Positions 1 through 64,000 of a DNA stretch of 64,000 nucleotides are shown one piece after another. This stretch comes from an uncultured delta proteobacterium. GTDB lineage: Bacteria; Desulfobacterota; Binatia; UBA9968. The translations under genes and the position numbers were made by a program. Within the stretch, counting starts at the first letter, position 1. The number at the start of each line of letters is the position of its first letter. The notes under the pieces were generated by a model. That model saw only the letters and a list, made by a program, of their open reading frames with translations, was not told where the DNA came from and ran no database searches. The stretch lies in assembly GCA_963727625.1 (NCBI GenBank), contig CAVSHR010000004.1, forward strand, positions 320,001 to 384,000, in the 5' to 3' direction.

Positions 1-45
1 ACCAACGCTCGCTGAGAACCGGCGTATAAACTGGTAAATCGGCGA

Positions 46-1332
46 CTAGAGCCCCTGTCGGGCGTTGTCGACGACACGCTCTTCGTTTCCATGAAGTCGC
101 GCCAGCTGTCGATCGCGCAGACGATCAAAGCGCTGCAACTCTTGGCGCGCGACGTGTTGGGTCTTGGGAATCCGCAGATCGAGGAAGTTGATCTTGGTGC
201 CGCCGCGTAAAAACTCAAAGTGTAAATGAGGCCCGGTGGCGTGGCCGGTTTGCCCTACGTAGCCGATGACATCGCCGGCGTCGACCGTCTGGCCGCGGCG
301 CAGTTTACTGGCGAAACGGGAAAAGTGCGCGTAGCGCGACATATAATTCCCCGTGTGGCGGATGTCGACGACGTTGCCGTAGCCGTTGCGCCAGCCGATA
401 AAATCGACGCGTCCGCGGCCGATGGCAACCACCGGAGTTCCCGCCGGTGCCGCGTAGTCGATCGCCAGATGCGGCCGGACCGTCCGAAAAATCGGATGGC
501 GTCGATTCCTGCTGAAAGGCGAGGAGATGCGCACATAGCTCAAGGGCGCGCGCAAAAAAGACCGGCGTTGGGCTTCGCCGTTGCTGTTATAGTACTCGCC
601 GGTGCCGTCCTTGCCGACGTAGTAGAACGCGTTGAAGGTGTCTTTGTCGGCTTCCAGTTCAGCGGCAAGGATGCGACCCGTGCCGAGCCGACCGTCGACG
701 TAACGGATTTGTTCGATCATCACGTTGAAAGCGTCGTTGGGCTGAAAATCGGAAAAGAAGTCGATGTCATACTCGAAGATTTTGGACAGATCCAGGATCT
801 GCTGCGGCGACAGACCGGCTTCGATGCCGCTTTCGTATAGACTTCCTTTGATGGTGCCGCGAATCACCCGGGTCTCGCGCACGAAGGGAATCTCGTGCCG
901 CTCAGCAGACCAGCCGTCGTCGGTCGCTTTGACGCGCACTAAATTGTCGTCAACGACGAACTCCATCGCTTGTACACTCTGGTCTTCGGCGTTGAGCACG
1001 ACGTGGAGGTTGTCTCCGGGGCGAATTTTACGCGGGTTGACAAACGGGCGAACCTTTTCGATCATCGCATGCGCAGATGGCGCCGCAATGTGAAATCGTT
1101 TGAGGATCGACATCAGCGTATCGCCGCTGCGCAATGTCACACCGACGCGCGACTCCGATTTGACCGGCGTCGGCGCCAAACGAGGCGGTTCTTGATCCTG
1201 CTGCGGAGAATCAAGAAAAGGCGCGCAAAAGAGAAGCAGAAAGGAAATCAACCCGACCTTGGCGCACTGACGAAGTCCAACGCGAAGGTTTGTCCGGAGT
1301 GATTCCAGGTAAAAAACTCGACGATTCGTCAT
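46..1332 (-). CDS. M23 family peptidoglycan DD-metalloendopeptidase (MepM/OapA-like)
   Basis: N-terminal TM segment, LysM-like region (LRSGDTLMSIL), M23 motifs HLAIDYAA and TGPHLHFE; start taken at MTNRR (1332). Confidence 0.9.
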   Translation of the reverse strand: MTNRRVFYLESLRTNLRVGLRQCAKVGLISFLLLFCAPFLDSPQQDQEPPRLAPTPVKSESRVGVTLRSGDTLMSILKRFHIAAPSAHAMIEKVRPFVNPRKIRPGDNLHVVLNAEDQSVQAMEFVVDDNLVRVKATDDGWSAERHEIPFVRETRVIRGTIKGSLYESGIEAGLSPQQILDLSKIFEYDIDFFSDFQPNDAFNVMIEQIRYVDGRLGTGRILAAELEADKDTFNAFYYVGKDGTGEYYNSNGEAQRRSFLRAPLSYVRISSPFSRNRRHPIFRTVRPHLAIDYAAPAGTPVVAIGRGRVDFIGWRNGYGNVVDIRHTGNYMSRYAHFSRFASKLRRGQTVDAGDVIGYVGQTGHATGPHLHFEFLRGGTKINFLDLRIPKTQHVARQELQRFDRLRDRQLARLHGNEERVVDNARQGL

Positions 1333-1564
1333 TGGGGGAAAGCCTGTTCCGGTCACCTTACAGAATTTCACCGCGGCGGTCAAAGCTTTTTGCGAATTTT
1401 TTGGAAAAAATTAGCCTGCTCCGGGAAACGGCCCCTCGTCGAAGAATTCTGCTCTCGAGAAGCAATCGCATTTCAGGGTTTACAGGCGATAGCCGAAAGC
1501 GATATAGCGATTGCAAAAGAAACCTTCGCCAAACGTTCGCCGATGGCCTAAGGAGCAACGCAGA

Positions 1565-2662
1565 ATGATATTTCTAACCAACGATCTGATTGAGCAAGTG
1601 CTCGATATGAACACTTGCATCGATGCGATGGAGGAGGCCTATCGTGAGCTGAACGAGCAGCGCGCGGGGTATCGTCCGCGCATCGATTTTTACGTGCCCG
1701 AAGAGCCGCACTATTATCGCTGGGGCACGATGGAAGGCGCGTCGCGTAAGCTCGGAGTCTTCGCCATTCGCATGAAATCCGACATGCTCGCCTGGGAAAA
1801 TCAGGACGGTTTCATAGTCGAAGATAAATACTGCATGGAGCGCGGCCGCTACTGCGGTTTGATCTTTCTTCTCAGCACGCGCAACGCCGAGCCGCTGGCG
1901 CTCATGAACGACGGCTACCTGCAACATATGCGGGTCGGCGCCTGCGCCGGATTGGGTACGAAGTACCTTTCGCGCAACGACGCCAAGGTGCTTGCCATGA
2001 TCGGCTCCGGCGGCATGGCGCGCACTTACGTGGAAGCGATCAAGCAGGTCCGGCCGATCGAAGTCATGCGCGTGTTCAGCCCGACGAAAAGAAATCGCGA
2101 AGCTTTCGCCGCGGAGATAACCGAGAAATTGGACATCGAAGTCATAGCGGTAGATTCGCCGGAAAAGGCGCTCAAGGGCGCCGACATCGTGTCGCTGACG
2201 ACCGATTCGCTGGTTCCGGTAATCAAGGCCGAGTGGCTCGAGCCCGGGATGCATATCAATAACGTGCGCAATAACGAGGCCGGCCCCGACGTGCTGCAAC
2301 GCGCCGACGTGCGGGCGCGCCTCGGCACCTCGACGCTTTTCGCCGACCGCAATGCGCCCGAAGTGGTCACCGGCAGCGACGGCATGTTCGGTTTCATCGC
2401 CGGCAGCGCCGAGGAGAAAAAAAAGATTCCCGCCTCGCCGCACCATGATATCGACAATCCCAACATCGGCACTATTCCGGACATCATGGCCGGGCGCTGG
2501 GCCGGTAGAACCAGCGACAAACAAATAACTTTTCTCAACAACCAGGGGACGCAAGGATTGCAGTTCGCGGCGGTGGGCGGGACGGCGTACAACTTAGCGA
2601 AAGCCAAAGGGCTCGGCCATCCGCTGCCGATCGAATGGTTCACACAAACTATCCGAGACTAA
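1565..2662 (+). CDS. Ornithine cyclodeaminase/mu-crystallin family protein
   Basis: RVGACAGLG, GSGGMA Rossmann motif, QGLQFAAVG; RBS aaggag before ATG 1565. Confidence 0.85.
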   Translation: MIFLTNDLIEQVLDMNTCIDAMEEAYRELNEQRAGYRPRIDFYVPEEPHYYRWGTMEGASRKLGVFAIRMKSDMLAWENQDGFIVEDKYCMERGRYCGLIFLLSTRNAEPLALMNDGYLQHMRVGACAGLGTKYLSRNDAKVLAMIGSGGMARTYVEAIKQVRPIEVMRVFSPTKRNREAFAAEITEKLDIEVIAVDSPEKALKGADIVSLTTDSLVPVIKAEWLEPGMHINNVRNNEAGPDVLQRADVRARLGTSTLFADRNAPEVVTGSDGMFGFIAGSAEEKKKIPASPHHDIDNPNIGTIPDIMAGRWAGRTSDKQITFLNNQGTQGLQFAAVGGTAYNLAKAKGLGHPLPIEWFTQTIRD

Positions 2663-2771
2663 AAAAAGAAGGGATGGAGAGTCTGCAGCGTTGGAACATC
2701 GGGTGAAATCGGATTCGGAGTTCCCCATCCCTCCAACGCTCCACGACTCCAATCACCCAGGAGGCAATTTC

Positions 2772-3566
2772 ATGGCAACCCTGCGCTACATCGCCTATCT
2801 CGCCGAGGATCCAGCGAAGGTCGTGGATTTTTACCACCGCTTTCTCGGCACGGAAGAGTTAGGCCGTTCATCGGAAGGCGATATCAGCATCACCGACGGC
2901 TTTTACAATCTGACCTTTTTCAGGAAACGCCCCGCGCTCGGTGAAATGCAGCTGGATGTCGGATTGCACCACATCGGTTTGCAAATCGACGATCTTGAAG
3001 CAGTTAAAGGCCGCTTTTTAAAATTGAATCCGCGCGGCATGATCATTCAGGAACCGAACGATCTGCAACACGGCGAGATTCGCCTGCATGACCCCGAGTG
3101 CCGTCCGGTCACAGTCTCGACCAAGAGTTTCGGCGTGCCGGCGAGCAAAGAAAAACAGTTCCCGCGCGTGCGCCATATCGCCTACAATGCGCTTGACCCG
3201 GAGATGATGCTGCTCTTCTACACTCAGGTCTTCGGCCTGCGCGAAGTACCGTCGAGTTATTTGCGCCGCCAGCAAGGGCGCGGCAATCGCTTCTGCGCCG
3301 ACGGAAAGACGAATCTCGCCATCCATCCCTTTTACAATCGCATCGAAGGCCATGAGGCCAGGTTTGGCATCAACCACATCGGTTTTTTGACCAATGAGAT
3401 GCAGGCGACGATGGCTGAGCTGAGCAACGTGCTAAAGATTGCGCCTCGACCGTCAACACGGCCCTACGCGGAATTTCGTTTCCGCGACATCGAAGGCAAC
3501 GCTCTCGATTTATCACAAACCAAAGGTTGGGAAGTCGACATCGACAAGTGGGAAACGGCGGTGTGA
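2772..3566 (+). CDS. Two-domain VOC/glyoxalase family protein
   Basis: Duplicated VOC modules (LRYIAY..FY..LG; VRHIAY..FY..FG; HHIGL/NHIGF); RBS ggagg. Confidence 0.85.
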   Translation: MATLRYIAYLAEDPAKVVDFYHRFLGTEELGRSSEGDISITDGFYNLTFFRKRPALGEMQLDVGLHHIGLQIDDLEAVKGRFLKLNPRGMIIQEPNDLQHGEIRLHDPECRPVTVSTKSFGVPASKEKQFPRVRHIAYNALDPEMMLLFYTQVFGLREVPSSYLRRQQGRGNRFCADGKTNLAIHPFYNRIEGHEARFGINHIGFLTNEMQATMAELSNVLKIAPRPSTRPYAEFRFRDIEGNALDLSQTKGWEVDIDKWETAV

Positions 3567-3811
3567 GAAAATAGCATTGAGTTCCAGGTTTCGGCTTTCG
3601 AGTTTTCGGAAATCCTGATGGATGAAAATGAACTTGGGCCTCCTCAAAACCATCTTGCCGCCAACATCCAAAAACCAATAGTTGACAATCTCGGTGGGTA
3701 TCGCTTATGTAAGGACCCGCTACCCGATATTTCGACCGCGATGCGCGGGAGCGAACCTAACGTTTTCAAGTGAAAGATCCCGCTCAGCCGGGCTCTTTCG
3801 AGGAGTAATCG

Positions 3812-4801
3812 ATGAACAGCAAGGCCCGTCGGCTCATTTTTACGGCGGTGTTGTCGTTTCTAGCCCTCACCCGCTTCGGCGAAGCGGCCTCGCCCACCAT
3901 AAAAGTCGGCTATCCCCAGTTGAGCGGCGGCTCGATGCCGCTCTGGGTCATCAGCGATAACAAGCTCGACCAGCGCTACGGCATCGACGTTAAAACCATT
4001 TACATCGCCGGCGGCGCTACACTCACTCACTCTCTCGTAGCCGGTGATATTGACATCGCGATGACCGGCGGAGCCGTTGTTGGAGCAGTGCTCAGCGGCG
4101 CCGACCTGGAATGGGTCGGCATCGGTCTATCCACTTACGCCTTTACCGTTTACGCCAGGCCTGAGATCAAAACCATCAATGATTTGCGCGGCAAGATTTT
4201 TGGTGTGATCACCCGCGGCGCGTCCTCTGACCATGCGGCCATCGCGCTCTTCAATCGGTACGGCATGAAAGCCAATCAAGACGTGAAGTTTCTTTATTTT
4301 GCGCGCCAGGGCGATCTGCTTGCCGCTCTGGATAAGGGAGTCGTGGTCGCCGGCGTCTTTTCATCACCGACAACCGTGATGGCCAGGCGCCTCGGCTACA
4401 AACAACTGGTGAGCATCGCGTCCTTCAAGCTGCCTTATCCGCACAACGCGGTCGCCACCCGCAAGACTCTGGTTCGGCAGAACCCTGAACTAATCAAAAA
4501 TTTCCTAAGGGCGTACCTCGCAGCGATCAAAATAATCCATGAAGAGCCCGAGGTCGCGAAACGCGCGCTCTCCCGTTTTCTCGGCAGCAAAGATTCCGAA
4601 ATGATTAACGACTCATACAGCAGCCTCGCGCCGCTTTTCCTGAAGGTACCGTATATGCCCGAGGAAGCGGTTCGCACGGTGCTCTCGCTATCGGATCATC
4701 CCAAAGCGGCTCACGCCGATCCGAAGGATTTCTTCGATAACCACTTGCTCAAGGAGCTGGAGGATAGCGGCTTCGTCAAGGAGCTCTATAGCCGCCGTTA
4801 G
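3812..4801 (+). CDS. ABC transporter substrate-binding protein, NMT1/THI5/SsuA family
   Basis: Signal peptide, LRGKIFGV..GASSD, typical C-terminal FFDN..LKELEDSGF. Confidence 0.85.
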   Translation: MNSKARRLIFTAVLSFLALTRFGEAASPTIKVGYPQLSGGSMPLWVISDNKLDQRYGIDVKTIYIAGGATLTHSLVAGDIDIAMTGGAVVGAVLSGADLEWVGIGLSTYAFTVYARPEIKTINDLRGKIFGVITRGASSDHAAIALFNRYGMKANQDVKFLYFARQGDLLAALDKGVVVAGVFSSPTTVMARRLGYKQLVSIASFKLPYPHNAVATRKTLVRQNPELIKNFLRAYLAAIKIIHEEPEVAKRALSRFLGSKDSEMINDSYSSLAPLFLKVPYMPEEAVRTVLSLSDHPKAAHADPKDFFDNHLLKELEDSGFVKELYSRR

Positions 4802-5074
4802 GTTCAGTTACTCCCCTTGGCGATCCTCAACGGCGGTTTGTTCGCTGCCTTCCGCTCGCTCAATCGCTTGATCTGGCGAGCCCACGCCCGCAACACGACC
4901 TCGCCCAAACGTGGGGCCAGGTCACCAATGATTTCGAAGTTATTATGGCGCCTCGATGAATGGTTCGATTATCCCATGAGTCTGGCGGCTTAACGCTGAC
5001 TTTTTAACTCGTTGGTTTGCTTCGCCAAAGTTGCGATTACCGGCCGTAAGTGACGACGGAATTGGCCAGTTACC

Positions 5075-5103
5075 TTGACATTCCCCGATGCCGTTCCTAG
5101 CTT
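5075..5103 (+). promoter_or_regulatory. Putative sigma70 promoter of hsp20-lon
   Basis: TTGACA-17 bp-TAGCTT about 60 bp before hsp20. Confidence 0.55.
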
Positions 5104-5163
5104 GTTAGATAACCCGTAAATTCAGCGAAATTCTGCGAACGGGCCGTGGAGGTTTGAAAAAAT

Positions 5164-5595
5164 ATGGCGGCAAATGATTGGGATATCATTGTTTGGCGAC
5201 GGGCCAATGACCTGCTTCAACAGGCAGAGCGGATCCATCGGAATTTTCTCCAAGTCGCTGCGAGCGCCCGCTATCGCGCCTCCCACGGCAGAACTCCCTG
5301 TTGGGAGCCGCCGGTCAACTTGGTCGAGACCGATGAAAGCTTATGGGTGATTTGCGCTCTGCCAGGTGTTTCGCATGATCGGATGGAAGTGATCCTGGAG
5401 GGACGTGAACTGCTGATTACCGGAACGCGCCCGCTGCCGAAATGCTGCGAGGACGGAGAATTGAAAATTTGGGAGATACCTCTGGGCCGTTTTGAGCGGC
5501 GGCTCAAGCTCGTGGGCGGTCATAAAACCTTATCGGTGGGGAAAACATCCCTCCAGGAGGGGCTGCTCATTATCGAACTAAGGAAACAATCATGA
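5164..5595 (+). CDS. Hsp20/alpha-crystallin small heat shock protein
   Basis: PPVNLVET..ALPGV..LLITGTR..GRFER..GLLIIEL; overlaps lon start (ATGA). Confidence 0.85.
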   Translation: MAANDWDIIVWRRANDLLQQAERIHRNFLQVAASARYRASHGRTPCWEPPVNLVETDESLWVICALPGVSHDRMEVILEGRELLITGTRPLPKCCEDGELKIWEIPLGRFERRLKLVGGHKTLSVGKTSLQEGLLIIELRKQS

Positions 5596-8000
5596 TGGCC
5601 GAAGCAACAGAATCTTCGAATACAAAGCAGCGTTTGACCATCCCAGCCGGAGCGTTGATCATCATACCGTTGCGCAACCGGGTATTGTTCCCGTCCATGA
5701 TGATGCCGCTTTCGGTCAATACTCCGGCGAGACGCCAAGCGGTCGAAGAGGCCGTGCGCCAACAGATTCCGATCGGGTTTGTCACCCAAAGTGACCCGAA
5801 GTTCGACACGCCCCAACCCGACGACTTGTTCAAAACAGGCACCGCCGCGGACGTGCTGCGGATGTTCAGCCTGCCGGACGGTCAGCGCCAGGTGCTGCTC
5901 CAAGGCCGCCGTCGCTTCGAGATCACGGAGTTCGTCGAGACCGATCCGATCCTGATCGCCCGCGTGACCATGGTAGAAGACAAGATTCCGCAGACTAAGG
6001 ATTTCGAGGCGCGAATTCTACACCTGCGTCAAGAGGCGACCAGGGCATTAGCCCTCTTCCCCGAGCCGATGAATGAGTTGCGCGCGATGATCGAACGGAT
6101 CGAAGACCCGCTCTCGTTGATCGACATCATCGCTTCTACCTTGGACCTGCCGCTCGCCGAGAAACAGGAAATCCTGGCGATACTCGATCCTGAGGGCCGC
6201 GCCCAGAGGGTTTCGGAAAAACTGGCGCGGCAGATCGAGTTGCTTGAGCTGAGCAAAAAAATCGGCGCTGAGACCAAGGAGTCGATGGACAAGACGCAGC
6301 GCCAGTATTTTCTCCGCGAGCAGCTCAAGGCGATTCAAAAAGAACTCGGCGAAGAAGACGGCAAAAACGTCGAAATCGAAGAGCTAAGAAAAAAGGTCTA
6401 CGATGCCAAGATGCCGCCCGAGGTCGAGAAAGAAGCGCTCAAAGAGCTGGGTCGGCTCGAGCGCATGCCCGAGATGGCGGCGGAATATTCGATGATCAGG
6501 ACTTATTTTGACTGGTTGGTGGAACTGCCTTGGAGCACGCTAACCCGAGAAGAGATCGATCTGCCCAAGGCGCGAGAGATCCTCGACGCCGACCACTACG
6601 GTCTGGAGAAAGTGAAAAAGCGCATCGTTGAGTTTCTCGCGGTTCGCAAGTTAAGGCCTGAGGGCAAAAGCCCGATTCTTTGTCTGGTTGGTCCGCCCGG
6701 CGTAGGCAAGACTTCTCTCGGCCAAAGCATTGCGCGGGCGATGAATCGTAAGTTCGTGCGCCAGAGCCTGGGAGGAGTGCATGATGAAGCGGATATTCGC
6801 GGGCACCGACGCACATACATTGGCGCCCTGCCCGGCAACATCATTCAAGGTGTCAAAAAGGCTGGCAGCCGCAACCCGATTTTCATGCTCGACGAGATCG
6901 ACAAGCTCAGCGCGAGTTTTCACGGCGACCCGTCGGCCGCGCTCTTGGAAGTTCTCGATCCGGCCCAGAATGCGACGTTTCAAGATCACTATCTCGGCCT
7001 GCCCTTCGATCTGAGCCAGATCTTGTTCATCGCCACCGCGAACGTGCTCGATACGATCCCTGGCCCGTTGCGCGATCGAATGGAGATTCTGCAACTGCCG
7101 GGTTACACCGAGGAAGAAAAGTTGGCAATCGCCAAGGGCTATCTGGTGCCGCGCCAAACGAACGAGAACGGCCTTCAATCGAGCAATATCGAATTTACCG
7201 ACGATTCGGTTCGGGAAATCATTCGCTCCTACACGCGCGAAGCCGGCGTGCGCCAGCTCGAGCGCGAGCTGGGTTCGGTCTGCCGCGGTGTGGCGACGCG
7301 GGTCGCCGAGGGAATGATGGAAAAAGTCACCATCACACCTGAGTCGGTTCCGACTTATTTGGGAGCGCAAAAATTTTTCAATGAGATCGCGCTTCGCACC
7401 AGCTTGCCCGGTGTCGCCACCGGCTTGGCCTGGACGCCATTCGGCGGCGACATCTTGTTCGTCGAGGCGACGAAAATGCCGGGCGACGGCAGGTTAATTC
7501 TAACCGGCCAGCTTGGCGACGTGATGAAAGAAAGCGCCCAGGCCGCGCTGAGTCTGGTGAAGTCACGCGCCGAGGCGATCGGTATCGAACCCGAAATCTT
7601 TAAGAAGAACGACCTCCATATTCATATTCCCGCGGGAGCGATTCCCAAAGACGGCCCCAGCGCCGGCGTGACTCTTTTCGTCGCGCTGGTTTCGCTGCTC
7701 ACCGGCAGGCGTGTCAGCAAAGACATCGCCATGACCGGCGAGATCAGCCTGCGCGGATTAGTGCTGCCGGTCGGCGGCATCAAAGAGAAAATGCTGGCGG
7801 CTAAAAGAGCAGGCATCACTTGCGTCTTATTGCCGGAGTTGAACCGCAAGGACCTGGAAGATATTCCAGCCGCGGGACGTGAGGGCATCCGCTTCGAGTT
7901 TTTGAAAACCGTGGATGAAGCCCTGCGGCTTGCTTTGGAACAGGACGCACCGAGCGGCTATTCGCCCGGTGAACGGATGGCCGCGCAACCGTACGATTGA
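5592..8000 (+). CDS. lon: ATP-dependent Lon protease (endopeptidase La)
   Basis: LON N-domain, Walker A GPPGVGKT, catalytic PKDGPSAG and downstream Lys (GGIKEK). Confidence 0.97.
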   Translation: MMAEATESSNTKQRLTIPAGALIIIPLRNRVLFPSMMMPLSVNTPARRQAVEEAVRQQIPIGFVTQSDPKFDTPQPDDLFKTGTAADVLRMFSLPDGQRQVLLQGRRRFEITEFVETDPILIARVTMVEDKIPQTKDFEARILHLRQEATRALALFPEPMNELRAMIERIEDPLSLIDIIASTLDLPLAEKQEILAILDPEGRAQRVSEKLARQIELLELSKKIGAETKESMDKTQRQYFLREQLKAIQKELGEEDGKNVEIEELRKKVYDAKMPPEVEKEALKELGRLERMPEMAAEYSMIRTYFDWLVELPWSTLTREEIDLPKAREILDADHYGLEKVKKRIVEFLAVRKLRPEGKSPILCLVGPPGVGKTSLGQSIARAMNRKFVRQSLGGVHDEADIRGHRRTYIGALPGNIIQGVKKAGSRNPIFMLDEIDKLSASFHGDPSAALLEVLDPAQNATFQDHYLGLPFDLSQILFIATANVLDTIPGPLRDRMEILQLPGYTEEEKLAIAKGYLVPRQTNENGLQSSNIEFTDDSVREIIRSYTREAGVRQLERELGSVCRGVATRVAEGMMEKVTITPESVPTYLGAQKFFNEIALRTSLPGVATGLAWTPFGGDILFVEATKMPGDGRLILTGQLGDVMKESAQAALSLVKSRAEAIGIEPEIFKKNDLHIHIPAGAIPKDGPSAGVTLFVALVSLLTGRRVSKDIAMTGEISLRGLVLPVGGIKEKMLAAKRAGITCVLLPELNRKDLEDIPAAGREGIRFEFLKTVDEALRLALEQDAPSGYSPGERMAAQPYD

Positions 8001-8150
8001 TAGATCCAAACTTAACAAGTTTTTTAAAAAGCCTAAGCGCTGCACAGCCGTGCTCCCGATGAGGCTGTGTAAACGCGCTTGTGATCGGTACCGCTTTTCA
8101 ACTAAGCGCGTTGCGCCAGTAACCAGATCGGTTACGATCCAAGGCATTTC

Positions 8151-9230
8151 ATGACAAGTAGCCAGACAACTATCAATACTATAAGGGTTTTAGTGATCCA
8201 GCAGTTGCCGGATAGTGCGCTGGAACGGATCGCCAAGATCGACGGTCGTATCAAGGTGGTCGATGCACGCGGATGGTTCGACGGGGACCTGCGCGCAACT
8301 TGGCCACAGTGGACTGTGGATCGATATTTAGGAAACCGACCGTATCCATCGACTACCCCCGACCAGCGGAATCAAGTGCTAGCATCGGCCGATGTCGCAC
8401 TGATGGGCTGGCCGCCCTTAAAAAATTTAACTGCCCGCGCGCCGTCTTTGAGATGGGTCCACCAGCTGCCGGCGGGAGCGAGCAATCTTTTCCATACCGA
8501 TTTATGGAATATGGAGGTGATCGTGACCACCTCGCGCGGGCTCACTAACAAACGGCCCATGGCCGAGTTTGTCTTGGCGAGCTTTCTCCATTTCTCGCGC
8601 GGCCTGCACTTGAGTTATCGGGATCGGCTGCGACACAGTTTCGATCATCGGAGCTATAATCCGGTGATCATCCGCGACAAGACGGTTTGCATTATCGGCG
8701 CAGGCGGCATCGGCCGGGAAGTGGCTTATCTCTGCGCGGCTGCGGGAATGCGGGTGGTCGGTACGCGCCGGCATGTCGAGCCGGGTGGGCCGCCGGTACC
8801 AGGATTCGCGTGCTTGGAGTCCGCCGGCGCATTGCATAAACTCCTCTCCGAAAGCGAATATGTCGCGGTTTGCTGTCCCTGGACAAAAGAAACTCACCAT
8901 CTAATTGGTCCGGCGGCTTTTGACGCGATGAAGCAAGGCGCGGTTCTGGCCAACATCTCGCGTGGCGAGATCATCGACGAGGAAGCATTGGTGCAAACCT
9001 TGGCGAAGGGCAAACTGCGCGGCGTCGCTCTGGACGTTTATGAGGGAGAATTCGACCATGCGCCTGACCCGCGCTTGTGGGACGACGAGCGGGTCGTCAT
9101 CACGCCCCACGTGTCCGCGGTCACGGATGTCTCCGAACACCAGGGACTAAAATTGTTTTGCGAAAATTTAACCCGCTACCTGGCCGGACAGCCGCTGGAA
9201 AACGTCATTGACTGGCAGCGCGGCTATTGA
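8151..9230 (+). CDS. D-2-hydroxyacid dehydrogenase family protein
   Basis: GAGGIG, NISRG, ALDV, TPHVS motifs. Confidence 0.9.
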   Translation: MTSSQTTINTIRVLVIQQLPDSALERIAKIDGRIKVVDARGWFDGDLRATWPQWTVDRYLGNRPYPSTTPDQRNQVLASADVALMGWPPLKNLTARAPSLRWVHQLPAGASNLFHTDLWNMEVIVTTSRGLTNKRPMAEFVLASFLHFSRGLHLSYRDRLRHSFDHRSYNPVIIRDKTVCIIGAGGIGREVAYLCAAAGMRVVGTRRHVEPGGPPVPGFACLESAGALHKLLSESEYVAVCCPWTKETHHLIGPAAFDAMKQGAVLANISRGEIIDEEALVQTLAKGKLRGVALDVYEGEFDHAPDPRLWDDERVVITPHVSAVTDVSEHQGLKLFCENLTRYLAGQPLENVIDWQRGY

Positions 9231-9305
9231 GTCGCTGCGCCCCCTCAATCAAAGCCGAACTAATCGCCGATTAGCGACGATCTCGACCCGCCACGCCTGC
9301 TCGAA

Positions 9306-9911
9306 TTAGATCCAGTTCCAATTCTCGGCCCGGCCCGAGAGGCCGCGGATGACAAGAGTTTGCTTGAGCTTGTGCTGGTAAAGTTTCAATAACTCAGCCT
9401 TAACAGAATCGCCTTCGATGATTCCCAACGCGTAGGCGACGGCCTGCAGGGTAGCCATTCCTTCCCGCCGGTGTTGGTGGCGCAGGCGAAACTTCGAGGT
9501 GTTGGGCGCGCTGATCATCACCTTTCTTATATTCTTCAATTCGGGATGACGAAAGTGGACCTTTCCCGCCTGCCGCCAGTTACCGTCGGGAACGATGAGC
9601 TGAATCGGGGTTTGCTCCTGGCCCACGAGCTCCTGAGTCAGCTCCACGGCGTCTCGGGAAGGATACAATAACCATGTCCGGTACCGGGGCGTCAGGAGAT
9701 CGCTCAGATCGAGGGGTTCTATGGTTTCGCCCCGCACCCGCATCTCGCTATTTACCAACGCTTTTGACGCGAGCAGCCCGGTATTGGTCCGCCGCGTTAG
9801 CTCGCTCGTATGAATCACCAGACAAACCCTGGTGTTCAATTCAATGCGCGGTATCGCTGCGCAGATGCAGGAGCTCGGCTGGAAGTGGCAAATCGAACAG
9901 CGCTCGACCAT
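9306..9911 (-). CDS. DTW-domain tRNA-uridine aminocarboxypropyltransferase-like protein
   Basis: N-terminal CxxC..C.C, H..E...TNTG, LLYP, DGNW motif. Confidence 0.85.
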   Translation of the reverse strand: MVERCSICHFQPSSCICAAIPRIELNTRVCLVIHTSELTRRTNTGLLASKALVNSEMRVRGETIEPLDLSDLLTPRYRTWLLYPSRDAVELTQELVGQEQTPIQLIVPDGNWRQAGKVHFRHPELKNIRKVMISAPNTSKFRLRHQHRREGMATLQAVAYALGIIEGDSVKAELLKLYQHKLKQTLVIRGLSGRAENWNWI

Positions 9912-10061
9912 AGGATTTATCGATGATTTTTAAAGTGATTGCGAAAGTTTGTTCCGATTAGCTCGGGTGGTTCAGCTCACAAGCGCTTCGACGTTCGGAG
10001 CCGATATCGAATCGCCCAAGCTCGCGAACTGAAGAGGCATCAACTCTGCGAACCAACAGGC

Positions 10062-10808
10062 TTAGCCAACGAAGTAAAACCCGCCGTCAACGTTCAACAA
10101 TTGCCCGGTCATGAAATCGCTCTCCGGTGACGATAGAAACAACACGGTCCCGACCAGATCGTCCTCCACCTGGCTGCGCTTGAGGCTGCGCTGCTGGGCG
10201 CGGATCTTTTCGTACTCGGGATCGACCTGACGGCCCTCGGTGACGACGAAACCGGGGCTCACGGTGTTGACGCAAATATTATAATTGCCCAACTCCCGCG
10301 CCATGGCGCGGGTCATGGCGATGATCGCGCCCTTGGAAGTGACGTAATGGATGTAATTGGGATTTCCCGTCAGCGCGACGTTGGAAGAAATGTTGACGAT
10401 TTTCCCCTGTATTTGCTTCCGCATGTACGGCACAACAGCCTTGGCGCAGAGCCATGCACCGCGCACATTCACCGCCATCGCTTTGTCGAATTCTTCTACG
10501 GTCATTTCCCAGAACGGCCCTTTCCACACGCTCATGAAATAGGCGGCGTTGTTGATCAAAATATCGACGGTGCCGAACTGTCCGACGGTTTCCTGAACCA
10601 TCGCCTTGACGCTCTGTTCGTTGGACACGTCGCAAGCCATGCTGATCGCCATGCCGCCCATATCCTTGATCGCTCTGACCAAAGGGTCGGCGCTGGCGAT
10701 GTCGGGAAGAGATAATTTCGCGCCCTCTTTGGCGAACGCCATAGCGTAGGCTTTAGCGATCTTGCCGCCGCCGCCCGTAATGATCACTGACTTATCTTTG
10801 AAACGCAT
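10062..10808 (-). CDS. SDR family oxidoreductase
   Basis: TGGGGKIA, NNAA, YVTSK catalytic motif. Confidence 0.92.
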   Translation of the reverse strand: MRFKDKSVIITGGGGKIAKAYAMAFAKEGAKLSLPDIASADPLVRAIKDMGGMAISMACDVSNEQSVKAMVQETVGQFGTVDILINNAAYFMSVWKGPFWEMTVEEFDKAMAVNVRGAWLCAKAVVPYMRKQIQGKIVNISSNVALTGNPNYIHYVTSKGAIIAMTRAMARELGNYNICVNTVSPGFVVTEGRQVDPEYEKIRAQQRSLKRSQVEDDLVGTVLFLSSPESDFMTGQLLNVDGGFYFVG

Positions 10809-10937
10809 CTGCACTCGTGGTCGATTTGACTGTCCGTACTTTGCACCTTTGCGCGAGTTTATTTCGTCAAATCCGTTTCCTCGCGCCAGGCCGCCAAGAA
10901 GATAAAGCTTAAACTGACTTGTAACGTTCCGAAAATA

Positions 10938-11684
10938 TCATCCGACGAAATGCGCGCCGCCGTCGACATTGAGCAATTGCCCGGTCATGAAGTCACTCTC
11001 GGACGACGCCAGGAACATCACCGTGCCGACCAGATCGTTCTCCACTTGCACGCGTTTAAAAGCACGATTGGCCACGCGGCTGGCATTGAACGCCGGGTCG
11101 ACCGCGCGCCCTTCGGTGACCACGAACCCGGGGCTCACGGTATTCACGCAAATATTATAATCGCCGACTTCCTTCGCCATCGCCCGCGTCATCGCGATGA
11201 GCGCGCCTTTCGAGGTCACGTAATGGATGTAATTCTGCCCGCCGTTGAGCGCGGTGCCGGAGGAGATGTTGATGATCTTGCCCTTCCCCTGCTGCTTCAT
11301 GTACGGAAATGCCGCCTTGGCGCAGAGCCAGGAACCGCGCACGTTGACCGCCATGGCCTTGTCGAACTCGTCCACTTCCATTTCCCAGAACGGGCTCTTC
11401 TTGACGGTCATAAAATAGGCGGCGTTATTCACCAGGACATCGACGCTGCCGAACTGCTTGGCGACTTCATCGACCATTCCCTTCACGCTCTTTTGGTCTG
11501 AAACGTCGCAGGTCATGCTGATCGCCGTGCCGCCCATATCCCGGATCACTTTGACCACAGGGTCCGCGCTGGTGATATCCGGTAACGCCACCTTGGCGCC
11601 CTCTTTGGCGAAGCCGATGGCGTAAGCCTTGCCGATTTTGCCGCCGCCTCCGGTGATGATCACCGATTTGTTTTCGAAGCGCAT
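10938..11684 (-). CDS. SDR family oxidoreductase (tandem paralog of the previous gene)
   Basis: TGGGGKIG, NNAA, YVTSK; collinear and highly similar to 10062-10808. Confidence 0.92.
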   Translation of the reverse strand: MRFENKSVIITGGGGKIGKAYAIGFAKEGAKVALPDITSADPVVKVIRDMGGTAISMTCDVSDQKSVKGMVDEVAKQFGSVDVLVNNAAYFMTVKKSPFWEMEVDEFDKAMAVNVRGSWLCAKAAFPYMKQQGKGKIINISSGTALNGGQNYIHYVTSKGALIAMTRAMAKEVGDYNICVNTVSPGFVVTEGRAVDPAFNASRVANRAFKRVQVENDLVGTVMFLASSESDFMTGQLLNVDGGAHFVG

Positions 11685-11770
11685 GGCTGTCTCCTCTCCA
11701 AAGTCTTCACCGGTTGACTTAACATCGCCGTCCGGCGGCTGTCAATGAAACTCGGCGCGGTAGTTAGCTC

Positions 11771-11859
11771 GTCATCCTGAGCGGATGCGAAGGATCCACT
11801 CTGAGCGACAACTAGAAAGTATAAAGCAGATACTTCGTCGCGGCGCTCCTCAGAATGAC
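11771..11859. repeat. REP/MITE-like palindromic intergenic element
   Basis: GTCATCCTGAGCG..GAAGGATC ... AGATACTTCG..CTCAGAATGAC inverted ends. Confidence 0.65.
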
Positions 11860-11989
11860 ATCGTAAAGCAACAAACCCTTTCGACCCAAGTTTCGGCGTA
11901 ATTCAGATCGGGCATGACCGAACACTGCATTGACAGCGGATGTCTAGACTTTTATGATCGGCCAGAGATTGCACGCAAGGAATTATCGG

Positions 11990-12949
11990 ATGGCTAAACT
12001 AAAACTTACCATTGCCTTTGATAAGTACGACTATTTACAGCCGCTCCGCGACGGCGAGGCGCAGGCCGAAGGTATCGATCTCAACGTCCTCACGGTGGAA
12101 AGCGGCATTCGCCACGAGCGCATGTTTCACTATGGCGAATACGACGCCTGTGAATTTTCCATGTCCTCATACCTGGTCGCGCGCGGCCAGAACGTCGACT
12201 GGCTGCAGGCCATCCCCTTCTTCCCGCGCCGCATGTGGGGCCACAAGTTTTGCTTCATCAAGGCCGGCTCCGGAGTAAAGAAACCGGCCGATTTGAAGGG
12301 CGGACGCATCGGCTTGCGCAGTTACGAAAATACTCTGGCGCTGGTGACCAAGGGCATGCTGATGAACAGCTACGATCTCGGGGTCAGCGACGTGACCTGG
12401 GTGATCGTCAATCGGGAAACCGTCGGCATGAAGCTGCCACTGAGCATCAAAGTCGAATTCGTTGAGGGCAAGCGCAAGCTGGAAGATTTACTCGTCGAAG
12501 GCAAAGTCGACGCGGAGGTGGAGCCCGATTTGCCGCAAAGGTGGATTCGGGGCGAAGGAAGCGTCGAGCGATTGTTTCCGGACTTCGAAACAGAAGAAAA
12601 AGAGTACTACAAGAAGACCGGCGTCTTCCCGATCATGCATCCGGTGGTGATCAAAAAGGAAATTCTTGACCGCGACCCCTGGGTCGCCACGAGCCTGTAC
12701 GAAGCCCTGATCAAGTCGCGCAAAGCCTATAACGATTTCATGGAGCAGCCGCACCGCTTGAGTTTCGCCTGGGGGCGCTCGTATCTAGAAGAAGAGAGAA
12801 AGTTTTTCGGCAAGGACCCTTTCTACCAAGGCTTCAAAGAGAACTATAACGACGTCGACAACTTGATTAAATTTGCCGATCAGCAGGGTATGCTGAAGCG
12901 CAAGTTGAGCGTCGAAGAATTGTTTACGGAGAACACGCGGACAACTTGA
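11990..12949 (+). CDS. 4,5-dihydroxyphthalate decarboxylase-like / PBP2 substrate-binding-fold protein
   Basis: YDYLQPL.DG, EFSMSSY, IPFFPRR, FPIMHPVV motifs. Confidence 0.8.
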   Translation: MAKLKLTIAFDKYDYLQPLRDGEAQAEGIDLNVLTVESGIRHERMFHYGEYDACEFSMSSYLVARGQNVDWLQAIPFFPRRMWGHKFCFIKAGSGVKKPADLKGGRIGLRSYENTLALVTKGMLMNSYDLGVSDVTWVIVNRETVGMKLPLSIKVEFVEGKRKLEDLLVEGKVDAEVEPDLPQRWIRGEGSVERLFPDFETEEKEYYKKTGVFPIMHPVVIKKEILDRDPWVATSLYEALIKSRKAYNDFMEQPHRLSFAWGRSYLEEERKFFGKDPFYQGFKENYNDVDNLIKFADQQGMLKRKLSVEELFTENTRTT

Positions 12950-12964
12950 TTTCCTAATCCAACC

Positions 12965-13038
12965 TGTGATTTCGACCGAAGGGAGAAATCTCTCCGCCCA
13001 GAGGGAGGATTTCTCGTCGCGCTCTCCTCGGAATGACA
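12965..13038. repeat. REP/MITE-like palindromic intergenic element
   Basis: TGTGATTTCGACCGAAGGGAGAAATCT ... GGATTTCTCG..CGGAATGACA; same architecture as 11771-11859. Confidence 0.6.
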
Positions 13039-13088
13039 GACATTTGAAAAGCAGCATCCAGCGCAAGAGAAATTACCGGGGAGGATTT

Positions 13089-14183
13089 ATGGTCGACTAC
13101 CGAATCATCGACGCCGACGGGCATGTCATGGAGCTTGACAGCGAGCTGCGCGAATTCATCGGCCCGCCTTACAAAGATTTGGAGTGGCATCAAAGTTATT
13201 CCTTCTGGCCGGGACTGACGATGGACGGTTATCTCCGCTCGCTCCGGCAAAAAGGCGGCTGGGCCGGCGGTGGCGAGGGACCGAAGGCTAATCATTGGCT
13301 CGACTTCCTTGACAAAAACAAGATCGAGCTGACGGTTCTTTACCCGACTCAAGGACTGACCCACGGCGCGATCCAGGACAAAGATTGGGCGATCTGCATG
13401 GCCACGGCGTACAACGACTGGCTCTATCACAAGTTCATGAAAGTCAGCCCGCGACTGGTCGGCGTCGCTTTGCTGCCGATTCAGGATATTTCCGAAGCGG
13501 TGAAAGAGCTGCGCCGCGCGGTAAACGAGCTGGGCATGGTTGGCGCCGTGTTGCCCGCCGTGGCTCCGGGGGGAAGACTCTATAGCGGCCCGGAGTTTTA
13601 TCCGCTTTGGGAAGAAGCGCAAAAGCTCGACGTGCCGGTGTCGACCCACGGCGGTTTGAGCATGCCCGCTCTCGGTCTGGACGCGGTGAATAACTTCACC
13701 ATCGGCCATACCCTCGAACATCCCTTCGCGCAGATCCGCCAATTCACCGCGCTGATGTTCGAAGGCGTATTCGAGCTGTTCCCCGACTTCAAGTTCGGCT
13801 GCATCGAATGCGGCGTCGGCTGGGTGCCGTATATGATGGATCGCATGGACGAAGAACAGGAGCGCAAAGGCCACTATTCGCCGCGCTGCAAGCTCAAGCC
13901 GAGTGAGTACGTCAAGAAAGGCAATATCTATTTCGCCGTCGAAGTCGAAGAGTGCGCGCTGCCGCTTGCGGCGCAGGTGGCCAACGACAACGCGCTGATC
14001 TGGGCGTCCGACTATCCTCACGAGCGCGACCAGCGCGACTTCAGTCGCGACATCCCGAATCTCATCAACCGCAAAGACGTGAGCGACGAGCTGAAGCGAA
14101 AAATCTTCTGGGACAATCCTCTGCGGTTCTACCCGCGGCTCAAAGCGCGAGTCGAAAAAGGCCAAACCAAGGCAGTCGCTTAG
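13089..14183 (+). CDS. Amidohydrolase_2 family protein
   Basis: IIDADGHVME, STHGG, ECGVGW, ASDYPH; RBS ggagg. Confidence 0.9.
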   Translation: MVDYRIIDADGHVMELDSELREFIGPPYKDLEWHQSYSFWPGLTMDGYLRSLRQKGGWAGGGEGPKANHWLDFLDKNKIELTVLYPTQGLTHGAIQDKDWAICMATAYNDWLYHKFMKVSPRLVGVALLPIQDISEAVKELRRAVNELGMVGAVLPAVAPGGRLYSGPEFYPLWEEAQKLDVPVSTHGGLSMPALGLDAVNNFTIGHTLEHPFAQIRQFTALMFEGVFELFPDFKFGCIECGVGWVPYMMDRMDEEQERKGHYSPRCKLKPSEYVKKGNIYFAVEVEECALPLAAQVANDNALIWASDYPHERDQRDFSRDIPNLINRKDVSDELKRKIFWDNPLRFYPRLKARVEKGQTKAVA

Positions 14184-14216
14184 CCGCCGGCAATTTAATT
14201 GCAGGTAAAATTCTTT

Positions 14217-14380
14217 TCACCACGAAGTGTGTCATGAGCTTACGCTCCCTCCAGAGAATGAAATTGAACGGATTAACCACCACTCGGCGCCCGCGACCGT
14301 CTTATTTCGAAGGAGGACACAAAGTTAGAATCCTCAATTTTTGAAACCTTCGTGTCCTTCGTGCTTTCACTTCGTGGTGA
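14217..14380. repeat. Inverted-repeat element with short-period CTTCGTG repeats between convergent genes
   Basis: Perfect 13-bp IR TCACCACGAAGTG (14217-14229) / CACTTCGTGGTGA (14368-14380); internal cttcgtgtc-cttcgtg. Confidence 0.6.
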
Positions 14381-14394
14381 GATCCCTTTCCGCC

Positions 14395-17300
14395 TCAATG
14401 AAAATCCCGGCTGCGCATGCTCGCCGGCTTCAGCTCCACTCTCGGCTCCCACAGTTCTTCCGCCACCAGATGCACTACTCCCTCTTCGGCCTGGATGGTG
14501 CCGCTGATACCGAGAAAGCTCGCGGTCTTCGCCAGCACCGCATAGCGCTGAAAAACGCTCTCCCAAATCACCGCATTCACAAAACCGGTTTCATCTTCCA
14601 GCGTCATGAACACGACGCCGCCGGCTGTCCCCGGCCGCTGCCGGCAGATCACCAGCCCGGCGTAGCGAATTTTTACGCCGTTTCTCATTTGCGCCACGGC
14701 GCGCGCGTCCGGTAATTTATGGCGAATCAAGCTCGCGCGCATCGGTTCGAGCGGATGGCGCCGCGCGCTGTGCGAAGTGCGGCGGTAATCCCAACCGACT
14801 TCCTCGAAGTCGCTCAAGGGCGCGAACCCCGGACGGCGTTCCCGCGCCGGCAGCGACAATGATTCTCCTCGCGTACGCGCCAAACGGCGCGCATCCCAGA
14901 GCGCGGTGCGCCGGTCGATGTGAAAAGAATCGAAGGCGCCGGATTCCGCAAGGGCGCTGAGCGAAGCTTCATCCAAACCCGTGCGCCGGGCGAAGTCCTG
15001 GAGCGATGTGAATGCTGCAGTACGGCGCGTGCGAATGATTCTCTCCCACTCGCCTTCCCCCAGTCCTTTGACGTAGCGTAGCCCCATGCGAACGGCGAAG
15101 CCGCCGTGGCTTTGCGTGCAAAGCTCCAGCGTGCAGTTCCAATCGCTCGTCTGGATGTCGATGCTACGCATGACGACGTGATGGCGCTTGGCGTCCTCGA
15201 CGATAGTCGCGGGCGTATAGAATCCCATCGGCTGGGCGTTGAGCAAGGCACAGGTATATTCCGCGTGATAGTGGCACTTGAGCCATGCGGTCGCGTAGGC
15301 GATAAGCGCGAAGCTCGCTGCGTGGCTCTCCGGAAAACCATACTCGCCGAAGCCGCGGATTTGCTCGAAGACCCGCTCGGCGAATTCCGCGGCGATGCCT
15401 TTCACCTGCATGCGCGTGATCAGCCGCTCGCGATGGCACTCCATTCTTCCGGTGCGGTGCCACGCCGCCATGTCGCGGCGCAGCTGATCGGCTTCGCCCG
15501 GCGTGTAGTCGGCGGCGATCATGGCGAGGCGCATCACCTGTTCTTGAAACAGCGGCACGCCGAGGGTTTTTTCCAGAACCGGTTTCAACGACGGATGCGG
15601 AAATTCCACATTTTCTTTGCCCTGTCTTCGGCGTAGATAGGGGTGCACCATGCCGCCGGTGATCGGTCCGGGACGGACGATGCTGATCTCGATGACCAGA
15701 TCGTAAAAGTTTCGCGGCCGGAGCCGCGGCAGCATCGCCATTTGCGCCCGGCTCTCGATCTGGAACACACCCACCGTGTCACCCTTGCAGATCATCTCGT
15801 AGGTTGCCGTGTCATTCGCGGGAATCGTCGCCATCGACAGATCGAAACCGCGGTGCTCATGCAGCAGCTTGAAGCAGAAATCGAGCTGGGTCAGGCCACC
15901 CAAGCCGAGCAGATCGACCTTGAACAGGCCGAGGTCTTCCACGTCTTCCTTGTCCCACTGGATCACCGTGCGCTCGGGCATGGTGGCGTTCTCGATGGGG
16001 ACGAGGTCGTACACCGGTTCGTGGCCGAGCAGAAAACCGCCGGGATGAATCGACAAGTGACGCGGGAAATCCAAAATCTCATTGGTGAGCTGGAGCAGAT
16101 GTTCGTTCACTCCACCGGACAGATCAAAACCCATCGCGGCCAGCACCTCCGGCCGCACGTTCTCGTAGGACGAAAGAAACTTGGCAACCCGATCCAGCGC
16201 CGTCTCCGACAGGCCCAGCGCCTTGCCGACGTCGCGCAGTGCCGAGCGCGCGCGGTAGCGTACCACGTTGGCGACCATGGCGGCGCGGTCGCGGCCGTAT
16301 TTCTGATAAACATGCTGGATCACTTCCTCGCGCCGGTCATGCTCGATGTCGAGATCGATATCCGGCGGTTCGGCCCGCTCCCGCGAGATAAAGCGCTCGA
16401 ACAACAGGCCGATCCGCTTTGGATCGACAGCGGTAATCCCCAGGCAATAGCACACAGCCGAATTGGCCGCCGAACCGCGCCCCTGACAGAGAATCCCGTT
16501 AGCGCGGCAGAACTCGACGATCTCCCACATGGTGAGAAAATAGCCGGGATAATCGAGCGCTTCGATGATCTCAATCTCCTTTTCAATCTGTACGACGATC
16601 TCATCGGGGATCCGGTCGGGATAGCGCCGGCGCGCGCCGGCCAAGGTTTGCCGGCGCAGCCATTCGGCCGATGTCATTCCGTTCGGCAATGTTTCGGACG
16701 GATAGCGGTAGCGGATTTCATCGAGCGAAAAATTGCAGCGCTCGGCGATTTCCAGCGTGCGCTCGACTGCGCCCGGGTCGTCGCCGAAAAGGCGCGCGAA
16801 AGCGTGCGGCGGCTTGAGCCCGTATTCGGCGTTGGGCTTGAGCTTGCGACCGCAGGAAGTGACGGGAATACCGTGGCAAATCGCGGTCAAGACATCCTGC
16901 AAACGGCGCCGCGCCGGGGTGTGGTACAGAACCTCGTTGGCAGCGGCCAAGGAAAAACCAAAGCGCTTGGCGCGCTTGCGCAGCCGCGCTTCCTGACTGA
17001 TTTCTTCTTCGCGGCGGTGGCGCGCAATCATGGCGTAAATCCGGTCGGCAAAAGCATCGCGGAGCTTGCCGAGCGCTTCATCCGGTTCAGCTTCACCGAT
17101 CAGCAAACTTTGCTCGCCGCCCCACAGTGCAACCAGTCCCGGCGCATGGGTGCAAATCTCGTCCCAAGTAACAACGCTTTCGCCTTTCCCCGAGCGCAAC
17201 CGCCCCTTCGTTAGCAATCGGCAGAGATTGGCATAGCCGCCACGGTCCTGCGCCAGCAGAACGATCGTCGAGCCATCTTCTACCGTCACTTCCGAACCGA

Positions 17301-17490
17301 CGATGAGCTTCATGCCGACTTCGCGCGCCTTCACATGAGCGCGCACCACGCCGTAGACGCCATCGCGGTCGGTCAGCGCGATCACCGGCAAGCCGAGCCG
17401 ATAAACCTCCTCCACCAGCTCGTCCGGATGGCTCGCGCCTTCGAGAAAAGAAAAATTACTCTTGCACCAGAGCGGCACGTAGAGAGACAT
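14395..17490 (-). CDS. dnaE2: Error-prone DNA polymerase DnaE2 (ImuC)
   Basis: [13 protein letters not shown] start, [26 protein letters not shown], diagnostic C-terminal SRDFH. Confidence 0.97.
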
Positions 17491-17749
17491 CGAGAATAGA
17501 CTTCAGCAAACGAACGCCGCAGTCAAAGGCGGCTTTCAGGAAACCACGGGATATTTTCTCTTTTGAGGGAGAAACACGCAGGTTAAGGATTTTTGTTTGT
17601 AGTGTCTCGGCTGCTACCGAAGAATCTCAGCAGCCGACATCAGTGTTCGCGAGATCTCCGCGCTAACCACCGATCGCAGAGATTCGCCATGGGGGCATAG
17701 GAACACCCGCCTTGAGCTTTATGCGGCCTAACGCTATCCCGCTGAGCCG
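17339..17749. repeat. Direct repeat copy A (dnaE2 5' end, leader and attC half)
   Basis: Aligns by eye with 18335-18748 with scattered substitutions. Confidence 0.9.
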
Positions 17750-17775
17750 GAATCGGGTCCGGCGGCAGGTTAGGC
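17726..17775 (-). other. Short (probably internally deleted) attC site
   Basis: GCCTAAC (17726) ... GTTAGGC (17769) immediately after the toxin stop codon. Confidence 0.65.
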
Positions 17776-17778
17776 TCT

Positions 17779-18042
17779 CTATCGGTAAACGTCCTTTCTG
17801 TGGCCAACTTTGACGATGTCGACCAGAAATTTCTCGTCGTCGATGGAATACAAGATACGATAGTTACCCTCTCGCACCCTATATCGGTCGAGGTGACCTG
17901 ATAATTTTTCACAACCAAACGGCCTTGGGTCCTCACTGAGGGATTGAATCCGTAGAACAATTCGTTGCCGGTCTTTCTTCTGTCCGACAGCGTCAATCTC
18001 TCTGCTTGCAGACGGCTTGATGACAACCCTATATCTTGCCAC
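17779..18042 (-). CDS. Type II toxin, RelE/ParE family (integron cassette)
   Basis: YRVVIKPSA.RE, PRPFGCEKLSG, YRVREGNYRILY.IDD, VGHRKDVYR. Confidence 0.9.
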   Translation of the reverse strand: MARYRVVIKPSASREIDAVGQKKDRQRIVLRIQSLSEDPRPFGCEKLSGHLDRYRVREGNYRILYSIDDEKFLVDIVKVGHRKDVYR

Positions 18043-18259
18043 GCCGTCTCAATGACCTCACCACGATTTCAAAGTCGACGCTCTTTTCGTGATGGCGTTC
18101 TTCAAACGCAGCCAGATCTTCCGCGTCCTCGGCCAACGCCAGTTTCACAGCGTCGTTGACCATATCAGAAATGGAACGATCGGTAGCTGCGGCCTTCAAT
18201 CGCAGGGCTCGATGAATCTCGGGTTCGAAATAAACGGTAGCTCGTTTGGGTAAACTCAT
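18029..18259 (-). CDS. Type II antitoxin, CopG/RHH family
   Basis: KRATVYFEPEIHRALRLKAA..SISDMVNDAV; overlaps toxin; own promoter TTGACG-17-TATTCT 6 nt before ATG with palindrome ACGTTGCAACGT. Confidence 0.85.
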   Translation of the reverse strand: MSLPKRATVYFEPEIHRALRLKAAATDRSISDMVNDAVKLALAEDAEDLAAFEERHHEKSVDFEIVVRSLRRRGKI

Positions 18260-18309
18260 ACGGGTAGAATAACGTTGCAACGTCATGACGTCAACATCCG
18301 ACCGGGAGA

Positions 18310-18486
18310 CTAACGTCGTGCGTTGAGCGGACGCGCCCGCACCACGCCGTAAACGCCGTCCCGGTCGGTCAGCGCGATCGCCGGCAAGCCGAGCCGATAA
18401 ACCTCCTCCACCAGCTCGTCCGGATGGCTCGCGCCTTCGAGAAAAGGAAAATTACTCTTGCACCAGAGCGGAACGTAGAGAGACAT
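18310..18486 (-). pseudogene. Truncated duplicate of dnaE2 5' end (58 aa, open frame)
   Basis: Translates [58 protein letters not shown]; stop lies in the GTTAG core at 18314. Confidence 0.85.
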
Positions 18487-18748
18487 CGAAAATAGACTTT
18501 AGCAAACGAACGCCGCAGTCAAAGGCGGGCTTTTCAGTAAGCCACGGAATATTTCCGCTTTCGAGGGAGAAACACGCTGGTTAAAGATTTTTGTTTGTAG
18601 TGTCTTGGCTGCTGCTCAAAAATTTCAGAAGCCAATATCAACGTTCGCGAGATCTCTGCGCTAACCCCCGATCGCAGACATTCGCCATGGGGGCATAGGA
18701 ACACCCGCCTTGGGCTTTACGCGGCGTAACGCGATGCCGCTGAGCCGC
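18335..18748. repeat. Direct repeat copy B (dnaE2 5' end, leader and attC half)
   Basis: Diverged copy of 17339-17749, offset about 997 bp. Confidence 0.9.
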
Positions 18749-18808
18749 TACAGCAAAAAAGTCCATGGATTACGAGTACTCGCCGTCGGCTCAAGCGGCG
18801 GGTTCGGC
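18724..18808 (-). other. attC site
   Basis: GCGTAAC ... GCCGCTGAGCCG / CGGCTCAAGCGGC ... GTTCGGC; R'' complements cassette start at 19301. Confidence 0.8.
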
Positions 18809-19282
18809 GGCACGAACCTCGACGTCCACATATTCACATCCGATCAGTGCATCCCGTCCGTTGAGGTCTGGATGTGAGTTGCTGTCGACGATGCACACGC
18901 GGTAGTACTGGATGAGTCGCCAACCCAATGCGTCGAAATCGAAGAAGCAGATCGGATGGATGATTTGCTTCTCCTCGGGCGGAATCCACGCAACGGGGTG
19001 GTCCCAGTATCCGGACGCCGGGATGTCGCGGTTCGCGTGCAACGGCAACTTGCCCGCATGATCCGCAAACAGTCGGTACTCCGTCAGAATCTCATTCCCG
19101 TGGTTCATCGGTATGGGCCGCACCTCCACACCGGCCCGACCAAGAACGCACTCGGCGAAGAGAGTGTTAGCGACTTTAACGAATTCGTCCGCGGTGTCCC
19201 ACGTCCCGTGGGATCGCATGTAGCTGTTCCAAAGGTGCCGCACCGCCTCCCGGAACTCGTGAATGTGTGGTGTGAGTATCAT
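18791..19282 (-). CDS. Hypothetical integron cassette protein
   Basis: 163-aa ORF filling the cassette between GTTCGGCGGC (19301) and matching R'' (18808). Confidence 0.7.
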   Translation of the reverse strand: MILTPHIHEFREAVRHLWNSYMRSHGTWDTADEFVKVANTLFAECVLGRAGVEVRPIPMNHGNEILTEYRLFADHAGKLPLHANRDIPASGYWDHPVAWIPPEEKQIIHPICFFDFDALGWRLIQYYRVCIVDSNSHPDLNGRDALIGCEYVDVEVRAAEPAA

Positions 19283-19294
19283 CGCGATGTTGCC

Positions 19295-19320
19295 GCCGAA
19301 CTAGTAATATACTGATCTGC
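19295..19320 (-). other. Solo attI-like site (attI-3)
   Basis: Minus strand CAGATCAG-TATA-N6-GTTCGGC resembles attI-1/2 (CTGGTCAG-YATA-N7-GTTA); no attC hairpin upstream. Confidence 0.55.
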
Positions 19321-19397
19321 CTTTCGCGATATTAATATCGGCAAAGGCCGCCTGCAAGGTAAGGGCCGGGCGTACAGGCAACTATCAACGTGACTCG

Positions 19398-19937
19398 CTA
19401 GTCGCTCTGTTGATACCACACGAACTGTTTGCCGTCCCAATAGATGAAAGCGCTCGCAGACTCGGACTTTGCGACCCAGAGGGAGTCTCCTTTGGGAGTT
19501 GGGGATTTGTTCTCCCAGCGGCTTTTGCGAACTTCCTGCTTCGGATAGACGCTCCAGTTGTCCATCCAATTGAAGTCGGCGCCGCCGTTTCGAAAGGCGC
19601 TCCCGGCTCCCAAGATTATCGGTTTTGTTTCGCCAAAAAGAAAAATGACGATACCTGTTTGGCCGGTGAGTTTGTTGCGCACGAGCACGGCGATATCGAG
19701 CTTTTGGTCTCCGTTGAAATCGCCGCTTTGAAAAAAAGGATTGAGGTGCAGACTTAGATCATAGTGCTTCGGCAACTGAGTTGATTGGGCAAGGCGCATA
19801 ACCCACTCCGGCAGATTGGAACACGGCGAAGCACCCGAAGGCGGGATTGGGCTATTGCACCATCCGGACTCTTCCGCGCCAACCGGAGTTGTGAGTCGCG
19901 AAAGGACTATCAGGAAAGCAATAACCAGTCGTACCAT
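19398..19937 (-). CDS. Secreted hypothetical protein (FG-GAP-like GDFNGD motif)
   Basis: Signal peptide MVRLVIAFL.., GDFNGDQKLDIAVLV, C-terminal YWDGKQFVWYQQSD. Confidence 0.65.
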   Translation of the reverse strand: MVRLVIAFLIVLSRLTTPVGAEESGWCNSPIPPSGASPCSNLPEWVMRLAQSTQLPKHYDLSLHLNPFFQSGDFNGDQKLDIAVLVRNKLTGQTGIVIFLFGETKPIILGAGSAFRNGGADFNWMDNWSVYPKQEVRKSRWENKSPTPKGDSLWVAKSESASAFIYWDGKQFVWYQQSD

Positions 19938-20073
19938 GATAGCCAAACAATCCTCTGCGGGTGTATTTGGGTGGCTTACATGTTTTTCCGCTACAGCTTT
20001 ACGCCAAAAGCCGATCGACACGACCGGCCTATTCCCTAGCGATAGGCCCCTTATTCGGCCGGCCATCCGCTTT

Positions 20074-20673
20074 TTACCAACCGGCAAGAGCCTGTAACTG
20101 TCTGTCGTGGAGCTTACTTAAAACAGTCAAAGCCATAATCGCCCCCACTAGCGCCATCGCCATGTCGGACTGGGTGTCCCAGACATAACCTTGCGTCCCG
20201 AGAAAAGCTTCCGCGGAATCGCCGGTAGCGACGGCGACGCCCCATTCGAACAATTCGTAGAGCGCGCTGAAAGCCAGGCAGATCGAAATCACCAAGAGAT
20301 TGAGCCAGGCGCGCCCATTGACGACCGAATTTCGAATAAAGATTTCGCGCGCAATGATCGCCGGAACGAAACCTTGAGCGAAATGACCGAGCTTGTCGTA
20401 GTTGTTCCTCTGCCAGCCGAAGAAGTCACGGACAAACTTAAAAGCATCGACCTCGGCGTAAGTGTAGTGCGCGCCGAGAAACAGGATCAGGCAGTGTATA
20501 AGAATCAGCGTGTAAGCGAGTGGTGTTAAAGGGAACCGTTTGTAGGTCGCGGCGAGAATGACGAGCGCGAGCAGCGCCGGCGACGCCTCTAGAAACCAGG
20601 TAAAATAGTCATGCGGATTGACGGCCGACCAGACCAAAGCTGTGAAATAAGCTGCCAGCCAAACAATTTTCAT
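20074..20673 (-). CDS. DUF2238 (YjdF-like) inner membrane protein
   Basis: HYTYAEV, RNNYDKLGHFAQG, YELFEW, GTQGYVWDTQSDM. Confidence 0.9.
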   Translation of the reverse strand: MKIVWLAAYFTALVWSAVNPHDYFTWFLEASPALLALVILAATYKRFPLTPLAYTLILIHCLILFLGAHYTYAEVDAFKFVRDFFGWQRNNYDKLGHFAQGFVPAIIAREIFIRNSVVNGRAWLNLLVISICLAFSALYELFEWGVAVATGDSAEAFLGTQGYVWDTQSDMAMALVGAIMALTVLSKLHDRQLQALAGW

Positions 20674-20689
20674 GGGAGTTACCGCGGGG

Positions 20690-21277
20690 TTAGTTCAAAT
20701 CCAAATCTCTCAACAGCCCTTCCCGCAGATCATAGATCCAGCCGTGTACCATCACTGGACGATCCGCTCTCCATGATTGCTTGACAACCTCGGCTTCGCG
20801 CACCGCATAAACCTGCGCCGTCACGTTCAGCTCGCAAAGCCGGCGCCAGCGTACTTCTTCGCTCGGCGCGGCATCCAACTCGTCTTTGTGGGCGCGGTAA
20901 ACGGCGCGCACATACGCCAGCCAATTTTCCAGCGGCAAGCCGGACCAGTCTTGCAGCGCGGCGAGCACGCCGCCGCAGCCATAATGGCCGCAGACGATGA
21001 TGTGCTTGACCTGAAGAGTCGCGACCGCATATTGCAGCACGGAATGCACGTTGGTATCGAACGGCGGCACGATATTGGCGATGTTCCGGTGTACAAAGAG
21101 TTCCCCGGGTGCGAGGCCGACGATCTCGTTTGCCGGTACCCGGCTGTCGGCGCAGCCGATCCAAAGATATTCCGGCTTCTGTATCTTGCTCAAACGTTCG
21201 AAATACTCTGGATCACGGCGCTTAATTGCCGAGGCCCACGCTCGATTATTCTCGAAAAGTTGTGGCAGAAATTTCAT
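20690..21277 (-). CDS. can: Beta-class carbonic anhydrase
   Basis: WIGCADSRV, HRNIAN, CGHYGCGG. Confidence 0.93.
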   Translation of the reverse strand: MKFLPQLFENNRAWASAIKRRDPEYFERLSKIQKPEYLWIGCADSRVPANEIVGLAPGELFVHRNIANIVPPFDTNVHSVLQYAVATLQVKHIIVCGHYGCGGVLAALQDWSGLPLENWLAYVRAVYRAHKDELDAAPSEEVRWRRLCELNVTAQVYAVREAEVVKQSWRADRPVMVHGWIYDLREGLLRDLDLN

Positions 21278-21293
21278 ACAAAGGAGGATCCCT

Positions 21294-21917
21294 TTACGGG
21301 TTTTTGCTTTTCGATGTCGTTTTATAGCTCGCGATAATCGGCTGACGGCGAAAGCATCCTGCCACATGATCGTTGACCATGCCGGTGGCTTGCATGTGAG
21401 CGTAGCAGATCGTCGAACCGACAAACTGGAAGCCGCGTTGCTTCAAATCCTTGCTTAATATGTCGGATTCGGGGCTGGTGGCGGGATAGTCTGTAATTTT
21501 GCGCAGATCATGCACGACCGGTTGGCCGTCGACGAAGCGCCAGATGTATGCGTCGAAGCTACCGAACTCTTCTCGAACATCAAGAAACCTTGCCGCGTTG
21601 TTCACCGCTGCGGCGATCTTAGCTCGATGGCGGATGATGCCGGCGTTCTTGACCAGAGCCCCGACTTGCCGCTTGCCGAAACACGCGACTTTTTCCGGAT
21701 CGAAACCCGAGAAAGCCTGACGGTACGCGTCCCGTTTGCGCAGCACCGTGTACCAGCTGAGACCGGCCTGCGCCGCCTCCAGGGTCAAGAACTCGAATAT
21801 CAGTCGATCATCATGGACCGGCACACCCCATTCCCGGTCATGATAGTCGACATAATCGGATTTTGTCAGGTCCACCCAGGGACAGCGGTCGCTACTAATG
21901 TATCCTTTCATTCCCAT
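21294..21917 (-). CDS. tag: DNA-3-methyladenine glycosylase I
   Basis: RCPW..YHDREWG, QAGLSW, FVGSTICYAHMQATGMVNDH...C. Confidence 0.95.
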   Translation of the reverse strand: MGMKGYISSDRCPWVDLTKSDYVDYHDREWGVPVHDDRLIFEFLTLEAAQAGLSWYTVLRKRDAYRQAFSGFDPEKVACFGKRQVGALVKNAGIIRHRAKIAAAVNNAARFLDVREEFGSFDAYIWRFVDGQPVVHDLRKITDYPATSPESDILSKDLKQRGFQFVGSTICYAHMQATGMVNDHVAGCFRRQPIIASYKTTSKSKNP

Positions 21918-22005
21918 GAGAACCCCACCAAACTAAATCCGTTGTTTCCTTCTTCGGGCACGTTGTCCGAGATAAGTAGTTGTAACAAATTATGTTTTAT
22001 CGAGT

Positions 22006-22518
22006 CTATTTCGGTTTAGGGAACCGGCGGTAGAGCCGAACGATCCACCACACAAGAGCAATTACGAACCCCATCAGGACCGCGGAGAACTTCGCGCCCG
22101 GAAGCGCCGGCGGCCGCGTGTGATTGGCAAGCAAAATAATGTAGTGCATGGCCAACATCATCATCACGATCACGTAGCCGAGCCGCTTGCCGTGAGCGGA
22201 CAGAAACAGCAACGACTCTTCGCGCCGCTCCTCCGCCAACCAGTAGTCTCGATGGGGCACGTTGGTCCAGTGGGGAAACTTGCGCGGCAGCGTGCCGACG
22301 ACGAAGCTCACCAGCGCGGCCATGCCGATCATCAAACTCGCCATGAACAGCAAATAACCGTTGCGGCTCATCCAACCGTCGGCCATGCCGCTCGAACCGA
22401 AATGGGTGGCAACCCGATCGGGCAAATACTGCGAGGTATAAACGACGAACACCACGGCGAAGACCGTTAGACAAACGAGGGTCGCCAAAGTGGCGGCGGC
22501 GGGATTATTTTGCGTCAT
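22006..22518 (-). CDS. DUF1648 membrane protein
   Basis: LPDRVATHFG..G.ADGW, NVPHRDYW; several TM segments. Confidence 0.8.
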   Translation of the reverse strand: MTQNNPAAATLATLVCLTVFAVVFVVYTSQYLPDRVATHFGSSGMADGWMSRNGYLLFMASLMIGMAALVSFVVGTLPRKFPHWTNVPHRDYWLAEERREESLLFLSAHGKRLGYVIVMMMLAMHYIILLANHTRPPALPGAKFSAVLMGFVIALVWWIVRLYRRFPKPK

Positions 22519-22629
22519 CGCTCCACCGGCGCGAACGTCCCAGGCAAGGCCTTTGCCTTTTGCAGTTCAGGCGAAAAATCGCCACGAGACGGAATCATTC
22601 ACTTTTTCAGTTTGGCAAGGAGACAAGTC

Positions 22630-23064
22630 TCATTTTCTGATGCCGAGTATGACCACACCCGCTGCGACCAAGGCAATCGCCAACCAGTCTTTGGTCGCGG
22701 GCCGTTCGCCGAGAAACAGCACCGCAAAAATCGCCACCAGCACAACGCTCAATTTGTCCACCGGCGCGACTTTCGCCGCCTCGCCGATTTTTAGAGCACG
22801 AAAGTAGCAGAGCCACGAGGCGCCGGTGGCCAGTCCAGACAAGGTAAGAAAAATCCAGGTTTTTGGACGAAGCGTGAACGGGTCGCTCCATTTCCCGGTG
22901 TAGTAAACAAACCAAACAATCGCGAGCAAGATGACCAGCGTACGGATCAGCGTGGCGAAATCTGAATCGACGCCTTCCAGACCGATCTTGGCGAAGATCG
23001 CCGTCAAAGAAGCAAAAACCGCCGAAAGCAGTGCCCACTGGAACCACATGTAACTGGACGTCAT
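22630..23064 (-). CDS. EamA/DMT family transporter
   Basis: ALLSAVFASLTAIFAKIG, SWLCYFRAL, PVDKLSVV. Confidence 0.9.
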   Translation of the reverse strand: MTSSYMWFQWALLSAVFASLTAIFAKIGLEGVDSDFATLIRTLVILLAIVWFVYYTGKWSDPFTLRPKTWIFLTLSGLATGASWLCYFRALKIGEAAKVAPVDKLSVVLVAIFAVLFLGERPATKDWLAIALVAAGVVILGIRK

Positions 23065-23483
23065 GACGACTTCTCCGTTGTCCGCGCTTTTCGCGCTCGT
23101 GCTTTTCGGGCTATTCCTTCGAAATGCACCCGCCTCGCTTCATCGCGCCGCGCTCGTTCTTTACGGCGGCACGTCCGGCAACGAATCGCGCTGGAATAAG
23201 CGAACCCTTTGGCCACTTCATACCACCACTTCTGCTGGCTGCCGGTCCAAATTTCTTCTTTACCGCAATCGACGCAGCAAAACGGCATATCGACATAATA
23301 TCCCCGCATGACGAAAGCCGGAGCGCCGTAGCTGTTGTTCGGCGCGAGCAAGCTTTCGTTTACCGGAACCGTTCGATAGGGCATGGGTTTGGCTCCACCC
23401 GCTTTGGTTTCCGCGGCGCGCTTGCTCGCACGCTTCTTCCGTTTGGCGATGATCTCGCCGCGCCGCTGTTTACCGCTTTTCAT
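23061..23483 (-). CDS. Zinc-ribbon domain protein
   Basis: YYVDMPFCCVDCG..W....QKWWYE......RCRTCR. Confidence 0.75.
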   Translation of the reverse strand: MKSGKQRRGEIIAKRKKRASKRAAETKAGGAKPMPYRTVPVNESLLAPNNSYGAPAFVMRGYYVDMPFCCVDCGKEEIWTGSQQKWWYEVAKGFAYSSAIRCRTCRRKERARRDEARRVHFEGIARKARARKARTTEKSS

Positions 23484-23504
23484 TGGGTATCAAATACGCC
23501 ATCG

Positions 23505-23894
23505 CTATTTTCCGATCAGCCGGCGCATCCATAATTCAACGATCAGTACCGCATTCGGCGGTATCAGGTCCTCGATTTCGTGCTCGCGGTAGGCGAGATG
23601 CGGGCTCAGGCGCACCTTGCGATAACCGCCTTGTTTCATACCGAGCAGCGAATACTCGACCCCGGCCATGGCTTGCCGCGTCCCAAGCTCGATCGAGTGA
23701 TCGACGAAGCGATAGCCCGCTTCGGTTCTGATCATTTGTTCGGGAAGGTACTCGGCCTGGCGCGCATTCAACGGAACTTCGTCGCCTTTGTTGAGAAAGA
23801 GCTTCAAATTGTAGATGACCCGGTCGCCCTTTTTTGCCGGCGTTCCACTGCCTTCGCGCTCGTCCAACAGTTTGATGCCGCTCCGTAATCTCAT
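23505..23894 (-). CDS. FKBP-type peptidyl-prolyl isomerase-like protein
   Basis: EGSG..AKKGDRV, GMKQGGYRKV..SPHLAY, IPPNAVLIVE. Confidence 0.8.
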   Translation of the reverse strand: MRLRSGIKLLDEREGSGTPAKKGDRVIYNLKLFLNKGDEVPLNARQAEYLPEQMIRTEAGYRFVDHSIELGTRQAMAGVEYSLLGMKQGGYRKVRLSPHLAYREHEIEDLIPPNAVLIVELWMRRLIGK

Positions 23895-24185
23895 GCTCAG
23901 CCGTCATCAAAAGCCGGCCTGCTCCCACCCGACTGAATCACCGAGCTTGATCTCGCAGTTGTTTAAAACTTTCGCGAAGGCGCCGCCGCGCCAATTTGAA
24001 TACATCGCCGCCAGATGACCGAGGGGCTGTTTATCGTTTCTCATTTTTTTAGCTGAACGTAACGCGGGAACGGGAAAATTTTTACGCAGTTAAGGATACT
24101 GGCGCGGTGGCTTTGTTCATTCGCCCCCGCTTTAATTTGTTTTGCCGCCGCTTGCCGCTTTTCATGTTCAAGCGTCCTGATGCGG

Positions 24186-25187
24186 CTACTCGACCTTACA
24201 TGCCTGACAGTCAACCGACACCATCCTGATATCGCTGCCGCGCCGGTAGGAATATTGAGTTGTCCCCGGTCCAATTTTGGGAATCGCCCGGCGCAGATCG
24301 TCTTCGCTGAGAAGCTTTTTACCTGCAACCGACAGAATGACGTCGCCGACATGTATGCCCGCCTTGGCCATCGGCCGGCCGCTTTCCACCTCCATCACCA
24401 CCGCGCCGGCCGGCATCGCGCCAAGCGTCGAGGCGCTCTGCTCGGGTGTGAGAAAAGCGATGCGCACACCGAGATCCGGCACATGAAATCCTCGCGCTAA
24501 CGACGTTGCGGGAATCGCGCCCCCGAGCGTGCCCACGAGGTCGTGGATACTTTTTTCCATATCGGTTGAGCCGACCGCCGGGTCAGTTATTTTCAAAGAC
24601 GTCGTTGGCTCTTGCGGTTGGGGCACGGCTTGACCGCCTCTCAGCAAATAACCGGCCATCCCGGCGCCGACGACGGCAATCGCGAGGGCCCCAATCGCCC
24701 AGGGCCTCAAGCGCCAATTCGTCTCGATTTCTTTGTGCGCCGGGGCCGGTCGTACATGCGCCGGCGATCCGCCGCCGGGTGGTGAATCATTGCCTGTCAG
24801 CTCAAGCAATTCGGTTACCCGCCCAACCAGGCGAAGAAATTCGTCATCACGGGCATTGCCGCTCCACTCGCTCAAGTCGGCGCCGTTAAGCAGCCTAAAC
24901 GCCAACGGCGCTTCGACATGCTCCAAAAATACCGGAACGAGAATGCCGCGGCGCTTGCCCTCCGAAGCCTCGTTGCGCACCCACTCGGAGGCAACCGACA
25001 AGGCCGACCAGAGCACGATAACGCATTTGGCTTGTGCGATCGCTTTTTCAATGACTTCGTCGAAAGATTTTCCGAGCGGGATCTCGCGGTCCCACCAGAC
25101 GTCCCAGCCGCGTGCGCCCAATGCCGCGGCGAGCTGCTGCGCCTGGATGCGATCCTCGGCCGCATAACTGATAAAAATTTCGTTCAT
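24186..25187 (-). CDS. TIR domain - TM - PDZ domain protein
   Basis: IFISYA..D..VWWD..SEWVRNE TIR; TM WAIGALAIAVVGAG; PDZ GAVVMEVESG.P..KAGIHVGDVIL. Confidence 0.85.
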   Translation of the reverse strand: MNEIFISYAAEDRIQAQQLAAALGARGWDVWWDREIPLGKSFDEVIEKAIAQAKCVIVLWSALSVASEWVRNEASEGKRRGILVPVFLEHVEAPLAFRLLNGADLSEWSGNARDDEFLRLVGRVTELLELTGNDSPPGGGSPAHVRPAPAHKEIETNWRLRPWAIGALAIAVVGAGMAGYLLRGGQAVPQPQEPTTSLKITDPAVGSTDMEKSIHDLVGTLGGAIPATSLARGFHVPDLGVRIAFLTPEQSASTLGAMPAGAVVMEVESGRPMAKAGIHVGDVILSVAGKKLLSEDDLRRAIPKIGPGTTQYSYRRGSDIRMVSVDCQACKVE

Positions 25188-25401
25188 AGAGGCAATTTAA
25201 GCGACGCCGTCAGCTGCATTTTAATACAACGCTAAGCGCGCAGGCTAGTCAATTCGCAGGCCCATCGAAACCGAAAGCAATCGGGTGCCGACAATTTTAT
25301 TGCAAGAGGTCCATCTTCTCTGTTGTCTGGGGCGCAGTACGGCCAGCCCGGAGCTAATGACCGCCGAGCCGGCCATCACCGGCCGTGAAGACAATTTTAG
25401 T

Positions 25402-25860
25402 TTAAGGCTTCGGATGCCCGGCATCGACCCAGTAAACTTCTTGGGGATTCTCCACTGCGGGTATGTCCAAGTTAACCACAACCGGTTCCTGGTCGCTGCG
25501 CACGACTACACACGAGAGCTCTTGGTTTTCGTTGGCGTTGATTTCTTGGTGCGGCACGAACGGCGGTACGAAAATAAAATCCCCTGGACCCGCCTCCGCG
25601 ACAAACTCGAGTTTCTCGCCCCAAAGCATGCGCGCTCTGCCGCTGACGATATAAATAATGCTCTCCAGCGCGCCGTGATGGTGCGGCGCGGTCTTGGCGT
25701 TGGGATGGATGTTCGCCGTTCCGGCCCATAGTTTGTTCGCGCCCGCCATCGCCCGGTTGATCGCCGCCGCCCGCGTCATGCCGGGGGTCTGCGGCGTGTT
25801 AAAGTCAAGCTGCTTGCTCGGAACGATTCTAACCCCGTGATTGCGCCAATCTTGGGTCAT
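25402..25860 (-). CDS. Cupin domain protein
   Basis: HHHG.LES..Y..SG and PGDF..VPP..PHQE motifs. Confidence 0.88.
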   Translation of the reverse strand: MTQDWRNHGVRIVPSKQLDFNTPQTPGMTRAAAINRAMAGANKLWAGTANIHPNAKTAPHHHGALESIIYIVSGRARMLWGEKLEFVAEAGPGDFIFVPPFVPHQEINANENQELSCVVVRSDQEPVVVNLDIPAVENPQEVYWVDAGHPKP

Positions 25861-25892
25861 GACTCACCTCCTACTCAAATCACGCTATGACT

Positions 25893-26984
25893 CTATCCCA
25901 CCACGTAACGATCGACCTCCCGGCTGAATTCAAGGCCGAGCCCGGGCTTGCTCGGTACGATCAACTCGCCGTTTACCGGCTCCGGCACTTCCTCGAACAG
26001 CCGAAACGACCAGGGCATGTACTCTACGGTCAAGCCGTTGGGAATCGCCGAGATTAAATGGACGTGGATTTCCGGCAACAGATGGCTCACCACCGGCAGA
26101 TTGAAAGCCTCGGCCATGGCCGCGACTTTCAGCCAGTTCGAGATGCCGCCGACCCGGATAAGATCGATCATAATAATATCCACGGAATGCGCTTCAATCA
26201 TGTGGCGAAACGGCGTGAGGCCGTACAGACACTCCCCGCCCGCCAGCGGTGTGGTCAACGCGTCGGCGACCCGCGCCAGGCCCGAATAATCGTCGTGGGC
26301 AGTGACATCTTCCAGCCAGAAAAAATGCACATCCTCGACGCGTTTGCCGATGTCGATGGCCTGATGCACGGACCAGCGCTGATTGATGTCGCACATGAGG
26401 TCGATATCGGGACCCACCGCTTCACGCATGATGTGCGCGCGCTCGACTTCTTTGTTCGGCGTCGTATCGCCGGGAACCGCTAGTTGAGTCTTCATTTGTT
26501 TGAAGCCCTTTTCGACGAGCCGTTGCCCCGCCTTGACCAGATGATCGAGCGGGTAGGCGCGCACCAGCGCGCCGCTGGCGTAGGTCGGCACGCGCTCGCG
26601 CAAGCCGCCGAGCATGGCGCCGAGCGATTGACCGAGCTCTTTGCCCTTGATATCCCAGAGCGCCATGTCAATGCCGGCGACCGCCAGAGTCAAGATTCCG
26701 CCCGGCCCCGCGCTGGCCCCGGCGGTGCGCAGCTTGTGCGTCAGTGCGTCGACGCGCCGGGGATCTTCGCCGACGATCAATTCGCCGAGCTGGTCGATGG
26801 CCTGTTTTAACGTAGCGCTCAGCGCGCCGCCGAAAAAGCTCACGCCAATGCCTTCGATTCCCCCATCGGTCTCGACTCTTAAAATGACAAACTGATTATG
26901 CGAGCGAGCATAGGGCGGCCCGCCTGCCAGAGGCTCGTCAAGAGGCACGCGCACCACCTGCGATCGGATCCGTTTAATTTTCAT
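25893..26984 (-). CDS. Mandelate racemase/muconate lactonizing enzyme family
   Basis: GIDMALWDIKGK, MCDINQRW, WLED, GGE, PGLGLE. Confidence 0.92.
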   Translation of the reverse strand: MKIKRIRSQVVRVPLDEPLAGGPPYARSHNQFVILRVETDGGIEGIGVSFFGGALSATLKQAIDQLGELIVGEDPRRVDALTHKLRTAGASAGPGGILTLAVAGIDMALWDIKGKELGQSLGAMLGGLRERVPTYASGALVRAYPLDHLVKAGQRLVEKGFKQMKTQLAVPGDTTPNKEVERAHIMREAVGPDIDLMCDINQRWSVHQAIDIGKRVEDVHFFWLEDVTAHDDYSGLARVADALTTPLAGGECLYGLTPFRHMIEAHSVDIIMIDLIRVGGISNWLKVAAMAEAFNLPVVSHLLPEIHVHLISAIPNGLTVEYMPWSFRLFEEVPEPVNGELIVPSKPGLGLEFSREVDRYVVG

Positions 26985-27225
26985 AAGCTCTCCCGGTCTG
27001 AATTCGTAACGGCGGCATCAATGATCGGTAAACAATTGGGGAGATCACCCTGCCCGTTGTGCCTCATGATAGCACTACAGGACGATCGCTGCGGGTTGTA
27101 AGTCATGGATGATCCGACTGACGTGTTCCGGCCTAGCCGAATTCTCATCCCTCTTCGAGCCCATCGCCTCATATACGCAGCAGCTTTATCTTGTTAAGAT
27201 GTTCATTGTTACCGCTATGATCATT

Positions 27226-27813
27226 ATGCCGTCCCAAGCACGGCGCGCCTACCTTGGCCGTCTCAAACCCTATCTGACAACGAGTTTGCTGTTGTTCGGC
27301 ATCGGAATCGTCATCGGTCTGATGATCATGCAGCGCTATCCTTCTTTGGCCGGCTATTTTGCAGATACGCTCGCCAATTTCGTCAAAAATTTTGCCGGTA
27401 TGCCGCGAATCCAGTTGGCCGCCGCAATCTTTTTAAACAACGCGCTGAAAACTCTTTTCGCCATTCTGTTCGGTACCTTGCTGGGAATCGTCCCGGCGAT
27501 TTTCCTGCTCGGGAACGGCGTCGCCCTGGGCGTTGCCTGGACCTTGTCCTCAGACGCTCGCGGGCCATGGCTTTCCCTGTTGAGCCTCCTGCCCCATGGC
27601 ATACTCGAGTTGCCGGCGGTCTTTCTCGGCACCAGCATCGGGCTCATGATCGGCCTCACCGCATTCAAACGACTGACCCGACGTGGCGAAACCACGGTCG
27701 CTAGCGAGCTCGCCCAAGCGCTGCAGTATTTCTGCACCGTGATCGTTCCGCTGTTGCTCGCTGCCGCCCTGGTCGAAGCTTTCATAACCGCTGCCCTGGT
27801 TACACCGCGATAA
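27226..27813 (+). CDS. SpoIIM-like membrane protein
   Basis: IFLNN, NG...G, LPHGILELPA, AALVEAFIT; start uncertain (27199 possible). Confidence 0.85.
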   Translation: MPSQARRAYLGRLKPYLTTSLLLFGIGIVIGLMIMQRYPSLAGYFADTLANFVKNFAGMPRIQLAAAIFLNNALKTLFAILFGTLLGIVPAIFLLGNGVALGVAWTLSSDARGPWLSLLSLLPHGILELPAVFLGTSIGLMIGLTAFKRLTRRGETTVASELAQALQYFCTVIVPLLLAAALVEAFITAALVTPR

Positions 27814-27880
27814 CCCGTCGTTGCACGCGACTTCCTCAAGTTTACAGCAAAGTTGTTACGCGCCGTTATTCGAATCTCCT

Positions 27881-28315
27881 TTAAATCTGTCGTGTCATCG
27901 TAAGCCTGATCGGAGACTGGCGCGCAAGCTGTTCGCTGGTTTTGCGCAGCTCCGCCGCGGAATACTCCCGCGTCTCAGTTAAATTGCCCCATACCGGCGC
28001 CGGCCAACAGGGGTCGCCGGGTCTGCGGCCGACGATGTGGAGATGCAGCTGCGGCACGAAGTTGCCGATGGCGGCGAAATTCACTTTGGGGTAACCGAGC
28101 GCTTTTTTAATAAATCCCGAGATCGCCGCAGCCTCGTGCATCGCGGTATGGCGCACATCGTCCGGCAGATCGAGCAGGTCGACGGCATCGGTTTCCGGCA
28201 CCAGAATAAACCAGGGCAGCGACGCATTTTTATGGAGCAGGATATGGCATCGCGGCATCCTGCCGAGGCAATGCGAGTCAATCAGTAGCCGGCGGTGGAT
28301 TTCAAACTGAGCCAT
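27881..28315 (-). CDS. HIT family protein
   Basis: PWFILVP, NFAAIGNFVPQLHLHIVGR..DPCWPAPVWG. Confidence 0.9.
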   Translation of the reverse strand: MAQFEIHRRLLIDSHCLGRMPRCHILLHKNASLPWFILVPETDAVDLLDLPDDVRHTAMHEAAAISGFIKKALGYPKVNFAAIGNFVPQLHLHIVGRRPGDPCWPAPVWGNLTETREYSAAELRKTSEQLARQSPIRLTMTRQI

Positions 28316-28341
28316 CGGATGGAGAGTCCTCTTCGTTGAAT

Positions 28342-29523
28342 TTATTTGACATCGGCCGCGCAGCGAAAGCCGGTCGCATCGTCAAGATGGCCGGGACTGG
28401 CGTGCATTCTTTTAGTCGCCGCGATTCTTACCGCGGTGTCGTACCACCCGCCGCCTCTTAGGACTTTTGCCGCACCGGTTTCGGGTCCTTTCGGATTTCG
28501 TGTTTCGGCGGAGGAGAAGCTTTCCGAGTACCAGTCGTTTACCCACTCCGCTACGTTGCCGGCAAGATCAAAAACGCCGAAGGGACTCATCCCCTTGGGA
28601 TATTTTCCCACCGGGGAAACGCCGTCTTGGTAAACTGGATTTTGGTAAGGCATGCCGAATCGCGCTTGAGCGTCGGCCGGCTCATCGTTGCCCCAAGGAT
28701 ACTTTCGCCCGTCGCCGCCGCGCGCGGCCTTTTCCCACTCCGCGTCCGTCGGCAAGCGCTTGCCGGCCCAGCGACAATAATTGGCGGCATCATGCCAATC
28801 GACCCCGACCACCGGTAGATCGCCGATCGCAGCGATCTCCCCCTGGGGCCAATCCTCGGGAATCTTTACATTCCCCGTGGCCTTTAAAAACCCGGCGTAG
28901 CGCGACAGCGTGACTTCAAATTTGTCCAAATAAAATGCATCAAGAAAGAGTTCCCGGCGCGGCGAATTTTCGTCGTCGCCCATGATAAAACTTCCCGCCG
29001 GGATCAGAACCGCCGGAGCGCCATCCTTGCCGACCGGCGGATGATTCTGCCGGACCTTTATGCCGTAAAGTACGCCGCCCCAAACGGCCGCGATCAGCGC
29101 CAGACCGGCACCCATTTGCTTCAGCCGCTTGCGGCGAAAATCGCCGGCAATGCGGGACACCTCCGCGCCTACACTCGCTGCGATATTGCCGTCCGGGCGG
29201 TAAATCGTTATGGCTTTGAGCGACGCCGGTATCGCCGTAAAATCGGCCTCACCGAGCGCCACCGGCAGAAGTTTTATTCGCGATCTCTCGGCGACCTCCA
29301 GCTCGCTGAGCGTATAACTCCGCTTATCGATTGCGTTGGCCGAGAGCAAAAAGATGAAAAGATGCGAACTTTCGATCGCCTGGCGGATGCGATTGTGAAA
29401 CTCATCGCCGGCGGGCAGATCGGCGCGATCGAAGAATACCTTGTGTCCCTGATCGCGAAGCGCCAGATAGATAGCTTTCGCCGCCTCGCGATCTTCGGAG
29501 GCGTAACTAAGAAAAATTCTCAT
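28342..29523 (-). CDS. TIR domain - TM - FGE-sulfatase (SUMF1/EgtB/PvdO-like) protein
   Basis: IFLSYASED..VFFD..YTLSE TIR; TM; IPAGSFIMG, RLPTDAEWEKAARG, DLAGNVAEW, GFRCA. Confidence 0.9.
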   Translation of the reverse strand: MRIFLSYASEDREAAKAIYLALRDQGHKVFFDRADLPAGDEFHNRIRQAIESSHLFIFLLSANAIDKRSYTLSELEVAERSRIKLLPVALGEADFTAIPASLKAITIYRPDGNIAASVGAEVSRIAGDFRRKRLKQMGAGLALIAAVWGGVLYGIKVRQNHPPVGKDGAPAVLIPAGSFIMGDDENSPRRELFLDAFYLDKFEVTLSRYAGFLKATGNVKIPEDWPQGEIAAIGDLPVVGVDWHDAANYCRWAGKRLPTDAEWEKAARGGDGRKYPWGNDEPADAQARFGMPYQNPVYQDGVSPVGKYPKGMSPFGVFDLAGNVAEWVNDWYSESFSSAETRNPKGPETGAAKVLRGGGWYDTAVRIAATKRMHASPGHLDDATGFRCAADVK

Positions 29524-29618
29524 CGAGGCAAGGCAAAGACGCGTTCTCGTCGAAAATAAGTGGATACCTTTGCTTAGGATGACGATTTAATTTTGTTGCA
29601 AGCTTCGGCTAAAGGTTT

Positions 29619-30689
29619 CTATTTGACTCGCTGCGGCAGGACCTCTTTCAGATTATTTCGCGCTTTGCGGATGATCGCCTCGGACGTTGGCCAATCGATG
29701 CAGGGATCGGTGACCGAACAACCGTATTTGAGCTTGGAGAGGTCGGCGGGGATCGGCTGGTTGCCGCCCTCGATGTTGCTCTCGATCATCAGGCCGACGA
29801 TCGACTGATTGCCCTCGCGGATCTGGTGCACGCAGTCCGACATCACCAGCGTCTGCAGGTTGTGATCTTTGAAACAGTTCGAGTGCGAGCAGTCGACCAC
29901 GATGTTCGGTGCGAATTTGGCCTCGGTCAGCGCCTTTTCAGTCATGGAAATGCTGACAGTGTCATAGTTCGGGCGCTCGCCGCCGCGCAGCACGATGTGA
30001 CCGTAGGCGTTGCCGCGCGTGCGCACGATCGCAGTGCGCCCTTGCGCATTGATGCCGAGAAAGCTGTGCGCCCGGGCGGCGGACTTGACCCCGTTGATGG
30101 CGACTTCGGTGTTGCCGTCCGTAGCGTTCTTGAATCCCACCGGCGTGGACAGGCCGGACGCCATTTCCCGGTGCGTTTGGGACTCGGAGGTGCGCGCGCC
30201 GATCGCCGTCCAGGAAATCAGATCGCCCAAGTACTGTGGCCCGATCGGATCGAGCGCTTCGGTGGCGGCCGGCAGCCCGAGCTCGTTGACCTGCAACAAA
30301 AACGCGCGCGCCTTCTCCATGCCTTCTTCGATGTGGAAGGAGTCGTCCATGCCCGGGTCGTTGATGAATCCTTTCCAGCCCACCGAAGTGCGCGGTTTTT
30401 CAAAATAGACGCGCATCACCAGAAACAGCGTGTCGCGCACTTCGTCGGCCAGTTTTTTCAACCGCTGGGCGTAGTCGTAGCCGGCGATCGTGTCGTGAAT
30501 CGAGCAAGGACCGACCACGATGAAGAGCCGGTGGTCTTTGCGATTGAGAATGCGCTTGACCGTGTCGCGCCCTTCCAAAACGGTCTGGCAGGCTATGTCG
30601 GAGATCGGCACACGGGCGTGGATCTCGGCGGGCGACAACATCACATCCAGCGCCGCGATATTCAAATTTTCTAAAGGTTGACGGGCCAT
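29619..30689 (-). CDS. 3-deoxy-7-phosphoheptulonate (DAHP) synthase, class I-alpha (AroF/G/H type)
   Basis: GPCSIHD, RVYFEKPRT, IGARTSESQTHRE, DCSHSN, SVTDPC. Confidence 0.95.
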   Translation of the reverse strand: MARQPLENLNIAALDVMLSPAEIHARVPISDIACQTVLEGRDTVKRILNRKDHRLFIVVGPCSIHDTIAGYDYAQRLKKLADEVRDTLFLVMRVYFEKPRTSVGWKGFINDPGMDDSFHIEEGMEKARAFLLQVNELGLPAATEALDPIGPQYLGDLISWTAIGARTSESQTHREMASGLSTPVGFKNATDGNTEVAINGVKSAARAHSFLGINAQGRTAIVRTRGNAYGHIVLRGGERPNYDTVSISMTEKALTEAKFAPNIVVDCSHSNCFKDHNLQTLVMSDCVHQIREGNQSIVGLMIESNIEGGNQPIPADLSKLKYGCSVTDPCIDWPTSEAIIRKARNNLKEVLPQRVK

Positions 30690-31197
30690 AATCTTGGTTA
30701 TGTTTCTTGGAACGACTACCCGGACTTATAATTTTTTATACAATAGCACGACAAAACGATCTGCGGGAGTCTCGACCGGGGGACATCGAATGGGATTTAC
30801 CGCAAAACATTTGGCGCGAAAAAGTGTCGGCGCCTCGTATTCTGGTGGGCCGGCGACGTTAAGAATTATTTGCGCAATCCGCGAAAATTTTTAACCCGAG
30901 TAATACAGAGCGTCATCGCTTCTAGCGCCACTCGAGAGCCACAGGCGATCCAATTCCGCGGCCGTCGCCGGCGGCGCAACGCCAACGAGCATCAGCAAAA
31001 CAACTAGACCGCCGCCGCTCCATACGAGCGAATTATACACCTCATGTCCGTCAGCGTATTACGAATGCTTCCGGTTTAGGATCACAAAAAATCTGTCGAG
31101 TATTTCGCCGCCTTGATATCGGCGTCGAGCAACTTCCCGGTGATCAAAACATGATTATCTTCTCTTCCGAATCGATACTATCGCAGCAGCTTACTTT

Positions 31198-31686
31198 CTA
31201 CCGAGCCGAGCCAATGGCGCGGCGGCGCTCGAGGCTTTCCTCCGGCCAATGTTCGTTGCGATCGTAATACTCGGTCACCGCGGGCGTGTCCAACGGCAGC
31301 ACGACCCAGGGCTGCTTGGATGAAGTGAAAATATGAATATCGGGAGGCAGCCGGTCAGGCTCGTCGAGCGTTCCAACACGAACAAAACGCACCGTGTCGC
31401 CCATGCCCGCGTAATTGCTCCACAGCGCGATGCGGCAGTTTGGGCAGCGCGCGATTTTTTGTCCCCTGCCGCTGTGCGTCGGCGTGTTCACCGCTTCCGG
31501 CTCGCCTTCTAATAATATTACGCGATCGGCTTCAATCAACGCGTTCAGCGCGAACGACGCGCCGGTTTCGCGCTGACACCAGCGACAGTGACAACAGTGA
31601 ACAAACAGGGGCTCGCTGTTCAACCGGTAGCGCACCGCGCCGCAAGTACATTTGCCTTCGAATGAAAGTGCTTCGCGAGCCAGCAT
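31198..31686 (-). CDS. GFA (CENP-V/Mss4-like) family protein
   Basis: GKCTCGAVRY, HCCHCRWCQR, CPNC, VGTLD. Confidence 0.9.
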   Translation of the reverse strand: MLAREALSFEGKCTCGAVRYRLNSEPLFVHCCHCRWCQRETGASFALNALIEADRVILLEGEPEAVNTPTHSGRGQKIARCPNCRIALWSNYAGMGDTVRFVRVGTLDEPDRLPPDIHIFTSSKQPWVVLPLDTPAVTEYYDRNEHWPEESLERRRAIGSAR

Positions 31687-31837
31687 GGGCAGCTCCGTTT
31701 CTGTGACCAGAAAATTCAGCGGATTAAAGCAACCTCCACCTGTCGTAACGCATAATCCCGCGGCAAGTCTCGAAGGACTCGTCGTTGTATTTCCACTATG
31801 GCGATCCGCTTGCTGCGAGAACCGTCCGAAGAAGGCA

Positions 31838-32806
31838 TCAATTGCGCCCTGCAACGGCTCTGACGAAACTCCAATCGGTCACTTGTCGCTCAGGAATCGC
31901 CCGTTTCAGCCCGAGGGTCTGCTCGTCCAGACGCAGCTCATTGGCGAGGCTCTTCTTTCCGATATCTCCCTGTTCGTTCAATGACCGGACTGCAAAGTCA
32001 TAAACTCTTCCGACATACTGATCGCTGATCTTCAGATGATCTTTCATGATCTCCAGAGTTGCTTCCTTGTTGGTCTTAAAAAACCTGAGACCTTTCAAAG
32101 TCGCGCGAATCATTCTTTTGATCTGCTCTGGGTTGGCTTTAATTTTTTCCGCGCCGACGGCAAGACCGCCCAAGGGTAAATTCACGATGTCGCCGAAATA
32201 CAGGATGTCGCGTAAGCCCAACTTGTCGGTTTTCTCGATAAAGGCGACATCCAGCGGTGATGCATCAACGGTGCCGGATTCCAATGCCGCCAGCCGGGCG
32301 GAAGAACCGCCGATCGACATGAAGATGACGTCATGATCGGGATCCATCCCTTCTGCAGCCAGAGCCTCTCGAACCATCACATAGGGTGTGGAACCGATGG
32401 AACTGATTGCGACTTTTTTGTTTTTTAAGCCCTTGACGTTTTTGATCTCGGGCCTGCTGACTAGAATGTGCAAGGGCCGGTCCCACCAACCCATCACGAC
32501 TTTGACCGGCAACCCTTTTGCGGCAGCTCTGATCGCGGCTCCGCCGACGCTGGAAAAATCGAGCTCGCCTGCGGCTAGCGCGGTCGCCTGCAAACCGGTT
32601 TTAATCACGATGGTCCGGACGTTCAGACCCTCTTCTTTGTAGAAGCCTTTCCGTTTGGCGATTACCAAAGGAATTTCGTAGAGTCCCACCGAAGAAATCG
32701 CCACGTTGACGTCCTCCGCATAGGCCCGATAGCAAGCGGGCTGCACCAATAAGCAAAAAATCATCGCCGCCGATGCTCCCATGAGCCGGAATGATACGAT
32801 ATCCAT
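31838..32806 (-). CDS. ABC transporter substrate-binding protein, NMT1/SsuA family
   Basis: KGFYKEEGLNV, LKNKKVAISSIGS, RLAALESG.VDA; RBS gaggagg. Confidence 0.85.
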   Translation of the reverse strand: MDIVSFRLMGASAAMIFCLLVQPACYRAYAEDVNVAISSVGLYEIPLVIAKRKGFYKEEGLNVRTIVIKTGLQATALAAGELDFSSVGGAAIRAAAKGLPVKVVMGWWDRPLHILVSRPEIKNVKGLKNKKVAISSIGSTPYVMVREALAAEGMDPDHDVIFMSIGGSSARLAALESGTVDASPLDVAFIEKTDKLGLRDILYFGDIVNLPLGGLAVGAEKIKANPEQIKRMIRATLKGLRFFKTNKEATLEIMKDHLKISDQYVGRVYDFAVRSLNEQGDIGKKSLANELRLDEQTLGLKRAIPERQVTDWSFVRAVAGRN

Positions 32807-33151
32807 TGCAATGACCTCCTCTCTAAAATTCAAAACTTGGATTTCCGGGAACAGGATACTCATTTCCCTTTCCTGCCCTTCAGTCAACCGCTTTCCTTGG
32901 ATTGCAAACTCTTACAGATGAGTTCTTCTGCTGCCCTATAAATTCAGCAGCCCCTAAGGGCCGTCCGGCGCGCAGATGCAACTCATAATCCTGGTATCAT
33001 TCACGACCGACTTAGTACGTGCCGCGGCCCATCGGTCACAAATCCTAAAAACATCCCCTCTCGGGCAAGCCAATCGTCACGAACCGCAGTCTATAGCCAA
33101 AGAATTGAGTCGTTACCCAGGGTTTTAAAACTGATGGGACACGATATGCTC

Positions 33152-34003
33152 TCATTGCTTTACAAACTTGAGCGTAAAGCGGTCGCTCTCGCCGATCGCC
33201 TGGTATTTTGCGCGATTCATGTCCTTCAGGCGATACGACGGCGGCAGCGTCCACACTCCCTCCGGATAATCCTTGGTATCCTTGGGATTGGCATTGACCT
33301 CTGAGGTGCCGACCAACTTGAAGCCGGCCTTCTCGATCAACGCGACGGCAAAATCCTGGCGCACATAGCCCGTCGCCAATTGAGCTTCCTGCGAAACCTC
33401 GGTGCGCCCGCGGTGATCGACGACGCCAAGCACGCCGCCCGGCTTGAGCGCTCGGTGAAAAGCTCGCAGCGCGCCGACGATTTCATTACGCGCGATCCAG
33501 TTGTGCAGGTTGCGGAAGGTGAGCACGAAATCGGCGCTGCCCGCAGGCGCGATCTCGTGCTTGTCGGCGTTGAATTGAGTGACCAAAACCTTGCTGTAAA
33601 GGGCCGGCTCGGCCTTGAGCCGGGCCAGCAGCTTCTTGTGATCGGCAAGATACCGCGGCGGCGCCGCTTCGTCGCGGTTGGCGGCGATGTAGCGCCCTCG
33701 TTCCTTCAAATAAGGCGCGAGAATCTCCAGATAATAACCGCGGCTGCCCGGAAGAATCTCCACAACCGTGCTGTTTTCCTTGACGCCGAAGAACGCAAGC
33801 GTCTCAAGCGGATGGCGAGAGCGATCGCGCGCTAAATTGCCGGCGGTCCGATGAGGCGCCTTCACCCATTTAATCAGCCCGTTGGGCCCGCTTGCTAGCG
33901 CGACGCCATGGGAAAACCCCATCCACGACAGGGTCGCCGCAATAAGCAGTCTCGCCAATGCCCGCGCCGACTTGGTGCTCGTAATCGAAAGTGATTGCAT
34001 CAA
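33152..34003 (-). CDS. Predicted exported class I SAM methyltransferase
   Basis: RD.SRHP.ETL.FFGV, VVEILPG, LTFRNLHNW, GVWTLPP, IGESDRF. Confidence 0.85.
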   Translation of the reverse strand: MMQSLSITSTKSARALARLLIAATLSWMGFSHGVALASGPNGLIKWVKAPHRTAGNLARDRSRHPLETLAFFGVKENSTVVEILPGSRGYYLEILAPYLKERGRYIAANRDEAAPPRYLADHKKLLARLKAEPALYSKVLVTQFNADKHEIAPAGSADFVLTFRNLHNWIARNEIVGALRAFHRALKPGGVLGVVDHRGRTEVSQEAQLATGYVRQDFAVALIEKAGFKLVGTSEVNANPKDTKDYPEGVWTLPPSYRLKDMNRAKYQAIGESDRFTLKFVKQ

Positions 34004-34480
34004 ATCCTCAACTGCTGACAGAATCTGTGTATGGAATCCTAAAATATACCTTCGGTCAATGCTTTGATCTTCACACTTTGGAGATTCAAATTTTACGGCA
34101 GGAGTCGTTTTTGCCGGGTTAGCAGATCAGGGCTGTCGTTGGCAAACCGCCAGGGCCGGATATCACGCGAGGATGCGGTATCGATCCAAGCGGTTAAATT
34201 CCTGGCCATGAAATCGAGGCAGGCTCGTCCACCGTTGTCGGTTTGGAAGATAAATCGGACACTCCGCTGCGGAACGTGATGCGGATAACCAGAAGCTACG
34301 ACTCCGGAAAATACCCGCCATGCGCAAACCCTATTCGAGATGAATGTATTCAGTCAAGAAAAAATCAGTATCGTGTCCCCGGAATTTGGTGGACCCTTGG
34401 CGCCTGTTACGAATAAATGCCCGGCTTGGGGAAACACAATCTAGACATCTCAATTCAAGCGACTTCAAGGGCACTGTGTG

Positions 34481-35467
34481 TCAGCGCTTTGGCTTCCATC
34501 CCTCTTTCTTCAAGTCTGCATATGCCTTTTTGATCAGGCTATAGTCGAAAAGAGTTTCCATATCCGGAACGCTGGTGGCTTTGACCAATTCGGCGCGGGT
34601 CTTTACTTCTTCTTTAAGCGTTTCATCGCTCACCCATCCCTCCTCGGTCATGCTTCCCAGGGCGACGTCATAATCGAGTGACAAGGCTTCCACCGGGAGC
34701 GGATTATATTTAGCGATAATGGCAACCGTTGGTTCTTTGAAACGCTTCGCAAATTCGCGCCCTTTCGCCAGCCCGCGCATAAAGCGTTCCACAGTCATCG
34801 GTCTTTCCGCTAGAAACCGGTTGGAAACCGCCACGCTGGTGTACACCATCTGTATCTCGGCGCCCAAATCAGCCAAAATGTGCCCTTTGCCTGCGCCTAT
34901 CTTGCTAATTTCCCCGGCAGTCAGTGGCGCGGCGTCTACGGAACCTGCGAGAAACGCAGGAAGCTTTGCATCATTACTGCGCACGGCGATGAACAAAACT
35001 GATTTAGCGTTGATATGATATTTCTTTAGAAGTAAAAGCATCGCCAGATGACCCGTATCTCCATGAGTGTTAATTGCAATTTTTCTACCGATCAGGTCTT
35101 GCATTGTCCGGATTTCGGGTTTGTTCGTCACCAGTTTGTACGCAGGCCGTGAAATGTTGGTATAGACAATCTTGACAGGGCCGCCACGAATCCCCGCGCT
35201 TATAGCCGAACTGCCGGACGAGCTGAAGTCCAATTTATTGGCCACAAGAGTTTGTGTTGCAGTTCCGCCGCCGACCCTGAACCTTTTTAGAGTCAATCCT
35301 TCTTCGGCGAAGTAGCCTCGTTCCAAAGCAACCAAATGGTCCATATAGGACGCAGTATAAGTGGCGTAAGAAACACTGACTTCTTCGGCACGGGCGGAAC
35401 CAATCCATATAAAAATCGACATTGCAGCAGCAATTCGGAGGATGACGCTCGTTCGAATATTAAACAT
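34481..35467 (-). CDS. ABC transporter substrate-binding protein, NMT1/SsuA family
   Basis: Signal peptide, RGYFAEEGL, DLIGRKIAI. Confidence 0.8.
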   Translation of the reverse strand: MFNIRTSVILRIAAAMSIFIWIGSARAEEVSVSYATYTASYMDHLVALERGYFAEEGLTLKRFRVGGGTATQTLVANKLDFSSSGSSAISAGIRGGPVKIVYTNISRPAYKLVTNKPEIRTMQDLIGRKIAINTHGDTGHLAMLLLLKKYHINAKSVLFIAVRSNDAKLPAFLAGSVDAAPLTAGEISKIGAGKGHILADLGAEIQMVYTSVAVSNRFLAERPMTVERFMRGLAKGREFAKRFKEPTVAIIAKYNPLPVEALSLDYDVALGSMTEEGWVSDETLKEEVKTRAELVKATSVPDMETLFDYSLIKKAYADLKKEGWKPKR

Positions 35468-35794
35468 GCGGTTATTCCCTTTCCCTGATTTTGAGTTCCT
35501 TCAGCACGACGCTCTGGTTATTACAGACAATACGACTTCCGGGCTTCGGTTCTACAAACGTCACAAATCTCAGACTTGATCGAAGTAGAACCTCTCCAAG
35601 TAGCCCCAATTGCTTCAAAGAATTATGCCCCTCCAGCGAGTAGATCCATGTGCGAAGGCTGAATCATTTTAAATTCCCTTTTGCAGTTTCCCGTCGCCTC
35701 AAATAGGCGACTTACTAACTGAGGTCTCAAGGCAACGCTTGTGCCACGCCTCACTAAAAAATTTATTCAAACTGCGAAGCGTGGAATCTTTACG

Positions 35795-36907
35795 CTACCA
35801 TAACGTATTCGATCCGTGCGCTTCGTGAGATACCGGCGCAAGCACCTGATAGGGATCTCCGAATTGGCTAGCCACATCAAGCACTTCGGGATGATGAAGC
35901 AGTGTTCGATCGAGCATCCCATACTTGTCAACAATGAGCCGATCATCGATGTAAAGGCGCGCGTTCATGACCGACCCGTCCACATGTCGAAAGTTCGGGT
36001 GTTTCCGTTCGGTGCCTAGGCCCGCCCAAGGCATTTTGCTGATGAGCTCCCAGTGCATCGGATCCTCGATCCCGTGGGCGATCGACGCCTTGGGGTGATA
36101 GCCAAACATAATCTCGATCAAACGATTTGAACCCGGAACCTGTTCAAAGAGTCTGCGGCATTCCTCTCCGACCTCTCCTCCCCCATCGACTTCCACCACC
36201 CAGCTCTCCTTGACCTTCCAGCGCATTGGCTCGGACAGCACGCCGGCCACACCTTGGACGCAACTTAAATAGATTTCTCCATCCGCGTTCCCGTCGCCGT
36301 TGAAAACGCCGCAACGACCCCACGGAAAATGGCAACGGCCGGGCGGATCTCCCGCGCGAAACTGCATGCCATAAAGGCGTTTGCCGTCGTAGGTAGCGGT
36401 TAATTTAGATCCCAGATCGTCTTCGACTCTAACCACCCGGCCCGAAGTAACGACCTCGCTTACTTTCTCAGCCAACTTCCAAATAACCTTGTTGGGAAAT
36501 TTGGCATAATCGCGCGCCAAGAGACCTGGAGTACCTTCGAAGTAAACGAAGTACGGTTTGAGACGGCGCTCCTGGAGCTGGGTCCCGCTTTCCTCGCGCT
36601 TGCGCCCCATAGCCCGATGATCCGGGGTAAATGTTATAAAAGTTGGCCAAACCCATATGGCGACATCCGAAGCATGCATGGCTTGCAGCACTGCATCGGG
36701 AACATGTCCGTAGCGGGAAATCGGTTCAGTAATTAACGACATCGGGATGGCGCCGTACATTTTGAGCCCTGCGGTGAGGGCTTCCATACTCATCGGGTCG
36801 CTTCGACGATCCGCTAAGAGCAAGACTTGGTCCCCGGTCCGGATATCTGCCGCCTCGATCATATTTTTAACTCCGAGCATCATGTCGGAGATCTGACTGC
36901 TAATCAT
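35795..36907 (-). CDS. Aminopeptidase T (M29)/NicX-fold-like protein
   Basis: Two-domain layout with G.V..DD.GS.LT and C-terminal E..FG.HP..HVD metal-site-like pattern; assignment by recall. Confidence 0.5.
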   Translation of the reverse strand: MISSQISDMMLGVKNMIEAADIRTGDQVLLLADRRSDPMSMEALTAGLKMYGAIPMSLITEPISRYGHVPDAVLQAMHASDVAIWVWPTFITFTPDHRAMGRKREESGTQLQERRLKPYFVYFEGTPGLLARDYAKFPNKVIWKLAEKVSEVVTSGRVVRVEDDLGSKLTATYDGKRLYGMQFRAGDPPGRCHFPWGRCGVFNGDGNADGEIYLSCVQGVAGVLSEPMRWKVKESWVVEVDGGGEVGEECRRLFEQVPGSNRLIEIMFGYHPKASIAHGIEDPMHWELISKMPWAGLGTERKHPNFRHVDGSVMNARLYIDDRLIVDKYGMLDRTLLHHPEVLDVASQFGDPYQVLAPVSHEAHGSNTLW

Positions 36908-37135
36908 AGTTCTTCTCCTTATTTAGTCTTCCCGCAAATGCTGCCATGGGACGACGCAACGATAGGCAATACGCTAAACTCCTGCAAATCTCTTCCAGCA
37001 CACCCCAAGGATGATTGCACCGAAAACAACGAGGATCTGATCGTGCTTGGCACCGACCGGGGGAATTCAGCGATCATCACGATGCCAAGCGCGCGTCTAA
37101 CGGCCAGCGGCATAGCGTCAATGATCGCGCCGTTT

Positions 37136-37990
37136 TCAATGATGCGGTCTATTTTCGCTCACCTGCAGACGATTGCCGAATGGATCGTAGAAATAGACCG
37201 TCTGCGAATTTGGCTCATGCCACGGGATGCGATTGCCGAAAGGGCTCCAATATCGCTCGACGTTGGTCAAGTTAGAGACGAACGCCTCAAATGACCCGAC
37301 GGGAACCTTGACGTCCACGTGGGGGCCACGGGAGTAATGGCTTCGTTGCGTCATCTGCGACACTTCATGAAGAATGAACATCTGCCCCGTCTCCGCTATC
37401 ACCAGTGAGGCTTGGCGATCCCCTGGTACGGGGTCGGTTCGACTCAAACCCAGCGTATCCACGTACCAACGCTCGGCAAGCTCTAGATCCGTGACCTCGA
37501 GTCGGACATGGTTGATGCGGCGAAGCCCCAACTCCCCCTGACCCGGCTCAGTGCTCTTTTGTCCGTCACGCCGAACCGAAAACTCGTAGTTGAAATCATG
37601 GAGGTCTCGTATGAAGAGGGACGCAGCAATCGGACTGGGCTTCGCATATTCTACGGGCCCCTCATAAGCGACCTTTCGCTGGTCTAAGGCCGCGATGACA
37701 CCTCCCAAACCTCGGTCGTCGACCTCGAATCCCCATACCGGTCCTTCTAATCCACGAATCGGTGGCGGAATGGGTTGATCTTCAAGCGCAAGACCAAATC
37801 CCCGGTGGTTTGCCAATGTAAAAAACGCGATCTCCGGAACTTCACGATTAAGCCCACGCAGGTTCACATTTACGAGAGCATTAAAGCGAGCGCCCAGGAC
37901 ATCGGTAAAAAAAGACAGCGACTTTCCCAAATCGTTGGTCGGAATAACTCCGTGATCGATTCGGAGAACGCTAGGCGTTGGTTGACTCAT
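37136..37990 (-). CDS. Two-domain VOC family protein
   Basis: IDHGVI.TNDL..S..FF..VLG; INHV.LEVTDLE.AE.WY..LG; YFYDPFGN. Confidence 0.85.
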   Translation of the reverse strand: MSQPTPSVLRIDHGVIPTNDLGKSLSFFTDVLGARFNALVNVNLRGLNREVPEIAFFTLANHRGFGLALEDQPIPPPIRGLEGPVWGFEVDDRGLGGVIAALDQRKVAYEGPVEYAKPSPIAASLFIRDLHDFNYEFSVRRDGQKSTEPGQGELGLRRINHVRLEVTDLELAERWYVDTLGLSRTDPVPGDRQASLVIAETGQMFILHEVSQMTQRSHYSRGPHVDVKVPVGSFEAFVSNLTNVERYWSPFGNRIPWHEPNSQTVYFYDPFGNRLQVSENRPHH

Positions 37991-38135
37991 AGCTCACTCC
38001 TTATTTAATCCAAAAACTGCATCTTACGACAATCTAAGCCTTTGAGCTGGTCGATGGCCGTAACTAACCAGCGGCCACGCTTATCTCGAACAGGCTCTAA
38101 TGATCGCTCGGCTTTCCTTCCTGCCGAGCAGCGAA

Positions 38136-39137
38136 CTATACCGCTCGGGGTCTCAGCCGAGGTTTTACCTCCTCAATCAATAATCGCATTTGCCTTTCAA
38201 CATCAGAGGAAGCCAAGCGGGCAACGACTGCTGTTAGCCCAGCATCTATATACGACTGGAGAAGTCGGACGCAGTCGTCTGGTGTTCCAAAGATGGTAAA
38301 GAAAAATTCCAAATTCGCCTTCGGTTGGCGAAAAAAATCCACCATCCACTTCCATCCCTGTTCCATGGCCTTTTCCCGGCTTGGGTTCAGATTAAACGTG
38401 GCATAGATACCCGACGGCACATCCCAATTTTGTCTGCCATAAGTTTCCGCGTAAGCCTGGATCTTATTCCGGTTTAACGCAAATTTATCCACCGGGCGCG
38501 CACTCGACGTGAACCAGCCGTCGGCCAAGCGCGCCACGCGCTTGAAAGCGTTTTCACTCCGGTCCGCTGTCACCCACACTGGGATGCTCGGCCGTTGAAT
38601 GGGATGGGGCAATATGCCGACATCCTGGAGCTTGTAATATCTGCCTTCGAAACTCACCGTTTTTTCCATCCACAACCGTTTCATAATTTGAATAGACTCG
38701 CTGAGTCGACCGGCCTTTTCGGCATACGGAACGCCGCACGCCTCGAACTGATGCTGTATATAGGGTAGGGACGGAGCGACGCTTGCGCCAATTAAAACAC
38801 GACCCTGGGAGATCACGTCGAGCGTCGCGAGAGTGTGGGCTAACAATACCGGTGAGCGCATGGCGGGTAGAAGAGGCACCGTGCCCACTTTGACGCGGTT
38901 TGTTTTCGTCGCAAGGGAACCCATCAGTGCCAGACAATCACCCCTCGCTCTGTCTAATACGGTCACGCTATCGCCAATCCACACGTGATCCATGCCGACT
39001 TTTTCGGCGAGCGCGGCCTCGTCCCACATGGTCTCAAACGAAGGCGCTAGTCCGTCGTTGTGAATCAAATGCCGGGTATGGAGAAGAACTCCGAATTCGA
39101 TGCCTCCGGACACATTTTTAATCTCATTTACAATCAT
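38136..39137 (-). CDS. LLM class flavin-dependent oxidoreductase
   Basis: DHVWIGD, LATLDVISQGR, RVARLADGW, FGTPDDC. Confidence 0.9.
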   Translation of the reverse strand: MIVNEIKNVSGGIEFGVLLHTRHLIHNDGLAPSFETMWDEAALAEKVGMDHVWIGDSVTVLDRARGDCLALMGSLATKTNRVKVGTVPLLPAMRSPVLLAHTLATLDVISQGRVLIGASVAPSLPYIQHQFEACGVPYAEKAGRLSESIQIMKRLWMEKTVSFEGRYYKLQDVGILPHPIQRPSIPVWVTADRSENAFKRVARLADGWFTSSARPVDKFALNRNKIQAYAETYGRQNWDVPSGIYATFNLNPSREKAMEQGWKWMVDFFRQPKANLEFFFTIFGTPDDCVRLLQSYIDAGLTAVVARLASSDVERQMRLLIEEVKPRLRPRAV

Positions 39138-39616
39138 GTGGTGGACCCATGGGCGTCATGAGCGCTGCCGCCGGAGCAAGACACCGTGCAAACATGCTCG
39201 TCAACTCGCGTCTGCGCTTAATCTGTAACCCGAAACACGTGAGAATTGGCCGCAACCCTTAACGTGAATTGCCTGAAAAATGTTACAGATAGTTCATAGC
39301 CCTTACCAATATGAAACAAATCTGTCAACTGGCCCGTCATGGCTCCAGGATTTTTAAACCAAACTCACGGCCTAATAAGGTGATAATTTTGCAAGCAGAG
39401 GGGTGTGGGCAAATGCGAATTTCTCGAAATCAGGCTTTCGACTGATATGGTGGAGTTCCCGAGGATTTTTCAGTATAACCAATATGCGCCGATCAGAAAT
39501 TGAGGATTGCTCCGGAACGAGCCAGAGAGTCGAAAGCGAGCTGATGCACAGTAGACTTTGTTGCATTCTTTAGGTCATTTTACTCATCAATTGGCCATCA
39601 GCGGAATCGCATAGAC

Positions 39617-40477
39617 ATGGACCCGAATTTCCAAAAGAAAATTTATCTACTGCGCCCGCAACTGAGTGGACAACTTCGGAAAGTCGCGGATTTCATTCTA
39701 AAGGACGGAAATCATGCCTGCTTTTTGAATGCACGAGATTTGGCCGAAGCCGCGAGCGTCAGTTCTGCAAGTGTCGTCCGGTTTGCTCGCAAACTCGGCT
39801 ACGACGGGTATCAATCTTTCAAAGCAGAACTTCAAGACGGTCTTTGGCGACAACTCAGTTCGAGTGAACGAGTTTCCAAAACTATTCGATCAGTTTCCGG
39901 AGATCAGATACTAAGCCAGGTTATGCGCAAGGATGTCGGTCTCATAGAGAATACCCTTCGTATAAATTCAGAGAAAGACTTTCAACAGGCTATCGCTAGA
40001 ATTTGTGGCGCAGGCACCATTTATTTCGTGGGGCAGAAGAGTTCATTTGCACTAGCCTATTTCATCTATTACAGACTTTGCCGGCTTGGAATCAGCTGCA
40101 AATTGGCGACGGTCGGCGGACCCGGTGTTCTATTTAGCGAATTGGCGTCACTTAAAAAAAATGACATTCTCTTCGTTGTCGGGTTTCAGAGAATAACTCG
40201 CGAAGTACAGGCGTGCGTCAAAAACGCGGCAGCGCGACGGGTGGGGGTGTTGCTAATAACCTCAACATCGCTCAATTTCGTCGGCGACGAAGCGGATGTG
40301 GTTTTTCTTGCCGATCGCGGCAGTGCAGATTTGCTGCAGTCCGTTACTGCCGCATTTTCGTTGGGTCATGCGCTCGTCATTGCTGTGGCCGCTAAATTGG
40401 GTACCCGTTCGGCGGCGCTTTTAAATGCCATCGATGCAATGGAGGAGGATACACTCGCTCGCGAACCCAATGGTTGA
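39617..40477 (+). CDS. MurR/RpiR family transcriptional regulator (HTH-SIS)
   Basis: LAEAASVSSASVVRFARKLGYDGY; SIS domain IYFVG..SS. Confidence 0.9.
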   Translation: MDPNFQKKIYLLRPQLSGQLRKVADFILKDGNHACFLNARDLAEAASVSSASVVRFARKLGYDGYQSFKAELQDGLWRQLSSSERVSKTIRSVSGDQILSQVMRKDVGLIENTLRINSEKDFQQAIARICGAGTIYFVGQKSSFALAYFIYYRLCRLGISCKLATVGGPGVLFSELASLKKNDILFVVGFQRITREVQACVKNAAARRVGVLLITSTSLNFVGDEADVVFLADRGSADLLQSVTAAFSLGHALVIAVAAKLGTRSAALLNAIDAMEEDTLAREPNG

Positions 40478-40599
40478 GGGAGAAACAAAGCGTTGCGAGC
40501 ACCAACCATCGCGGCAAAAACAACTTTAACGTTAGATCAGATCTCCACAAGCGCACGCCGGAAAAAACAGCCGTTTCGGCGCGCGCGACGACCACGTGC

Positions 40600-41460
40600 T
40601 CAGCCCAGCTCGAACGACGTGACGCCGAAGATCTCGACGTCCGGCAACTCCGGGATCGGGCCGAGCACCATGCGCGCGCAGCCGAAGACCTCCTTCATGC
40701 CGTGGCGTCCTGCCAGAGCCAGCGCTTCACGGTTGACCTCCGGCACGTCCAGGAAGATTGGCTCGCCCGGGACCCGCGAGGCCAGGGCCACGAAGAGCCG
40801 CTCGGCCAACGCGGCGTTCGCCGCGAACAGCGGGCCGATTTTGTGGCCGGTCCGGCACGGCCGCATGACCGCGTAGCCGCGCACCCTGTCACCTTCGAGA
40901 GCGGCCACGGCATGTCCGCCAGGGCGGCGAATCCAGCCACGCAGGAACCGGCTGCGCGACGCGGGAAAGTGCCGGCGATCGCAGGCTTCGATGGGTTCGA
41001 AAGGAAGGGAGCTCGCCTCGACGACGCCCGCCTGCGGCGGCGCTTCCCTGCCTCGTCCCTCGAAGCGCAGGTCGCGGCAGACAAAGCGGAAGCCGCCGCG
41101 GGTGTAGTATTCCTGCATGTTGAACACCCCGTCCATGCCGATGCACGCGTCCGCGTCGAGGCGCTCCAACAGGCGCCGCTTGCGCTCGTTCCAGAGGAGA
41201 TTGCCCAGGCCGCGCCCGCGGTAGCCGGGCCGCATGATGAAGAAGCCCATGAAACCATAGCGCTTTTCGTAAGCGACGATCGAGCCTCCGCCGACCAGCT
41301 CGCCGCCCATCTCGGCGGCGATGAACCCCTCCGGGTCAGTGGCCCAGAAGATCTCGGCATCGTCGAGGCCTGGGTTCCAACCCTCGCGCGCCGCCCATTC
41401 AACCAGCGTATCCAGCTCGCCGCGGGTCATGCGGCGAATTTTCATCTCCTCAGAGGCCAT
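40600..41460 (-). CDS. GNAT N-acetyltransferase (YitH-like tandem)
   Basis: WAAREGWNPG, YRGRGLG, KIGPLFA, IFGVTSFELG. Confidence 0.9.
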   Translation of the reverse strand: MASEEMKIRRMTRGELDTLVEWAAREGWNPGLDDAEIFWATDPEGFIAAEMGGELVGGGSIVAYEKRYGFMGFFIMRPGYRGRGLGNLLWNERKRRLLERLDADACIGMDGVFNMQEYYTRGGFRFVCRDLRFEGRGREAPPQAGVVEASSLPFEPIEACDRRHFPASRSRFLRGWIRRPGGHAVAALEGDRVRGYAVMRPCRTGHKIGPLFAANAALAERLFVALASRVPGEPIFLDVPEVNREALALAGRHGMKEVFGCARMVLGPIPELPDVEIFGVTSFELG

Positions 41461-41565
41461 CAGTCCGTGCTCCTGCCGTTAAGATAAGAAATATCCCTTC
41501 ACTAATACGAACGTTATCGTGCAACATGCTATGCGCGGGTTCTCGCGTGTCAACGGACCTGCCCA

Positions 41566-42945
41566 TCACCTGCGGCGCGAGGCGCCGTCAGGTGCATCGG
41601 CATGATAGGCCGCGCTTCCCAATGATTCGAGTCTTTTGTAAGCCGCGAGTGGATTTGTAAGTCGTTTCACGAAGTAGATAAAGACTCCGGTCAACAGAAG
41701 GTTCAGCGCGAGACTGAGCATCGAGATAGTCACGATCGGCCCGCCGATTCCATAACTCATCGAGATGACCAGGACGCCAGCGCCCACCTCGCCGCGAGGC
41801 CACATGCCGATCGCGAGGGCGAGTCGCTCCCGCCAATGCGCCTCTCGTCGATAACAAAACGCTGGGAACATCTTGCCGAGGTTGGAAATCAAAGTGACGG
41901 CGAGGACGTGCAGAATGATCTGAGGCCACCCCATGGGTGGCTGGGCGGCGGTGACGCGTCCAACTTGCTGCAAGCTCCCGATTTCGGCCGCCGCAGCCTC
42001 TGCTGCGGGAGCGCCAGCCCCGTGCAAACTGGGTTCGATAGTTTCGGCCATCGCTCCCCCTTGCACCGCGAGGTCCTCCACGAGAATCATGGGCATGGAA
42101 AGGCCGACGAGAACCATGAACACCGCGGCGACAATCGTGGTGACGCGCCTCTCGACAAGCGTTTCGAGCTCGTGGTGGGCGTCGCGCCCGTCGCCTCTAC
42201 CGCTTGTGCCATGCCCCGGATACGCCATGATGCACCCGATCACGAAGGCCGGGAGCAGTACCTCGATGTGAATGGGCACAGACTCATCGATCAGCTTGGA
42301 GCCCCTGTACACCAGCTCGCTGACGGTACTGATTACAACGCCATACGCAAGGACCCAAGGCCATGAAATGGGGATGCGGACGCGGTGCAGGAACGCGAAC
42401 GCGATCGCAAGCATGGTGCCCATCACCACCACGACCAGGCCGAGCTGCCAGGCCAGGCCAACCATCAGCATCTTGAGCGGTATCATCAACAGTACGGTGT
42501 CCAAGTCATCGAAGATGGCCAAGATTCGCGCCTTGCGGAACAGCCACGTCGCACCCAGCCCGGCCGCGGCGAGCATCGAGAACAGCACGCCCGCCGACGT
42601 CGGCGCTGCGAATCGCCCGGCGAGTAGAGTCTCCCGCCATGCGGCCAGAGTTGCCCAGGAGTCCGGCGGAAGCAGGACGAAGACGAGGTACGCCGTCACA
42701 AGGATCCACGGCAAGCTCGCAGCCGTGAACGCTACGGCGTAGTCCCAGCCGTACTGCCTAAGGTTCGACCTGTCGATATCGAATTCATAGCCGACACGAA
42801 TCATGATGAACGACAAGCCTGTCATGGTTGAGATGCGGATGACGTCATCGAGGCCCTCGTACGCGGCACCAATGGCCTCGGGCAGCCACTGCGATCCGAT
42901 CAGGCCGCTCAGGAGCAGCATCGAGAACAGCAGCACCTTTCTCAT
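41566..42945 (-). CDS. Putative cation:proton antiporter
   Basis: More than 10 TM segments; APTSAGVL, LAIFDDLD, GMWPRGEVG. Confidence 0.8.
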   Translation of the reverse strand: MRKVLLFSMLLLSGLIGSQWLPEAIGAAYEGLDDVIRISTMTGLSFIMIRVGYEFDIDRSNLRQYGWDYAVAFTAASLPWILVTAYLVFVLLPPDSWATLAAWRETLLAGRFAAPTSAGVLFSMLAAAGLGATWLFRKARILAIFDDLDTVLLMIPLKMLMVGLAWQLGLVVVVMGTMLAIAFAFLHRVRIPISWPWVLAYGVVISTVSELVYRGSKLIDESVPIHIEVLLPAFVIGCIMAYPGHGTSGRGDGRDAHHELETLVERRVTTIVAAVFMVLVGLSMPMILVEDLAVQGGAMAETIEPSLHGAGAPAAEAAAAEIGSLQQVGRVTAAQPPMGWPQIILHVLAVTLISNLGKMFPAFCYRREAHWRERLALAIGMWPRGEVGAGVLVISMSYGIGGPIVTISMLSLALNLLLTGVFIYFVKRLTNPLAAYKRLESLGSAAYHADAPDGASRRR

Positions 42946-43082
42946 CGCAGCGATTCGTTCCCTTCTTCTGGCGTTTCCGTTTGCGGGCTGTAGTTGCCAC
43001 CTGCGCGGCCTAACGCTATGGGTGCAAGGCGCGTTCCACCGCGTTCTTCTCTAACCATGGTTAGCCTGGGTTCGTCTGCGCA

Positions 43083-43890
43083 AAAACGGGGTCAGAGAAC
43101 TTTTTCAATCCGAATCCCAGGCATCTTCCTAGGCCGGCCACGGGCTTCACCGACTAATCGTCGCCCAGTCATCGCCTCCACCTGTTTCTGAAACGTTTCT
43201 CGCCCAATCAAACGACCCCGCTGCGTTGCCTGGCGAATTTTATCCCATTCCATTTCGTCGCATTGCCTTTCTATCCACTCTCGATATTTGTCTTGTCTCT
43301 CGTCCGCAGTCAATCCCAATCCTTCGTACCAAGGATCCACATCCAGCAAACGATCCGAGATGCCCAATGCCCGGCTCCGATAACTACTCCAACGATAATC
43401 CCTCGGATGCTTCACAAGACAAGCTCTCACCGGATTCAGCTCAATATACCTGCTACACGCTATCAGGTATTCGTCACGACTGACCGCTGCGCTCTTAAAC
43501 CTTCCCTCCCACAACGTACCCGTACGACCATAAGTTTCATTCACGTATCGAACATATCGTCGTCCTACGCTCTGCATGAATCGACCGAGGCCACCAGCTT
43601 CTGCGGGTTCTACCAGCAGATGGAAATGATTCGTCATTAGAACGTACGCATCAATCCTGCAATGACATTTGACTTTGGCCTGTCGGAGACATTCCAAGAA
43701 GAATCGATAATCGTCGTCGGCAAAAAAGCTCGCGGCTCGATTGTTTCCGCGCTGAATAATGTGCTGGGGATAAGCGGGAATCGTGATTCGACGCAACCGC
43801 GCCATGGAATAACTCGATGTCTGCGAGTTTTGCCAGAAACTATCGCTAGATTAGAGCGTCGTCAAAGAAAAAGTTCTCTGACCCCGTTTT
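43083..43890 (-). mobile_element. RAYT-carrying element with perfect 24-bp terminal inverted repeats
   Basis: AAAACGGGGTCAGAGAACTTTTTC (43083-43106) and its exact reverse complement (43867-43890). Confidence 0.85.
43092..43805 (-). CDS. REP-associated tyrosine transposase (RAYT, Y1 HUH)
   Basis: HIIQRGNNR, YVLMTNHFHLL (HUH), GTLWEGRF, YIELNPVRA, YRWSSY. Confidence 0.92.
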   Translation of the reverse strand: MARLRRITIPAYPQHIIQRGNNRAASFFADDDYRFFLECLRQAKVKCHCRIDAYVLMTNHFHLLVEPAEAGGLGRFMQSVGRRYVRYVNETYGRTGTLWEGRFKSAAVSRDEYLIACSRYIELNPVRACLVKHPRDYRWSSYRSRALGISDRLLDVDPWYEGLGLTADERQDKYREWIERQCDEMEWDKIRQATQRGRLIGRETFQKQVEAMTGRRLVGEARGRPRKMPGIRIEKVL

Positions 43891-44085
43891 CCCTTTGAAG
43901 ACGAAACGGAAGCCGGCCCTGTATACTCCTTTGCCCGCTGGTGCGAAGCGTCCGCCGAGCCGGACCAAGGAAAGGTTCTTCGAACCGGCGATAAGGAACA
44001 GGCTCTTTCCCGAGCGTCGAAAGTTCGGCGCGAGACGGTTCGCGACTTCGGCCTCGAAAATCGCGTCGTAGTCCTCGCGTCTCAC
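43891..44085 (-). pseudogene. Cassette ORF truncated by the RAYT element
   Basis: ORF starts 30 bp after attC core (44121) and runs into the IR at 43890. Confidence 0.5.
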
Positions 44086-44114
44086 ACCTGTCTCTCAAGG
44101 TCCCGACTTGGGGC

Positions 44115-44195
44115 GGCCAACGTTAAGGCTGAGAAGCCGCGGCCCGCGAGCCTTGCGAGCGGGTCCGTAGGTCTGTCTCAAGCCGCTTGTTAGGC
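44115..44195 (-). other. attC site
   Basis: GGCCAAC..GGCTGAG ... CTCAAGCC..GTTAGGC; stop codon of cassette gene lies in R''. Confidence 0.85.
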
Positions 44196-44858
44196 GTCAT
44201 TGTGCCCTTGGCGCCGGAGTACAACATGGGTGGCTTTCTCCGACGCAACGAACTGAACGCATTCGTATCCCAGAGCGCGCACGTCAATCCCCTCGAACAG
44301 TCGCTCTCCCCCGCCCAGCAGGACCGGCGAGATAGCGACGTGCAGCTCATCGATGAGGCCCGTACGAAGATATTGCTGGATAGTGTTAGGTCCGCCGCCA
44401 ATGCGTATATCCATTCCGTTCGCTGCGTCGCGCGCCCGGTCAAGCGCCTCGTGAATACCGCCCGTGACGAAGTAGAATGTCGTTCCGCCTTCCATCTGGA
44501 TGGGCGGGCGCGCGTGATGAGTCAAGATGAAAGTTGGAACGTGATAAGGTGGGTTGTCCCCCCACCAGCCTTTCCAGTTCATGTCGGGCCAGGAACCGCG
44601 AATCGGTCCGAACATGTTTCTTCCGAGAATCCAGGCGCCAACATTCTTGAAGCCCCGCGCAGCGAAGTCGTCATCGATCCCCGTTGTGCCACCATCGGCG
44701 CCAAATAGGGTCCGTTGTAACGTGCGTGTCGGGACTAACCACTGATGCAAATCTGTCCCGCCCACGCCGAGCGGATTCCTGATGTCCTGATTCGGACCAG
44801 CTCCGTATCCGTCAAGCGAGATGGTAAAGCCCTCAACTCGGACGCGTGTCATTTTCAT
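44190..44858 (-). CDS. Dihydrofolate reductase/RibD C-terminal family cassette protein
   Basis: TISLDGYGAG, ILGRNMF, IGGGPNTIQQYL..GLIDELH..PVLLGGG. Confidence 0.88.
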   Translation of the reverse strand: MKMTRVRVEGFTISLDGYGAGPNQDIRNPLGVGGTDLHQWLVPTRTLQRTLFGADGGTTGIDDDFAARGFKNVGAWILGRNMFGPIRGSWPDMNWKGWWGDNPPYHVPTFILTHHARPPIQMEGGTTFYFVTGGIHEALDRARDAANGMDIRIGGGPNTIQQYLRTGLIDELHVAISPVLLGGGERLFEGIDVRALGYECVQFVASEKATHVVLRRQGHNDA

Positions 44859-44876
44859 GCCTTCCTTTCGATTGAC

Positions 44877-44963
44877 GCCTAACGCGATGCGGCTAAGCGG
44901 TGGCGAAGAAGGCTAGCTTTAAGGCGAGCGTTTTCACCATCAGGCTTAAGGCGCTGGTTCGGG
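44877..44963 (-). other. attC site
   Basis: GCCTAAC..GGCTAAGC ... GCTTAAGGC..GTTCGGG. Confidence 0.75.
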
Positions 44964-45512
44964 CGATGAACGCCGCAAGGCATTATGACGTGCAACGCGA
45001 GATCTGCTACCGCTGGAAACCAGATACCTCGCCATGTTGTCGACGTCATTCGAATACACCTCAACAACTGTATAAACCAAACTGCTCTTTGGTGCTTTCG
45101 ACGACTCACCGTGTCCGTTGAGAGAAATAACTTCTCCGTGAATAAGTGCGACGCGGTCGCCCACCTGAAACCTCTCAGAATTCGCCACCTGATACCATGG
45201 TCGCCCAAGTTGTTTCCAACAAAGTCTCAGATAATCTTCAATTGTTTCGTAAAGCAACGACTTCTGCTCCTCCACCTGGGAGGAGAATGCCACATCGGTC
45301 AACGATCCCATACCGCCGTAGATATTCTCAACTTGTCGCCCAAGAGAATATTTTTCTTCCCAGTTGTCAGCGTTTGTCTCCAATCTAGCCGCCACGGCGG
45401 CGAAGCGGCCTAATGTTTCCGCCCAATGCGGACTTTCCTGCAGAATGGTAGTCGAGAGAACTTGAAGCTGCTCGAACAATGACCTCTCCGCGGTATGTTC
45501 TGAATGCGCCAT
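44946..45512 (-). CDS. Hypothetical cassette protein
   Basis: 188-aa ORF filling cassette; YGGMGSLTD motif; lower GC. Confidence 0.7.
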   Translation of the reverse strand: MAHSEHTAERSLFEQLQVLSTTILQESPHWAETLGRFAAVAARLETNADNWEEKYSLGRQVENIYGGMGSLTDVAFSSQVEEQKSLLYETIEDYLRLCWKQLGRPWYQVANSERFQVGDRVALIHGEVISLNGHGESSKAPKSSLVYTVVEVYSNDVDNMARYLVSSGSRSRVARHNALRRSSPEPAP

Positions 45513-45533
45513 AATCAGGTGCGATAGTTTGCG

Positions 45534-45614
45534 CCCTAACGAATCAAGCTGAAAGGACGAGACCAGCGAGCGCAGTGAGCGGGTCGAAGATCCGTCTCAA
45601 GCCGATCGTTAGAT
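45534..45614 (-). other. attC site
   Basis: CCCTAAC..AGCTGA ... TCAAGCC..GTTAGAT. Confidence 0.8.
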
Positions 45615-45623
45615 GGTGGAGCA

Positions 45624-46289
45624 CTACAAAAACTCGACATAGTCTAGCTTACGAGCAAGATCTACGGGTAAAAAATCGTCGTCCAACCATTGGCTTGGCT
45701 TACCTGTAACGATTACCACAAACCGAAATTCATTTTCTGTGCTGAAAATAGCAGGCTTTTGTGAATAAGACAGTGGCACCGAGGCGACCGTGAGTTGGTG
45801 CAGAGACTTCTCTCCTTTGTTGTACTGCACCACGCATCCTTTGACGCCTCCGCTAAATCCATAAGGGAGTGTTTCCACGAAAGCGCAAATATCATCGGCA
45901 AACTGCCTCGGCTGTTTGATTTTAACAACCCACGGCCCAAAACGCTGTCTTAGCAAATCGATGTCTACACTTGGAAGCGAGCAACTGAATATGAACTTCG
46001 GGTTCAGGAGTTCAATATGACTGTGAACGTATCCAGGTTGAGTCAGAGTCGTTGTCTCGACTGAATCGCGTGAAAAATCCACGGAGGTCACCATTCCATA
46101 GCGCTGGAAATGCCCCTGGCCTTCCGACGAGTCTTTTCGGTTCTCATCTTCAATCTCAGTGTAAATTCTTAGATTGCCCATACGGAATCTGCCGTGCTCC
46201 ACGAAGGCTTCTGCGTATGCTCTTTCTTTGAAGGCACGGAAGACAACTTTAAGAGAGTTTCCGATTGCATGGAGTTTTTTGTCCATCAT
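45624..46289 (-). CDS. Hypothetical cassette protein
   Basis: 221-aa ORF between attC sites; lower GC. Confidence 0.7.
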   Translation of the reverse strand: MMDKKLHAIGNSLKVVFRAFKERAYAEAFVEHGRFRMGNLRIYTEIEDENRKDSSEGQGHFQRYGMVTSVDFSRDSVETTTLTQPGYVHSHIELLNPKFIFSCSLPSVDIDLLRQRFGPWVVKIKQPRQFADDICAFVETLPYGFSGGVKGCVVQYNKGEKSLHQLTVASVPLSYSQKPAIFSTENEFRFVVIVTGKPSQWLDDDFLPVDLARKLDYVEFL

Positions 46290-46302
46290 CGTGCTGGAAT
46301 CG

Positions 46303-46402
46303 GTCTAACGGCTTGCCGCTCAGCCGCGAGCGGCGCGAAACATCAACTTTCAGATCGGCCATACCCACACGCGCCGATCGGCGGCTCAGCTGCTTGTTAG
46401 AC
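46303..46402 (-). other. attC site
   Basis: GTCTAAC..GCTCAGCCG ... CGGCTCAGC..GTTAGAC. Confidence 0.8.
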
Positions 46403-46834
46403 CGCCTCCAAGCGTGCTTCGCCATTGGCGTCTTCAGGTATCCGCTTAAGTTCGTCGATAAATCTGTCGAGAAGAACGGGCTCCGAGCACAGGTACATCG
46501 TTGCACGGCTTGCCACCGTCTTTTTGCCGAATTCCCTAAAGTCAGACTCTTGCTCGCAAGTAATGAAAAGCCTTCCAGGCTTCGGAAAGTGAAACCGAGC
46601 ATGAAAGGCACCGTTACCGTACTCACAACCAAACTCACCGAAGCGGACTTCCAAAAGCCCTCCGTAAACATGCGATTTGAAAGCATCGAGATTTGCGATC
46701 GTTTCTGCGAGGTCACGGAACCCTACGTAGACTCGGTTTGCAAAACGGGACGTACCGTCAGCCACCTCGATGGTGAGCTCGACCATGTCGTCGTCGGACC
46801 ACACTCTGGATATGCGTATTCCTTGTTCCATCAT
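46397..46834 (-). CDS. Hypothetical cassette protein
   Basis: 145-aa ORF; cassette start GTTAGAC (46857) complements R'' GTCTAAC containing the stop codon. Confidence 0.75.
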   Translation of the reverse strand: MMEQGIRISRVWSDDDMVELTIEVADGTSRFANRVYVGFRDLAETIANLDAFKSHVYGGLLEVRFGEFGCEYGNGAFHARFHFPKPGRLFITCEQESDFREFGKKTVASRATMYLCSEPVLLDRFIDELKRIPEDANGEARLEAV

Positions 46835-46902
46835 GGCGTCGATTCTGTCGGTCTAACGGGTCGGCTTACCCGTCGACCCGTTCGCACGACCGTCTGCGGT
46901 CG

Positions 46903-46998
46903 GGCGAACGACAGAACTGACCGACGCGGGCGGTCAGTGACGTCCGAATTGGAAACTGACGCGGCCCGCCCGCGTTCGGTCCAGTGATCTGGTTCGGC
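46903..46998 (-). other. attC site (GTTC/GAAC core variant)
   Basis: GGCGAAC..ACTGACCGACGCGGGCGG ... CCGCCCGCGTTCGGTCCAGT..GTTCGGC. Confidence 0.8.
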
Positions 46999-47005
46999 GT
47001 TCCCG

Positions 47006-47341
47006 TCATGAGTAGAATGAGAGCGCCAGAACCGCTGGCTCTCCCTTTTCGATCCTCCGCCAATTCACGAATGCGGAGCACTCGACCAGCGCATCGTAAA
47101 TCTCCGAGCATCTCTTCCTCAAGCCGCCGACGTCAGAAACGCACAAGACAAGCACATCTCCCGGTGCGACGTGAACAGAACTCAAGCCGTCGTCCGGTGC
47201 ATCCAAGGAAGTCATGCAATCATTCCAAGCGTCCATGTTCCGGCCGTAGAATCCAGGAAAGCCGAGCGCCTGCGAGAACTGATCGTGAAACGAATCCCAA
47301 TCGGTGATTTTGCTGCCGTCGATCTGAATGTTCTTGGGCAT
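47006..47341 (-). CDS. Barstar family (RNase inhibitor) cassette protein
   Basis: IDGSKITDWDSFH..F...LGFPGFYGRNMDAWNDCM. Confidence 0.88.
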   Translation of the reverse strand: MPKNIQIDGSKITDWDSFHDQFSQALGFPGFYGRNMDAWNDCMTSLDAPDDGLSSVHVAPGDVLVLCVSDVGGLRKRCSEIYDALVECSAFVNWRRIEKGEPAVLALSFYS

Positions 47342-47355
47342 CGCGATGCTCTTAC

Positions 47356-47448
47356 GCCGAACGACAAAACTCACCGACGCCGGGCCGAAGATGCTCGCCT
47401 TGGAACCGCAGCGCAATCCCGGCGTTCGGTGCAGTGATTTTGTTCGGC
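47356..47448 (-). other. attC site (GTTC/GAAC core variant)
   Basis: GCCGAAC..CACCGACGCCGGG ... CCCGGCGTTCGGTG..GTTCGGC. Confidence 0.82.
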
Positions 47449-48021
47449 ACGTCCGTCCTCTCGGTACCAAGCGAGTAAGCCCAACAGCCCTGCTTGACTA
47501 CCGTGCCGTGCTATCATCTTGGTCGTGCCGTCGAGAAATCCACAAACGAGCTCTGTGAAAATATCGAGAGCTTCGAATCCCTTCGGAACTGGCTCCCCTG
47601 CGGCTTTGCGCCAGATGCTGATGCTTTCGGCGATGTGAGCCAAATCCTTATCGGTCGGAACATAATCGAGGCGATGCGCAACCTTGTTCCGCATTGCATT
47701 CAGCGCCTTCATCCCGGCGACGAAAAAGTGGAAATTGGCTTGGGGGTGGTCTGCAAGGTCAATCTTCTGAGCAAACGTGAGCCTTGCAGAACCGATTCCC
47801 GGAGACGCAGGATTTGCCGCCTCAAGGTAAGCAGTGAGGAAGTGCTCAAGAACAAGGTGACACTTAAGAATCATCAGCTTGGCTGAGTGGTCAGTGCTCC
47901 ATAGATGCCTATAGTGCGATTTGAACGCGTGGAAATCAGCCTCGATCTGGGGAGCGTCCGCAAGGAGCTTCCGGAAGACAGGTGACTTCTTGAATTCCTT
48001 CCTGAGGCTATCGGTGCTCAT
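47371..48021 (-). CDS. Hypothetical cassette protein with HEPN-like RxxxxH motif
   Basis: Start MSTDS after attC; LKCHLVLE..L, TFAQKI, RNKVAH; ORF reads into attC. Confidence 0.6.
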   Translation of the reverse strand: MSTDSLRKEFKKSPVFRKLLADAPQIEADFHAFKSHYRHLWSTDHSAKLMILKCHLVLEHFLTAYLEAANPASPGIGSARLTFAQKIDLADHPQANFHFFVAGMKALNAMRNKVAHRLDYVPTDKDLAHIAESISIWRKAAGEPVPKGFEALDIFTELVCGFLDGTTKMIARHGSQAGLLGLLAWYREDGRAEQNHCTERRDCAAVPRRASSARRR

Positions 48022-48041
48022 GGTGTGTTCAGATTTCTGCT

Positions 48042-48104
48042 GCCGAACGTCATGAATCAGGCTCTTCGGCGCTAGCCGAAATAGCCTGGATTCAGTTGTT
48101 CGCA
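48042..48104 (-). other. attC site (GTTC/GAAC core variant)
   Basis: GCCGAAC..TGAATCAGGCT ... AGCCTGGATTCA..GTTCGCA. Confidence 0.85.
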
Positions 48105-49141
48105 TTATTCTTGGCGGCCTTCTTCGTCGCCGGTGCTGGCAGAAGGCGGAGTTGATCCACGGTCTTCTGGAGTTGCCGAACTTCCGTGAAGATGTCGTCA
48201 ACTCCCTTCTCTGCGTCTGCTGAAGAAGGACAGTCAACACGCCCACCCTTGTCGATGAAGACGAACAGATTGCGAATGCCGAGGCTGACGCCGTTGATTA
48301 CATCGCCGACTGGTTTCGGTTTCATCCCGGCAGTGAGTTCTCCGGTGATCTCCTGTGCCGATTTATCGGAGAATGCGTCAGCTTCGGCCTCCAGATCCTT
48401 CTCGATTTGCTTGTTCTCCAACTTCAGCTTCTTGATCTCCTGCACCTGCTTCCTGATGCTCAAGTACTTTTCAACGCGTGCAAGGACACAGTCCACGGCC
48501 TTGCCAACCATGAGGACTAGGCTGCAGGCTGTTGCAACGTCGATGATGAGAGGAGAAGACTTCTGAACAAACACGATCCTGGAGCTTTCAGGCTTCTCGT
48601 CGACCAGTTGGCTGAAAGCCCGAATGATCTTCGTCCATGAGTCAATCCATCCCTCAAATTCAACGATGTTGTCCACTGCCGCCTTCTCTGTGAAGGTGAT
48701 CTCAAGAAGGGCTTCGCCCTTTTGCAGAGCAACATCCTTGAGCGTGGGAATTCGCTGAAGGGCCGATTGAAGATTGCGGTTCCTCTCGAGGAACTGCTGG
48801 AAAGCCTTCTGTTTGGCATCCACTTTCTGAATCACGCCTTGGGGGTCGAAGTTCTCGTCGTACAGTATCGCCTCAAGCTCGCGGACCCCGGCGTCACCAA
48901 CGTACTCGCCGTATCCCAGCACATCGAACAGGTGAGTTTCGCTGTAGGTAAACGATATCTGATCGAATGAACGCAGCGCGCTGAACAGTTGGTCTTTCTG
49001 TTGAGATACTGGTTGTTGCCGGTTGTTGCGGAGCGAGTTGGCGAGAATCTGAAGAAACTGCTCATACAACTGCTCCGCTTTGCTCTTCTGTATGTGTTCC
49101 ACGAGTTTCGTGGCAAGCGTCTTCAGATCATCAACCTTCAT
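48092..49141 (-). CDS. Hypothetical coiled-coil-rich cassette protein
   Basis: 349-aa ORF; RBS gagagga; cassette start GTTCGCA (49167) complements R'' TGCGAAC. Confidence 0.75.
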   Translation of the reverse strand: MKVDDLKTLATKLVEHIQKSKAEQLYEQFLQILANSLRNNRQQPVSQQKDQLFSALRSFDQISFTYSETHLFDVLGYGEYVGDAGVRELEAILYDENFDPQGVIQKVDAKQKAFQQFLERNRNLQSALQRIPTLKDVALQKGEALLEITFTEKAAVDNIVEFEGWIDSWTKIIRAFSQLVDEKPESSRIVFVQKSSPLIIDVATACSLVLMVGKAVDCVLARVEKYLSIRKQVQEIKKLKLENKQIEKDLEAEADAFSDKSAQEITGELTAGMKPKPVGDVINGVSLGIRNLFVFIDKGGRVDCPSSADAEKGVDDIFTEVRQLQKTVDQLRLLPAPATKKAAKNNANN

Positions 49142-49160
49142 CGTGTCTTTCTCCTCTCAA

Positions 49161-49241
49161 TGCGAACGCTACGGCTGAACGGACAAGGCCAGCGAGCGCA
49201 GCGAGCGGGTCCGACGATCCGTTTCAAGCCGTTTGTTAGGC
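49161..49241 (-). other. attC site
   Basis: TGCGAAC..CGGCTGAACGGA ... TCCGTTTCAAGCCG..GTTAGGC. Confidence 0.88.
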
Positions 49242-49955
49242 CACTCGCGGTGCACACGCCGCTGCCCAGAGAGCAACACTTGCATAAACCCCGACAACCG
49301 ATACTGGAATTGTGAACACGTCACCTTCCCCAAAGGCCCGAACGCCTGCGAGCACAAACCATGAAAGGAGTACCATTAAAAACGCCGTGGCCACCACACC
49401 CTTGGAGCCCCGTGGAACTTGTAAAACGGCGACCGGCAGTCTCACTCCGCGCGTTGAGAGATACCAACCGCATAGCACAAAGGGAAAACCAAGCACACAA
49501 AAGAACACGCTCCCTGCGATTGGGATTGCAATATTGTCCGCCCACCACGGATAGTCTCCACGCTCAAGTGTATATTGCAGCCACAGCAACTGTGCCGGAA
49601 CCCAACCCCACCATGCTGCGGTTGCCATCCAGAACATTCCTCGCCGAGTTGCTAGTGTCCCTAAATGAAACAGATCTCGAAACGTTCGAAGTCGAAGCAT
49701 GAGAAAAAGAGCAGCAATCGACACTCCGAGACTGATTACCGCGGCACCATGGTCCGAGCGTATGGCGGCTGGAGTCAAATTGTTAGCCTGTGCTTCGTAG
49801 AATTTCCGGGACAGATCGCCGGAAAGGTCGCGAGACACGTCCGCGGTCTCGAATTCCCGACGCCAACTTGGATCTGCGTACCTTGACTCGTCGACCGTCG
49901 GAGCAATGAGAATGATTCCGAAAAGTATGATGGCAATTGGGATGGAATAAACCAT
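49236..49955 (-). CDS. Hypothetical membrane cassette protein
   Basis: 239 aa with about 6 hydrophobic segments; stop in R''. Confidence 0.7.
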   Translation of the reverse strand: MVYSIPIAIILFGIILIAPTVDESRYADPSWRREFETADVSRDLSGDLSRKFYEAQANNLTPAAIRSDHGAAVISLGVSIAALFLMLRLRTFRDLFHLGTLATRRGMFWMATAAWWGWVPAQLLWLQYTLERGDYPWWADNIAIPIAGSVFFCVLGFPFVLCGWYLSTRGVRLPVAVLQVPRGSKGVVATAFLMVLLSWFVLAGVRAFGEGDVFTIPVSVVGVYASVALWAAACAPRVA

Positions 49956-49963
49956 TGTTGTTG

Positions 49964-50034
49964 GCCTAACGCTAGGTTAAGCCGCGCCGAACGAGCGCAG
50001 CGAGCGAGACGTCGGCTTGAACCGTTTGTTAGCC
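49964..50034 (-). other. attC site
   Basis: GCCTAAC..GGTTAAGCCG ... CGGCTTGAACC..GTTAGCC. Confidence 0.88.
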
Positions 50035-50140
50035 GCCATGTTCTTCGCGGTTCATCTGCGGTCGATCTCCGGTACGGCGCTGGACGATCCTTCCAACCGC
50101 CGCGCTGATGTGGCGACGTAACCCCGCCGCCGTAGCGCCA

Positions 50141-50758
50141 TCATGATCGTCTGCGGCGAAGGCAGTAAAAGCGAGGGTGTGCTTTCTGCACAAAACGGGG
50201 TGCCCCGGTCAAATCGAATGCTTCCTCGTCGGTGATCGTCCATCCGTCATAAGCTTGTTCGATCTCCTCCCGACTGATGCCTCGCGGCAGGGGTCCTCTG
50301 CGACCCGGTGAGAACGCGTACATCAGGAGCGTGGCGTCCTCGGTGGCCACCGCCGTGACTTCACGGCTCACCGCCCGCACCTGCTCGGGCGGGAGGCCAT
50401 GTACGACGCCAAAGTCCAGGATGAGGCGAAATCCCGAGCCGATGCCTGCGGCCGTGAGCGCCGTGATGCTCCCTTCGACGAATAGAACCTCCACGCCGGC
50501 TCCGCGTGCGCGTTCGCGGGCGGTGCGCACCGCCTTCGGCACGATGTCGACGCCGGTTACCTCCCACCCGCGTTGAGCCAGGCGAACCGACCAGAACCCG
50601 GTGCCGCATCCGAGATCGAGCGCGCGCCCGTAGGGCGGTTCTCGACCGCGCTCCTCTCGGTCAAGGAGCGCGACGGCCTGTTCGCCTATAGGAAGTGACG
50701 GCATCCGCTCCCACGGCGTCATGCCGACCAGATACTGGAATTTGTAGAAAAGGCTCAT
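50141..50758 (-). CDS. Class I SAM-dependent methyltransferase (first cassette)
   Basis: TPWE, RALDLGCGTG, VTGVD, LILDFG..HGL; RBS ggaggt. Confidence 0.9.
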   Translation of the reverse strand: MSLFYKFQYLVGMTPWERMPSLPIGEQAVALLDREERGREPPYGRALDLGCGTGFWSVRLAQRGWEVTGVDIVPKAVRTARERARGAGVEVLFVEGSITALTAAGIGSGFRLILDFGVVHGLPPEQVRAVSREVTAVATEDATLLMYAFSPGRRGPLPRGISREEIEQAYDGWTITDEEAFDLTGAPRFVQKAHPRFYCLRRRRS

Positions 50759-50782
50759 TCAACCTCCCGGTAACGCCTTGGC

Positions 50783-50916
50783 GGCTAACCATTAAGTATG
50801 CTGACCAGCATTTTACAGTCTCTAAAATTCGAATGACGGCGGAAATTCTCCTACCTTTTAAGATGCTTGTCAAAGCAAACCGGCGGCAGTCGTTGCCGGC
50901 AAAGGCTGACCAGCCT
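50783..50916 (-). promoter_or_regulatory. attI-1 and putative Pc promoter region downstream of intI
   Basis: Core GTTAGCCGCC (50789) complements R'' of cassette 1; no hairpin; palindromes ATGCTGACCAGCAT (50798) and AGGCTGACCAGCCT (50903); TTGACA at 50873-50868. Confidence 0.75.
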
Positions 50917-50923
50917 AAGATCA

Positions 50924-52012
50924 TTATGGCCGACCAAGAGGTTGGATCGCACCGATCCCATCCAGCGGGCTTCGGACTCCCCGCCCGCCACGGTTCAAGA
51001 CGTGGGTATAAATCATCGTCGTACTGACGTCGGCGTGTCCAAGTAACTCTTGCACCGTTCGAATATCATACCCATTTTCAAGTAGATGGGTGGCGAAGGA
51101 ATGGCGCATGCTGTGCGGGGCAGCTGGTTTTGTGATATCAGCCCTGAGCCTGGCCTCTTTGAACGCCTTTTGGAGAACGGACTCGTGGAGATGGTGTCGC
51201 CGTTTTTCTCCTGTGGCCCGATCGATGAAATGGCTAGTCGCAGGAAACACCCATTGCCAACCCCATTCTTTGCCTGCGCTCGGGTATTTTCGCTCCAGCG
51301 CATTTGGCAGACTGACGCGCCCCAGGCCCGCCTTCAGATCCTCTTCGTGCTGCCGCTTCACTGCCTCCAGGTGTTTGAGGAGAGGCTCTTTCACCATGGC
51401 GGGAAGCATAGTGTGTCTGTCTTTATCTCCCTTGCCGGCGCGAACGACTAGCTGGTTCCTGGAAAAGTCGACGTCCTTGACCCTAAGACGGCAACATTCC
51501 ATGAGCCGGAGCCCGGCACCATACAAAAGCATGGCCATCAACCACGGAGTCCCCTCCACACAAGCCAAAAGCCGCTGAACTTCTTCTTTCGTTAAGACGA
51601 CGGGCAGGCGTCTTTGCACTTTGGCGCGAACGACACCCTCAATCAGACCGATTTTTCGCTGCAGCACTGCCTGATATAAAAACAACAGCGCGTTGAAGGC
51701 TTGATTCTGCGTTGATGAGCTAACGTGAGACTCTGTCGCCAGGCTGGAGAGAAAACGGGCAATCTCTGGCTCACCCATTTCCGCCGGATGACGCTTGTTG
51801 TGGAAAAAGATGAACCGCTTGATCCAATGAACATAGCTGTCCTCGGTCTTGGGACTGTAATGCCGCGTGCGGATCGCTTGCCGTACCTGTTCGAGGAGTT
51901 TGGGCTTGTGATCGGCGGGCAGCGGTGAAGCTCCGACTCCAAGGTTTTTACCTCCGTCGATCACGGCAAGCGTGCGGTTCATTGATATGCGCGTATTTAC
52001 TGTTTCCATCAT
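50924..52012 (-). CDS. intI: Integron integrase (tyrosine recombinase)
   Basis: [15 protein letters not shown], IntI-specific insert [45 protein letters not shown]; RBS aaggagg. Confidence 0.97.
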
Positions 52013-52025
52013 GCGCCCTCCTTGA

Positions 52026-52215
52026 TTATCCCGCATAGCGTAGCGACTGCTTCCTCGAAAACTCCTTCGCCAACCGCTCATCTGGTTTTCCGTCGTACCG
52101 CGCCTGCAAGTCGAGCCAGTAACGCTCGGACATGCCGAAGTAGTGCGCGAGGCGATGGGCGATGTCGCCGTTGATCGGCCGCTGGCCCTGGACGATCTCG
52201 TCGATGCGCGAGTGC
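52026..52215 (-). pseudogene. 5'-truncated HigA-like HTH antitoxin copy abutting intI
   Basis: C-terminal [34 protein letters not shown]...SLRYAG near-identical to 52908-53204; N-terminus unrelated. Confidence 0.75.
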
Positions 52216-52302
52216 ACCCATTGATCTAAATTCACGGATCCCCAACGGTAACGCCAGGGCCACCACCCTAAGTGCGAATGGGCGAATACCAAAGGTTAAC
52301 GA

Positions 52303-52519
52303 TTAGAGAAGCTCGCGGAATTGCTCGACGGTCAGGCCGGCGTCACGAACGATACCGCCCATCGTAAATGCGTTAACAGGATTGTGGCGTGGAATAGTAA
52401 GAATCCGGCCTCCGCTGGACATCACGATATGCTTTCCTTGCCGCACGATCTGGAAGCCGGCCTTTTCAAGAGCACGAACGGCGTCAAGGTGATTGATTGA
52501 TGCCGGGAATCTTCGGCAA
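52303..52519 (-). pseudogene. hicA: HicA toxin, frameshifted by an extra 4-bp unit
   Basis: Removing one TGAT from (TGAT)3 at 52490-52501 gives MPKIPGINHLDAVRALEKAGFQIVRQGKHIVM..TIPRH..GIVRDAGLTVEQFRELL. Confidence 0.8.
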
Positions 52520-52521
52520 GG

Positions 52522-52719
52522 CTACACCGACACTTCGACCTCACGGATATTTTCACCGCGAAGCTGTTCTTCGACCACGGCGAGATACTCGCGAATGGCG
52601 TCTTTAATATTTTCTATCGCTTCTTGCTCGGTGGCCCCTTGTGACCAGCAGCCAGGCAATCCTGGCACCGACACGCTGAAACCCTCTTCCGACTGTTGCA
52701 GTGCTATTTTATATTTCAT
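52522..52719 (-). CDS. hicB: HicB family antitoxin
   Basis: EEGFSVSVPGLPGCWSQGATEQEAIENIKDAI. Confidence 0.9.
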   Translation of the reverse strand: MKYKIALQQSEEGFSVSVPGLPGCWSQGATEQEAIENIKDAIREYLAVVEEQLRGENIREVEVSV

Positions 52720-52907
52720 GCTTTATTCCTCTTAAATCTTTGAGCTTATCCGCAAGACACTCGTCCAAGATGGTGCAATTCTAGTAGCATTCCCGGACCC
52801 TGACAAGCACCATCGCTCGCTGTCGTATTCGCAGCTCAGGAATTCATTCGATCTGCACCCCCACTCGTTGTGCGCACCAGGGCAGGATTCGCCGTACAAA
52901 GATTTTG

Positions 52908-53204
52908 TCATCCTGCGTAACGCAGCGACTGCCTTCCCAAATACTCTTTGGGCAATTCCCCGGCCCGTTCCCCTTCATACTGTGCCTGCAAGTCGAGCCA
53001 GTAACGCTCGGACATGCCGAAGTAGTGCGCGAGGCGATGGGCGATGTCGGGGTTGATTGGGCGCTGGCCCTGGACGATCTCGTAGATGCGCCGCGCCGGC
53101 ACGCCGATATCTCGGGCGAGATGCCAGACACTGATCCCGCGGGGGGCGAGGAAGTCTTCGAGTAAGATTCTGCCAGGGTGTATCATTAAAAGCCTGTTAT
53201 TCAT
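52908..53204 (-). CDS. HigA/VapI-like addiction module antitoxin (orphan)
   Basis: IHPGRILLEDFL.P..LARDIGV..R..EIV.G.R.I..DIA.RL..YFG....WL.LQ. Confidence 0.85.
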   Translation of the reverse strand: MNNRLLMIHPGRILLEDFLAPRGISVWHLARDIGVPARRIYEIVQGQRPINPDIAHRLAHYFGMSERYWLDLQAQYEGERAGELPKEYLGRQSLRYAG

Positions 53205-53233
53205 TGTTGAGTCTCCTTATCTAACTTTCCTAG

Positions 53234-53266
53234 GTTCAAGACGTTCAAACCGTTCAAAAAGTTAAG
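53234..53266 (+). repeat. 9-bp-period GTTCAA array downstream of four-helix-bundle gene
   Basis: GTTCAA at 53234, 53243, 53252; GTTAAG at 53261. Confidence 0.85.
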
Positions 53267-53699
53267 CCGTCTCGGATGGGGTCGAAAAGCTCGGACTTTT
53301 TGGACGCTTTGTCGCAGTATATTTTGATCCTTTCATGCCACTGCCCTTTAAGTAGTCAATTAGATTGCTGATCATAATTGATAAACGCCGCAGTGAATTG
53401 CTGGCATCGCTACAGTCTTTCGCCGCTACATACGATTGATCCAGGGCTACGTAAAGTTGACACCGAGCTTCCCCGCACGATCCTTTAGCGACGTAGAGAA
53501 ACTGAATAAACTCTTGGTTGCCGCCCCGTTCGAATCCTTCGGCAATGTTTGACATGATGGAGACAGCCGCTCGGCGAATCTGATCGCGCAATCCGAAATC
53601 TTTTGAGAATTTCGGATCTCTTGTGAGCTGATAAATTGCCCGTGTTAAGGCCCTAGCATCTTTCCAGATTTCCAAATCTTCAAAGTTTTTCACTTGCAT
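53262..53699 (-). CDS. Four helix bundle protein (23S rRNA IVS-protein family)
   Basis: FEDLEIW..A, F.KDFGLRDQIRRAAVSIMSNIAEGFER, F.QFL..AKGS.GE. Confidence 0.92.
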   Translation of the reverse strand: MQVKNFEDLEIWKDARALTRAIYQLTRDPKFSKDFGLRDQIRRAAVSIMSNIAEGFERGGNQEFIQFLYVAKGSCGEARCQLYVALDQSYVAAKDCSDASNSLRRLSIMISNLIDYLKGSGMKGSKYTATKRPKSPSFSTPSETA

Positions 53700-53711
53700 G
53701 GATGCTCCCTC

Positions 53712-53756
53712 CTAAACAATTTGAACGTTTTGAACGGCTTGAACGATTTGAACGCT
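53712..53756 (-). repeat. 9-bp-period TTGAAC array between imuB and four-helix-bundle gene
   Basis: TTGAAC at 53721, 53730, 53739, 53748. Confidence 0.85.
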
Positions 53757-53758
53757 TT

Positions 53759-55303
53759 TTATTCGACCGTCCCCTGCCAGAACCACCGCCGCCTTACCCG
53801 ATCGTAATACAGCCACAACAAATCCCCGCGGCGGGTTTCGGCGAAGTAATACTCGCGCTGGATTTCCCGGTTCCACCAGCCGCCGGAAAAGACGTAGGGG
53901 CCAGTGAGCTTGTCGATGGTGCCGTGCTTGGGGCCGAGAATCAGCCAGCCGTCTTCGTGCGAGTGGTAGGGCCCGCCGGCGAGGCGAACCGGTTTGGCGG
54001 CGATGCGGCGCACCAACATATTTGGAGCGGAGAGGTTCAAGCCGTTCAAATCGTTCAACTGCTTCGCTCCGTTCAAAACGTTTTTGGGCAATTTAAGCTG
54101 GGTCAAGGGCTCCCAGGTAAAGCGCGCTTCGGGCAGGTGGCCGTCGGTGAGCTTGGCGTACACGACAGATTCTTCGCCGAATTCGGCGCGCAGGCGGGCG
54201 AGCGCGCGGTTGGCGGCGTCGAGGTCGCGCGCCGGCTGCTCGGCGAACAAACGAAGCTGCTCACGGGTCGCGGCGCAGGCTTCGGCGCTGAGCTCGATCT
54301 CGCTGACGCCGGCCGGTAGCTGCAGCGACTCCAGCCGCAACCGGACGAGATCCAATATCTGCGCGGCATCGAGCGTCGGTACCGCCGGACGCAGCGACTC
54401 ACGAAGCCAAGGGCCGTGATGGAGCAGCAAAGCGATCTCGAGCGCGAGCAGCGCCTGATGGCGTTGCGCCAGCGTCGCCAGCAGTGGATGGAGCAGTTGC
54501 TTGATCAAAAACAACAGTCGCGTGCTGTCTTCTTCCGGATCGTCGAGAAGATATTTTTGCCGGGCGGGCTCTTCGGGCGCCTGCGGTACGAGCGGCGTCC
54601 AGAGATCGCCGGCGGCCATGCGGTAAAGCCGGTGCGCCTTTTTGCCGAAGCGCTCGCGCAGCCCGCCCGGCGGCAGCGCCAGCAAGCCGCCGACGGTTTT
54701 GATGCCGAGCTTGAAAAGCATGTCGCGAAAAGCGGGCTCGATATTTAGTCGATTGAGCGGCACTTCGCGCGCGACGTTGCGTTCCTCAGCAAGATCGCGA
54801 AAGATCGTGATTCCCTCTCTCGCTTTGGCGACGGCGTAGCTGCCGAAGCGCGTGAAGCCGACGACAAAATGAGCGGTGAATCCTTGGGCGCATAGATCTT
54901 TCTGCATGGCGCAAGCCCACTGCTTCGGCGAGGCATAGAGCCTCTGCAAACCGGCGCCGTTGAGCCAGAAAACCCCGGGCTCCTCGGCCGACGGCTCAAC
55001 CTCGGGAGTAAAGCGCATGAGGCGGTGGGACAAGTCATCGACGGCTTTTTTATTTTCAGCGGCTGAAATCTCGCCGGCGCGGAGCGTCGAAGCCAGAGAA
55101 AACGCTGCGGCGTAGCGCAGGCCGGGCAGCACACCGTGGCGGCGCGCTTTTTCGTTCACCCAGAGGACCACGCCCTGCGGCTTGTCTTCGGCCACCACCG
55201 CCGCCGGATGGCCGGCCCAGTCGGGATGGCGCCGGAGCAAAAGCTGCAGCGGAAAAGCCGGCAGATCAACACAGGCCAGCCGGTCCGTTGTAAAGCTCTT
55301 CAT
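53759..55303 (-). CDS. imuB: Y-family polymerase-like mutasome protein ImuB
   Basis: ACVDLPAFPLQ, RFTPEVE, LRERFG, C-terminal GGWW...REYYFAE...WLY; overlaps imuA. Confidence 0.92.
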   Translation of the reverse strand: MKSFTTDRLACVDLPAFPLQLLLRRHPDWAGHPAAVVAEDKPQGVVLWVNEKARRHGVLPGLRYAAAFSLASTLRAGEISAAENKKAVDDLSHRLMRFTPEVEPSAEEPGVFWLNGAGLQRLYASPKQWACAMQKDLCAQGFTAHFVVGFTRFGSYAVAKAREGITIFRDLAEERNVAREVPLNRLNIEPAFRDMLFKLGIKTVGGLLALPPGGLRERFGKKAHRLYRMAAGDLWTPLVPQAPEEPARQKYLLDDPEEDSTRLLFLIKQLLHPLLATLAQRHQALLALEIALLLHHGPWLRESLRPAVPTLDAAQILDLVRLRLESLQLPAGVSEIELSAEACAATREQLRLFAEQPARDLDAANRALARLRAEFGEESVVYAKLTDGHLPEARFTWEPLTQLKLPKNVLNGAKQLNDLNGLNLSAPNMLVRRIAAKPVRLAGGPYHSHEDGWLILGPKHGTIDKLTGPYVFSGGWWNREIQREYYFAETRRGDLLWLYYDRVRRRWFWQGTVE

Positions 55304-55862
55304 AGTTCCAAGTGGGACCGCGCCGCTTGTCTTTGAGAACGCTCAGCGCGCAAGCGAAACGGTTGTCCGCCAACCGATGCTTTTCGGCGTGGGCGCGCAG
55401 CGATACCAGCGACCCCAAAGAAAACGCCGTACGGTTTTTTTCGGTGAGACAAATCAGCGCGCTGTGATGACGATGGGCCAGGCCGGTCAGGCGCGTCTGC
55501 AGCGGCATGGGAATATCGGCGGCGCCGAGATCGAGCACGACGACGCCGAATCCGCCCGAGCGCAGAAGTTTTTCGCCGGCGCGGGCGATACTCTCCGCGT
55601 GCACTAAGCGAATGACGACGAGCGTGGCTAAATCGATGCCGCCATGTGCGACGTCCGGCGGATAAAAACAACTCTCCGCCAGCGTCACCCAGCCCACCGG
55701 TTCGCCGCGCTCTTGCGCCTCCCGAATCAAGGTGAAAGCGATGGTCAACGCAGCCGAAGCCGTCGAGCCGGAGATCTCCACCATCCGCCCGGCCACTTCG
55801 TCAAACGTCCACGGCGTCGGTACAACGGCGGGACGAAACTTCAGTGTGGAAGATGAGACCAT
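55266..55862 (-). CDS. imuA: RecA/SulA-like mutasome protein ImuA
   Basis: GRMVEISG, YPPD...GIDL..L, LLRSGGFGVVVLDL, VLKDKR; directly upstream of imuB. Confidence 0.88.
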   Translation of the reverse strand: MVSSSTLKFRPAVVPTPWTFDEVAGRMVEISGSTASAALTIAFTLIREAQERGEPVGWVTLAESCFYPPDVAHGGIDLATLVVIRLVHAESIARAGEKLLRSGGFGVVVLDLGAADIPMPLQTRLTGLAHRHHSALICLTEKNRTAFSLGSLVSLRAHAEKHRLADNRFACALSVLKDKRRGPTWNYEELYNGPAGLC

Positions 55863-55922
55863 GGATAGAAACTCCGGGAAAGTTGTCTGCACTGAGCAGG
55901 ACGTAAAAAATGAGATCAGCAA

Positions 55923-55938
55923 CTGACAACAGCTTCAG
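55923..55938. promoter_or_regulatory. Candidate LexA operator upstream of imuA
   Basis: CTGA-CAACAGCT-TCAG shares CTGA-N8-TCAG with the lexA-promoter palindrome. Confidence 0.4.
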
Positions 55939-55983
55939 GACGGTATGATTGCGGAGCTGCTAAAGGACAGTAACGTCGCGTTT

Positions 55984-56039
55984 GCAGGAATGTAGTTGCA
56001 GGAATGTAGTCGCAGGAATGTAGTCGCAGGAATGTAGAA
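55984..56039 (+). repeat. Tandem repeat, 4 x 14 bp
   Basis: GCAGGAATGTAGTT/GTC/GTC/GAA. Confidence 0.95.
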
Positions 56040-56052
56040 AAGGGAGAGCTTT

Positions 56053-56137
56053 ATTTAACGCTCAAAATGAGCCGTGCGCCACGGCGACATGATCGCGATG
56101 GACGGTCAGGCGCGTCGGCTCCGTTTTGTTGTTAGCC
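56053..56137 (-). other. attC site
   Basis: ATTTAAC..GAGCCG.GCGCC ... GGCGCGTCGGCTC..GTTAGCC; R'' complements cassette start 56757. Confidence 0.8.
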
Positions 56138-56164
56138 CGCGACGCTGGTTCTTCATGCCAATGT

Positions 56165-56713
56165 TCACCGACTCTGAAGGCTCAACCGCGCCACAACGTC
56201 GCTCAGGTAGTCACCGTATCCCCAACCTATGTCCTGCGCACGGTTCCGAACCCGAACGAGACGAGCGGTTGCGCGCGTGCGTTCCTCACTGGAGAGTGCC
56301 CCCAGTGATTTCACGATGGCAGCCACCTTTGTCTCAAGCGCTGAAAAGTACGGATCATCGCCGTACCCAAGGTCGACCGCTTGCTCTGTTCCGGCCTCCA
56401 CAAACGTCAGCATCAGATCAACGCTTCCGGCGACATCACCAGTCGAACGACGATATTCTGTGATCGCCGCACTGGCGTCCCGAAGCCGAATCGGACGCTG
56501 GCTCAGGGGATCCGGAAATACCGCAACCTCGACCAAGTGCCGGTACTTCTCAATCGCCGCGGCCGAAGGAAGAAACCGCGCTTCAAGAAAACGTCGATTT
56601 GCCTCGCTTGCCTCGTGCATGTCGTGAACCAGGCCCACCAGTGCCTTTCGATCAAGGGTATCCAGCCGATTCTTCAGTGCGGCCCAACCAGAACTCTTCA
56701 ACACACGGTTCAC
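56165..56713 (-). CDS. Hypothetical cassette protein
   Basis: 182-aa ORF; DLMLTFVEAG, GWGYGD. Confidence 0.75.
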   Translation of the reverse strand: MNRVLKSSGWAALKNRLDTLDRKALVGLVHDMHEASEANRRFLEARFLPSAAAIEKYRHLVEVAVFPDPLSQRPIRLRDASAAITEYRRSTGDVAGSVDLMLTFVEAGTEQAVDLGYGDDPYFSALETKVAAIVKSLGALSSEERTRATARLVRVRNRAQDIGWGYGDYLSDVVARLSLQSR

Positions 56714-56750
56714 TCTGAGATCCTCGAATTCGAATGAATGATGTTTTGCG

Positions 56751-56807
56751 GGCTAACGCGAAGGCTGAGCGGAGTCTTTAACGCCGATCTCAAGCCGTTA
56801 GTTAGGC
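56751..56807 (-). other. attC site
   Basis: GGCTAAC..GGCTGAG ... CTCAAGCC..GTTAGGC. Confidence 0.85.
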
Positions 56808-56813
56808 GATGAG

Positions 56814-57107
56814 TCAGGCGGCCAATTTCACGGCGACTGAGACACCAGCCTTTGCGCACAGGCCCACGAGGTAGTCCAGAGACAGCTTGTCAACCTTGTT
56901 GCGCGCGATTTCGGAGATGCGGGGCTGGACAATGCCAAGGCGCTTGGCGGCTTCCACCTGGGTAATCCCCTCACGCTCCATCCACTTACGAAGCGCTTCG
57001 GCCAACTCGCAACGCAAAAGCATCACAGCGGCCTCATGCGGTGGGAAGCCGAGATCGAGGAACAGGTTTTTAGAGCCCTTCACTTGCCGTGCTTGCTTCT
57101 TCTTCAT
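56814..57107 (-). CDS. XRE/HTH_37 antitoxin
   Basis: GS.NLF.DLGF, TQ.EAAKRLGI.QPRIS......SLD.L. Confidence 0.88.
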   Translation of the reverse strand: MKKKQARQVKGSKNLFLDLGFPPHEAAVMLLRCELAEALRKWMEREGITQVEAAKRLGIVQPRISEIARNKVDKLSLDYLVGLCAKAGVSVAVKLAA

Positions 57108-57427
57108 GTCTTCTCTCCGATTAACTTGTAACGCTGCGCTGCCAGCCTAATGTCCGCCTGGGCCGTCTTTCGGGTCTTCTTCTGAAAAGCGTGCAAGACA
57201 AAAACCGCTTTCTCGAACTTGGCGACGTACACGACGCGGAACGCCCCGGCGGTATCTCGTATCCGAATTTCGTAGGCTCCGGATCCAACCGTCGGAAGCG
57301 GTTTGAAATCCGCGGGTTCACGCCCGACTTGGACCATGAACAGCTCGTAGCCGGCTTGTCGACGCACCGACTCGGGAAAGGCCGCCAAGTCGCGACGAGC
57401 TGTGCCAAGAAAGCGAACCGGCCTCAT
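57104..57427 (-). CDS. RelE/ParE (Gp49-like, HigB-type) toxin
   Basis: F.G.AR.DL.AFP, EIRI..GAFRVVYVAKF..VLHAFQKKT.KT; promoter TTGCAA-17-TATAAT with operator palindrome ATACGA-N4-TCGTAT. Confidence 0.9.
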   Translation of the reverse strand: MRPVRFLGTARRDLAAFPESVRRQAGYELFMVQVGREPADFKPLPTVGSGAYEIRIRDTAGAFRVVYVAKFEKAVFVLHAFQKKTRKTAQADIRLAAQRYKLIGEKT

Positions 57428-57474
57428 CTCGATGGATTATACGAATAGTCGTATGCACTTGCAAGTGGCCGCAC

Positions 57475-57538
57475 GTCTAACGAGATGCTTCAGGCGCGCG
57501 TTGCTTTGAACGCGTCGCTCTGAAAGCAATGGTTATGC
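57475..57538 (-). other. attC site
   Basis: GTCTAAC..TGCTTCAG ... CTGAAAGCA..GTTATGC. Confidence 0.82.
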
Positions 57539-57829
57539 TGCTGTAAGCCTGACCTTGCCAACTTTCCCGAGCTTTACGCGCTGTTTCGCCTGCCACAAGT
57601 CATAGTTGCATTGCATGGCAAGCCAACTTTCAGGAGAACGTCCCAACGCCTTGGAAAGACGCAGCGCCATCTCAGGACTGACCGCGCTAGTTCCAATAAG
57701 GATGCGATGTAAAGTAGAAGCAGCCACTCCAAGCTTGCTCGCCAGTTCGCGAGCGCTCAGATTGTTGGGCTCCAGATAAACCTCGGCAATGAACTCGCCT
57801 GGATGAGGGGGATTGTGCATAGCCATCAA
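57533..57829 (-). CDS. higA: HigA antitoxin
   Basis: MHNPPHPGEFI..YLEP, SPEMALRLSKALG.SPESWL.MQ. Confidence 0.92.
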   Translation of the reverse strand: MMAMHNPPHPGEFIAEVYLEPNNLSARELASKLGVAASTLHRILIGTSAVSPEMALRLSKALGRSPESWLAMQCNYDLWQAKQRVKLGKVGKVRLTAA

Positions 57830-58104
57830 TGATAATCCTCGTAGTCTAAAATATAAGCGTGTCCGTCTCTGAACTCAAAAGTTAAACGCCAGTTTCCGTT
57901 CACCCACACCGACCAACGGCCACGCTCCGCTCCCTTCAGCGGATGCAGGCGAAACCCAGGAACGTTCATATCTTCAACAGACTGGGCCGTGTCCAGAGCG
58001 ACCAAAAGCATCCGAAGCCGCTTTCCGTGATGGGGTTGAATACCCGCTGCAATTCCGGATTCAAAGAACTTTCTCAGCCCCTTGTGCCGGAATGATTGAA
58101 TCAT
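57826..58104 (-). CDS. higB: HigB (plasmid maintenance killer) toxin
   Basis: MIQSFRHKGL, PGFRLHPLKG, WSV.VNGNWRLTF.F, DYEDYH; upstream palindrome CTTGTTGCG-N5-CGCAACAAG (58118-58140). Confidence 0.93.
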   Translation of the reverse strand: MIQSFRHKGLRKFFESGIAAGIQPHHGKRLRMLLVALDTAQSVEDMNVPGFRLHPLKGAERGRWSVWVNGNWRLTFEFRDGHAYILDYEDYH

Positions 58105-58148
58105 GCGCCAATAATAGCTTGTTGCGCATCACGCAACAAGACCAAGTA

Positions 58149-58277
58149 GTATAACGCGAAGCTGAGCGGGAGGCGAGGAACGGCATAATATATAGACGCA
58201 GCAATTTGAACTTATAAGCTACCAGTCGTTCAAACGTTAAAAGCTTCTCGCCGATCCGTTCAAGCGAATGGTTATGC
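58149..58277 (-). other. attC site (long)
   Basis: GTATAAC..GCTGAGCGG ... CCGTTCAAGC..GTTATGC; R'' complements attI-2 core. Confidence 0.8.
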
Positions 58278-58754
58278 ATTAGCACCACCAGAGCACGCTT
58301 TCTTTACAAACGGTTGAAGTAGCAAAAGCAACAAGAGACCGCTAACTACACCGATAATAAAGGCTGGCCACATGCTTACATAAACTTCAACCGCCCCATC
58401 CGGAAGAGGTGGTATAGGGACGTCTCGGAACTGATAACTTAGAATCGCGAACTTCACGGTCTCGTATAACTCCAGTAGGAACAAGATAGAACAAACTGCC
58501 AGCGCCAATCTTCGTCCCCACGGCCTAAGTTTGAATAATCCGTAAGCAGACACGAAGGCAGCGGCGGGAAGAAAAACACTCCATCCCAAAGACAAAATAA
58601 CAAACCAGATGTAATCCAAATCCACATTAGAGCAATTTACGAGACATCGTAAGGCCAACCAAATTCCACGAGATCCGGCGAGGACCATCCACAAACCGTA
58701 AGCGCCCAAAATAACAGTGATAAACTGAACTACGTAAGATCTATTTTGGAGCAT
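58272..58754 (-). CDS. Hypothetical membrane cassette protein
   Basis: About 4 TM segments; ATG lies in the attI core GTTATGC and TAA in R''. Confidence 0.7.
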   Translation of the reverse strand: MLQNRSYVVQFITVILGAYGLWMVLAGSRGIWLALRCLVNCSNVDLDYIWFVILSLGWSVFLPAAAFVSAYGLFKLRPWGRRLALAVCSILFLLELYETVKFAILSYQFRDVPIPPLPDGAVEVYVSMWPAFIIGVVSGLLLLLLLQPFVKKACSGGANA

Positions 58755-58883
58755 AACTTGTGATTATACTGACCAGTGTAATAACTTTCTTGAAATCACT
58801 CACGACGGCCAATTTCTACAAGCGTTCCAATACCTGTCAACTGTTTTAAAAACGTCGGAAAACTCCATACACTGGTCAGTGTA
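58751..58883 (-). promoter_or_regulatory. attI-2 and putative Pc promoter
   Basis: CTGGTCAG-TATA-N7-GTTATGC, same spacing as attI-1; TTGACA at 58840-58835; second palindrome TACACTGGTCAGTGTA at 58868. Confidence 0.75.
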
Positions 58884-58897
58884 TGAATATTACACTG

Positions 58898-58964
58898 CTA
58901 GCGGTCGCCTCCGGTCAAGAAATCCGCCGGGCTCCGAACTCAGCACATGGGTGTAAATCATCGT
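58898..58964 (-). pseudogene. intI: Relic of a second intI 3' end
   Basis: Encodes TMIYTHVL / VRSPADFLTGGDR*, the IntI C-terminus with about 17 nt deleted. Confidence 0.8.
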
Positions 58965-58986
58965 GGCACCTTCGGACCGAAGATTT

Positions 58987-59020
58987 ATTCCAAATGTTCC
59001 AGGTGTTCCAATCGTTCAAC
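58987..59020 (+). repeat. 9-bp-period GTTC(C/A)A array
   Basis: GTTCCA 58996, 59005; GTTCAA 59014. Confidence 0.7.
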
Positions 59021-59050
59021 CCCGTTGATGATAACATCTAACTCGCACTA

Positions 59051-59791
59051 TTAACCCAAAATCCGCTTTGAGCTTCTCGAACCTATTTCCGGCATTTCGT
59101 CCCATGTTCTGCCGTCCAGCTTACGACCCGTAAGCTTCTTTCTCGTCCCGCCCCATTGTTTAAAGAAGAATGGAACCCCTTGAGCGATGCATCGGTCTCT
59201 AATCTTTCTGACCCACTGCGGATCAATAATACGCGCTCCAGGACCAGACTCACCACCGACAATTACCCACTGGATTCCTTGGAGTGGTAATCGAGGAATA
59301 GGTCCCAACAAAGGCTCAACTGAGAGAAACCGGACTGCTGCAGGCACTTTTCGCAAATGCTCAATGCGATAAGCATATTCCGCATTCTCAACGCTCACGC
59401 CCATCCAGATATTGTCATGCCAGGGAAGTTTTCTTGCGAGCTCGAAAACTCTTTCCGCGCGCTTCGTTAAAATCTGGAAGGTATGCCAAGGAGTTTTTCC
59501 CATCACGTCAAAAACCGATCGGATGAATTCAAACGGCACATCAGGATGAAACAAATCGCTCATGGAATTGACGAAAATCTTCCGTGGCTGATGCCAGCGC
59601 AGAGGCTGACCGAGAACATCCGGCTGTAAGGTTACAGCGAAATTATTCCGATACCTCACCTGCCCCATCGCATACAGCCTGCGCGCCATCCGATGCGCGT
59701 AACAGTTCTTGCACCCTGGGCTAATTTTCGTGCATCCGGTCACCGGGTTCCAGGTTGCGTCAGTCCATTCAATCGCCGAATCTTGGGCCAT
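59051..59791 (-). CDS. DUF5131 / phage Gp37-Gp68 family three-Cys-motif (radical-SAM-like) protein
   Basis: [54 protein letters not shown]. Confidence 0.92.
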
Positions 59792-59801
59792 ATATACCTC
59801 A

Positions 59802-60656
59802 CTAAAATTCGAAGCCTGTTTGCGGGTCTGAATATTTCTTTGTTTCGCTCCAAAACTTTGCACCTAGCTCACTTCTGCTGTAAAGAGCGAGCCTGTATAG
59901 GGGTAAATTTTTTTCGCCGCGAATCAATTTGGATTCGTTTATCCCAGGGTCGATGTATCTGAGTTTCTGCATTGAACGTCTAAATTCCTCAACTACGAAG
60001 CGCTCAAACGACTTACCAGACGGTTTCTCTTTATCCCAGCGAACACGCCAATCGGGGTTCCCAACAAAATTTTCCAACGTCTTATTAACATCCCGAACAT
60101 AGTGCTGCTCGTTGCGGTTTGCGTCCATTGCCGAGGGAATGAGCACCAAGAAATCCACAAATCTTTGTGACAAGCTCTCTATTGTTGAAAAATTTAAGTT
60201 CTGCATCTGAAATGGATCAAGGAAGCAAAAACCTAGCACTTTATGGTTTTTCCCTGGGCGTGGCATCTCAGCAATAATTCGCTCTACTAAAAGGTTGGCG
60301 TCCCCGGAAATAACCGATATTTTTCGATCAGGAAACTCTCGCTGGCACCGTTTTACGAGTGTGTCGGCATTAATTCTATCGCCTTCGCAAAAAATGTATT
60401 TATCAAATGCCTCGGGCATCCCAAGGATCAAAAGAGGAGACGCGTTCACAATTCGCTTTGTTCCCCGAATTCGAGACCGTCCTGAACCCGCAAACAAATC
60501 TAAGTAAATTATTTCATCCCATTTGGTGCGTATGGATTTTATAAAAAGCGACGCATAGAAAAGTACGTGGCGATATTTATCTTCACCCCAAGCGCCAATT
60601 TCTGGGGTTGGTAGCCCGTCCTCTTTCAGTGCTTTAAGAGGCTGTATATTCGCCAT
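59802..60656 (-). CDS. tcmP: Three-Cys-motif partner protein TcmP (methyltransferase-like)
   Basis: [25 protein letters not shown]; adjacent to DUF5131 gene. Confidence 0.85.
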
Positions 60657-60845
60657 ACAGGGATTTCCTACCAAACTGTACATACATTACTGCGTCGTTT
60701 CGAAGCAATTAAAATGCACCTACAACGATAGCCGCTGCTTTGAGGTCGGTACCACAACGAATCCTGAAAAACTAGCCAAACATTAGATGGGCTTCCGCCC
60801 ACACTGCATCGAACCGTTCCAGGAGAGAAGTTTCGAAGTTTGACA

Positions 60846-60935
60846 GTTTCAATCGTTCCAACGGTTCGAATGGTTCAATCCGGTCGAATCTGTTTAAACG
60901 ACTGGAACGTTTTGAACGACTTGAACGATTGGAAC
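60846..60935. repeat. Head-to-head 9-bp-period GTTC/GAAC arrays directly after lexA
   Basis: GTTC-type units 60846-60887 then T(T/G)GAAC units at 60903, 60912, 60921, 60930. Confidence 0.8.
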
Positions 60936-60937
60936 TC

Positions 60938-61546
60938 CTAGAATTTTCTCAATAACCCGACGACCTTCCCAGCGATGCGAAACTCTCCCTGTGAAACGGT
61001 AATCGGGGCGTATTTTTCATTTTCCGCTTTAAGCGTGACGACACCGTCTTTTTTAAAAAATCGCTTTAACGTCGCCTCGCCGTCGATCACGGCGCAGACG
61101 ATCTCGCCGTTTTCCGCCCCTGCCTGTTGCTTCACGATCACCCGGTCGCCGTCCATGATGCCGGCGCCGATCATGCTGTCGCCTTTGACTTGGAGCGCGA
61201 AAGTTTTCCCGCTGCTCATGTCGTCGGGGATGGTGATGACGCCTTCAATATTTTCTTCGCTGAGAAAGGGTTTACCGGCGGGCACCCGGCCCAAAACCGG
61301 CGCTTCCCGAGTAGCGGTTAGAGCCGCTTTCCCTAAGGCGTTGACGACTTCGATGGCGCGCTTGCCGACCCGGCGGATGTAGCCCTTCTTTTCCAAGGCT
61401 TTCAGATGGTCGGAGACACCGTTGGTCGAGGCGATCTTGAAGCGCCGGCCGATCTCGTGGATCGACGGCGCGAAGCCCTTTTCTCGGATAGTCTTCAGCA
61501 GAAAATCGTAGATCGCCTTTTGCCGGTCGGTGAGCGATGGAAGCAT
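60938..61546 (-). CDS. lexA: SOS transcriptional repressor LexA
   Basis: LTDRQ..PS..EI..F...STNGV..HL.ALEKKGYI; VPAG cleavage site; GDSM (Ser) and TLKR (Lys). Confidence 0.96.
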   Translation of the reverse strand: MLPSLTDRQKAIYDFLLKTIREKGFAPSIHEIGRRFKIASTNGVSDHLKALEKKGYIRRVGKRAIEVVNALGKAALTATREAPVLGRVPAGKPFLSEENIEGVITIPDDMSSGKTFALQVKGDSMIGAGIMDGDRVIVKQQAGAENGEIVCAVIDGEATLKRFFKKDGVVTLKAENEKYAPITVSQGEFRIAGKVVGLLRKF

Positions 61547-61553
61547 GAAAGCT

Positions 61554-61582
61554 TGTATACTGAAAATATTTTCAGTAGTCAA
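61554..61582 (-). promoter_or_regulatory. lexA promoter with perfect 20-bp palindromic operator
   Basis: TTGACT-17-TATACA, 7 nt before ATG; spacer holds TACTGAAAATATTTTCAGTA (61558-61577). Confidence 0.8.
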
Positions 61583-61613
61583 GACGTGGCGGAAAGCGCG
61601 CAGGAACGTGCTC

Positions 61614-61721
61614 GTTCAAGGGTTCGAGGTTCAAAAGCTCAAGGGCTTAAACCGTGCTTCTAACGCGGTTATCGGACAATCCCAGTCCGGCCCTGAACCT
61701 TGAACAATTGAACTTTTGAAC
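61614..61721. repeat. Inverted 7-8-bp-period GTTCAA/TTGAAC arrays upstream of lexA
   Basis: GTTC(A/G)A at 61614, 61622, 61629; TTGAAC at 61700, 61708, 61716. Confidence 0.75.
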
Positions 61722-61741
61722 GGTGTAACGCGCGAAGTGCA

Positions 61742-63334
61742 TTACACTTTTTTTCGTTGATGCGAGAGATAGTCGACGAGCAGATATTCGCCGAGGCGAT
61801 CGGGGCGGGTGTAAAAGGCGCGTCCCTTGTTGATGCGGGTGAGGTCGTCGACGAAGCCGCGCAGCACCGGGCTGTCGTCGAGCATGAAGGTGTTGATGGT
61901 GATGCCCTTGCGCGTGATCCGTTCGACTTCCTTCAAAGTTTCTTCGGCGGCGCGCTGGCTGATTCCACCAAAGCTCAGCGGCCATTCGCAGTAAAGCCTG
62001 CCCTGCCGGCAGTAGGCGGTCGGCTGGCCGTCGGTGATGACGATCATCTGCTGGTTGGCGCTGGGCTTGCGGCCGAGCATTTCAGTGGCCAGGTGCAGGC
62101 CGTCCTGCAAATTGGTGAATGGATCGCCCATGTTCCAGGTGGCCTGGGGTAAATCTTTCGCTTTGAGCTCGACGGCGCGAGTGAAGAAACCGACGATGCC
62201 GAAATAATCGCGCGGGTGGAGCGAGCGTACCAGACTTTCCATCGCCAGCGCGACTTTTTTCGCCGCGGCAAAGCGCCCTTCCCAGCTCATCGACCAGCTC
62301 ATATCCAAAAGCAGCACGGTGGCCGCGCGGGTGTTGAACTCCGACTCGTAAACCGCGAAATCCTTCGGTCCGATCCGCACCGGCACTCCGCCGCCGTGCA
62401 GCAGCGCGTTCTTGAGCGTCTGAATCATGTTGATGTGCAGCGGCTCGCCCTGGACATAGGGCCGGCTGGTCTCGATGAGCAACTCCTGGGTGCCGCGGTT
62501 GCGTGTAGCATGGCGCCCCATGCCGTCGCGGCGCAGCTGCTGGTAAATATCCCGCAGCGCCAGCTGGCCGACCCGCCGCACTCCCTTGGGGGTCAGCTCA
62601 AAGCGCTCGCCCTGCTCGAGCACGTAGCCGCCTTCTTCGAGCAGCGATTGCATGCGCATAACGCCTTCGAAATCCTGCTTGGGATCCCCGCCCAAGAGCT
62701 TCTCCAACAACTCTTGATCGACGTCCTTGAGCTGCATGCTGGAGAGCTGGGACTCGAGTTTGCGCAGGTCTTCCATGCGCTCCATCAACTCTTGCGATTG
62801 TTGGAACTGCATCGGCGTCTGGCCGCGGAACAAGCTGCCTTCGCGCCGCAGCCAGTTTTCCAGCTTGCGGATCTGCTCCAACTGCATCACTAGCTGTTGA
62901 AATTCCTTTGCCGCGTCGGTGTTTTCGAAAGAATAAGAGGTCAGCTTATCGATCGCTTCGCTGCTCTTGCCCGGCAGATCGTTGAGGAACTGCTTTTTGT
63001 CTTGAACGTCGTTGCCCGCTTGATCCATCTGTTCGAGCGTATCGCGCTCCTGGTCGACGATCGAGTCGAGCTGATCCTGGATTTCATCCATCGCCGACTG
63101 CAAGCGGTATTCGTCGTAGAGCTTGCGCATCTCGCGGGCAACTTGCGACAGCAGATCCTCGAGGCCCTTGGTCTGTTTTTCGCCCTGCTTGATGCCTTTT
63201 TGCATCAGCCGGCGCATGGCCTGCTGCAAGTCCCCGGTCTCGTTCATAAAGTCGTTTAGCTGATCGAACACGGAGTCCGAATCGAGCGAATCGCGCGCGT
63301 TACCGCTCCAGCGACTATAACGATAATGAACCAT
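61742..63334 (-). CDS. vWA domain protein (partner of AAA+ ATPase)
   Basis: YRYSRW N-terminus; MIDAS LLLDMSWSM, TNLQ.GL, ITDGQPT. Confidence 0.88.
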   Translation of the reverse strand: MVHYRYSRWSGNARDSLDSDSVFDQLNDFMNETGDLQQAMRRLMQKGIKQGEKQTKGLEDLLSQVAREMRKLYDEYRLQSAMDEIQDQLDSIVDQERDTLEQMDQAGNDVQDKKQFLNDLPGKSSEAIDKLTSYSFENTDAAKEFQQLVMQLEQIRKLENWLRREGSLFRGQTPMQFQQSQELMERMEDLRKLESQLSSMQLKDVDQELLEKLLGGDPKQDFEGVMRMQSLLEEGGYVLEQGERFELTPKGVRRVGQLALRDIYQQLRRDGMGRHATRNRGTQELLIETSRPYVQGEPLHINMIQTLKNALLHGGGVPVRIGPKDFAVYESEFNTRAATVLLLDMSWSMSWEGRFAAAKKVALAMESLVRSLHPRDYFGIVGFFTRAVELKAKDLPQATWNMGDPFTNLQDGLHLATEMLGRKPSANQQMIVITDGQPTAYCRQGRLYCEWPLSFGGISQRAAEETLKEVERITRKGITINTFMLDDSPVLRGFVDDLTRINKGRAFYTRPDRLGEYLLVDYLSHQRKKV

Positions 63335-63378
63335 GAACGATGCGACGGATAAAGAATTGAGTTAGCGACAAAGGATGC

Positions 63379-63999
63379 CTACTTGCCGTAGGTGACCCGC
63401 CCGCCCTCGATCTCCTTGTTGAGCTTCTGATGGAGATGGAGCCCTTCGAGAACGAACTCCGTCGCCGAGGCCATCAGGGTCGGCGATTCCTGGATTCCCA
63501 GCGACTTGATCGCTTCCTTGAGACCGGAAATTTCCTTGATGCCTTCCAGATAGTCCTGCGCGCTCATCTGGTCGGAGACTTCCACGCCCCAGCCGGAATT
63601 AAAGTACTCGACGACCTTTTGGAGCGAATTGAGATTGAAATATTGATCGAAAACTTTGATGATGGAGCGATTGATCAGCTTTTCCACCAACTCGTCGTCT
63701 TTTTTATCTTCGCCGACGTACTCCATTTCGATCTTACCGGCGGTCGACGGCATCAACGAGTGCAGGTCGCTCACCCGCGGCACGATGTCATTTTCCTTGC
63801 AGCGCAAAGCGCGTTTTTCTGCGTTGCTGATGATGCTTTCGTAGTTGTTGATGGTCACGCGCACGCTGACTCCGGAGGATTGGTTGATTTCGTTCGATTT
63901 GCGCGCCTCGAAGGTCAGATGGCCGAGAATCTCTTTCATGAACTGCGGCACTTCGACTTTGTGGCTGCGGTTATGGGTCTCCGCCGCTTCCTGCTCCAT
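63379..63999 (-). CDS. Mg-chelatase ChlI/MoxR-like AAA+ ATPase, C-terminal part (5' end outside window)
   Basis: SGVSVR, KIEMEY, EFVLEGLHL..KLNK; adjacent to vWA gene. Confidence 0.75.
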   Translation of the reverse strand: MEQEAAETHNRSHKVEVPQFMKEILGHLTFEARKSNEINQSSGVSVRVTINNYESIISNAEKRALRCKENDIVPRVSDLHSLMPSTAGKIEMEYVGEDKKDDELVEKLINRSIIKVFDQYFNLNSLQKVVEYFNSGWGVEVSDQMSAQDYLEGIKEISGLKEAIKSLGIQESPTLMASATEFVLEGLHLHQKLNKEIEGGRVTYGK

Positions 64000-64000
64000 G

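Follow-up and report, generated by a model that had tools for sequence, protein, structure and literature searches.

Guerin et al. reportedly described, in 2009, integrons under SOS control, namely the Vibrio cholerae chromosomal integron and class 1 mobile integrons, and Erill et al. are said to have described the lexA-imuA-imuB-dnaE2 adaptive mutagenesis cassette in 2006. Clusters of attC sites that lack an integrase are called CALINs in IntegronFinder terminology. In SOS-controlled integrons, LexA acts as a switch on the integron integrase and cassettes are shuffled under stress, according to Cambray et al. 2011 (PMC3108266). Two further papers present the mutagenesis cassette as the sole LexA-regulated unit in several organisms (PMC3323433) and inverted-integrase integrons of the Treponema denticola type, in which intI and the attC sites share one strand and attI lies downstream of the intI 3' end (PMC13323075).

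Here, we analyzed a 64,000-nucleotide stretch of DNA (the window) that lies within a 1.65-Mb contig of a 6.6-Mb genome (G000). We propose, with a probability of roughly 0.6, that an integron resides in a LexA-controlled lexA-imuA-imuB-(higA-like)-dnaE2 operon and that cassettes and mutagenesis are switched together by read-through. The four SOS genes, each present once in the genome, follow one another in that order on the minus strand and are spread over 47 kb; profile matches confirm all four, as an earlier note on this DNA had read them:

61554..61582, minus strand: lexA promoter, -35 TTGACT and -10 TATACA, its 17-nt spacer filled by an 18-nt palindromic LexA box (61559-61576)
60938-61546, minus strand: lexA (TIGR00498, 210 bits, cut-off 111; Pfam LexA_DNA_bind and Peptidase_S24), start moved to the ATG conserved in the genus alignment
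55266-55922, minus strand: imuA (RecA-fold Pfam match, 30.6 bits), overlapping imuB
53759-55303, minus strand: imuB (IMS domain, 38.7 bits), overlapping imuA
14395-17490, minus strand: dnaE2, error-prone DNA polymerase (NF004225, 1361 bits, cut-off 939)

The ImuA profile NF033429 scores imuA at just 25 bits against a cut-off of 150. imuA lies 5 kb from lexA, and dnaE2 lies 36 kb from imuB and 33 kb from intI. The LexA palindrome heads the whole co-oriented string of operon and integron genes. Promoter and box are kept in all 8 lexA upstream regions of the genus alignment, and in a whole-genome scan with the box consensus (at most 2 mismatches) the lexA promoter was the sole site in 6.6 Mb: the scan found no LexA box upstream of recA, none in the dnaE2 leader and, in line with the earlier note, none at intI. 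The LexA-regulated unit appears to be single in this genome.

The gap between lexA and imuA contains the integrase relic, attI and four cassettes that had been noticed there:

59051..60683, minus strand: tcmP-DUF5131 pair (tcmP 59802-60683, DUF5131 59051-59863), flanked by GTTCAA 9-mer repeat arrays
58751..58978, minus strand: relic integron platform, the last ~25 intI codons (a ~60-nt remnant) with a 17-nt deletion, plus an attI-like region
56053..58754, minus strand: array A, four cassettes, with Pfam assignments (o160; higB-higA; a gp49-HTH toxin-antitoxin pair; o182)
58277-58149, 57538-57475, 56807-56751 and 56137-56053, minus strand: array A attC sites, from covariance-model and structural scans
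55923..56052, minus strand: imuA leader, starting with the recombination core (GTTAAAT) of the final array A attC

The relic platform aligns with the intact intI/attI stretch at 50759-51024. Among relatives, it matches the intI 3' ends of G014 and G003 at 97-100% and the attI of G012 at 71% over 152 nt. Its attI-like region carries CTGGTCAG repeats, a Pc-like TTGACA promoter and a GTTATGC crossover at 58751-58757. Covariance-model matches to the array A attC sites have E-values of 1.9e-8, 0.056 and 0.56, and a terminator-like hairpin (56085-56071) sits within the last of these sites, just before imuA. The imuA leader holds a 14-nt tandem repeat, in four copies by eye and as three overlapping 26-nt copies (55984-56037) in the repeat scan; leader and attC junction are kept in G003, G014 and G019, there with one motif copy. 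The tcmP-DUF5131 pair, on which the earlier note was silent, also stands ahead of intI or an intI remnant in two relatives (G012, G017), and in two others (G009, G019) DUF5131 was matched by itself, following the higA-like gene.

On the other side of imuB lies the intact integron:

53262-53699, minus strand: four-helix-bundle gene (23S rRNA IVP family) between inverted GTTCAA 9-mer arrays
52908-53204, minus strand: orphan higA-like HTH gene, an operon member in the genus
52029..52907, minus strand: insertion between the higA-like gene and intI, with hicB (52522-52719), hicA (52303-52509) and an attC-like site (52378-52294)
50924-52012, minus strand: intI, intact integron integrase (TIGR02249, 467 bits, cut-off 265, full-length model match)
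50783..50923, minus strand: attI downstream of intI, crossover core GTTAGCC (50783-50789)
43008..50782, minus strand: array B, ten attC sites from covariance-model and structural scans
50034-49964, 49242-49161, 48104-48042, 47448-47356 and 46998-46903, minus strand: array B attC 1 to 5
46402-46303, 45614-45534, 44963-44877, 44195-44115 and 43066-43008, minus strand: array B attC 6 to 10

The intI translation shows the catalytic motifs. Its ATG follows an AAGGAGG, 13 nt past the stop of a duplicate of the higA-like 3' part (52029-52208) that abuts intI, and the hicBA module directly upstream has a promoter-like site at 52806-52778. The attI region contains a Pc-like TTGACA-17-GAGAAT (50873-50845). 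This integron is sedentary, chromosomal and of the 'inverted integrase' type, with intI, attI and cassettes all facing one way; an intact intI with about ten cassettes, co-oriented with the operon like those of array A, is what had been claimed for this gap. For several of the attC sites called (those with covariance-model E > 0.01), support comes from the structural scan and from position, and covariance-model matches of comparable E also fall inside genes and on the plus strand. Among the genes carried by array B are a methyltransferase, barstar, DUF6966, RibD_C and an IS200-like Y1 transposase. The RibD_C cassette protein is 100% identical to its copy in G003 and 97% to that in G014, an identity above the 75-88% of core proteins in the species that share it, which suggests active cassette traffic between species.

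The remainder of the imuB-dnaE2 gap is of a different nature, with ~23 kb of non-integron DNA made up of a ~12-kb island and a ~10-kb core-gene block:

31198..42945, mostly minus strand with an RpiR regulator on plus: strain-specific island, GC down to 0.49-0.50 in parts
20074..30689: core-gene block (DUF2238, carbonic anhydrase, Tag, DUF1648, EamA, FKBP, TIR-PDZ, MR/MLE, SpoIIM, HIT, TIR-FGE, DAHP synthase)
17491..19282, minus strand: two-attC cluster beside dnaE2 (o163; attC 18808-18724; attC 17775-17726; 235-nt dnaE2 leader)

Covariance-model and structural scans detected no attC in the island, which is not an integron array, and the relatives' fetched loci hold no homologues of it save weak NMT1 paralogues and a weak (30%) GFA match in G006. 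The core-gene block is syntenic in seven relatives (G003, G006, G012, G014, G019, G021, G023); most genus members have it immediately upstream of dnaE2, and G008 has it upstream of lexA. The 47-kb spread is real but is integron only in part; block and island had been overlooked. Of the three nested platforms claimed in the earlier note, one is intact, one is a relic and the third, described as a solo attI with a mini-array, is a two-attC cluster: comparison with the attI sequences found no attI homology beside dnaE2. Instead, the cluster holds a duplicated stretch of ~500 nt that takes in attC, the dnaE2 leader and dnaE2 codons 1 to ~52; leader and codons form a pseudo-cassette (18723-~18332) that ends near GTTAGTC. 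An antitoxin-like o85 with o128 is also present, and both recur in the G014 and G019 arrays. Cassettes at two attI sites have pushed imuA away from lexA and, together with the non-integron DNA, dnaE2 away from imuB.

Is this layout particular to one genome? Our genus sample comprised the 16 genomes whose imuB contigs were examined (15 of the 19 relatives that had an imuB match, plus G000). Nine of the 16 carry intI or a remnant within the locus (G000, G003, G005, G006, G012, G014 with two copies, G016, G017, G018), every copy on the operon strand; the coupling of integron and mutasome in one locus is therefore conserved in the genus, and the one-off rearrangement or misassembly that had been considered does not fit. 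A public MAG (L021) also has imuB followed by intI. A both-strand search of 573 kb of loci from relatives gave 55 attC model matches with E <= 0.01, all of them on the operon strand. The intI gene sits after the higA-like gene (4-18 nt away in G006 and G014), directly after lexA, or after dnaE2. In two sister-family genomes (G027, G029) the order is imuA-imuB-dnaE2-intI; there ~22 nt separate the dnaE2 stop from the intI ATG, intI has its own ribosome-binding site, and G029 has 12 co-oriented attC matches downstream. LexA boxes precede lexA in seven relatives, imuA in G011 and G015, where lexA is missing, dnaE2 in G013, and a lexA remnant-intI-HTH-dnaE2 string in the unpublished genome G005; the box tracks the head of each unit. 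Of the intI copies inside the locus, about half show decay: relics in G000, G003 and G017, two stops in G006, a TGA in one G014 copy and broken genes in G027 and G029.

We envision that DNA damage would provoke RecA-stimulated cleavage of LexA and derepress the lexA promoter. Transcripts starting there would continue past imuA-imuB and the higA-like gene to reach intI and the first cassettes, and cassette excision and insertion would be induced together with ImuA/ImuB/DnaE2 mutagenesis, a co-switching that would follow from read-through of one promoter. Operon position would take the place of the LexA box found at the intI promoter in Vibrio and class 1 integrons. Such control of intI is plausible because the sole LexA box is that of the lexA promoter; the intact platform lies right after the operon's higA-like gene and the decayed one after lexA. 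IntI activity may also have remodelled the locus, leaving the dnaE2 5' pseudo-cassette, the cassette-like hicBA beside intI and the interspecies cassettes. The lexA promoter is ~9.5 kb from intI, across four cassettes, two toxin-antitoxin modules, attC hairpins, the terminator-like hairpin and hicBA; given this intervening DNA and the hicBA promoter-like site, intI transcription could be constitutive or under HicB control. Promoter and terminator scans found the locus no richer than shuffled sequence. The operon is functionally split here, because dnaE2 is without a LexA box and 33 kb from intI.

It is possible, though in our view unlikely, that the linkage has no regulatory meaning: an integron would have landed once by the imu operon in the genus ancestor, stayed, duplicated and decayed, with intI expressed from its own or nearby promoters such as that of hicBA. 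The many pseudogenes and relics, the promoter-like site upstream of intI and the loss of LexA-box control at dnaE2 would all fit, as would the distribution. In fact, the embedding is lineage-restricted, being confined to the genus and the two sister-family genomes. In a 401-genome phylum sample, seven genomes have both intI and dnaE2, on one contig only in G000; five other members (G331 of a sister genus, G061, G064, G078, G205) have a compact imuB-dnaE2, adjoined by lexA in four of the five, and intI elsewhere. The earlier note had held such relatives to speak against its reading; they are all more distant, and within the genus G008 has a compact operon, with imuB, the higA-like gene and dnaE2 contiguous and no intI in the locus. 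Mere residence, however, accounts poorly for an intI that occupies three slots with operon-like spacing and is co-oriented in each of about 13 copies, or for a LexA box kept at the head of each rearranged unit. Because the IntI phylogeny does not track the slot, intI copies appear to have moved or been replaced with their orientation kept; on an 88-row IntI tree with 13 rows linked, 32 unlinked and 43 unscorable, at least 8 changes are required to explain the linked state. Moreover, two MAGs, one of Desulfobacteraceae and one of Methylomirabilis, have intI overlapping lexA, a Rhodocyclaceae MAG has intI 112 nt upstream of dnaE2, and in a Myxococcota-labelled MAG intI follows imuB-dnaE2; these linkages in unrelated phyla are independent parallels.

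That the imu genes are themselves cargo, the integron or a larger mobile element carrying both having picked up or relocated imuA-imuB or the whole cassette, is very improbable. The imuA leader does start exactly at an attC core, a junction conserved in four genomes, a dnaE2 piece is packaged as a pseudo-cassette, and the imuA-imuB-dnaE2 cassette reportedly spreads horizontally (Erill, 2006). Yet the covariance model and structural scan found no attC 3' of imuB or of dnaE2, the core genes on either side (o206-o530 upstream of lexA, o403-o331 downstream of dnaE2) are kept throughout the genus, LexA, ImuB and DnaE2 identities (75-88%) track the genus, and compact integron-free versions exist in G008 and G331. 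A chimeric contig mis-joined at repeats is the least credible account, for although the locus has repeated attC sites, a 410-nt duplication and genome-wide 9-mer repeats, the contig is 1.65 Mb long, the order imuA-imuB, array, core block, dnaE2 recurs on single contigs in G003, G006, G014 and G019 (headed by lexA in G003 and G014, lexA being unmatched on the fetched stretches of the other two), and both outer flanks are conserved where fetched.

Our preferred reading is an integron switched by operon read-through. Since the layout recurs across the genus in the same orientation, a single damage switch may govern both gene shuffling and mutagenesis in a soil-type bacterium. Our literature search for intI within a lexA-imuA-imuB-dnaE2 locus found no paper describing such a layout, as the earlier note had supposed. 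We know of no SOS or mutagenesis gene link described for inverted-integrase integrons either, nor did the search find one; the present element resembles them in having intI and attC on one strand and attI past the intI 3' end. The two attC sites by dnaE2 (18808-17726) are CALIN-like in having no adjoining intI or attI; unlike a CALIN, they have an intI 33 kb away in the same locus and bracket a duplicated dnaE2 piece. The genes, their order and the LexA operator at the head are those of the mutagenesis cassette, which is normally compact (as in G008, G331, G061, G064 and G205), whereas here it is spread over 47 kb and contains two integron platforms, an island, a core-gene block and the extra higA-like and four-helix-bundle genes. 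As in SOS-controlled integrons, the integrase would be linked to the LexA damage switch, here by operon position. In Vibrio cholerae and class 1 integrons a LexA box overlaps the intI promoter and the cassettes run divergently from intI, whereas here intI has no box, is co-oriented with the cassettes and lies inside a LexA-regulated mutagenesis operon. If true, operon embedding would be another route to LexA control of intI.

The lexA-imuA-imuB-dnaE2 mutasome operon keeps its canonical gene order on the minus strand over a spread of 47 kb, just as an earlier note, made from sequence alone, had described. It is neither compact nor contiguous: 5.0 kb separate lexA from imuA, and dnaE2 lies 36 kb away from imuB.

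60938-61546, minus strand: lexA (TIGR00498, 210.4 bits, cut-off 110.95; PF01726 and PF00717)
55266-55922, minus strand: candidate imuA (RecA-fold PF00154, 30.6 bits, cut-off 27; overlaps imuB)
53759-55303, minus strand: imuB (PF00817 IMS, 38.7 bits, cut-off 23.2; Y-family polymerase homologue)
14395-17490, minus strand: dnaE2 (NF004225, 1360.9 bits, cut-off 939; DnaE2 error-prone polymerase)

By profile matches, LexA has both its winged-helix DNA-binding domain and its S24 autopeptidase, and ImuB scores far under every Pol IV cut-off. ImuA matches the curated model NF033429 weakly (25 bits, cut-off 150); its position and its overlap with imuB fit ImuA. Each of the four genes is present once in the 15-contig, 6.6-Mb genome (tblastn), where the same search also returned dnaE1, the housekeeping polymerase gene, and a duplicated stretch of 51 codons from the start of dnaE2.

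Both gaps hold an integron platform, a relic between lexA and imuA and an intact one between imuB and dnaE2.

50924-52081, minus strand: intI, as ORF (TIGR02249, 467.3 bits, cut-off 265, model positions 1-314 of 315)
50873-50845, minus strand: Pc-like promoter TTGACA-17-GAGAAT (10/12 matches; the promoter scan did not rise above shuffled sequence)
50783-50789, minus strand: attI crossover core GTTAGCC, a predicted site whose surroundings are homologous to the relic platform
58751-58978, minus strand: relic platform, the last ~25 intI codons plus an attI-like region, aligning with the intact copy
58277-58149, 57538-57475, 56807-56751 and 56137-56053, minus strand: attC sites of array A (covariance model R1 and/or structural scan)

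The full-length TIGR02249 match identifies the intact gene as an IntI-type tyrosine recombinase with the integron-specific extra domain; its start is likely the ATG at 52012, preceded by AAGGAGG. The gene and its cassettes lie on one strand, with attI downstream of the intI 3' end, and by this layout the platform is an 'inverted integrase' integron, an arrangement defined in the available text of a permafrost mobile-element paper (PMC13323075). We took as attC sites those R''/L''...L'/R' imperfect palindromes that have RYYYAAC...GTTRRRY ends and cassette spacing near intI. A strict pattern scan for attC gave zero matches in the window; relaxed fold-based scans gave many gene-internal false positives and were curated by position. 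R1, built from four similar attC sites, leans heavily on sequence; the long-loop attC at 46402-46303 escaped it, and at E 0.01-10 its matches include gene-internal and plus-strand ones. MAFFT alignments of the heterogeneous sites were of poor quality. Together, a repeat family, fold-constrained scans and R1 (built from four of the sites) gave ten curated attC sites in array B, between 50034 and 43008 downstream of intI. Five of the ten are very strong (R1 E <= 3e-17 or strong structure). The others have R1 E-values of 0.02-4, which are unreliable by themselves because gene-internal matches score alike, or come from the structural scan alone; these weaker sites were accepted because each lies directly 3' of an ORF with RYYYAAC...GTTRRRY ends. 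The claim of an intact intI with about ten cassettes thus holds.

So does the claim that the lexA/imuA gap contains an intI relic, an attI (here an attI-like region) and four cassettes. The relic matches the intI 3' ends of the relatives G014 and G003 at 97-100%, and its attI-like region matches the region following intI in G012 (71% over 152 nt). Array A carries an unknown ORF, higBA, a gp49/HTH pair and a second unknown ORF. Next to it, the imuA leader begins exactly at a GTTAAAT core, a junction kept in G003, G014 and G019, and may contain a secondary promoter. A 14-nt motif is tandemly expanded in this leader (55984-56037; four copies by eye, scored by a repeat finder as three overlapping 26-nt copies). 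In relatives, whose imuA leader is conserved, the motif is single-copy; it may act as a promoter or operator.

Several other features of the platforms are worth recording. A tcmP (three-Cys-motif partner)-DUF5131 pair (59051-60683) lies between lexA and the relic and is found directly upstream of intI or its relic in the window, G012:C72 and G017:C34, whichever slot (after lexA or after the higA-like gene) is occupied; DUF5131 without tcmP was matched in G009 and G019. Elsewhere in the genome, two more short intI C-terminal fragments (C4:790491-790583, 71% identity; C2:478221-478337, 51%) are possible additional decayed platforms. Within array B, an IS200-like Y1 transposase gene (43092-43805) is packaged as a cassette with its own attC (43066-43008) and a ~300-nt non-coding leader. 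In the same array, a barstar-family gene (47006-47338, within 47006-48030) with its own attC comes after a cassette whose unknown product of 194 aa is possibly the cognate RNase toxin, split off into a cassette of its own.

On the dnaE2 side the picture is different from the one first drawn.

18808-18724 and 17775-17726, minus strand: two attC beside dnaE2 (fold-based scans)
~20074-30689: core-gene block, directly upstream of dnaE2 in G003, G006, G012, G014, G019, G021 and G023
31198-42945: strain-specific island, with a plus-strand regulator and no attC detected

The earlier note had placed a solo attI beside dnaE2, but homology searches of the window, the genome and the relatives returned no attI homologue there, and we drop this element. 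It made no mention of the island and the core block; most of the imuB/dnaE2 gap is not integron. The core block includes two TIR-domain proteins, a TIR-PDZ protein and a TIR-FGE-sulfatase fusion (24186-25187 and 28342-29523), possibly defence or signalling genes. The two attC bracket an antitoxin-like cassette and a ~500-nt duplication that takes in an attC, the dnaE2 leader (235 nt) and the opening ~52 codons of dnaE2. The two copies are highly identical from the GTT core on and only at family level before it, and the duplicate ends near GTTAGTC. We infer that it is a pseudo-cassette, formed when the integrase acted on a secondary site within dnaE2. Fragments of the dnaE2 5' end also lie upstream of dnaE2 in G003 and G005.

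The RibD_C cassette of array B (44190-44858) encodes a protein 100% identical to that of a G003 cassette and 97% identical to that of a G014 cassette, both in other, lexA-proximal arrays. Such near-identity across species indicates recent cassette exchange. The ORF o85 is 91-93% identical in relatives, and core proteins are 75-88% identical between the same species. Together with the dnaE2 pseudo-cassette, these near-identical cassettes are indirect evidence that the predicted integrase recombines.

How might this integrase be controlled? Alignment of the lexA upstream regions from eight genus genomes reveals, in all eight, an invariant TTGACT, an 18-nt perfect palindrome and TATACA, and places the true lexA ATG 36 nt downstream of the listed ORF start. 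The palindrome (61559-61576), a LexA operator predicted in silico, fills the 17-nt promoter spacer and is the genome's only site within two mismatches of the genus LexA box. Thus, no LexA box overlaps the intI promoter, the hallmark of SOS integrons according to Guerin and Cambray, and the earlier remark that none is seen at intI holds at this threshold. The same scan (<=2 mismatches) finds no box at recA, and three 3-mismatch sites in the genome look intragenic or are unconvincing. Direct control by LexA thus seems confined to its own unit, as reported for the imu cassettes of several organisms in the accessible text of PMC3323433. Two repeats were rejected as LexA sites, the 14-nt repeat before imuA and the GTTCAA 9-mers; the 9-mers recur genome-wide, and the box is clearly the lexA-promoter palindrome. 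Tandem arrays of GTTCAAnnn (60840-60953, 53704-53762, 53225-53263, 58996-59025 and 61600-61720) flank the four-helix-bundle (IVP-family) gene, often as inverted pairs able to form long hairpins; ~102 clusters genome-wide against none in shuffled sequence suggest a REP/MITE-like repeat family of the lineage.

In the loci of relatives, a LexA box occurs at most once per locus, in 13 of the 26 scanned, and always heads a unit. It precedes lexA in G001, G003, G008, G012, G014, G017 and G018, and imuA in G011 and G015, whose loci lack lexA. No imuB was found in G013, and dnaE2 there is directly preceded by a LexA-box promoter (TTGATT, palindrome, TATATG; C94 ~11822, locus L106), which looks like compensation for being cut off from the head of the operon. 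G005:C347 reads box, degenerate lexA fragment, intI, HTH gene, one attC, dnaE2.

Is the embedding of integrons in this operon peculiar to one genome? We detected imuB in 29 of 41 genomes of the relatives sample (the window's own, G000, included); of the 24 genus members, 19 have it. The proteins of the window were mapped onto the imuB contigs of 15 of these 19 (all except G002, G020, G023 and G024). With G000 counted, intI or a remnant lies inside the locus in 9 of 16 genus genomes. It follows lexA in G003 (relics), G014 and G018, and the higA-like gene in G000, G006, G012 (with the tcmP-DUF5131 pair in between), G014 and G016, with a relic in G017. In G005:C138 it follows the IVP gene that comes after imuB, with no higA-like match; G005 is an unpublished genome, on which this imuB-intI fragment, the C347 string and one of the nine depend. 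The window's IntI found no counterpart in the fetched imuB context of G008, G011, G015, G019 and G021, and the contigs of G001 and G009 end too early to be scored. All in-locus intI copies in the 16 genomes are on the operon strand, and so are all 55 R1 attC matches at E <= 0.01 in 573 kb of relatives' loci searched on both strands, which fall in the expected gaps; the co-orientation of cassettes with the operon, noted first for the window, is also seen in the relatives' loci.

The synteny comparison that had been proposed cuts both ways: embedding recurs in the genus, but compact operons exist in G008 and in five members of the phylum. G008 has lexA, a four-helix-bundle gene, imuA, imuB, a higA-like gene and dnaE2 in one string, with the core block upstream of lexA. 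Compact lexA-imuB-dnaE2 strings occur in G331 (a sister genus of the same family), G061, G064 and G205, and imuB adjoins dnaE2 in G078; intI is elsewhere in all five. In a sister family (G027, G029) the order is imuA-imuB-dnaE2-intI, with AAGGAGG ahead of an intI ATG that lies ~22 nt past the dnaE2 stop; both genomes have a broken intI, and G029 has 12 attC matches downstream. A third family has imuB adjoining dnaE2 and no intI nearby. Among 401 sampled genomes of the phylum, intI is found in 143, dnaE2 in 25 and both in seven, on one contig only in G000; the six others yield no further case of intI next to dnaE2. By these comparisons, embedding is a derived, lineage-restricted trait and no general rule. 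It is kept across the genus, with sporadic echoes elsewhere.

Of the 80 public loci most similar in IntI, nine match any protein of the window's SOS locus, six as co-oriented neighbours. In L021, intI follows imuB; this locus carries the label Ca. Acidiferrales, but with 85% ImuB identity it probably belongs to the window's own genus. L046 reads imuB-dnaE2-intI, L048 imuA-imuB-dnaE2 followed after 2.9 kb by intI, and in L095 intI precedes dnaE2 by 112 nt. L055 and L070 have an intI-lexA operon with cassette-like ORFs divergent upstream; there, a canonical intI overlaps the true lexA start by 10 nt (L055:9140-10773, Desulfobacteraceae MAG) and 4 nt (L070:2164-3848, Methylomirabilis MAG). Of the remaining three, L053 has an ambiguous DnaE-like fragment, L063 nothing beyond the four-helix-bundle gene, and L036 a distant DnaE-like match of 27% in the opposite orientation. 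IntI sequences were placed in a quick maximum-likelihood tree (88 rows). Copies from the genus are scattered among sequences labelled as other phyla, the G014 pair does not group as sisters, and slot does not track phylogeny. The linked state requires at least eight changes (13 rows linked, 32 unlinked with 3 kb or more of flank on each side, 43 unscorable), but this result is suggestive only, because related rows are non-independent and MAG labels can be wrong.

The sequences show a co-oriented string with a single predicted LexA operator at its head, an intI that follows the higA-like gene at operon-like distance, an intact IntI with a predicted attI and attC arrays, and cassette exchange between species. 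To explain these observations we propose that transcription running on from the lexA promoter would make intI and the first cassettes damage-inducible along with imuAB. In G000 itself, several features count against such read-through: cassettes spanning 9.5 kb intervene, the attC that directly precedes imuA contains a terminator-like hairpin, hicBA with a promoter-like site has inserted right upstream of intI, and dnaE2 has lost any LexA box. A promoter and terminator scan of the window gave no enrichment over shuffled sequence. Among sequencing runs searched for the window, no RNA run matched, and six DNA runs contained 5-6% of the sampled words. Overall, what the earlier note observed is largely confirmed and its interpretation partly supported.

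A bolder reading, to which we give a probability of roughly one in three, is that integron integrases have repeatedly been tied into the damage response by their position downstream of lexA, imuAB or dnaE2, and not by gaining a LexA operator. Error-prone replication and cassette shuffling would form a single 'evolvability' transcription unit. The integrase would then remodel its own operon, through splitting by cassettes, the dnaE2 5' pseudo-cassette and relocation of platforms, and this remodelling would select for compensating LexA boxes such as that before dnaE2 in G013. The locus shows what the arrangement costs, since cassette growth separates the mutasome genes, and the repairs differ by species, the LexA box being back before imuA or before dnaE2. 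It also offers a case from nature where mutagenesis and gene capture physically share one locus.

In the available text of Cambray 2011, chromosomal integrons of soil and freshwater (environmental) have as a rule lost regulation by LexA, 46% of IntI are inactivated, and imuA and dnaE2 do not appear (PMC3108266). Likewise, lexA, polymerase and SOS are absent from the available text of Nemergut 2008 (PMC2426708), and that of the permafrost paper defines inverted integrons and leaves SOS unmentioned (PMC13323075). The nearest statement, in the accessible part of Sanchez-Alberola 2012, is that in Vibrio the imu cassette's presence correlates with which of the chromosomes carries the superintegron (PMC3323433). 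Full-text literature searches, which cover neither supplements nor subscription journals, contained no description of an integron within the mutasome, and those pairing integrons with imu genes returned reviews and regulon papers only.

If the bolder reading is true, soil and freshwater integrons without LexA boxes could still be stress-controlled. The idea that the SOS response controls integron recombination is central to explaining how bacteria gain and rearrange adaptive genes. To our knowledge, such control has been demonstrated only where a LexA box sits at intI. A conserved layout that places intI downstream in what seems to be the genome's only LexA-regulated unit offers a concrete, testable alternative route to stress control. 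SOS-linked integron activity is the known principle, and what appears to be new here is an integron embedded in the mutasome operon.

Follow-up and report, generated by a model that had tools for sequence, protein, structure and literature searches.

Can the end of an integron cassette array be exchanged without the integrase, and how does DNA that is not a cassette come to lie between attC sites? Both questions are raised by a locus in the 64,000-nucleotide stretch of a metagenome-assembled bacterial genome that we analyzed (hereafter, the window), in which the leader and the first codons of the polymerase gene dnaE2 are present in two copies flanking a toxin-antitoxin (TA) cassette. The original prediction offered two readings of this structure: chromosomal DNA caught in the course of conversion into a cassette, or a switch that would delete the TA module and swap the dnaE2 promoter allele. 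All features of the locus lie on the minus strand.

An integron between imuB and dnaE2

The window contains an integron, that is, a gene for an IntI recombinase together with an array of attC sites in the same orientation. The intI gene (50924..52081, minus strand) matches the integron integrase family TIGR02249 with 467.3 bits (cut-off 265) over model positions 1-314. It is located 1.7 kb downstream of imuB (53759-55303) and 33 kb upstream of dnaE2, on the same strand as both; in this arrangement, intI and dnaE2 are 23-33 kb apart. Nine attC sites, all on the minus strand, lie between 57538 and 43008, and the array proximal to intI spans 50034 to 43008. A covariance model trained on four of the nine sites (R1) independently found the other five, and the model derived from the attC sites near intI (R2) scores the nine, which are its own training set, at 36.6-63 bits. 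A core-like site, GTTAGCC, is present ~130 nt downstream of intI. Across the genus, the integron sits between imuB and dnaE2, an arrangement that physically links cassette shuffling to SOS mutagenesis genes and of which we found no description in the literature.

In the dnaE2-proximal region, model R2 finds just two attC sites, denoted attC_A and attC_B, and no credible attC in the 24 kb between these and the end of the intI-proximal array at 43008. Thus, the location of the duplication inside a cassette array, as originally proposed, is correct with regard to the integron context but not in the sense of a position in the middle of a long array. A candidate attI at 19297-19370, where ~26 nt resemble the attI region after intI, has no BLAST match in 80 intI loci and was set aside.

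Two diverged copies of the dnaE2 5' end

The intact dnaE2 gene (14395..17490, minus strand) encodes a 1031-aa protein that matches NF004225 with 1360.9 bits (cut-off 939) over residues 3-1031, that is, a full-length DnaE2/ImuC error-prone polymerase, with the Pfam domains PHP, DNA_pol3_alpha, finger, HHH_6, and OB. Codons 1-51 of this gene (17338-17490) are part of copy A (17339-17749) of a direct repeat, the other copy being B (18335-18747), both on the minus strand. In a BLAST search of the genome against itself, the two copies are 91% identical over 411 nt (E 5.8e-162), and no third copy was found. A repeat search resolves the pair into two families that adjoin each other, one of 194 nt with 95% identity (17339-17532 and 18335-18528) and the other of 216 nt with 88% identity (17534-17749 and 18532-18747), the copies being spaced by 996-998 nt. 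From the core site to codon 51, copies A and B agree at 359 positions and differ at 36, with 2 gap columns (90.9%), and the longest identical run is 66 nt.

Each copy consists of the right half of an attC with its core site (GTTAGGC, 17732→17726, in copy A; GTTACGC, 18730→18724, in copy B), a leader of ~235 nt, and dnaE2 codons 1-51. In the alignments, leader A is the 235-nt stretch that separates the attC_A core site from the ATG of dnaE2 (17491..17725, minus strand), and leader B, the second copy, occupies 18487..18723 on the same strand. Leader B is followed by an open 58-aa ORF from the ORF list (18310..18486, minus strand; partial PHP match of 28.9 bits), hereafter the stub, in which dnaE2 codons 1-51 are continued by 7 junction codons and terminated by a TAG located within a core site, GTTAGTC (18314→18308). 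Between the two copies lies a 589-bp TA cassette. The anatomy given in the original prediction is borne out by these observations: two diverged direct repeats of ~410 bp, each containing an attC right half, the leader, and ~51 dnaE2 codons; a leader of the full dnaE2 gene that starts at the attC core at 17732; and an open 58-aa ORF in the upstream copy, with its stop inside the core site at 18314.

The TA unit and its upstream neighbor are mobile cassettes

The unit between the two copies extends from core site to core site (17726..18314, minus strand) and is predicted to encode a type II TA pair. The putative toxin (87 aa; 17779..18042, minus strand) belongs to the ParE/RelE family (PF05016, 38.3 bits, cut-off 23), and its relatives in metagenomes are 80-91% identical at the protein level. 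The predicted antitoxin (85 aa as listed; 18029..18286, minus strand) matches the ribbon-helix-helix (RHH) family PF20605 with 26.8 bits, just under the cut-off of 27.2, and its relatives start at the internal MSLPKRA. The antitoxin gene precedes the toxin gene and overlaps it by 14 nt, and the RHH antitoxin-ParE pair is conserved in three of the compared genomes (G014, G019, and G046). A consensus scan identified the cassette's own promoter-like site (TTGACG, 17 nt, TATTCT; 18266..18294, minus strand), a pattern match only.

The TA cassette is present in 30 of the 80 metagenome loci, at 78-90% nucleotide identity and between the same two core sites; homology never extends beyond 18324 upstream or 17722 downstream, and the flanks are unlike from one locus to the next. 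The same cassette was also found at other array positions in G014, G019, and G046. Because this core-bounded unit recurs among different neighbors, it is a genuine mobile integron cassette, in agreement with the earlier suggestion of a TA cassette starting at the 18314 core. No dnaE2 or leader sequence is attached to any of the 30 metagenome copies. In 15 of these copies, homology continues through attC_A to 17722-17728, which supports the assignment of attC_A (50 nt, 17726..17775, minus strand; R'' GCCTAAC ... R' GTTAGGC) as the cassette's own attC. This site has perfect cores and a hairpin z-score of -2.07, and was recovered by model R2 with exact ends, at only 13.2 bits (E 0.49).

Upstream of leader B, attC_B (18724..18808, minus strand; R'' GCCGAAC ... 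R' GTTACGC, with an extra T in L'') is the best match of model R2 outside the training set (18.0 bits, E 0.029). Its folding z-score, -0.21, is not significant; by the model match and the motifs, it qualifies as an attC site. It terminates a cassette that begins at a core-like site, GTTCGGC (18724..19303, minus strand), and contains an ORF (18791-19282; orf163) with no match to a Pfam or NCBIfam family. This cassette, together with attC_B, was found in contigs of two rhizosphere runs at ~97.5% identity; the contigs match 18727/18742-19301, ending at the core sites, and in one of them, the flank after 18727 is unlike the window. Because attC_B belongs to the orf163 cassette, which is found in other contexts, both leaders begin exactly at a cassette boundary.

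The junction between the stub and the TA cassette

The upstream boundary of the TA cassette has a different structure. The junction (18308..18337, minus strand) is what remains of a foreign attC, namely its right-hand half (L' GCTCAAC, 7 nt, R' GTTAGTC), fused to dnaE2 codon 51/52, with the left half missing; it has no attC fold (z +0.23) and no match with model R2. At least 9 metagenome loci have a complete attC at the same position, immediately upstream of the TA cassette. The last dnaE2 base is separated from the core site by ~17-30 nt that resemble an attC L' box with its spacer. That these nucleotides are a native part of the TA cassette is argued against by the metagenome copies, in which homology starts only at the core site (18315) in 5 cases and at 18324 in 1.

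Integron integrases cut at G|TT. Because the half-attC intervenes, the crossover was not at G|TT, and the join between the stub and the cassette is therefore illegitimate. This position of the crossover is also an argument against an event at a secondary site, in which IntI would have recombined an attC with a GTT inside dnaE2 and thereby inserted a cassette or made the duplication. Integron integrases can use secondary sites, the intI gene in the window appears functional by its sequence, and the stub ORF does end in the core site GTTAGTC. However, a simple insertion of this kind would split dnaE2 rather than duplicate its 5' end along with a 235-nt leader, and we consider such an origin very improbable.

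The junction is similarly informative with regard to assembly. All the genomes compared are metagenome assemblies, with an estimated contamination of 6.3% for the genome analyzed here (G000) and 9% for G005, and the two copies resemble two alleles, as would be the case in a chimera of two co-occurring strains. However, at the join, the stub has at most a few bases in common with the half-attC, an overlap much too short for an assembler to have connected them; the contig is long, with the window at 320-384 kb of it, in a 15-contig assembly; and comparable stubs are present in two independent assemblies, G003 and G005. An artifact of this type is thus highly unlikely.

A candidate recombination scar

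The explanation that we favor, with about an even chance of being correct, is that the structure is not a device but a scar left by recombination that was homologous on one side, with the conserved dnaE2 5' end as its anchor, and illegitimate on the other. Under this scenario, two close lineages would each have had a cassette array terminating in an attC core site next to the same leader and dnaE2, with different last cassettes, orf163 in one lineage and ParE/RHH in the other. DNA of one lineage would have entered the other. At one end, homologous recombination would have been anchored in dnaE2, the first 150 nt of which rank with the stretches of the gene that are best conserved at the nucleotide level. 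At the other end, an illegitimate join, presumably at a microhomology, would have linked codon 51/52 of the resident dnaE2 to the middle of the attC preceding the donor TA cassette. In the product, the resident leader B and dnaE2 codons 1-51 would be followed by the half-attC, by the TA cassette and its attC_A, and then by the donor leader A and an intact dnaE2.

The main rival, possible although rather unlikely in our estimate, is a segmental duplication in situ. An unequal illegitimate exchange between sister chromosomes would have duplicated the segment from mid-attC through the TA cassette, attC_A, and the leader to codon 51, the integrase would later have excised the upstream TA copy, possibly with a neighboring cassette, and the copies would then have diverged in place. 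The map is reachable in this manner in two ordinary steps, and a duplication followed by a single excision of two cassettes would yield an identical map. The ancestral order that this requires is plausible as well: in G014, an attC of the attC_B type lies directly upstream of the same TA cassette. However, in the simplest version of the model, the half-attC should be a duplicate of attC_B's right half, whereas the two agree, by manual alignment, in just ~15-17 of 25 positions (~65%), compared to 88-95% identity for the repeats.

The substitutions that separate the copies bear on the same choice. Among the eight coding changes, six are synonymous and two non-synonymous (dS 0.18, dN 0.018, dN/dS 0.10). 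The probability of two or fewer non-synonymous changes among eight is 0.004 if both copies were neutral and 0.047 if B was neutral since the split, the latter value being marginal and based on just eight changes. This pattern suggests that A and B diverged as working genes in separate lineages; it would be unlikely under duplication in situ if B drifted freely. The changes in the leaders, assigned by comparison with G005 (unpublished), are symmetrical, 10 derived in B and 10 derived in A, which also argues against duplication in situ. Furthermore, the ~12-18% divergence at neutral sites would imply, under that model, a long-lived useless stub, and yet, the frame is open.

Other observations favor the duplication in situ. 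The closest relative of copy A is copy B, and vice versa (94.9%, compared to 87-88% for the next best), and the stub carries a derived S14P replacement at a residue that is invariant in 14 relatives, as in a pseudogene. A donor lineage for either copy was not found among the compared genomes, which counts against the recombination scar involving two lineages. A sliding-window comparison of the full dnaE2 with G005, G044, G014, and G003 detected no mosaic breakpoint, although identity to these relatives is just 56-88% in each 150-nt window.

Comparable structures are found elsewhere in the genus: a second dnaE2-type 5' stub upstream of the intact gene is present in 3 of the 22 genomes with dnaE2, the one analyzed here included. 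The G003 stub shows 89% identity to G023, and the full-length copy of G003 groups with G019 at 94%; because each groups with a different genome, the stub and the gene in G003 derive from separate lineages. G005 has a decayed stub and, after it, intI, two cassettes, a homologous leader, and dnaE2. The dN/dS of 0.10 (p 0.047) and the analogy with G003 together suggest a distinct donor for the scar. If the scar scenario is correct, the locus is a dated natural example of an array end remodeled by ordinary recombination, with a conserved flanking gene as the anchor and the junction preserved to the base, and with two parallel cases in the same genus.

The leaders and the proposed switch

The stub alone is probably a non-functional, inert remnant. 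A functional role of the whole module, either as a duplicated leader that gives the last cassette a dnaE2-type stress promoter or as a switch in which recombination between the repeats eliminates the TA genes and replaces the dnaE2 promoter allele, appears to us hardly probable. Because leader B and the stub have the same orientation as the TA genes, read-through into the TA genes is possible, and the 66-nt identical run would permit RecA-dependent deletion. However, the promoter scan found no sigma-70-like site in leader A or leader B; in particular, the putative -10 elements proposed earlier, TAAAGT in the copy and TGAAGT before the full gene, are 15 nt from the candidate -35 hexamer TTGACT and do not pass the scan. 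No LexA box of the form CTG-N10-CAG is present in either leader (17491-17725 and 18487-18723), in contrast to the perfect one before lexA (61558-61577), which is the only AT-rich match in the window that resembles the box of the relatives. The TA cassette, moreover, has its own promoter-like site, and in the remaining 20 genomes of the genus with dnaE2, the gene is not preceded by the leader.

A repeat-repeat deletion and an attC_B × attC_A excision would both remove the antitoxin gene and would be expected to be selected against. Either route is irreversible, and the excision leaves leader A unchanged; accordingly, the promoter-swapping switch of the original prediction is not supported.

In a BLAST search of 41 related genomes, the leader was found only in the genome analyzed here and, partly, in G005, and no copies were found outside dnaE2 contexts. 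A 26-nt degenerate pattern for the leader retrieved 0 metagenome contigs, and the contigs from 4 soil and rhizosphere runs, which represent other organisms only, do not cover it. In these runs, the joints 17318>18406, 17482>18410, and 17775>18728 were discounted, having short sides of 22-36 nt and <95% likeness. The possibility that the leader is a conserved RNA was rejected: Rfam yielded no match at the gathering score over the window and none at E up to 1 over 17300-19450, and the predicted fold has no covariation support (the covariation term of the three-sequence consensus is positive, +1.68, with many broken pairs).

Non-cassette DNA between attC sites

The suggestion that chromosomal DNA is being converted into a cassette holds only in a limited sense. 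The leader and the stub do lie between the attC_B core and attC_A, but the stub lacks an attC of its own and its join is not at G|TT. The leader and stub by themselves do not make up a mobile cassette, having just an L'-R' half-site and no 3' attC of their own. In principle, the 998-bp unit that comprises leader B, the stub, the TA genes, and attC_A could be excised as one composite cassette. There is no sign of such excision in the metagenomes, neither in the search for the leader nor among the 30 TA copies.

A broader and rather doubtful possibility is that the dnaE2 5' end serves as a standing anchor through which lineages swap the dnaE2-proximal end of the integron, up to and including intI and cassettes as in G005, leaving stubs behind, and that the leader and the 5' end of the gene thereby enter an excisable composite cassette. 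If this is the case, such exchanges would be an integrase-independent first step bringing non-cassette DNA, possibly with a promoter, into the cassette pool. As for the locus itself, the TA cassette is placed where loss of the scar would be penalized, and because deletion would cost the antitoxin gene, we infer that this placement has helped the scar to persist.

Vibrio-type sedentary chromosomal integrons are reported to carry TA cassettes in their arrays (PMC13108822, PMC11023631). The unit in the window is similar in being an attC-bounded type II TA cassette with its own promoter or, here, a promoter-like site, in a chromosomal array, the loss of which is expected to be penalized such that neighboring DNA is stabilized. 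Unlike in those arrays, it forms the terminal unit ahead of a housekeeping SOS gene and is flanked by a 0.4-kb duplication of the dnaE2 5' end; the attC upstream of it is truncated, and intI has the same orientation as the cassettes. In three transformable species, homology-facilitated illegitimate recombination has been documented to form joins at 3-10 bp (PMC6382021). The scenario proposed here resembles that process in that one homologous anchor and one illegitimate join, with few shared bases in the known process, bring in foreign DNA. The process described there was demonstrated in the laboratory in transformable species, whereas ours is reconstructed from a natural scar.

A further comparison concerns the cluster as a whole, with its two attC sites and their cassettes 24 kb from the nearest intI-proximal attC. 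This organization is reminiscent of CALINs, reportedly defined in the IntegronFinder paper as clusters of attC sites without a nearby integrase. Unlike CALINs, the cluster abuts dnaE2, and in G005, a complete integron, intI included, lies ahead of this same leader-dnaE2 junction.

Arrangement of the dnaE2-proximal segment

All components of this segment lie on the minus strand. In 5'-3' order, these are the orf163 cassette (ORF 18791-19282, with its attC site, attC_B, at 18808 to 18724), leader B (18723 to 18487), a 58-aa ORF (the stub, 18486 to 18310) comprising dnaE2 codons 1-51 and seven other codons, a GTTAGTC core site (18314 to 18308) that contains the stop codon of this ORF, genes for an RHH antitoxin (18286 to 18029) and a ParE/RelE-family toxin (18042 to 17779), the attC site of the toxin-antitoxin (TA) cassette (attC_A, 17775 to 17726), leader A (17725 to 17491), and the intact dnaE2 (17490 to 14395). 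The original prediction of two diverged direct repeats, each with an attC right half, the dnaE2 leader and codons 1-51, was borne out by repeat search, BLAST and alignment. Copy A (17339-17749), the start of the intact gene, and copy B (18335-18747), which carries the stub, are 95% identical over 194 nt and 88% identical over 216 nt in the repeat search, and 91% identical by BLAST (E 5.8e-162); the 6.6-Mb genome holds just these two copies. The pairwise alignment called for at the time, which covers core site through codon 51, yields 359 matches against 36 mismatches and a 2-nt indel, the longest identical run being 66 nt; dnaE2 homology in copy B ends in codon 51/52. The sequence and the ORF list likewise agree with the stop of the 58-aa ORF lying in the core site at 18314 and with a TA cassette between the repeats.

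Both flanking units are true mobile cassettes. Metagenome contigs were searched with the toxin protein, and 30 of the 80 loci kept carry the whole 589-bp TA unit (17726-18314) at 78-90% nucleotide identity. In these 30 loci, the homologous stretch stays between 18324 on the upstream side and 17722 on the downstream side (it begins at 18315 in five and ends at 17722-17728 in 15), and leader or dnaE2 sequence is joined to the cassette in none. Among the metagenome loci, a complete attC lies upstream of the cassette in at least nine, and the DNA that follows attC_A varies. Within the genus, G014 and G019 carry the TA cassette upstream of imuA/imuB, and G046 has it as well; by a consensus scan, it has a putative promoter-like site of its own, a pattern match. 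The orf163 cassette, including attC_B, recurs at about 97.5% identity in contigs from two rhizosphere runs, the matches ending at core sites (18727/18742 and 19301). Because homology to both cassettes stops at core sites, leaders A and B start exactly at a cassette boundary, as had been proposed for the leader of the full gene. The likeness of the two attC right halves is attC family resemblance, not part of the duplication. The roughly 70 nt before the core-like site of the orf163 cassette (19297-19370) hold a hairpin and a 26-nt stretch resembling the attI region after intI; in rhizosphere metagenome contigs their depth is very high and their flanks vary, and they had no BLAST match in 80 intI loci.

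Relation to the main cassette array

The integron integrase is encoded at 50924-52081 (TIGR02249, 467 bits; cut-off 265). An attC covariance model was first built from four similar sites and, after five more were found, rebuilt from all nine, which are located between 42.9 and 57.6 kb of the window. In a full window scan with this model, all good matches are on the minus strand; attC_B is the top non-training match (18.0 bits, E 0.029), and attC_A (13.2 bits, E 0.49) ends exactly as expected. The attCs have an extra base on the L'' side, as in the canonical top-strand orientation, so that cassettes and intI are co-oriented. No credible attC was found between 43008 and 18808; the lone candidate there (23688-23744, E 0.24) sits within an FKBP gene. 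Therefore, of the claim that the repeats lie inside a cassette array, the presence of attCs stands, but the repeats belong to a two-attC cluster adjoining dnaE2 and not to the interior of the main array. The 24-kb block between array and dnaE2 is syntenic with a relative, G044, in which attCs occupy the equivalent position after imuB and no intI is detectable by tblastn at 1e-8. This block also encodes two TIR-domain proteins, TIR-PDZ and TIR-FGE-sulfatase (24186-25187 and 28342-29523), possibly defence genes, and the intI-proximal array has an IS200-type Y1 transposase ORF (43092-43805) inside its final attC-bounded unit.

Origin of the duplicated 5' end

The dnaE2 homology of copy B stops after GTGCGGGCGC, and the following GTCCGCTCAACGCACGAC-GTTAGTC is shaped like the right-hand half of an attC (L' box, 7-nt spacer, R' core site). 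This half-attC lacks a left half, shows no hairpin fold (z +0.23) and was not found by the covariance model in the window scan. Integron integrases exchange strands at G|TT; hence this join is not the work of integrase acting at its normal site. An integrase event at a secondary site is highly improbable. The bases at the breakpoint are GC-rich and similar to the inner stem in the attC type found in this genome, which makes a short microhomology at the join plausible.

Codons 1-51 of the two copies differ by six synonymous and two non-synonymous changes, S14P, which is derived in B and affects a residue that does not vary among 14 relatives, and A36V, derived in A. These eight substitutions, set against 37.7 synonymous and 115.3 non-synonymous sites, give dS 0.18, dN 0.018 and dN/dS 0.10. 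The probability of at most two non-synonymous changes among eight is 0.004 with both copies neutral and 0.047 with B unconstrained since the split, support that rests on eight substitutions. The leaders differ at 28 substituted positions and by one 2-nt indel; when polarity is taken from the unpublished G005, 10 changes are A-derived, 10 B-derived and 8 ambiguous. The simplest reading of this pattern is that B served as the start of a working dnaE2 for most of the divergence time, and that A and B would be alleles of two lineages, united later. An assembly chimera, with copies coming from different strains, is very unlikely.

We favour, at about an even chance, a single event of homology-facilitated illegitimate recombination. 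One side would be a homologous crossover within dnaE2, the first 150 nt of which (85-87% to relatives) count among the most conserved parts of the gene, and the other an illegitimate join of resident codon 51/52 to the middle of a donor attC; together, these would give the observed order directly. Such recombination, with 3-10 bp joins, is documented in three transformable species (PMC6382021). The main rival would have the segment duplicated in situ and the upstream cassette copy or copies then excised. This is rather doubtful: it requires more steps, fits the substitution pattern less well, and predicts that the half-attC matches attC_B, whereas their identity is only about 65%.

Replacement upstream of dnaE2 in the genus

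The genomes compared are all metagenome assemblies, and several comparative points rest on G005. Among 31 genus genomes, 22 carry dnaE2, and a second 5' piece of dnaE2 type is present in three of these (the source genome, G003 and G005); in the remaining ones, the second match is the replicative polymerase (31-35% identity). The G003 stub (residues 3-68) has a premature stop at codon 4 and is followed by a carbonic anhydrase gene fragment, with the intact gene 1.8 kb downstream of the stub. This stub is 89% identical to G023, and the full G003 dnaE2 groups with G019 (94%). G005 (9% contamination) has a decayed stub (53% identity over 38 residues, four stops); between this and dnaE2 lie, in order, a CTG-N10-CAG box, intI, a HigBA cassette with its attC, one more unit, and then a core-like site and a leader that is homologous to the source-genome leader from end to end. 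Directly upstream of dnaE2, G019 has the gene that stands before the stubs of G003 and G005. In G044, G014, G012 and G002, dnaE2 lacks the leader and adjoins a DUF2238 gene. These varied arrangements mean that the region upstream of dnaE2 was repeatedly replaced, the intact gene being kept every time.

Possible functions of the leader, stub and composite unit

A regulatory role of the leader found no support: there is no Rfam match, covariation, promoter-like site or LexA box in the leaders, and the putative -10 (TAAAGT in the copy, TGAAGT before the full gene) is 15 nt from the -35 hexamer, TTGACT. The switch proposed to swap the dnaE2 promoter allele has little going for it, and we regard it as most improbable. 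The stub is presumably inert. The stretch from the attC_B core site to attC_A could be excisable as a 998-bp composite cassette. Losing this interval in any way takes the antitoxin gene with it and should carry a cost, as has been suggested for the TA cassettes of chromosomal integrons (PMC13108822).

A perfect palindromic box of the CTG-N10-CAG type, TACTGAAAATATTTTCAGTA, precedes lexA at 61558-61577, just within the 5' end of the listed ORF, the true start of which is probably downstream. The same box type precedes intI in G005 and dnaE2 in G013, and is probably the LexA operator of the genus.

An integron within the SOS mutagenesis locus

The integron is lodged inside an SOS mutagenesis locus. 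In six of the 22 imuB-bearing genus genomes, intI follows imuB in the same orientation at a distance of 0.9-2.9 kb (50924-55922 in the window; also G005, G006, G012, G014 and G016). Where one contig holds all three (the source genome, G006 and G014), the order is imuB, intI, 23-33 kb, dnaE2; imuB and dnaE2 are adjacent in G008 only. In a set of 80 intI loci spanning many phyla, six (L022, L050, L059, L076, L085 and L092) have imuB, dnaE2 or lexA in the flank, immediately adjacent in five. Judged by titles and abstract openings, the literature on integrons with dnaE2, or integron integrases with imuB, yielded general SOS papers only, none of which reports this arrangement.

A second attC cluster (57538 to 57475, 56807 to 56751 and 56137 to 56053) between lexA and imuA holds HigBA and Gp49/HTH TA cassettes and ends on the imuA upstream region, where four tandem copies of a 15-nt CTACATTCCTGCGA-like unit (about 55960-56020) follow an attC core-like site directly upstream of imuA; the final unit ahead of imuA in G019 is the same ParE/RHH cassette as that found near dnaE2 in the window. 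After imuB, a PF05635 gene (23S rRNA intervening-sequence protein) lies between inverted GTTCAA repeat arrays with a 10-nt period, and lexA is flanked by gene-less pairs of GTTCAA arms (53205-53758, 60684-60937 and 61583-61741 for the two genes).

Follow-up and report, generated by a model that had tools for sequence, protein, structure and literature searches.

The window analysed here, a stretch of DNA of 64,000 nucleotides, contains a lexA/imuAB DNA-damage-response (SOS) locus, in which a small gene enclosed by inverted repeat arrays lies after imuB and before an HTH_3 gene. The upstream neighbour, imuB (53759-55303, minus strand, stop codon 53759-53761), gave an IMS family match, and the imuA product is RecA-like according to its Pfam profile match. 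The downstream neighbour (52908-53204, minus strand) is higA-like, with an HTH_3 domain and its own Shine-Dalgarno sequence. The small gene itself (53262-53699, minus strand) encodes a 145-amino-acid protein, a four-helix bundle, belonging to PF05635 (TIGR02436) and ends with a TAA stop codon at 53262-53264. Its Shine-Dalgarno sequence, AGGAGGG, is located at 53707-53713 on the same strand.

The 5' arm (array B, 53721-53756, minus strand) has four units of GTTCAA-N3 on the transcript and lies 5 nt past the imuB stop codon. In plus-strand letters, TTGAAC occurs at 53721, 53730, 53739 and 53748, between the imuB stop and the Shine-Dalgarno sequence. The 3' arm (array A, 53232-53261, minus strand) has three units of TTGAAC-N3 on the transcript, 4 nt past the stop codon of the gene, with plus-strand GTTCAA at 53234, 53243 and 53252 (period 9). 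The initial annotation had described a gene enclosed by inverted 9-bp-period arrays, and its coordinates were confirmed; with at most one mismatch allowed, GTTCAANNNGTTCAA was matched 12 times in the window against 0.34 expected, a number reached by none of 100 shuffles. The RNAduplex energy of the 115-nt flanks did not discriminate as a statistic, random GC-rich flanks giving equal or lower values, and the local-alignment score of the flanks was used in its place. None of 3000 random flank pairs reached the inverted-repeat score of this cassette. Scanning of 53200-53800, including the gap between imuB and the cassette, gave no promoter-like and no terminator-like site. The cassette consists of a promoter-less PF05635 gene with its own ribosome binding site and two inverted arms, each cassette arm being made of three to five short tandem units, here GTTCAA-N3.

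A third array (array C, 54035-54076, minus strand) is located in frame in the variable linker of ImuB. It has three units (GTTCAA at 54035, 54044 and 54053), a 12-nt insert, CTGCTTCGCTCC, at 54059-54070, and one more unit at 54071, and it is translated within ImuB as ..VLNGAKQLNDLNGLN... ImuB with array C has 6 to 13 more residues than ImuB of the relatives G021, G001, G011, G015, G029 and G027. The array is absent from 8 of 16 aligned ImuB sequences, including those of the cassette-bearing G016 and G012. In-frame entry of arrays into a coding sequence, seen here in the ImuB linker, is also a source of protein length variation.

PF05635 is the only Pfam match of the 145-amino-acid protein (119.3 bits, cut-off 33.8, E 1.1e-34), and TIGR02436 was matched with 115.3 bits (cut-off 24). 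The structure model (pLDDT 91.3) has four long helices at residues 10-119 and a disordered basic tail at residues 120-145. In the fold search, the predicted fold gave TM scores of 0.90-0.93 to 2GSC and 0.80-0.88 to 2RLD; neither the model nor the search indicated a nuclease or recombinase fold. An N-I-A-E-G core in helix 2, defined from the alignments of this analysis, is invariant at N51, I52, A53, E54 and G55 across 38 sequences. Among 17 orthologues the median dN/dS was 0.088 at a dS of about 2, and by this measure the gene is under strong purifying selection. Such a ratio (about 0.09) argues against a functionless, neutrally evolving gene.

Gain, loss and replacement at two slots

The slot after imuB was compared in 16 genomes of the same genus: 11 were filled, one held a decayed remnant, one a solo arm, and three nothing. 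At this imuB-higA junction the gene and both arms are absent together from G008, G011 and G015, and G021 has one arm only. These empty and filled sites are the comparison that the initial annotation had called for, and its suggestion that the arrays mark the two ends of a single unit holds, since gene and arms are present or absent together and the same clade is found with its arms in a second slot.

That second slot lies after lexA (60938-61546, minus strand; LexA_DNA_bind and Peptidase_S24 domains). In 18 genomes it was filled nine times, held a gene-less hairpin eight times, the window included, and was without either once. The hairpin of the window (60846-60935, minus strand) is of the same unit family and lies directly after the lexA stop codon. 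It corresponds, without the gene, to the cassette that relatives have in the lexA slot, and in its left arm it hardly differs from the arm of the filled G019 cassette. A candidate ORF remnant in its loop, GGATTCGA (compare the codons for AEGFERG), was rejected because it is the degenerate innermost unit of the right arm. E. coli-type LexA palindromes were considered as a link between the cassette and the SOS response, but occurred at chance level (14 in the window, 12.2 expected). A good palindrome of this type stands before lexA and a weak one before imuA.

One gene clade with its arms occupies both slots of the SOS locus. The genes with GTTCCA/TGGAAC arms form one clade (support 99/96) over three slots, and the copy that G014 has after imuB clusters with the copies after lexA in G014 and G019 (99/99). 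Arm type tracks the protein clade and not the slot, which indicates that gene and arms travel together. Second right arms left behind the cassettes in G012, G006, G016 and G021 indicate serial replacement. Gene and arms have thus been gained, lost, replaced and copied between the SOS-locus slots as a unit, and they very probably constitute a single mobile or exchangeable element. No target-site duplication was seen between the filled G000 and the empty G008, whose flanks are much diverged (imuB 66% identical), and a recombinase of the cassette's own was not found. At these two defined slots, the genus offers a natural series of cassettes, some of them filled, some emptied, others replaced or duplicated.

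Arrays and relatives outside the locus

The arms belong to a dispersed family. The genome contains 206 arrays of the GTTCAA family, mostly intergenic, with 31 of them (15%) falling within long open frames. Close gene-less hairpins are ordered GTTCAA..TTGAAC in 31 pairs and in the reverse order in two. Further examples in the window are period-8 inverted GTTCAA arrays upstream of lexA, without a gene and with a 50-nt loop (61614-61721), and a solo GTTCCA/GTTCAA array after a DUF5131 gene (58987-59020, plus strand). The arrays are confined to the genus, being present in 24 of 24 genomes inside it, with or without a close homologue of the gene, and numbering 0-1 per genome outside. G004 (92% complete) has 93 GTTCAA arrays and no close homologue of the gene, while the gene-bearing G008 and G021 have only 3 and 12 arrays. 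The idea of a separate cognate gene for each unit variant was considered, but counts of GTTCCA and GTTCAA arrays per genome were not in step with the arms that the examined genes carry. In G014, for example, 232 GTTCCA arrays were counted, yet its genes are GTTCAA-armed. The two units are also mixed within single arrays.

The spacers come from a small, strand-specific vocabulary, GCC, ATC and AAC together making up 100 of 194. GTTCAA or GTTCCA cores are still found in all of the 17 orthologous cassettes except that of G008, although synonymous sites are saturated (dS about 2). A hexamer core kept far beyond the needs of pairing, with so small a spacer vocabulary, points to sequence-specific recognition or descent by copying and not to a mere stem.

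Like the gene at the imuB slot, other PF05635 genes are enclosed by arrays. Six of the 11 in this genome are each enclosed by inverted arrays with a different short unit, the units around the others being AGGCA, GGAGT, TCCAAAA, TCCGAAA and GGGCA. The flanking inverted repeats of five of the 11 beat all 3000 random pairs, and those of the sixth were equalled by one of the 3000. Relatives from many phyla were gathered by a search with a four-sequence alignment, and 46 of the 79 scored were above the 99th percentile of mismatched flanks, with the same enclosed layout. Foreign cassettes lie between unrelated operon genes such as atpA/atpG, trpG/trpD and HlyD/AcrB, and at 18 foreign loci, 21 flanks had same-strand genes with Pfam support. 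Protein clades retain their unit from phylum to phylum, as the AGTGCTG clade does in both Chloroflexota and Planctomycetota, and units resembling GTTCAA accompany the 58% and 50% relatives from Omnitrophota and Acidobacteriota.

The PF05635 family, which to our knowledge is large and has no known function, is in this way tied to dispersed short-period repeats. A literature search, to which most subscription journals were closed, found no paper describing PF05635 genes with repeat arms outside rRNA, and we know of the cassette design in print only as insertions in rRNA genes. The origin of those rRNA intervening sequences (IVSs) has, as far as we know, been an open question since the early 1990s.

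RNA folding and rival explanations

In agreement with the initial annotation, which had noted complementary transcript flanks, the minimum free energy (MFE) structure of the minus-strand RNA 53215-53775 pairs 53707-53756 with 53232-53280 in about 44 base pairs. The Shine-Dalgarno sequence is included and pairs with 53274-53280. The z-score of this whole-molecule fold is only -2.2. When array C was included, the MFE structure paired C with B instead (z -3.9). The alternative pairing to the imuB-internal array, also proposed earlier, is therefore thermodynamically real. A cassette-closing MFE structure with at least 20 flank-flank pairs was predicted in 15 of 17 orthologues, and in only 8 of the 17 did the Shine-Dalgarno sequence pair with the 3' region.

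We consider the gene (53262-53699) with both arms to be an IVS-type cassette whose location is an operon of protein genes and not an rRNA gene, with a probability of about 0.6. The cassette would be transcribed by read-through from imuAB, and on this transcript its arms would close the stem of about 44 bp, with the ribosome binding site hidden inside. A stem of this length should be sufficient for RNase III, and, as in rRNA, the insertion could be cut from the host transcript harmlessly. That the arms act mainly as a processed RNA stem is a narrower claim, to which we give somewhat less than even odds. Arm mismatches on the sense strand of 55 cassettes were 73 G-U and 84 A-C. They are thus symmetric between strands, while selection for a stem in the sense RNA would be expected to favour G-U, and in these alignments nothing beyond the complementarity itself speaks for selection on an RNA stem. 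Given this lack of a G-U excess, processing by RNase III, whose gene is present in the genome, is something that we infer.

The same symmetry fits an element that acts at the DNA level. Its arms would then be inverted arrays of sites for protein binding at the two ends, much like iterons or the ends of transposons with several sites. The four-helix-bundle protein or a host factor would bind them, and recombination at arrays already in place would move or copy the cassette as DNA, leaving the RNA stem as a by-product. The hexamer core conserved at saturated divergence, the strand-specific spacers, the excess of one order among the close pairs (31 against 2) and the units retained by protein clades across phyla agree with such an element, as do cassettes that land at existing arrays and leave old right arms behind. 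Against it stand the helical protein itself, which has no nuclease or recombinase fold, the missing target-site duplication, the 93 arrays of G004 beside the few arrays of the gene-bearing G008 and G021, and the GTTCCA array counts that are out of step with the GTTCCA-armed genes. On balance we regard it as rather unlikely. More speculative, and in our judgement clearly improbable, is that the protein is a sequence-specific partner of its own arm units. The tandem hexamers would then be read, in DNA or in RNA, by an Avd-like oligomer that drives the copying of the cassette and of the gene-less hairpins, perhaps with a reverse transcriptase or recombination enzyme recruited from the host. The units kept across phyla and slots and the cores kept at dS of about 2 fit such a partnership, without requiring it, whereas a strict dependence of one on the other is made less likely by the loose way in which gene and arrays co-occur. 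If the partnership were true, PF05635 genes and the dispersed 7-9-nt arrays of many bacteria, including the cyanobacterial heptamer repeats, would form a replicator like REPIN-RAYT with a non-catalytic protein.

The initial annotation had also proposed a gate on read-through from imuAB to higA-intI. A gate specific to these genes was not borne out, because relatives of the cassette lie between unrelated operon genes and the arrays are found genome-wide. A related explanation is a switch of the SOS operon, in which the arm after imuB would have two alternative partners, the imuB-internal array and the arm that follows the gene, and would so couple imuB translation to downstream expression. Both pairings (B-A and C-B) are predicted, the genes are all on one strand with no terminator between them, and both slots lie within the lexA/imuAB locus. 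We nevertheless give this switch little chance, as half of the aligned ImuB sequences, two of them next to a cassette, are without the internal array, the downstream genes vary among genomes, and relatives in other phyla occupy unrelated operons. It is still less credible, to the point of being nearly negligible, that the arrays are generic intergenic repeats of the genus and that the gene merely happens to lie between two of them. Their abundance, their scarcity in long open frames and their presence in every genome of the genus regardless of a close homologue would allow it. Random flank pairs, however, never reach the score of the cassette, other paralogues are enclosed by different units, most of the scored relatives from other phyla are enclosed as well, and arm type co-varies with protein clade. 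The locus makes RNase III cutting of such mRNA stems, binding of the protein to its arms and the copying of the hairpins directly testable.

Comparison with known systems

The layout does not fit an integron gene cassette, which has one attC at the 3' end and depends on a neighbouring integron integrase, because two inverted arms enclose the gene. The same cassette is also found after lexA and, in other phyla, between operon genes whose examined flanks showed no integrase. The cyanobacterial heptamer repeats (STRR), which Mazel et al. are said to have described in 1990, are reportedly dispersed intergenic tandem arrays of 7-nt units of unknown origin, and a preprint (10.1101/2022.06.06.494920) is said to deal with heptamer repeats near recF/recO/recR. 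The units of the cassette differ from them in having 8-9 nt, and our search found no printed link between STRR and PF05635 genes.

The protein has the same fold as Avd of diversity-generating retroelements (DGRs) (Foldseek probability 1.00, TM 0.84 to 4dwl_C; PDB 4DWL; PMC10053308), and the fold search also matched the DGR reverse-transcriptase complexes 8UBE and 8UB7. A profile search of solved structures by sequence did not reach Avd, which was reached by the fold search alone. In contrast to Avd, with which sequence identity is about 14%, the cassette has no reverse transcriptase, template repeat or variable repeat nearby. None of the seven reverse-transcriptase genes (RVT_1) of the genome shares a stretch with a PF05635 gene (11 in all), and the closest pair is separated by about 100 kb.

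Like REPIN-RAYT systems as presented in PMC3116915 and PMC3337134, the cassette is a single gene set between inverted copies of a short repeat, this repeat is dispersed as hairpin-forming doublets (here 206 arrays with 31 close pairs), and the system is lineage-restricted with mostly vertical inheritance. It differs from the systems of those accounts in that its gene encodes a four-helix bundle and not a Y1 (RAYT) transposase, its repeats are arrays of tandem units, and gene and repeat do not strictly co-occur from genome to genome. Correia elements of Neisseria are likewise small elements with inverted repeats that lie within transcripts; RNase III binds their stems and can cleave them, with effects on neighbouring genes (PMC2649163). 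As characterized there, they carry no gene and their arms are not arrays of tandem units.

The closest comparison is with the 23S rRNA IVSs. In Coxiella burnetii, the helix-45 IVS carries the ORF S23p in 23S rRNA and has a 28-bp stem that is cut by RNase III (PMC4990558), and ORF-bearing IVSs also occur in 23S rRNA of Leptospira (Ralph and McClelland 1993, cited in PMC4990558). The link to these sequences drawn by the initial annotation is correct at the family level, the Coxiella ORF being of PF05635 (PMC4990558). According to the same source, the distribution of IVSs is sporadic, their mobility is suspected, and both the function of the IVS protein and the origin of the IVS are called unclear. 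The cassette resembles them in size (about 430-530 nt), in its sporadic distribution and in having an ORF of the same family within the loop that a long terminal stem closes (28 bp in Coxiella, against some 44 bp predicted for the cassette). It is unlike them in lying between protein genes of an operon, no Rfam family being found in the window, in having arms made of tandem 8-9-nt unit arrays of a dispersed genome-wide family, and in the existence of gene-less hairpins; excision by RNase III, demonstrated for the IVS, would be expected here by analogy. If the present reading is correct, rRNA IVSs represent one special form of a more general, operon-dwelling cassette.

The cassette and its neighbours

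The four-helix-bundle gene (53262-53699, minus strand) encodes a 145-amino-acid-residue protein matching PF05635 (23S_rRNA_IVP, E 1.1e-34) and TIGR02436 ("four helix bundle protein"). An alignment of 38 relatives gave a confident model (pLDDT 91.3), in which residues 10-119 form four long helices, followed by a disordered basic tail. The nearest Foldseek matches are 2GSC and 2RLD, solved structures of the PF05635 family, followed by Avd (4DWL, TM 0.84), a protein of diversity-generating retroelements (DGRs). Across 17 intact orthologues, dS was usable in 34 of 136 pairs (the others are saturated; dS median 1.97), and the dN/dS of these 34 has a median of 0.088; the protein is therefore functional.

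Together with two inverted arms of tandem units, the gene forms what we call a cassette. The three arrays described in the initial annotation were all found in the window sequence where it had placed them. GTTCAA-N3 x3 (53234-53257) lies 3' of the gene, 4 nt past the stop codon; TTGAAC-N3 x4 (53721-53753) lies 5' of it, between the imuB stop and the ribosome-binding site AGGAGGG; and the array inside imuB (54035-54076) has GTTCAA-N3 x3, a 12-nt insert and one further unit. Matches to the pattern number 12 across the window versus 0.34 expected. Upstream of the cassette are imuA and imuB, and downstream are an HTH_3 (higA-like) gene, a HicB-like gene and a tyrosine recombinase, all on the minus strand. 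No promoter-like or terminator-like site was found in 53200-53800, and no Rfam family matched within the window.

A duplication covers the last 182 nt (3' end) of the higA-like gene (52028-52209 and 52910-53091, 83% identity). The two copies are separated by the HicB-like gene and a small ORF, and the recombinase gene (50924-52081, integron-integrase-like) adjoins the truncated one. In the related genome G005 the cassette is directly followed by the truncated higA tail and then the recombinase. The higA tail may be an entry site for small cassettes. Elsewhere in the SOS locus, a perfect 20-nt palindrome, TACTGAAAATATTTTCAGTA, at 61558-61577, 12 nt upstream of the lexA ATG (61546), is likely a LexA box of the E. 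coli type, and a weaker one, CTG-N10-CAG, is found just upstream of imuA (55923-55938). A 14-nt unit GCAGGAATGTAGTC (plus strand), repeated 3.9 times at 97% identity (55984-56037), is also upstream of imuA. Between imuA and a gene-less hairpin after lexA are about 5 kb of accessory genes (56165-60683), among them two toxin-antitoxin-like pairs (Gp49/HTH_37, HigB/HTH_3), unassigned ORFs and a DUF5131 gene.

In aligned ImuB proteins the linker is short (KLP-KPK..) in G021, G001, G005, G011, G015, G029 and G027, has 6-13 extra residues in LNx units in G000 (the genome of this window), G003, G009, G006, G008 and G018, and carries an insert unrelated to LNx units in G016 and G012. The period of 9 equals three codons. 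Because the linkers vary in this way, the imuB-internal array is read as an in-frame insertion into a tolerant linker. In loci L005 (G016) and L006 (G012) the in-frame insert ..ACPEHGRREPKSD.. replaces the LNx array, and G008 has the array plus a further insert, STGLRTGSAKRLNGWNGQ. In two loci from other genera, L016 (G029) and L018 (G027), other short-period arrays (AAAAGTA, GTCAGAG and GCAAAGAC units) separate imuB from a following dnaE2; outside the genus too, arrays are attracted to the intergenic stretch that follows imuB.

Dispersed arrays and other armed genes

The 6.6-Mb assembly has 206 GTTCAA-type arrays (at least 3 units, up to 1 mismatch per unit), with a dominant period of 9 in 114, 8 in 57 and 7 in 34; exact-unit arrays number 107 versus 0 in shuffled sequence. 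Long open frames contain only 31 of the 206 arrays versus 2205 of 3000 random segments. Close pairs are ordered GTTCAA..TTGAAC in 31 cases and oppositely in 2. The spacers form a small vocabulary (GCC 44, ATC 32 and AAC 24 of 194), and a 12-nt insert, CCGCTGCGCTCC, recurs with variants within arrays, including the imuB-internal one. All 24 genus genomes contain GTTCAA triple units (3 to 193 per genome), and each of 16 genomes from other genera of the order contains 0 or 1; the family is restricted to the genus. Other array families in the genome are GGAGT with period 8 and AGGCA, TCCAAAA, TCCGAAA, GAGGCGT and CTCAGC with period 7. Five period-9 GTTCAA hairpins in G000 (C4:496823-496948, C7:197472-197621, C12:145432-145581, C12:649858-650007 and C12:655529-655661) have a second, GC-rich hairpin nested in the loop (CCTCCCCCGCG-ACG-CGGGGGAGG) and are a composite subfamily of gene-less elements.

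None of 3000 random flank pairs reaches the strength of the flank inverted repeats at 5 of the 11 PF05635 genes in the genome, and just one of the 3000 matches that at a sixth. These six genes each have a unit of their own, and every unit is also dispersed in the genome. The remaining five comprise two with degenerate GACCG/CGGTC runs seen by eye only, one truncated gene with an array on a single side, and two without convincing arms. Very long GGGCA-type heptamer arrays (12 + 31 units; G000 C11:202184-202270 and C11:203889-204102) surround a PF05635 gene between rfbC-like and rfbB-like genes, with three more PF05635 genes within 15 kb in an apparent polysaccharide locus.

Among the best 80 of 593 relatives from a scan of species-representative genomes, 79 had both flanks, and 46 of these lie above the 99th percentile of mismatched flanks. 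They are labelled Omnitrophota, Acidobacteriota, Chloroflexota, Planctomycetota, Bacteroidota, Cyanobacteria, Proteobacteria and others. At 18 relative loci, drawn mostly from same-strand ORFs, 21 flanks have Pfam-supported same-strand genes (atpA/atpG, HlyD/AcrB, trpG/trpD, MoxR/DUF58, Cas6, LpxK and others), and none of the only six opposite-strand neighbour ORFs tested matched Pfam. Similarity in both arms was seen in 13 of 82 pairs with a protein identity of 60% or more, 7 of 412 at 50-60% and 2 of 3334 below 50%; arm similarity thus rises with protein identity across phyla. The Omnitrophota and Acidobacteriota relatives at 58% and 50% have GTTCAA-like units, and one clade, found in both Chloroflexota and Planctomycetota, has AGTGCTG units. 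The AGTGCTG/CAGCACT heptamer arms PF05635 genes at L082, L084, L087, L089, L101, L114 and L116, in metagenome-assembled genomes labelled Thermoflexus, Planctomycetota, Dehalococcoidia, Bacteroidetes and Phycisphaerae. This sharing suggests either a single cassette lineage spreading horizontally or a unit under constraint.

Filled, empty and replaced slots

The SOS locus has two slots, after imuB and after lexA. Among 16 same-genus genomes containing the imuB end, 11 have a cassette (ORF disrupted in G019 and G018), G001 has a decayed remnant, G021 the left array only, and G008, G011 and G015 neither gene nor arrays; in G008 imuB is directly followed by higA. Among 18 genomes compared at the lexA slot, a same-clade gene is present in 9 (truncated in G017, without recognisable arms in G008), a gene-less hairpin in 8, including this window, and nothing in 1. 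These counts come from metagenome-assembled genomes, where absence from an incomplete genome is weak evidence and kin are not independent; G005 is one case in each slot count and two rows in the tree and dN/dS set, and no conclusion rests on it. The hairpin of the window (60846-60935) begins directly after the stop of lexA, whose identity was confirmed. As far as the ribosome-binding site, where the gene is missing, its left arm is nearly identical to that of the G019 cassette, which is filled. In G020, G024 and G008 the order is lexA-cassette-imuA-imuB.

Arms are of period 9 GTTCAA, period 8 GTTCAA or period 9 GTTCCA with TGGAAC opposite, and the type always changes on both sides together. 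Since a second, older right arm was left behind the cassettes of G012, G006, G016 and G021, serial replacement at one slot is suggested. A maximum-likelihood tree was built from 17 genus proteins plus two outgroups, without one disrupted ORF; most of its forks are unresolved, and two well-supported clades cut across slots. One (support 99/96) consists of the four GTTCCA-armed genes, which sit in the imuB slot, in the lexA slot and at another site, and the other (99/99) unites the G014 imuB-slot copy with the lexA-slot copies of G014 and G019. Gene and arms thus travel together. The earlier proposal that the arrays are the ends of a mobile unit is borne out, as regards the unit, by the cross-slot clades, the joint arm changes and the filled and empty sites. 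Among orthologues the hexamer cores persist at a divergence (dS median 1.97) where neutral DNA would be randomised.

RNA pairing and comparison with known systems

The arms could also be RNA structure. In the predicted fold of the minus-strand RNA 53215-53775, 53707-53756 pairs with 53232-53280 (about 44 pairs, including the ribosome-binding site), so the transcript flanks pair as the initial annotation had anticipated, with a whole-molecule z-score of only -2.2. Its alternative pairing with the array in imuB exists on paper: with that array included, the minimum-energy fold joins it to the arm after imuB (z -3.9). In predicted folds of 17 intact orthologous cassettes, at least 20 flank-flank pairs close the cassette in 15, and the ribosome-binding site is paired to the 3' region in 8. 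The classical signature of an RNA stem, a G-U excess in arm mismatches, was absent in the 55 of 86 cassettes with alignable arms (G-U 73, A-C 84, other 214; p 0.42), in a test of modest power; periodic arms can also align out of register. These counts are the main result against the arms being RNA structure only.

Gene and arrays co-occur only loosely across genomes. G004 (92% complete) contains 93 triple units but lacks a homologue above 38%. Arrays are also numerous in G022, G023 and G015, where no homologue reaches 60%. In G008 and G021 the gene is accompanied by 3 and 12 triple units. GTTCCA array counts do not track GTTCCA-armed genes.

None of the 7 reverse-transcriptase genes in the genome is near any of the 11 PF05635 genes, and a DGR identity was therefore rejected; the likeness to Avd is at the fold level only (Foldseek; PMC10053308). 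Full-text searches, with subscription journals mostly outside reach, turned up no account of PF05635 genes flanked by repeat arms in places other than rRNA. The closest described system is the ORF-bearing intervening sequence (IVS) of 23S rRNA, whose stem, according to PMC4990558, is cut by RNase III, and which has in common with the cassette the protein family, size and stem-loop layout. The cassette lacks the defining feature of an IVS, location in rRNA, but has tandem-unit arms, arms that are part of a dispersed family, and gene-less derivatives. REPIN-RAYT fits in layout, a gene flanked by its own dispersed repeat, but the co-occurrence here is loose; REPIN-RAYT and Correia elements are functional analogies.
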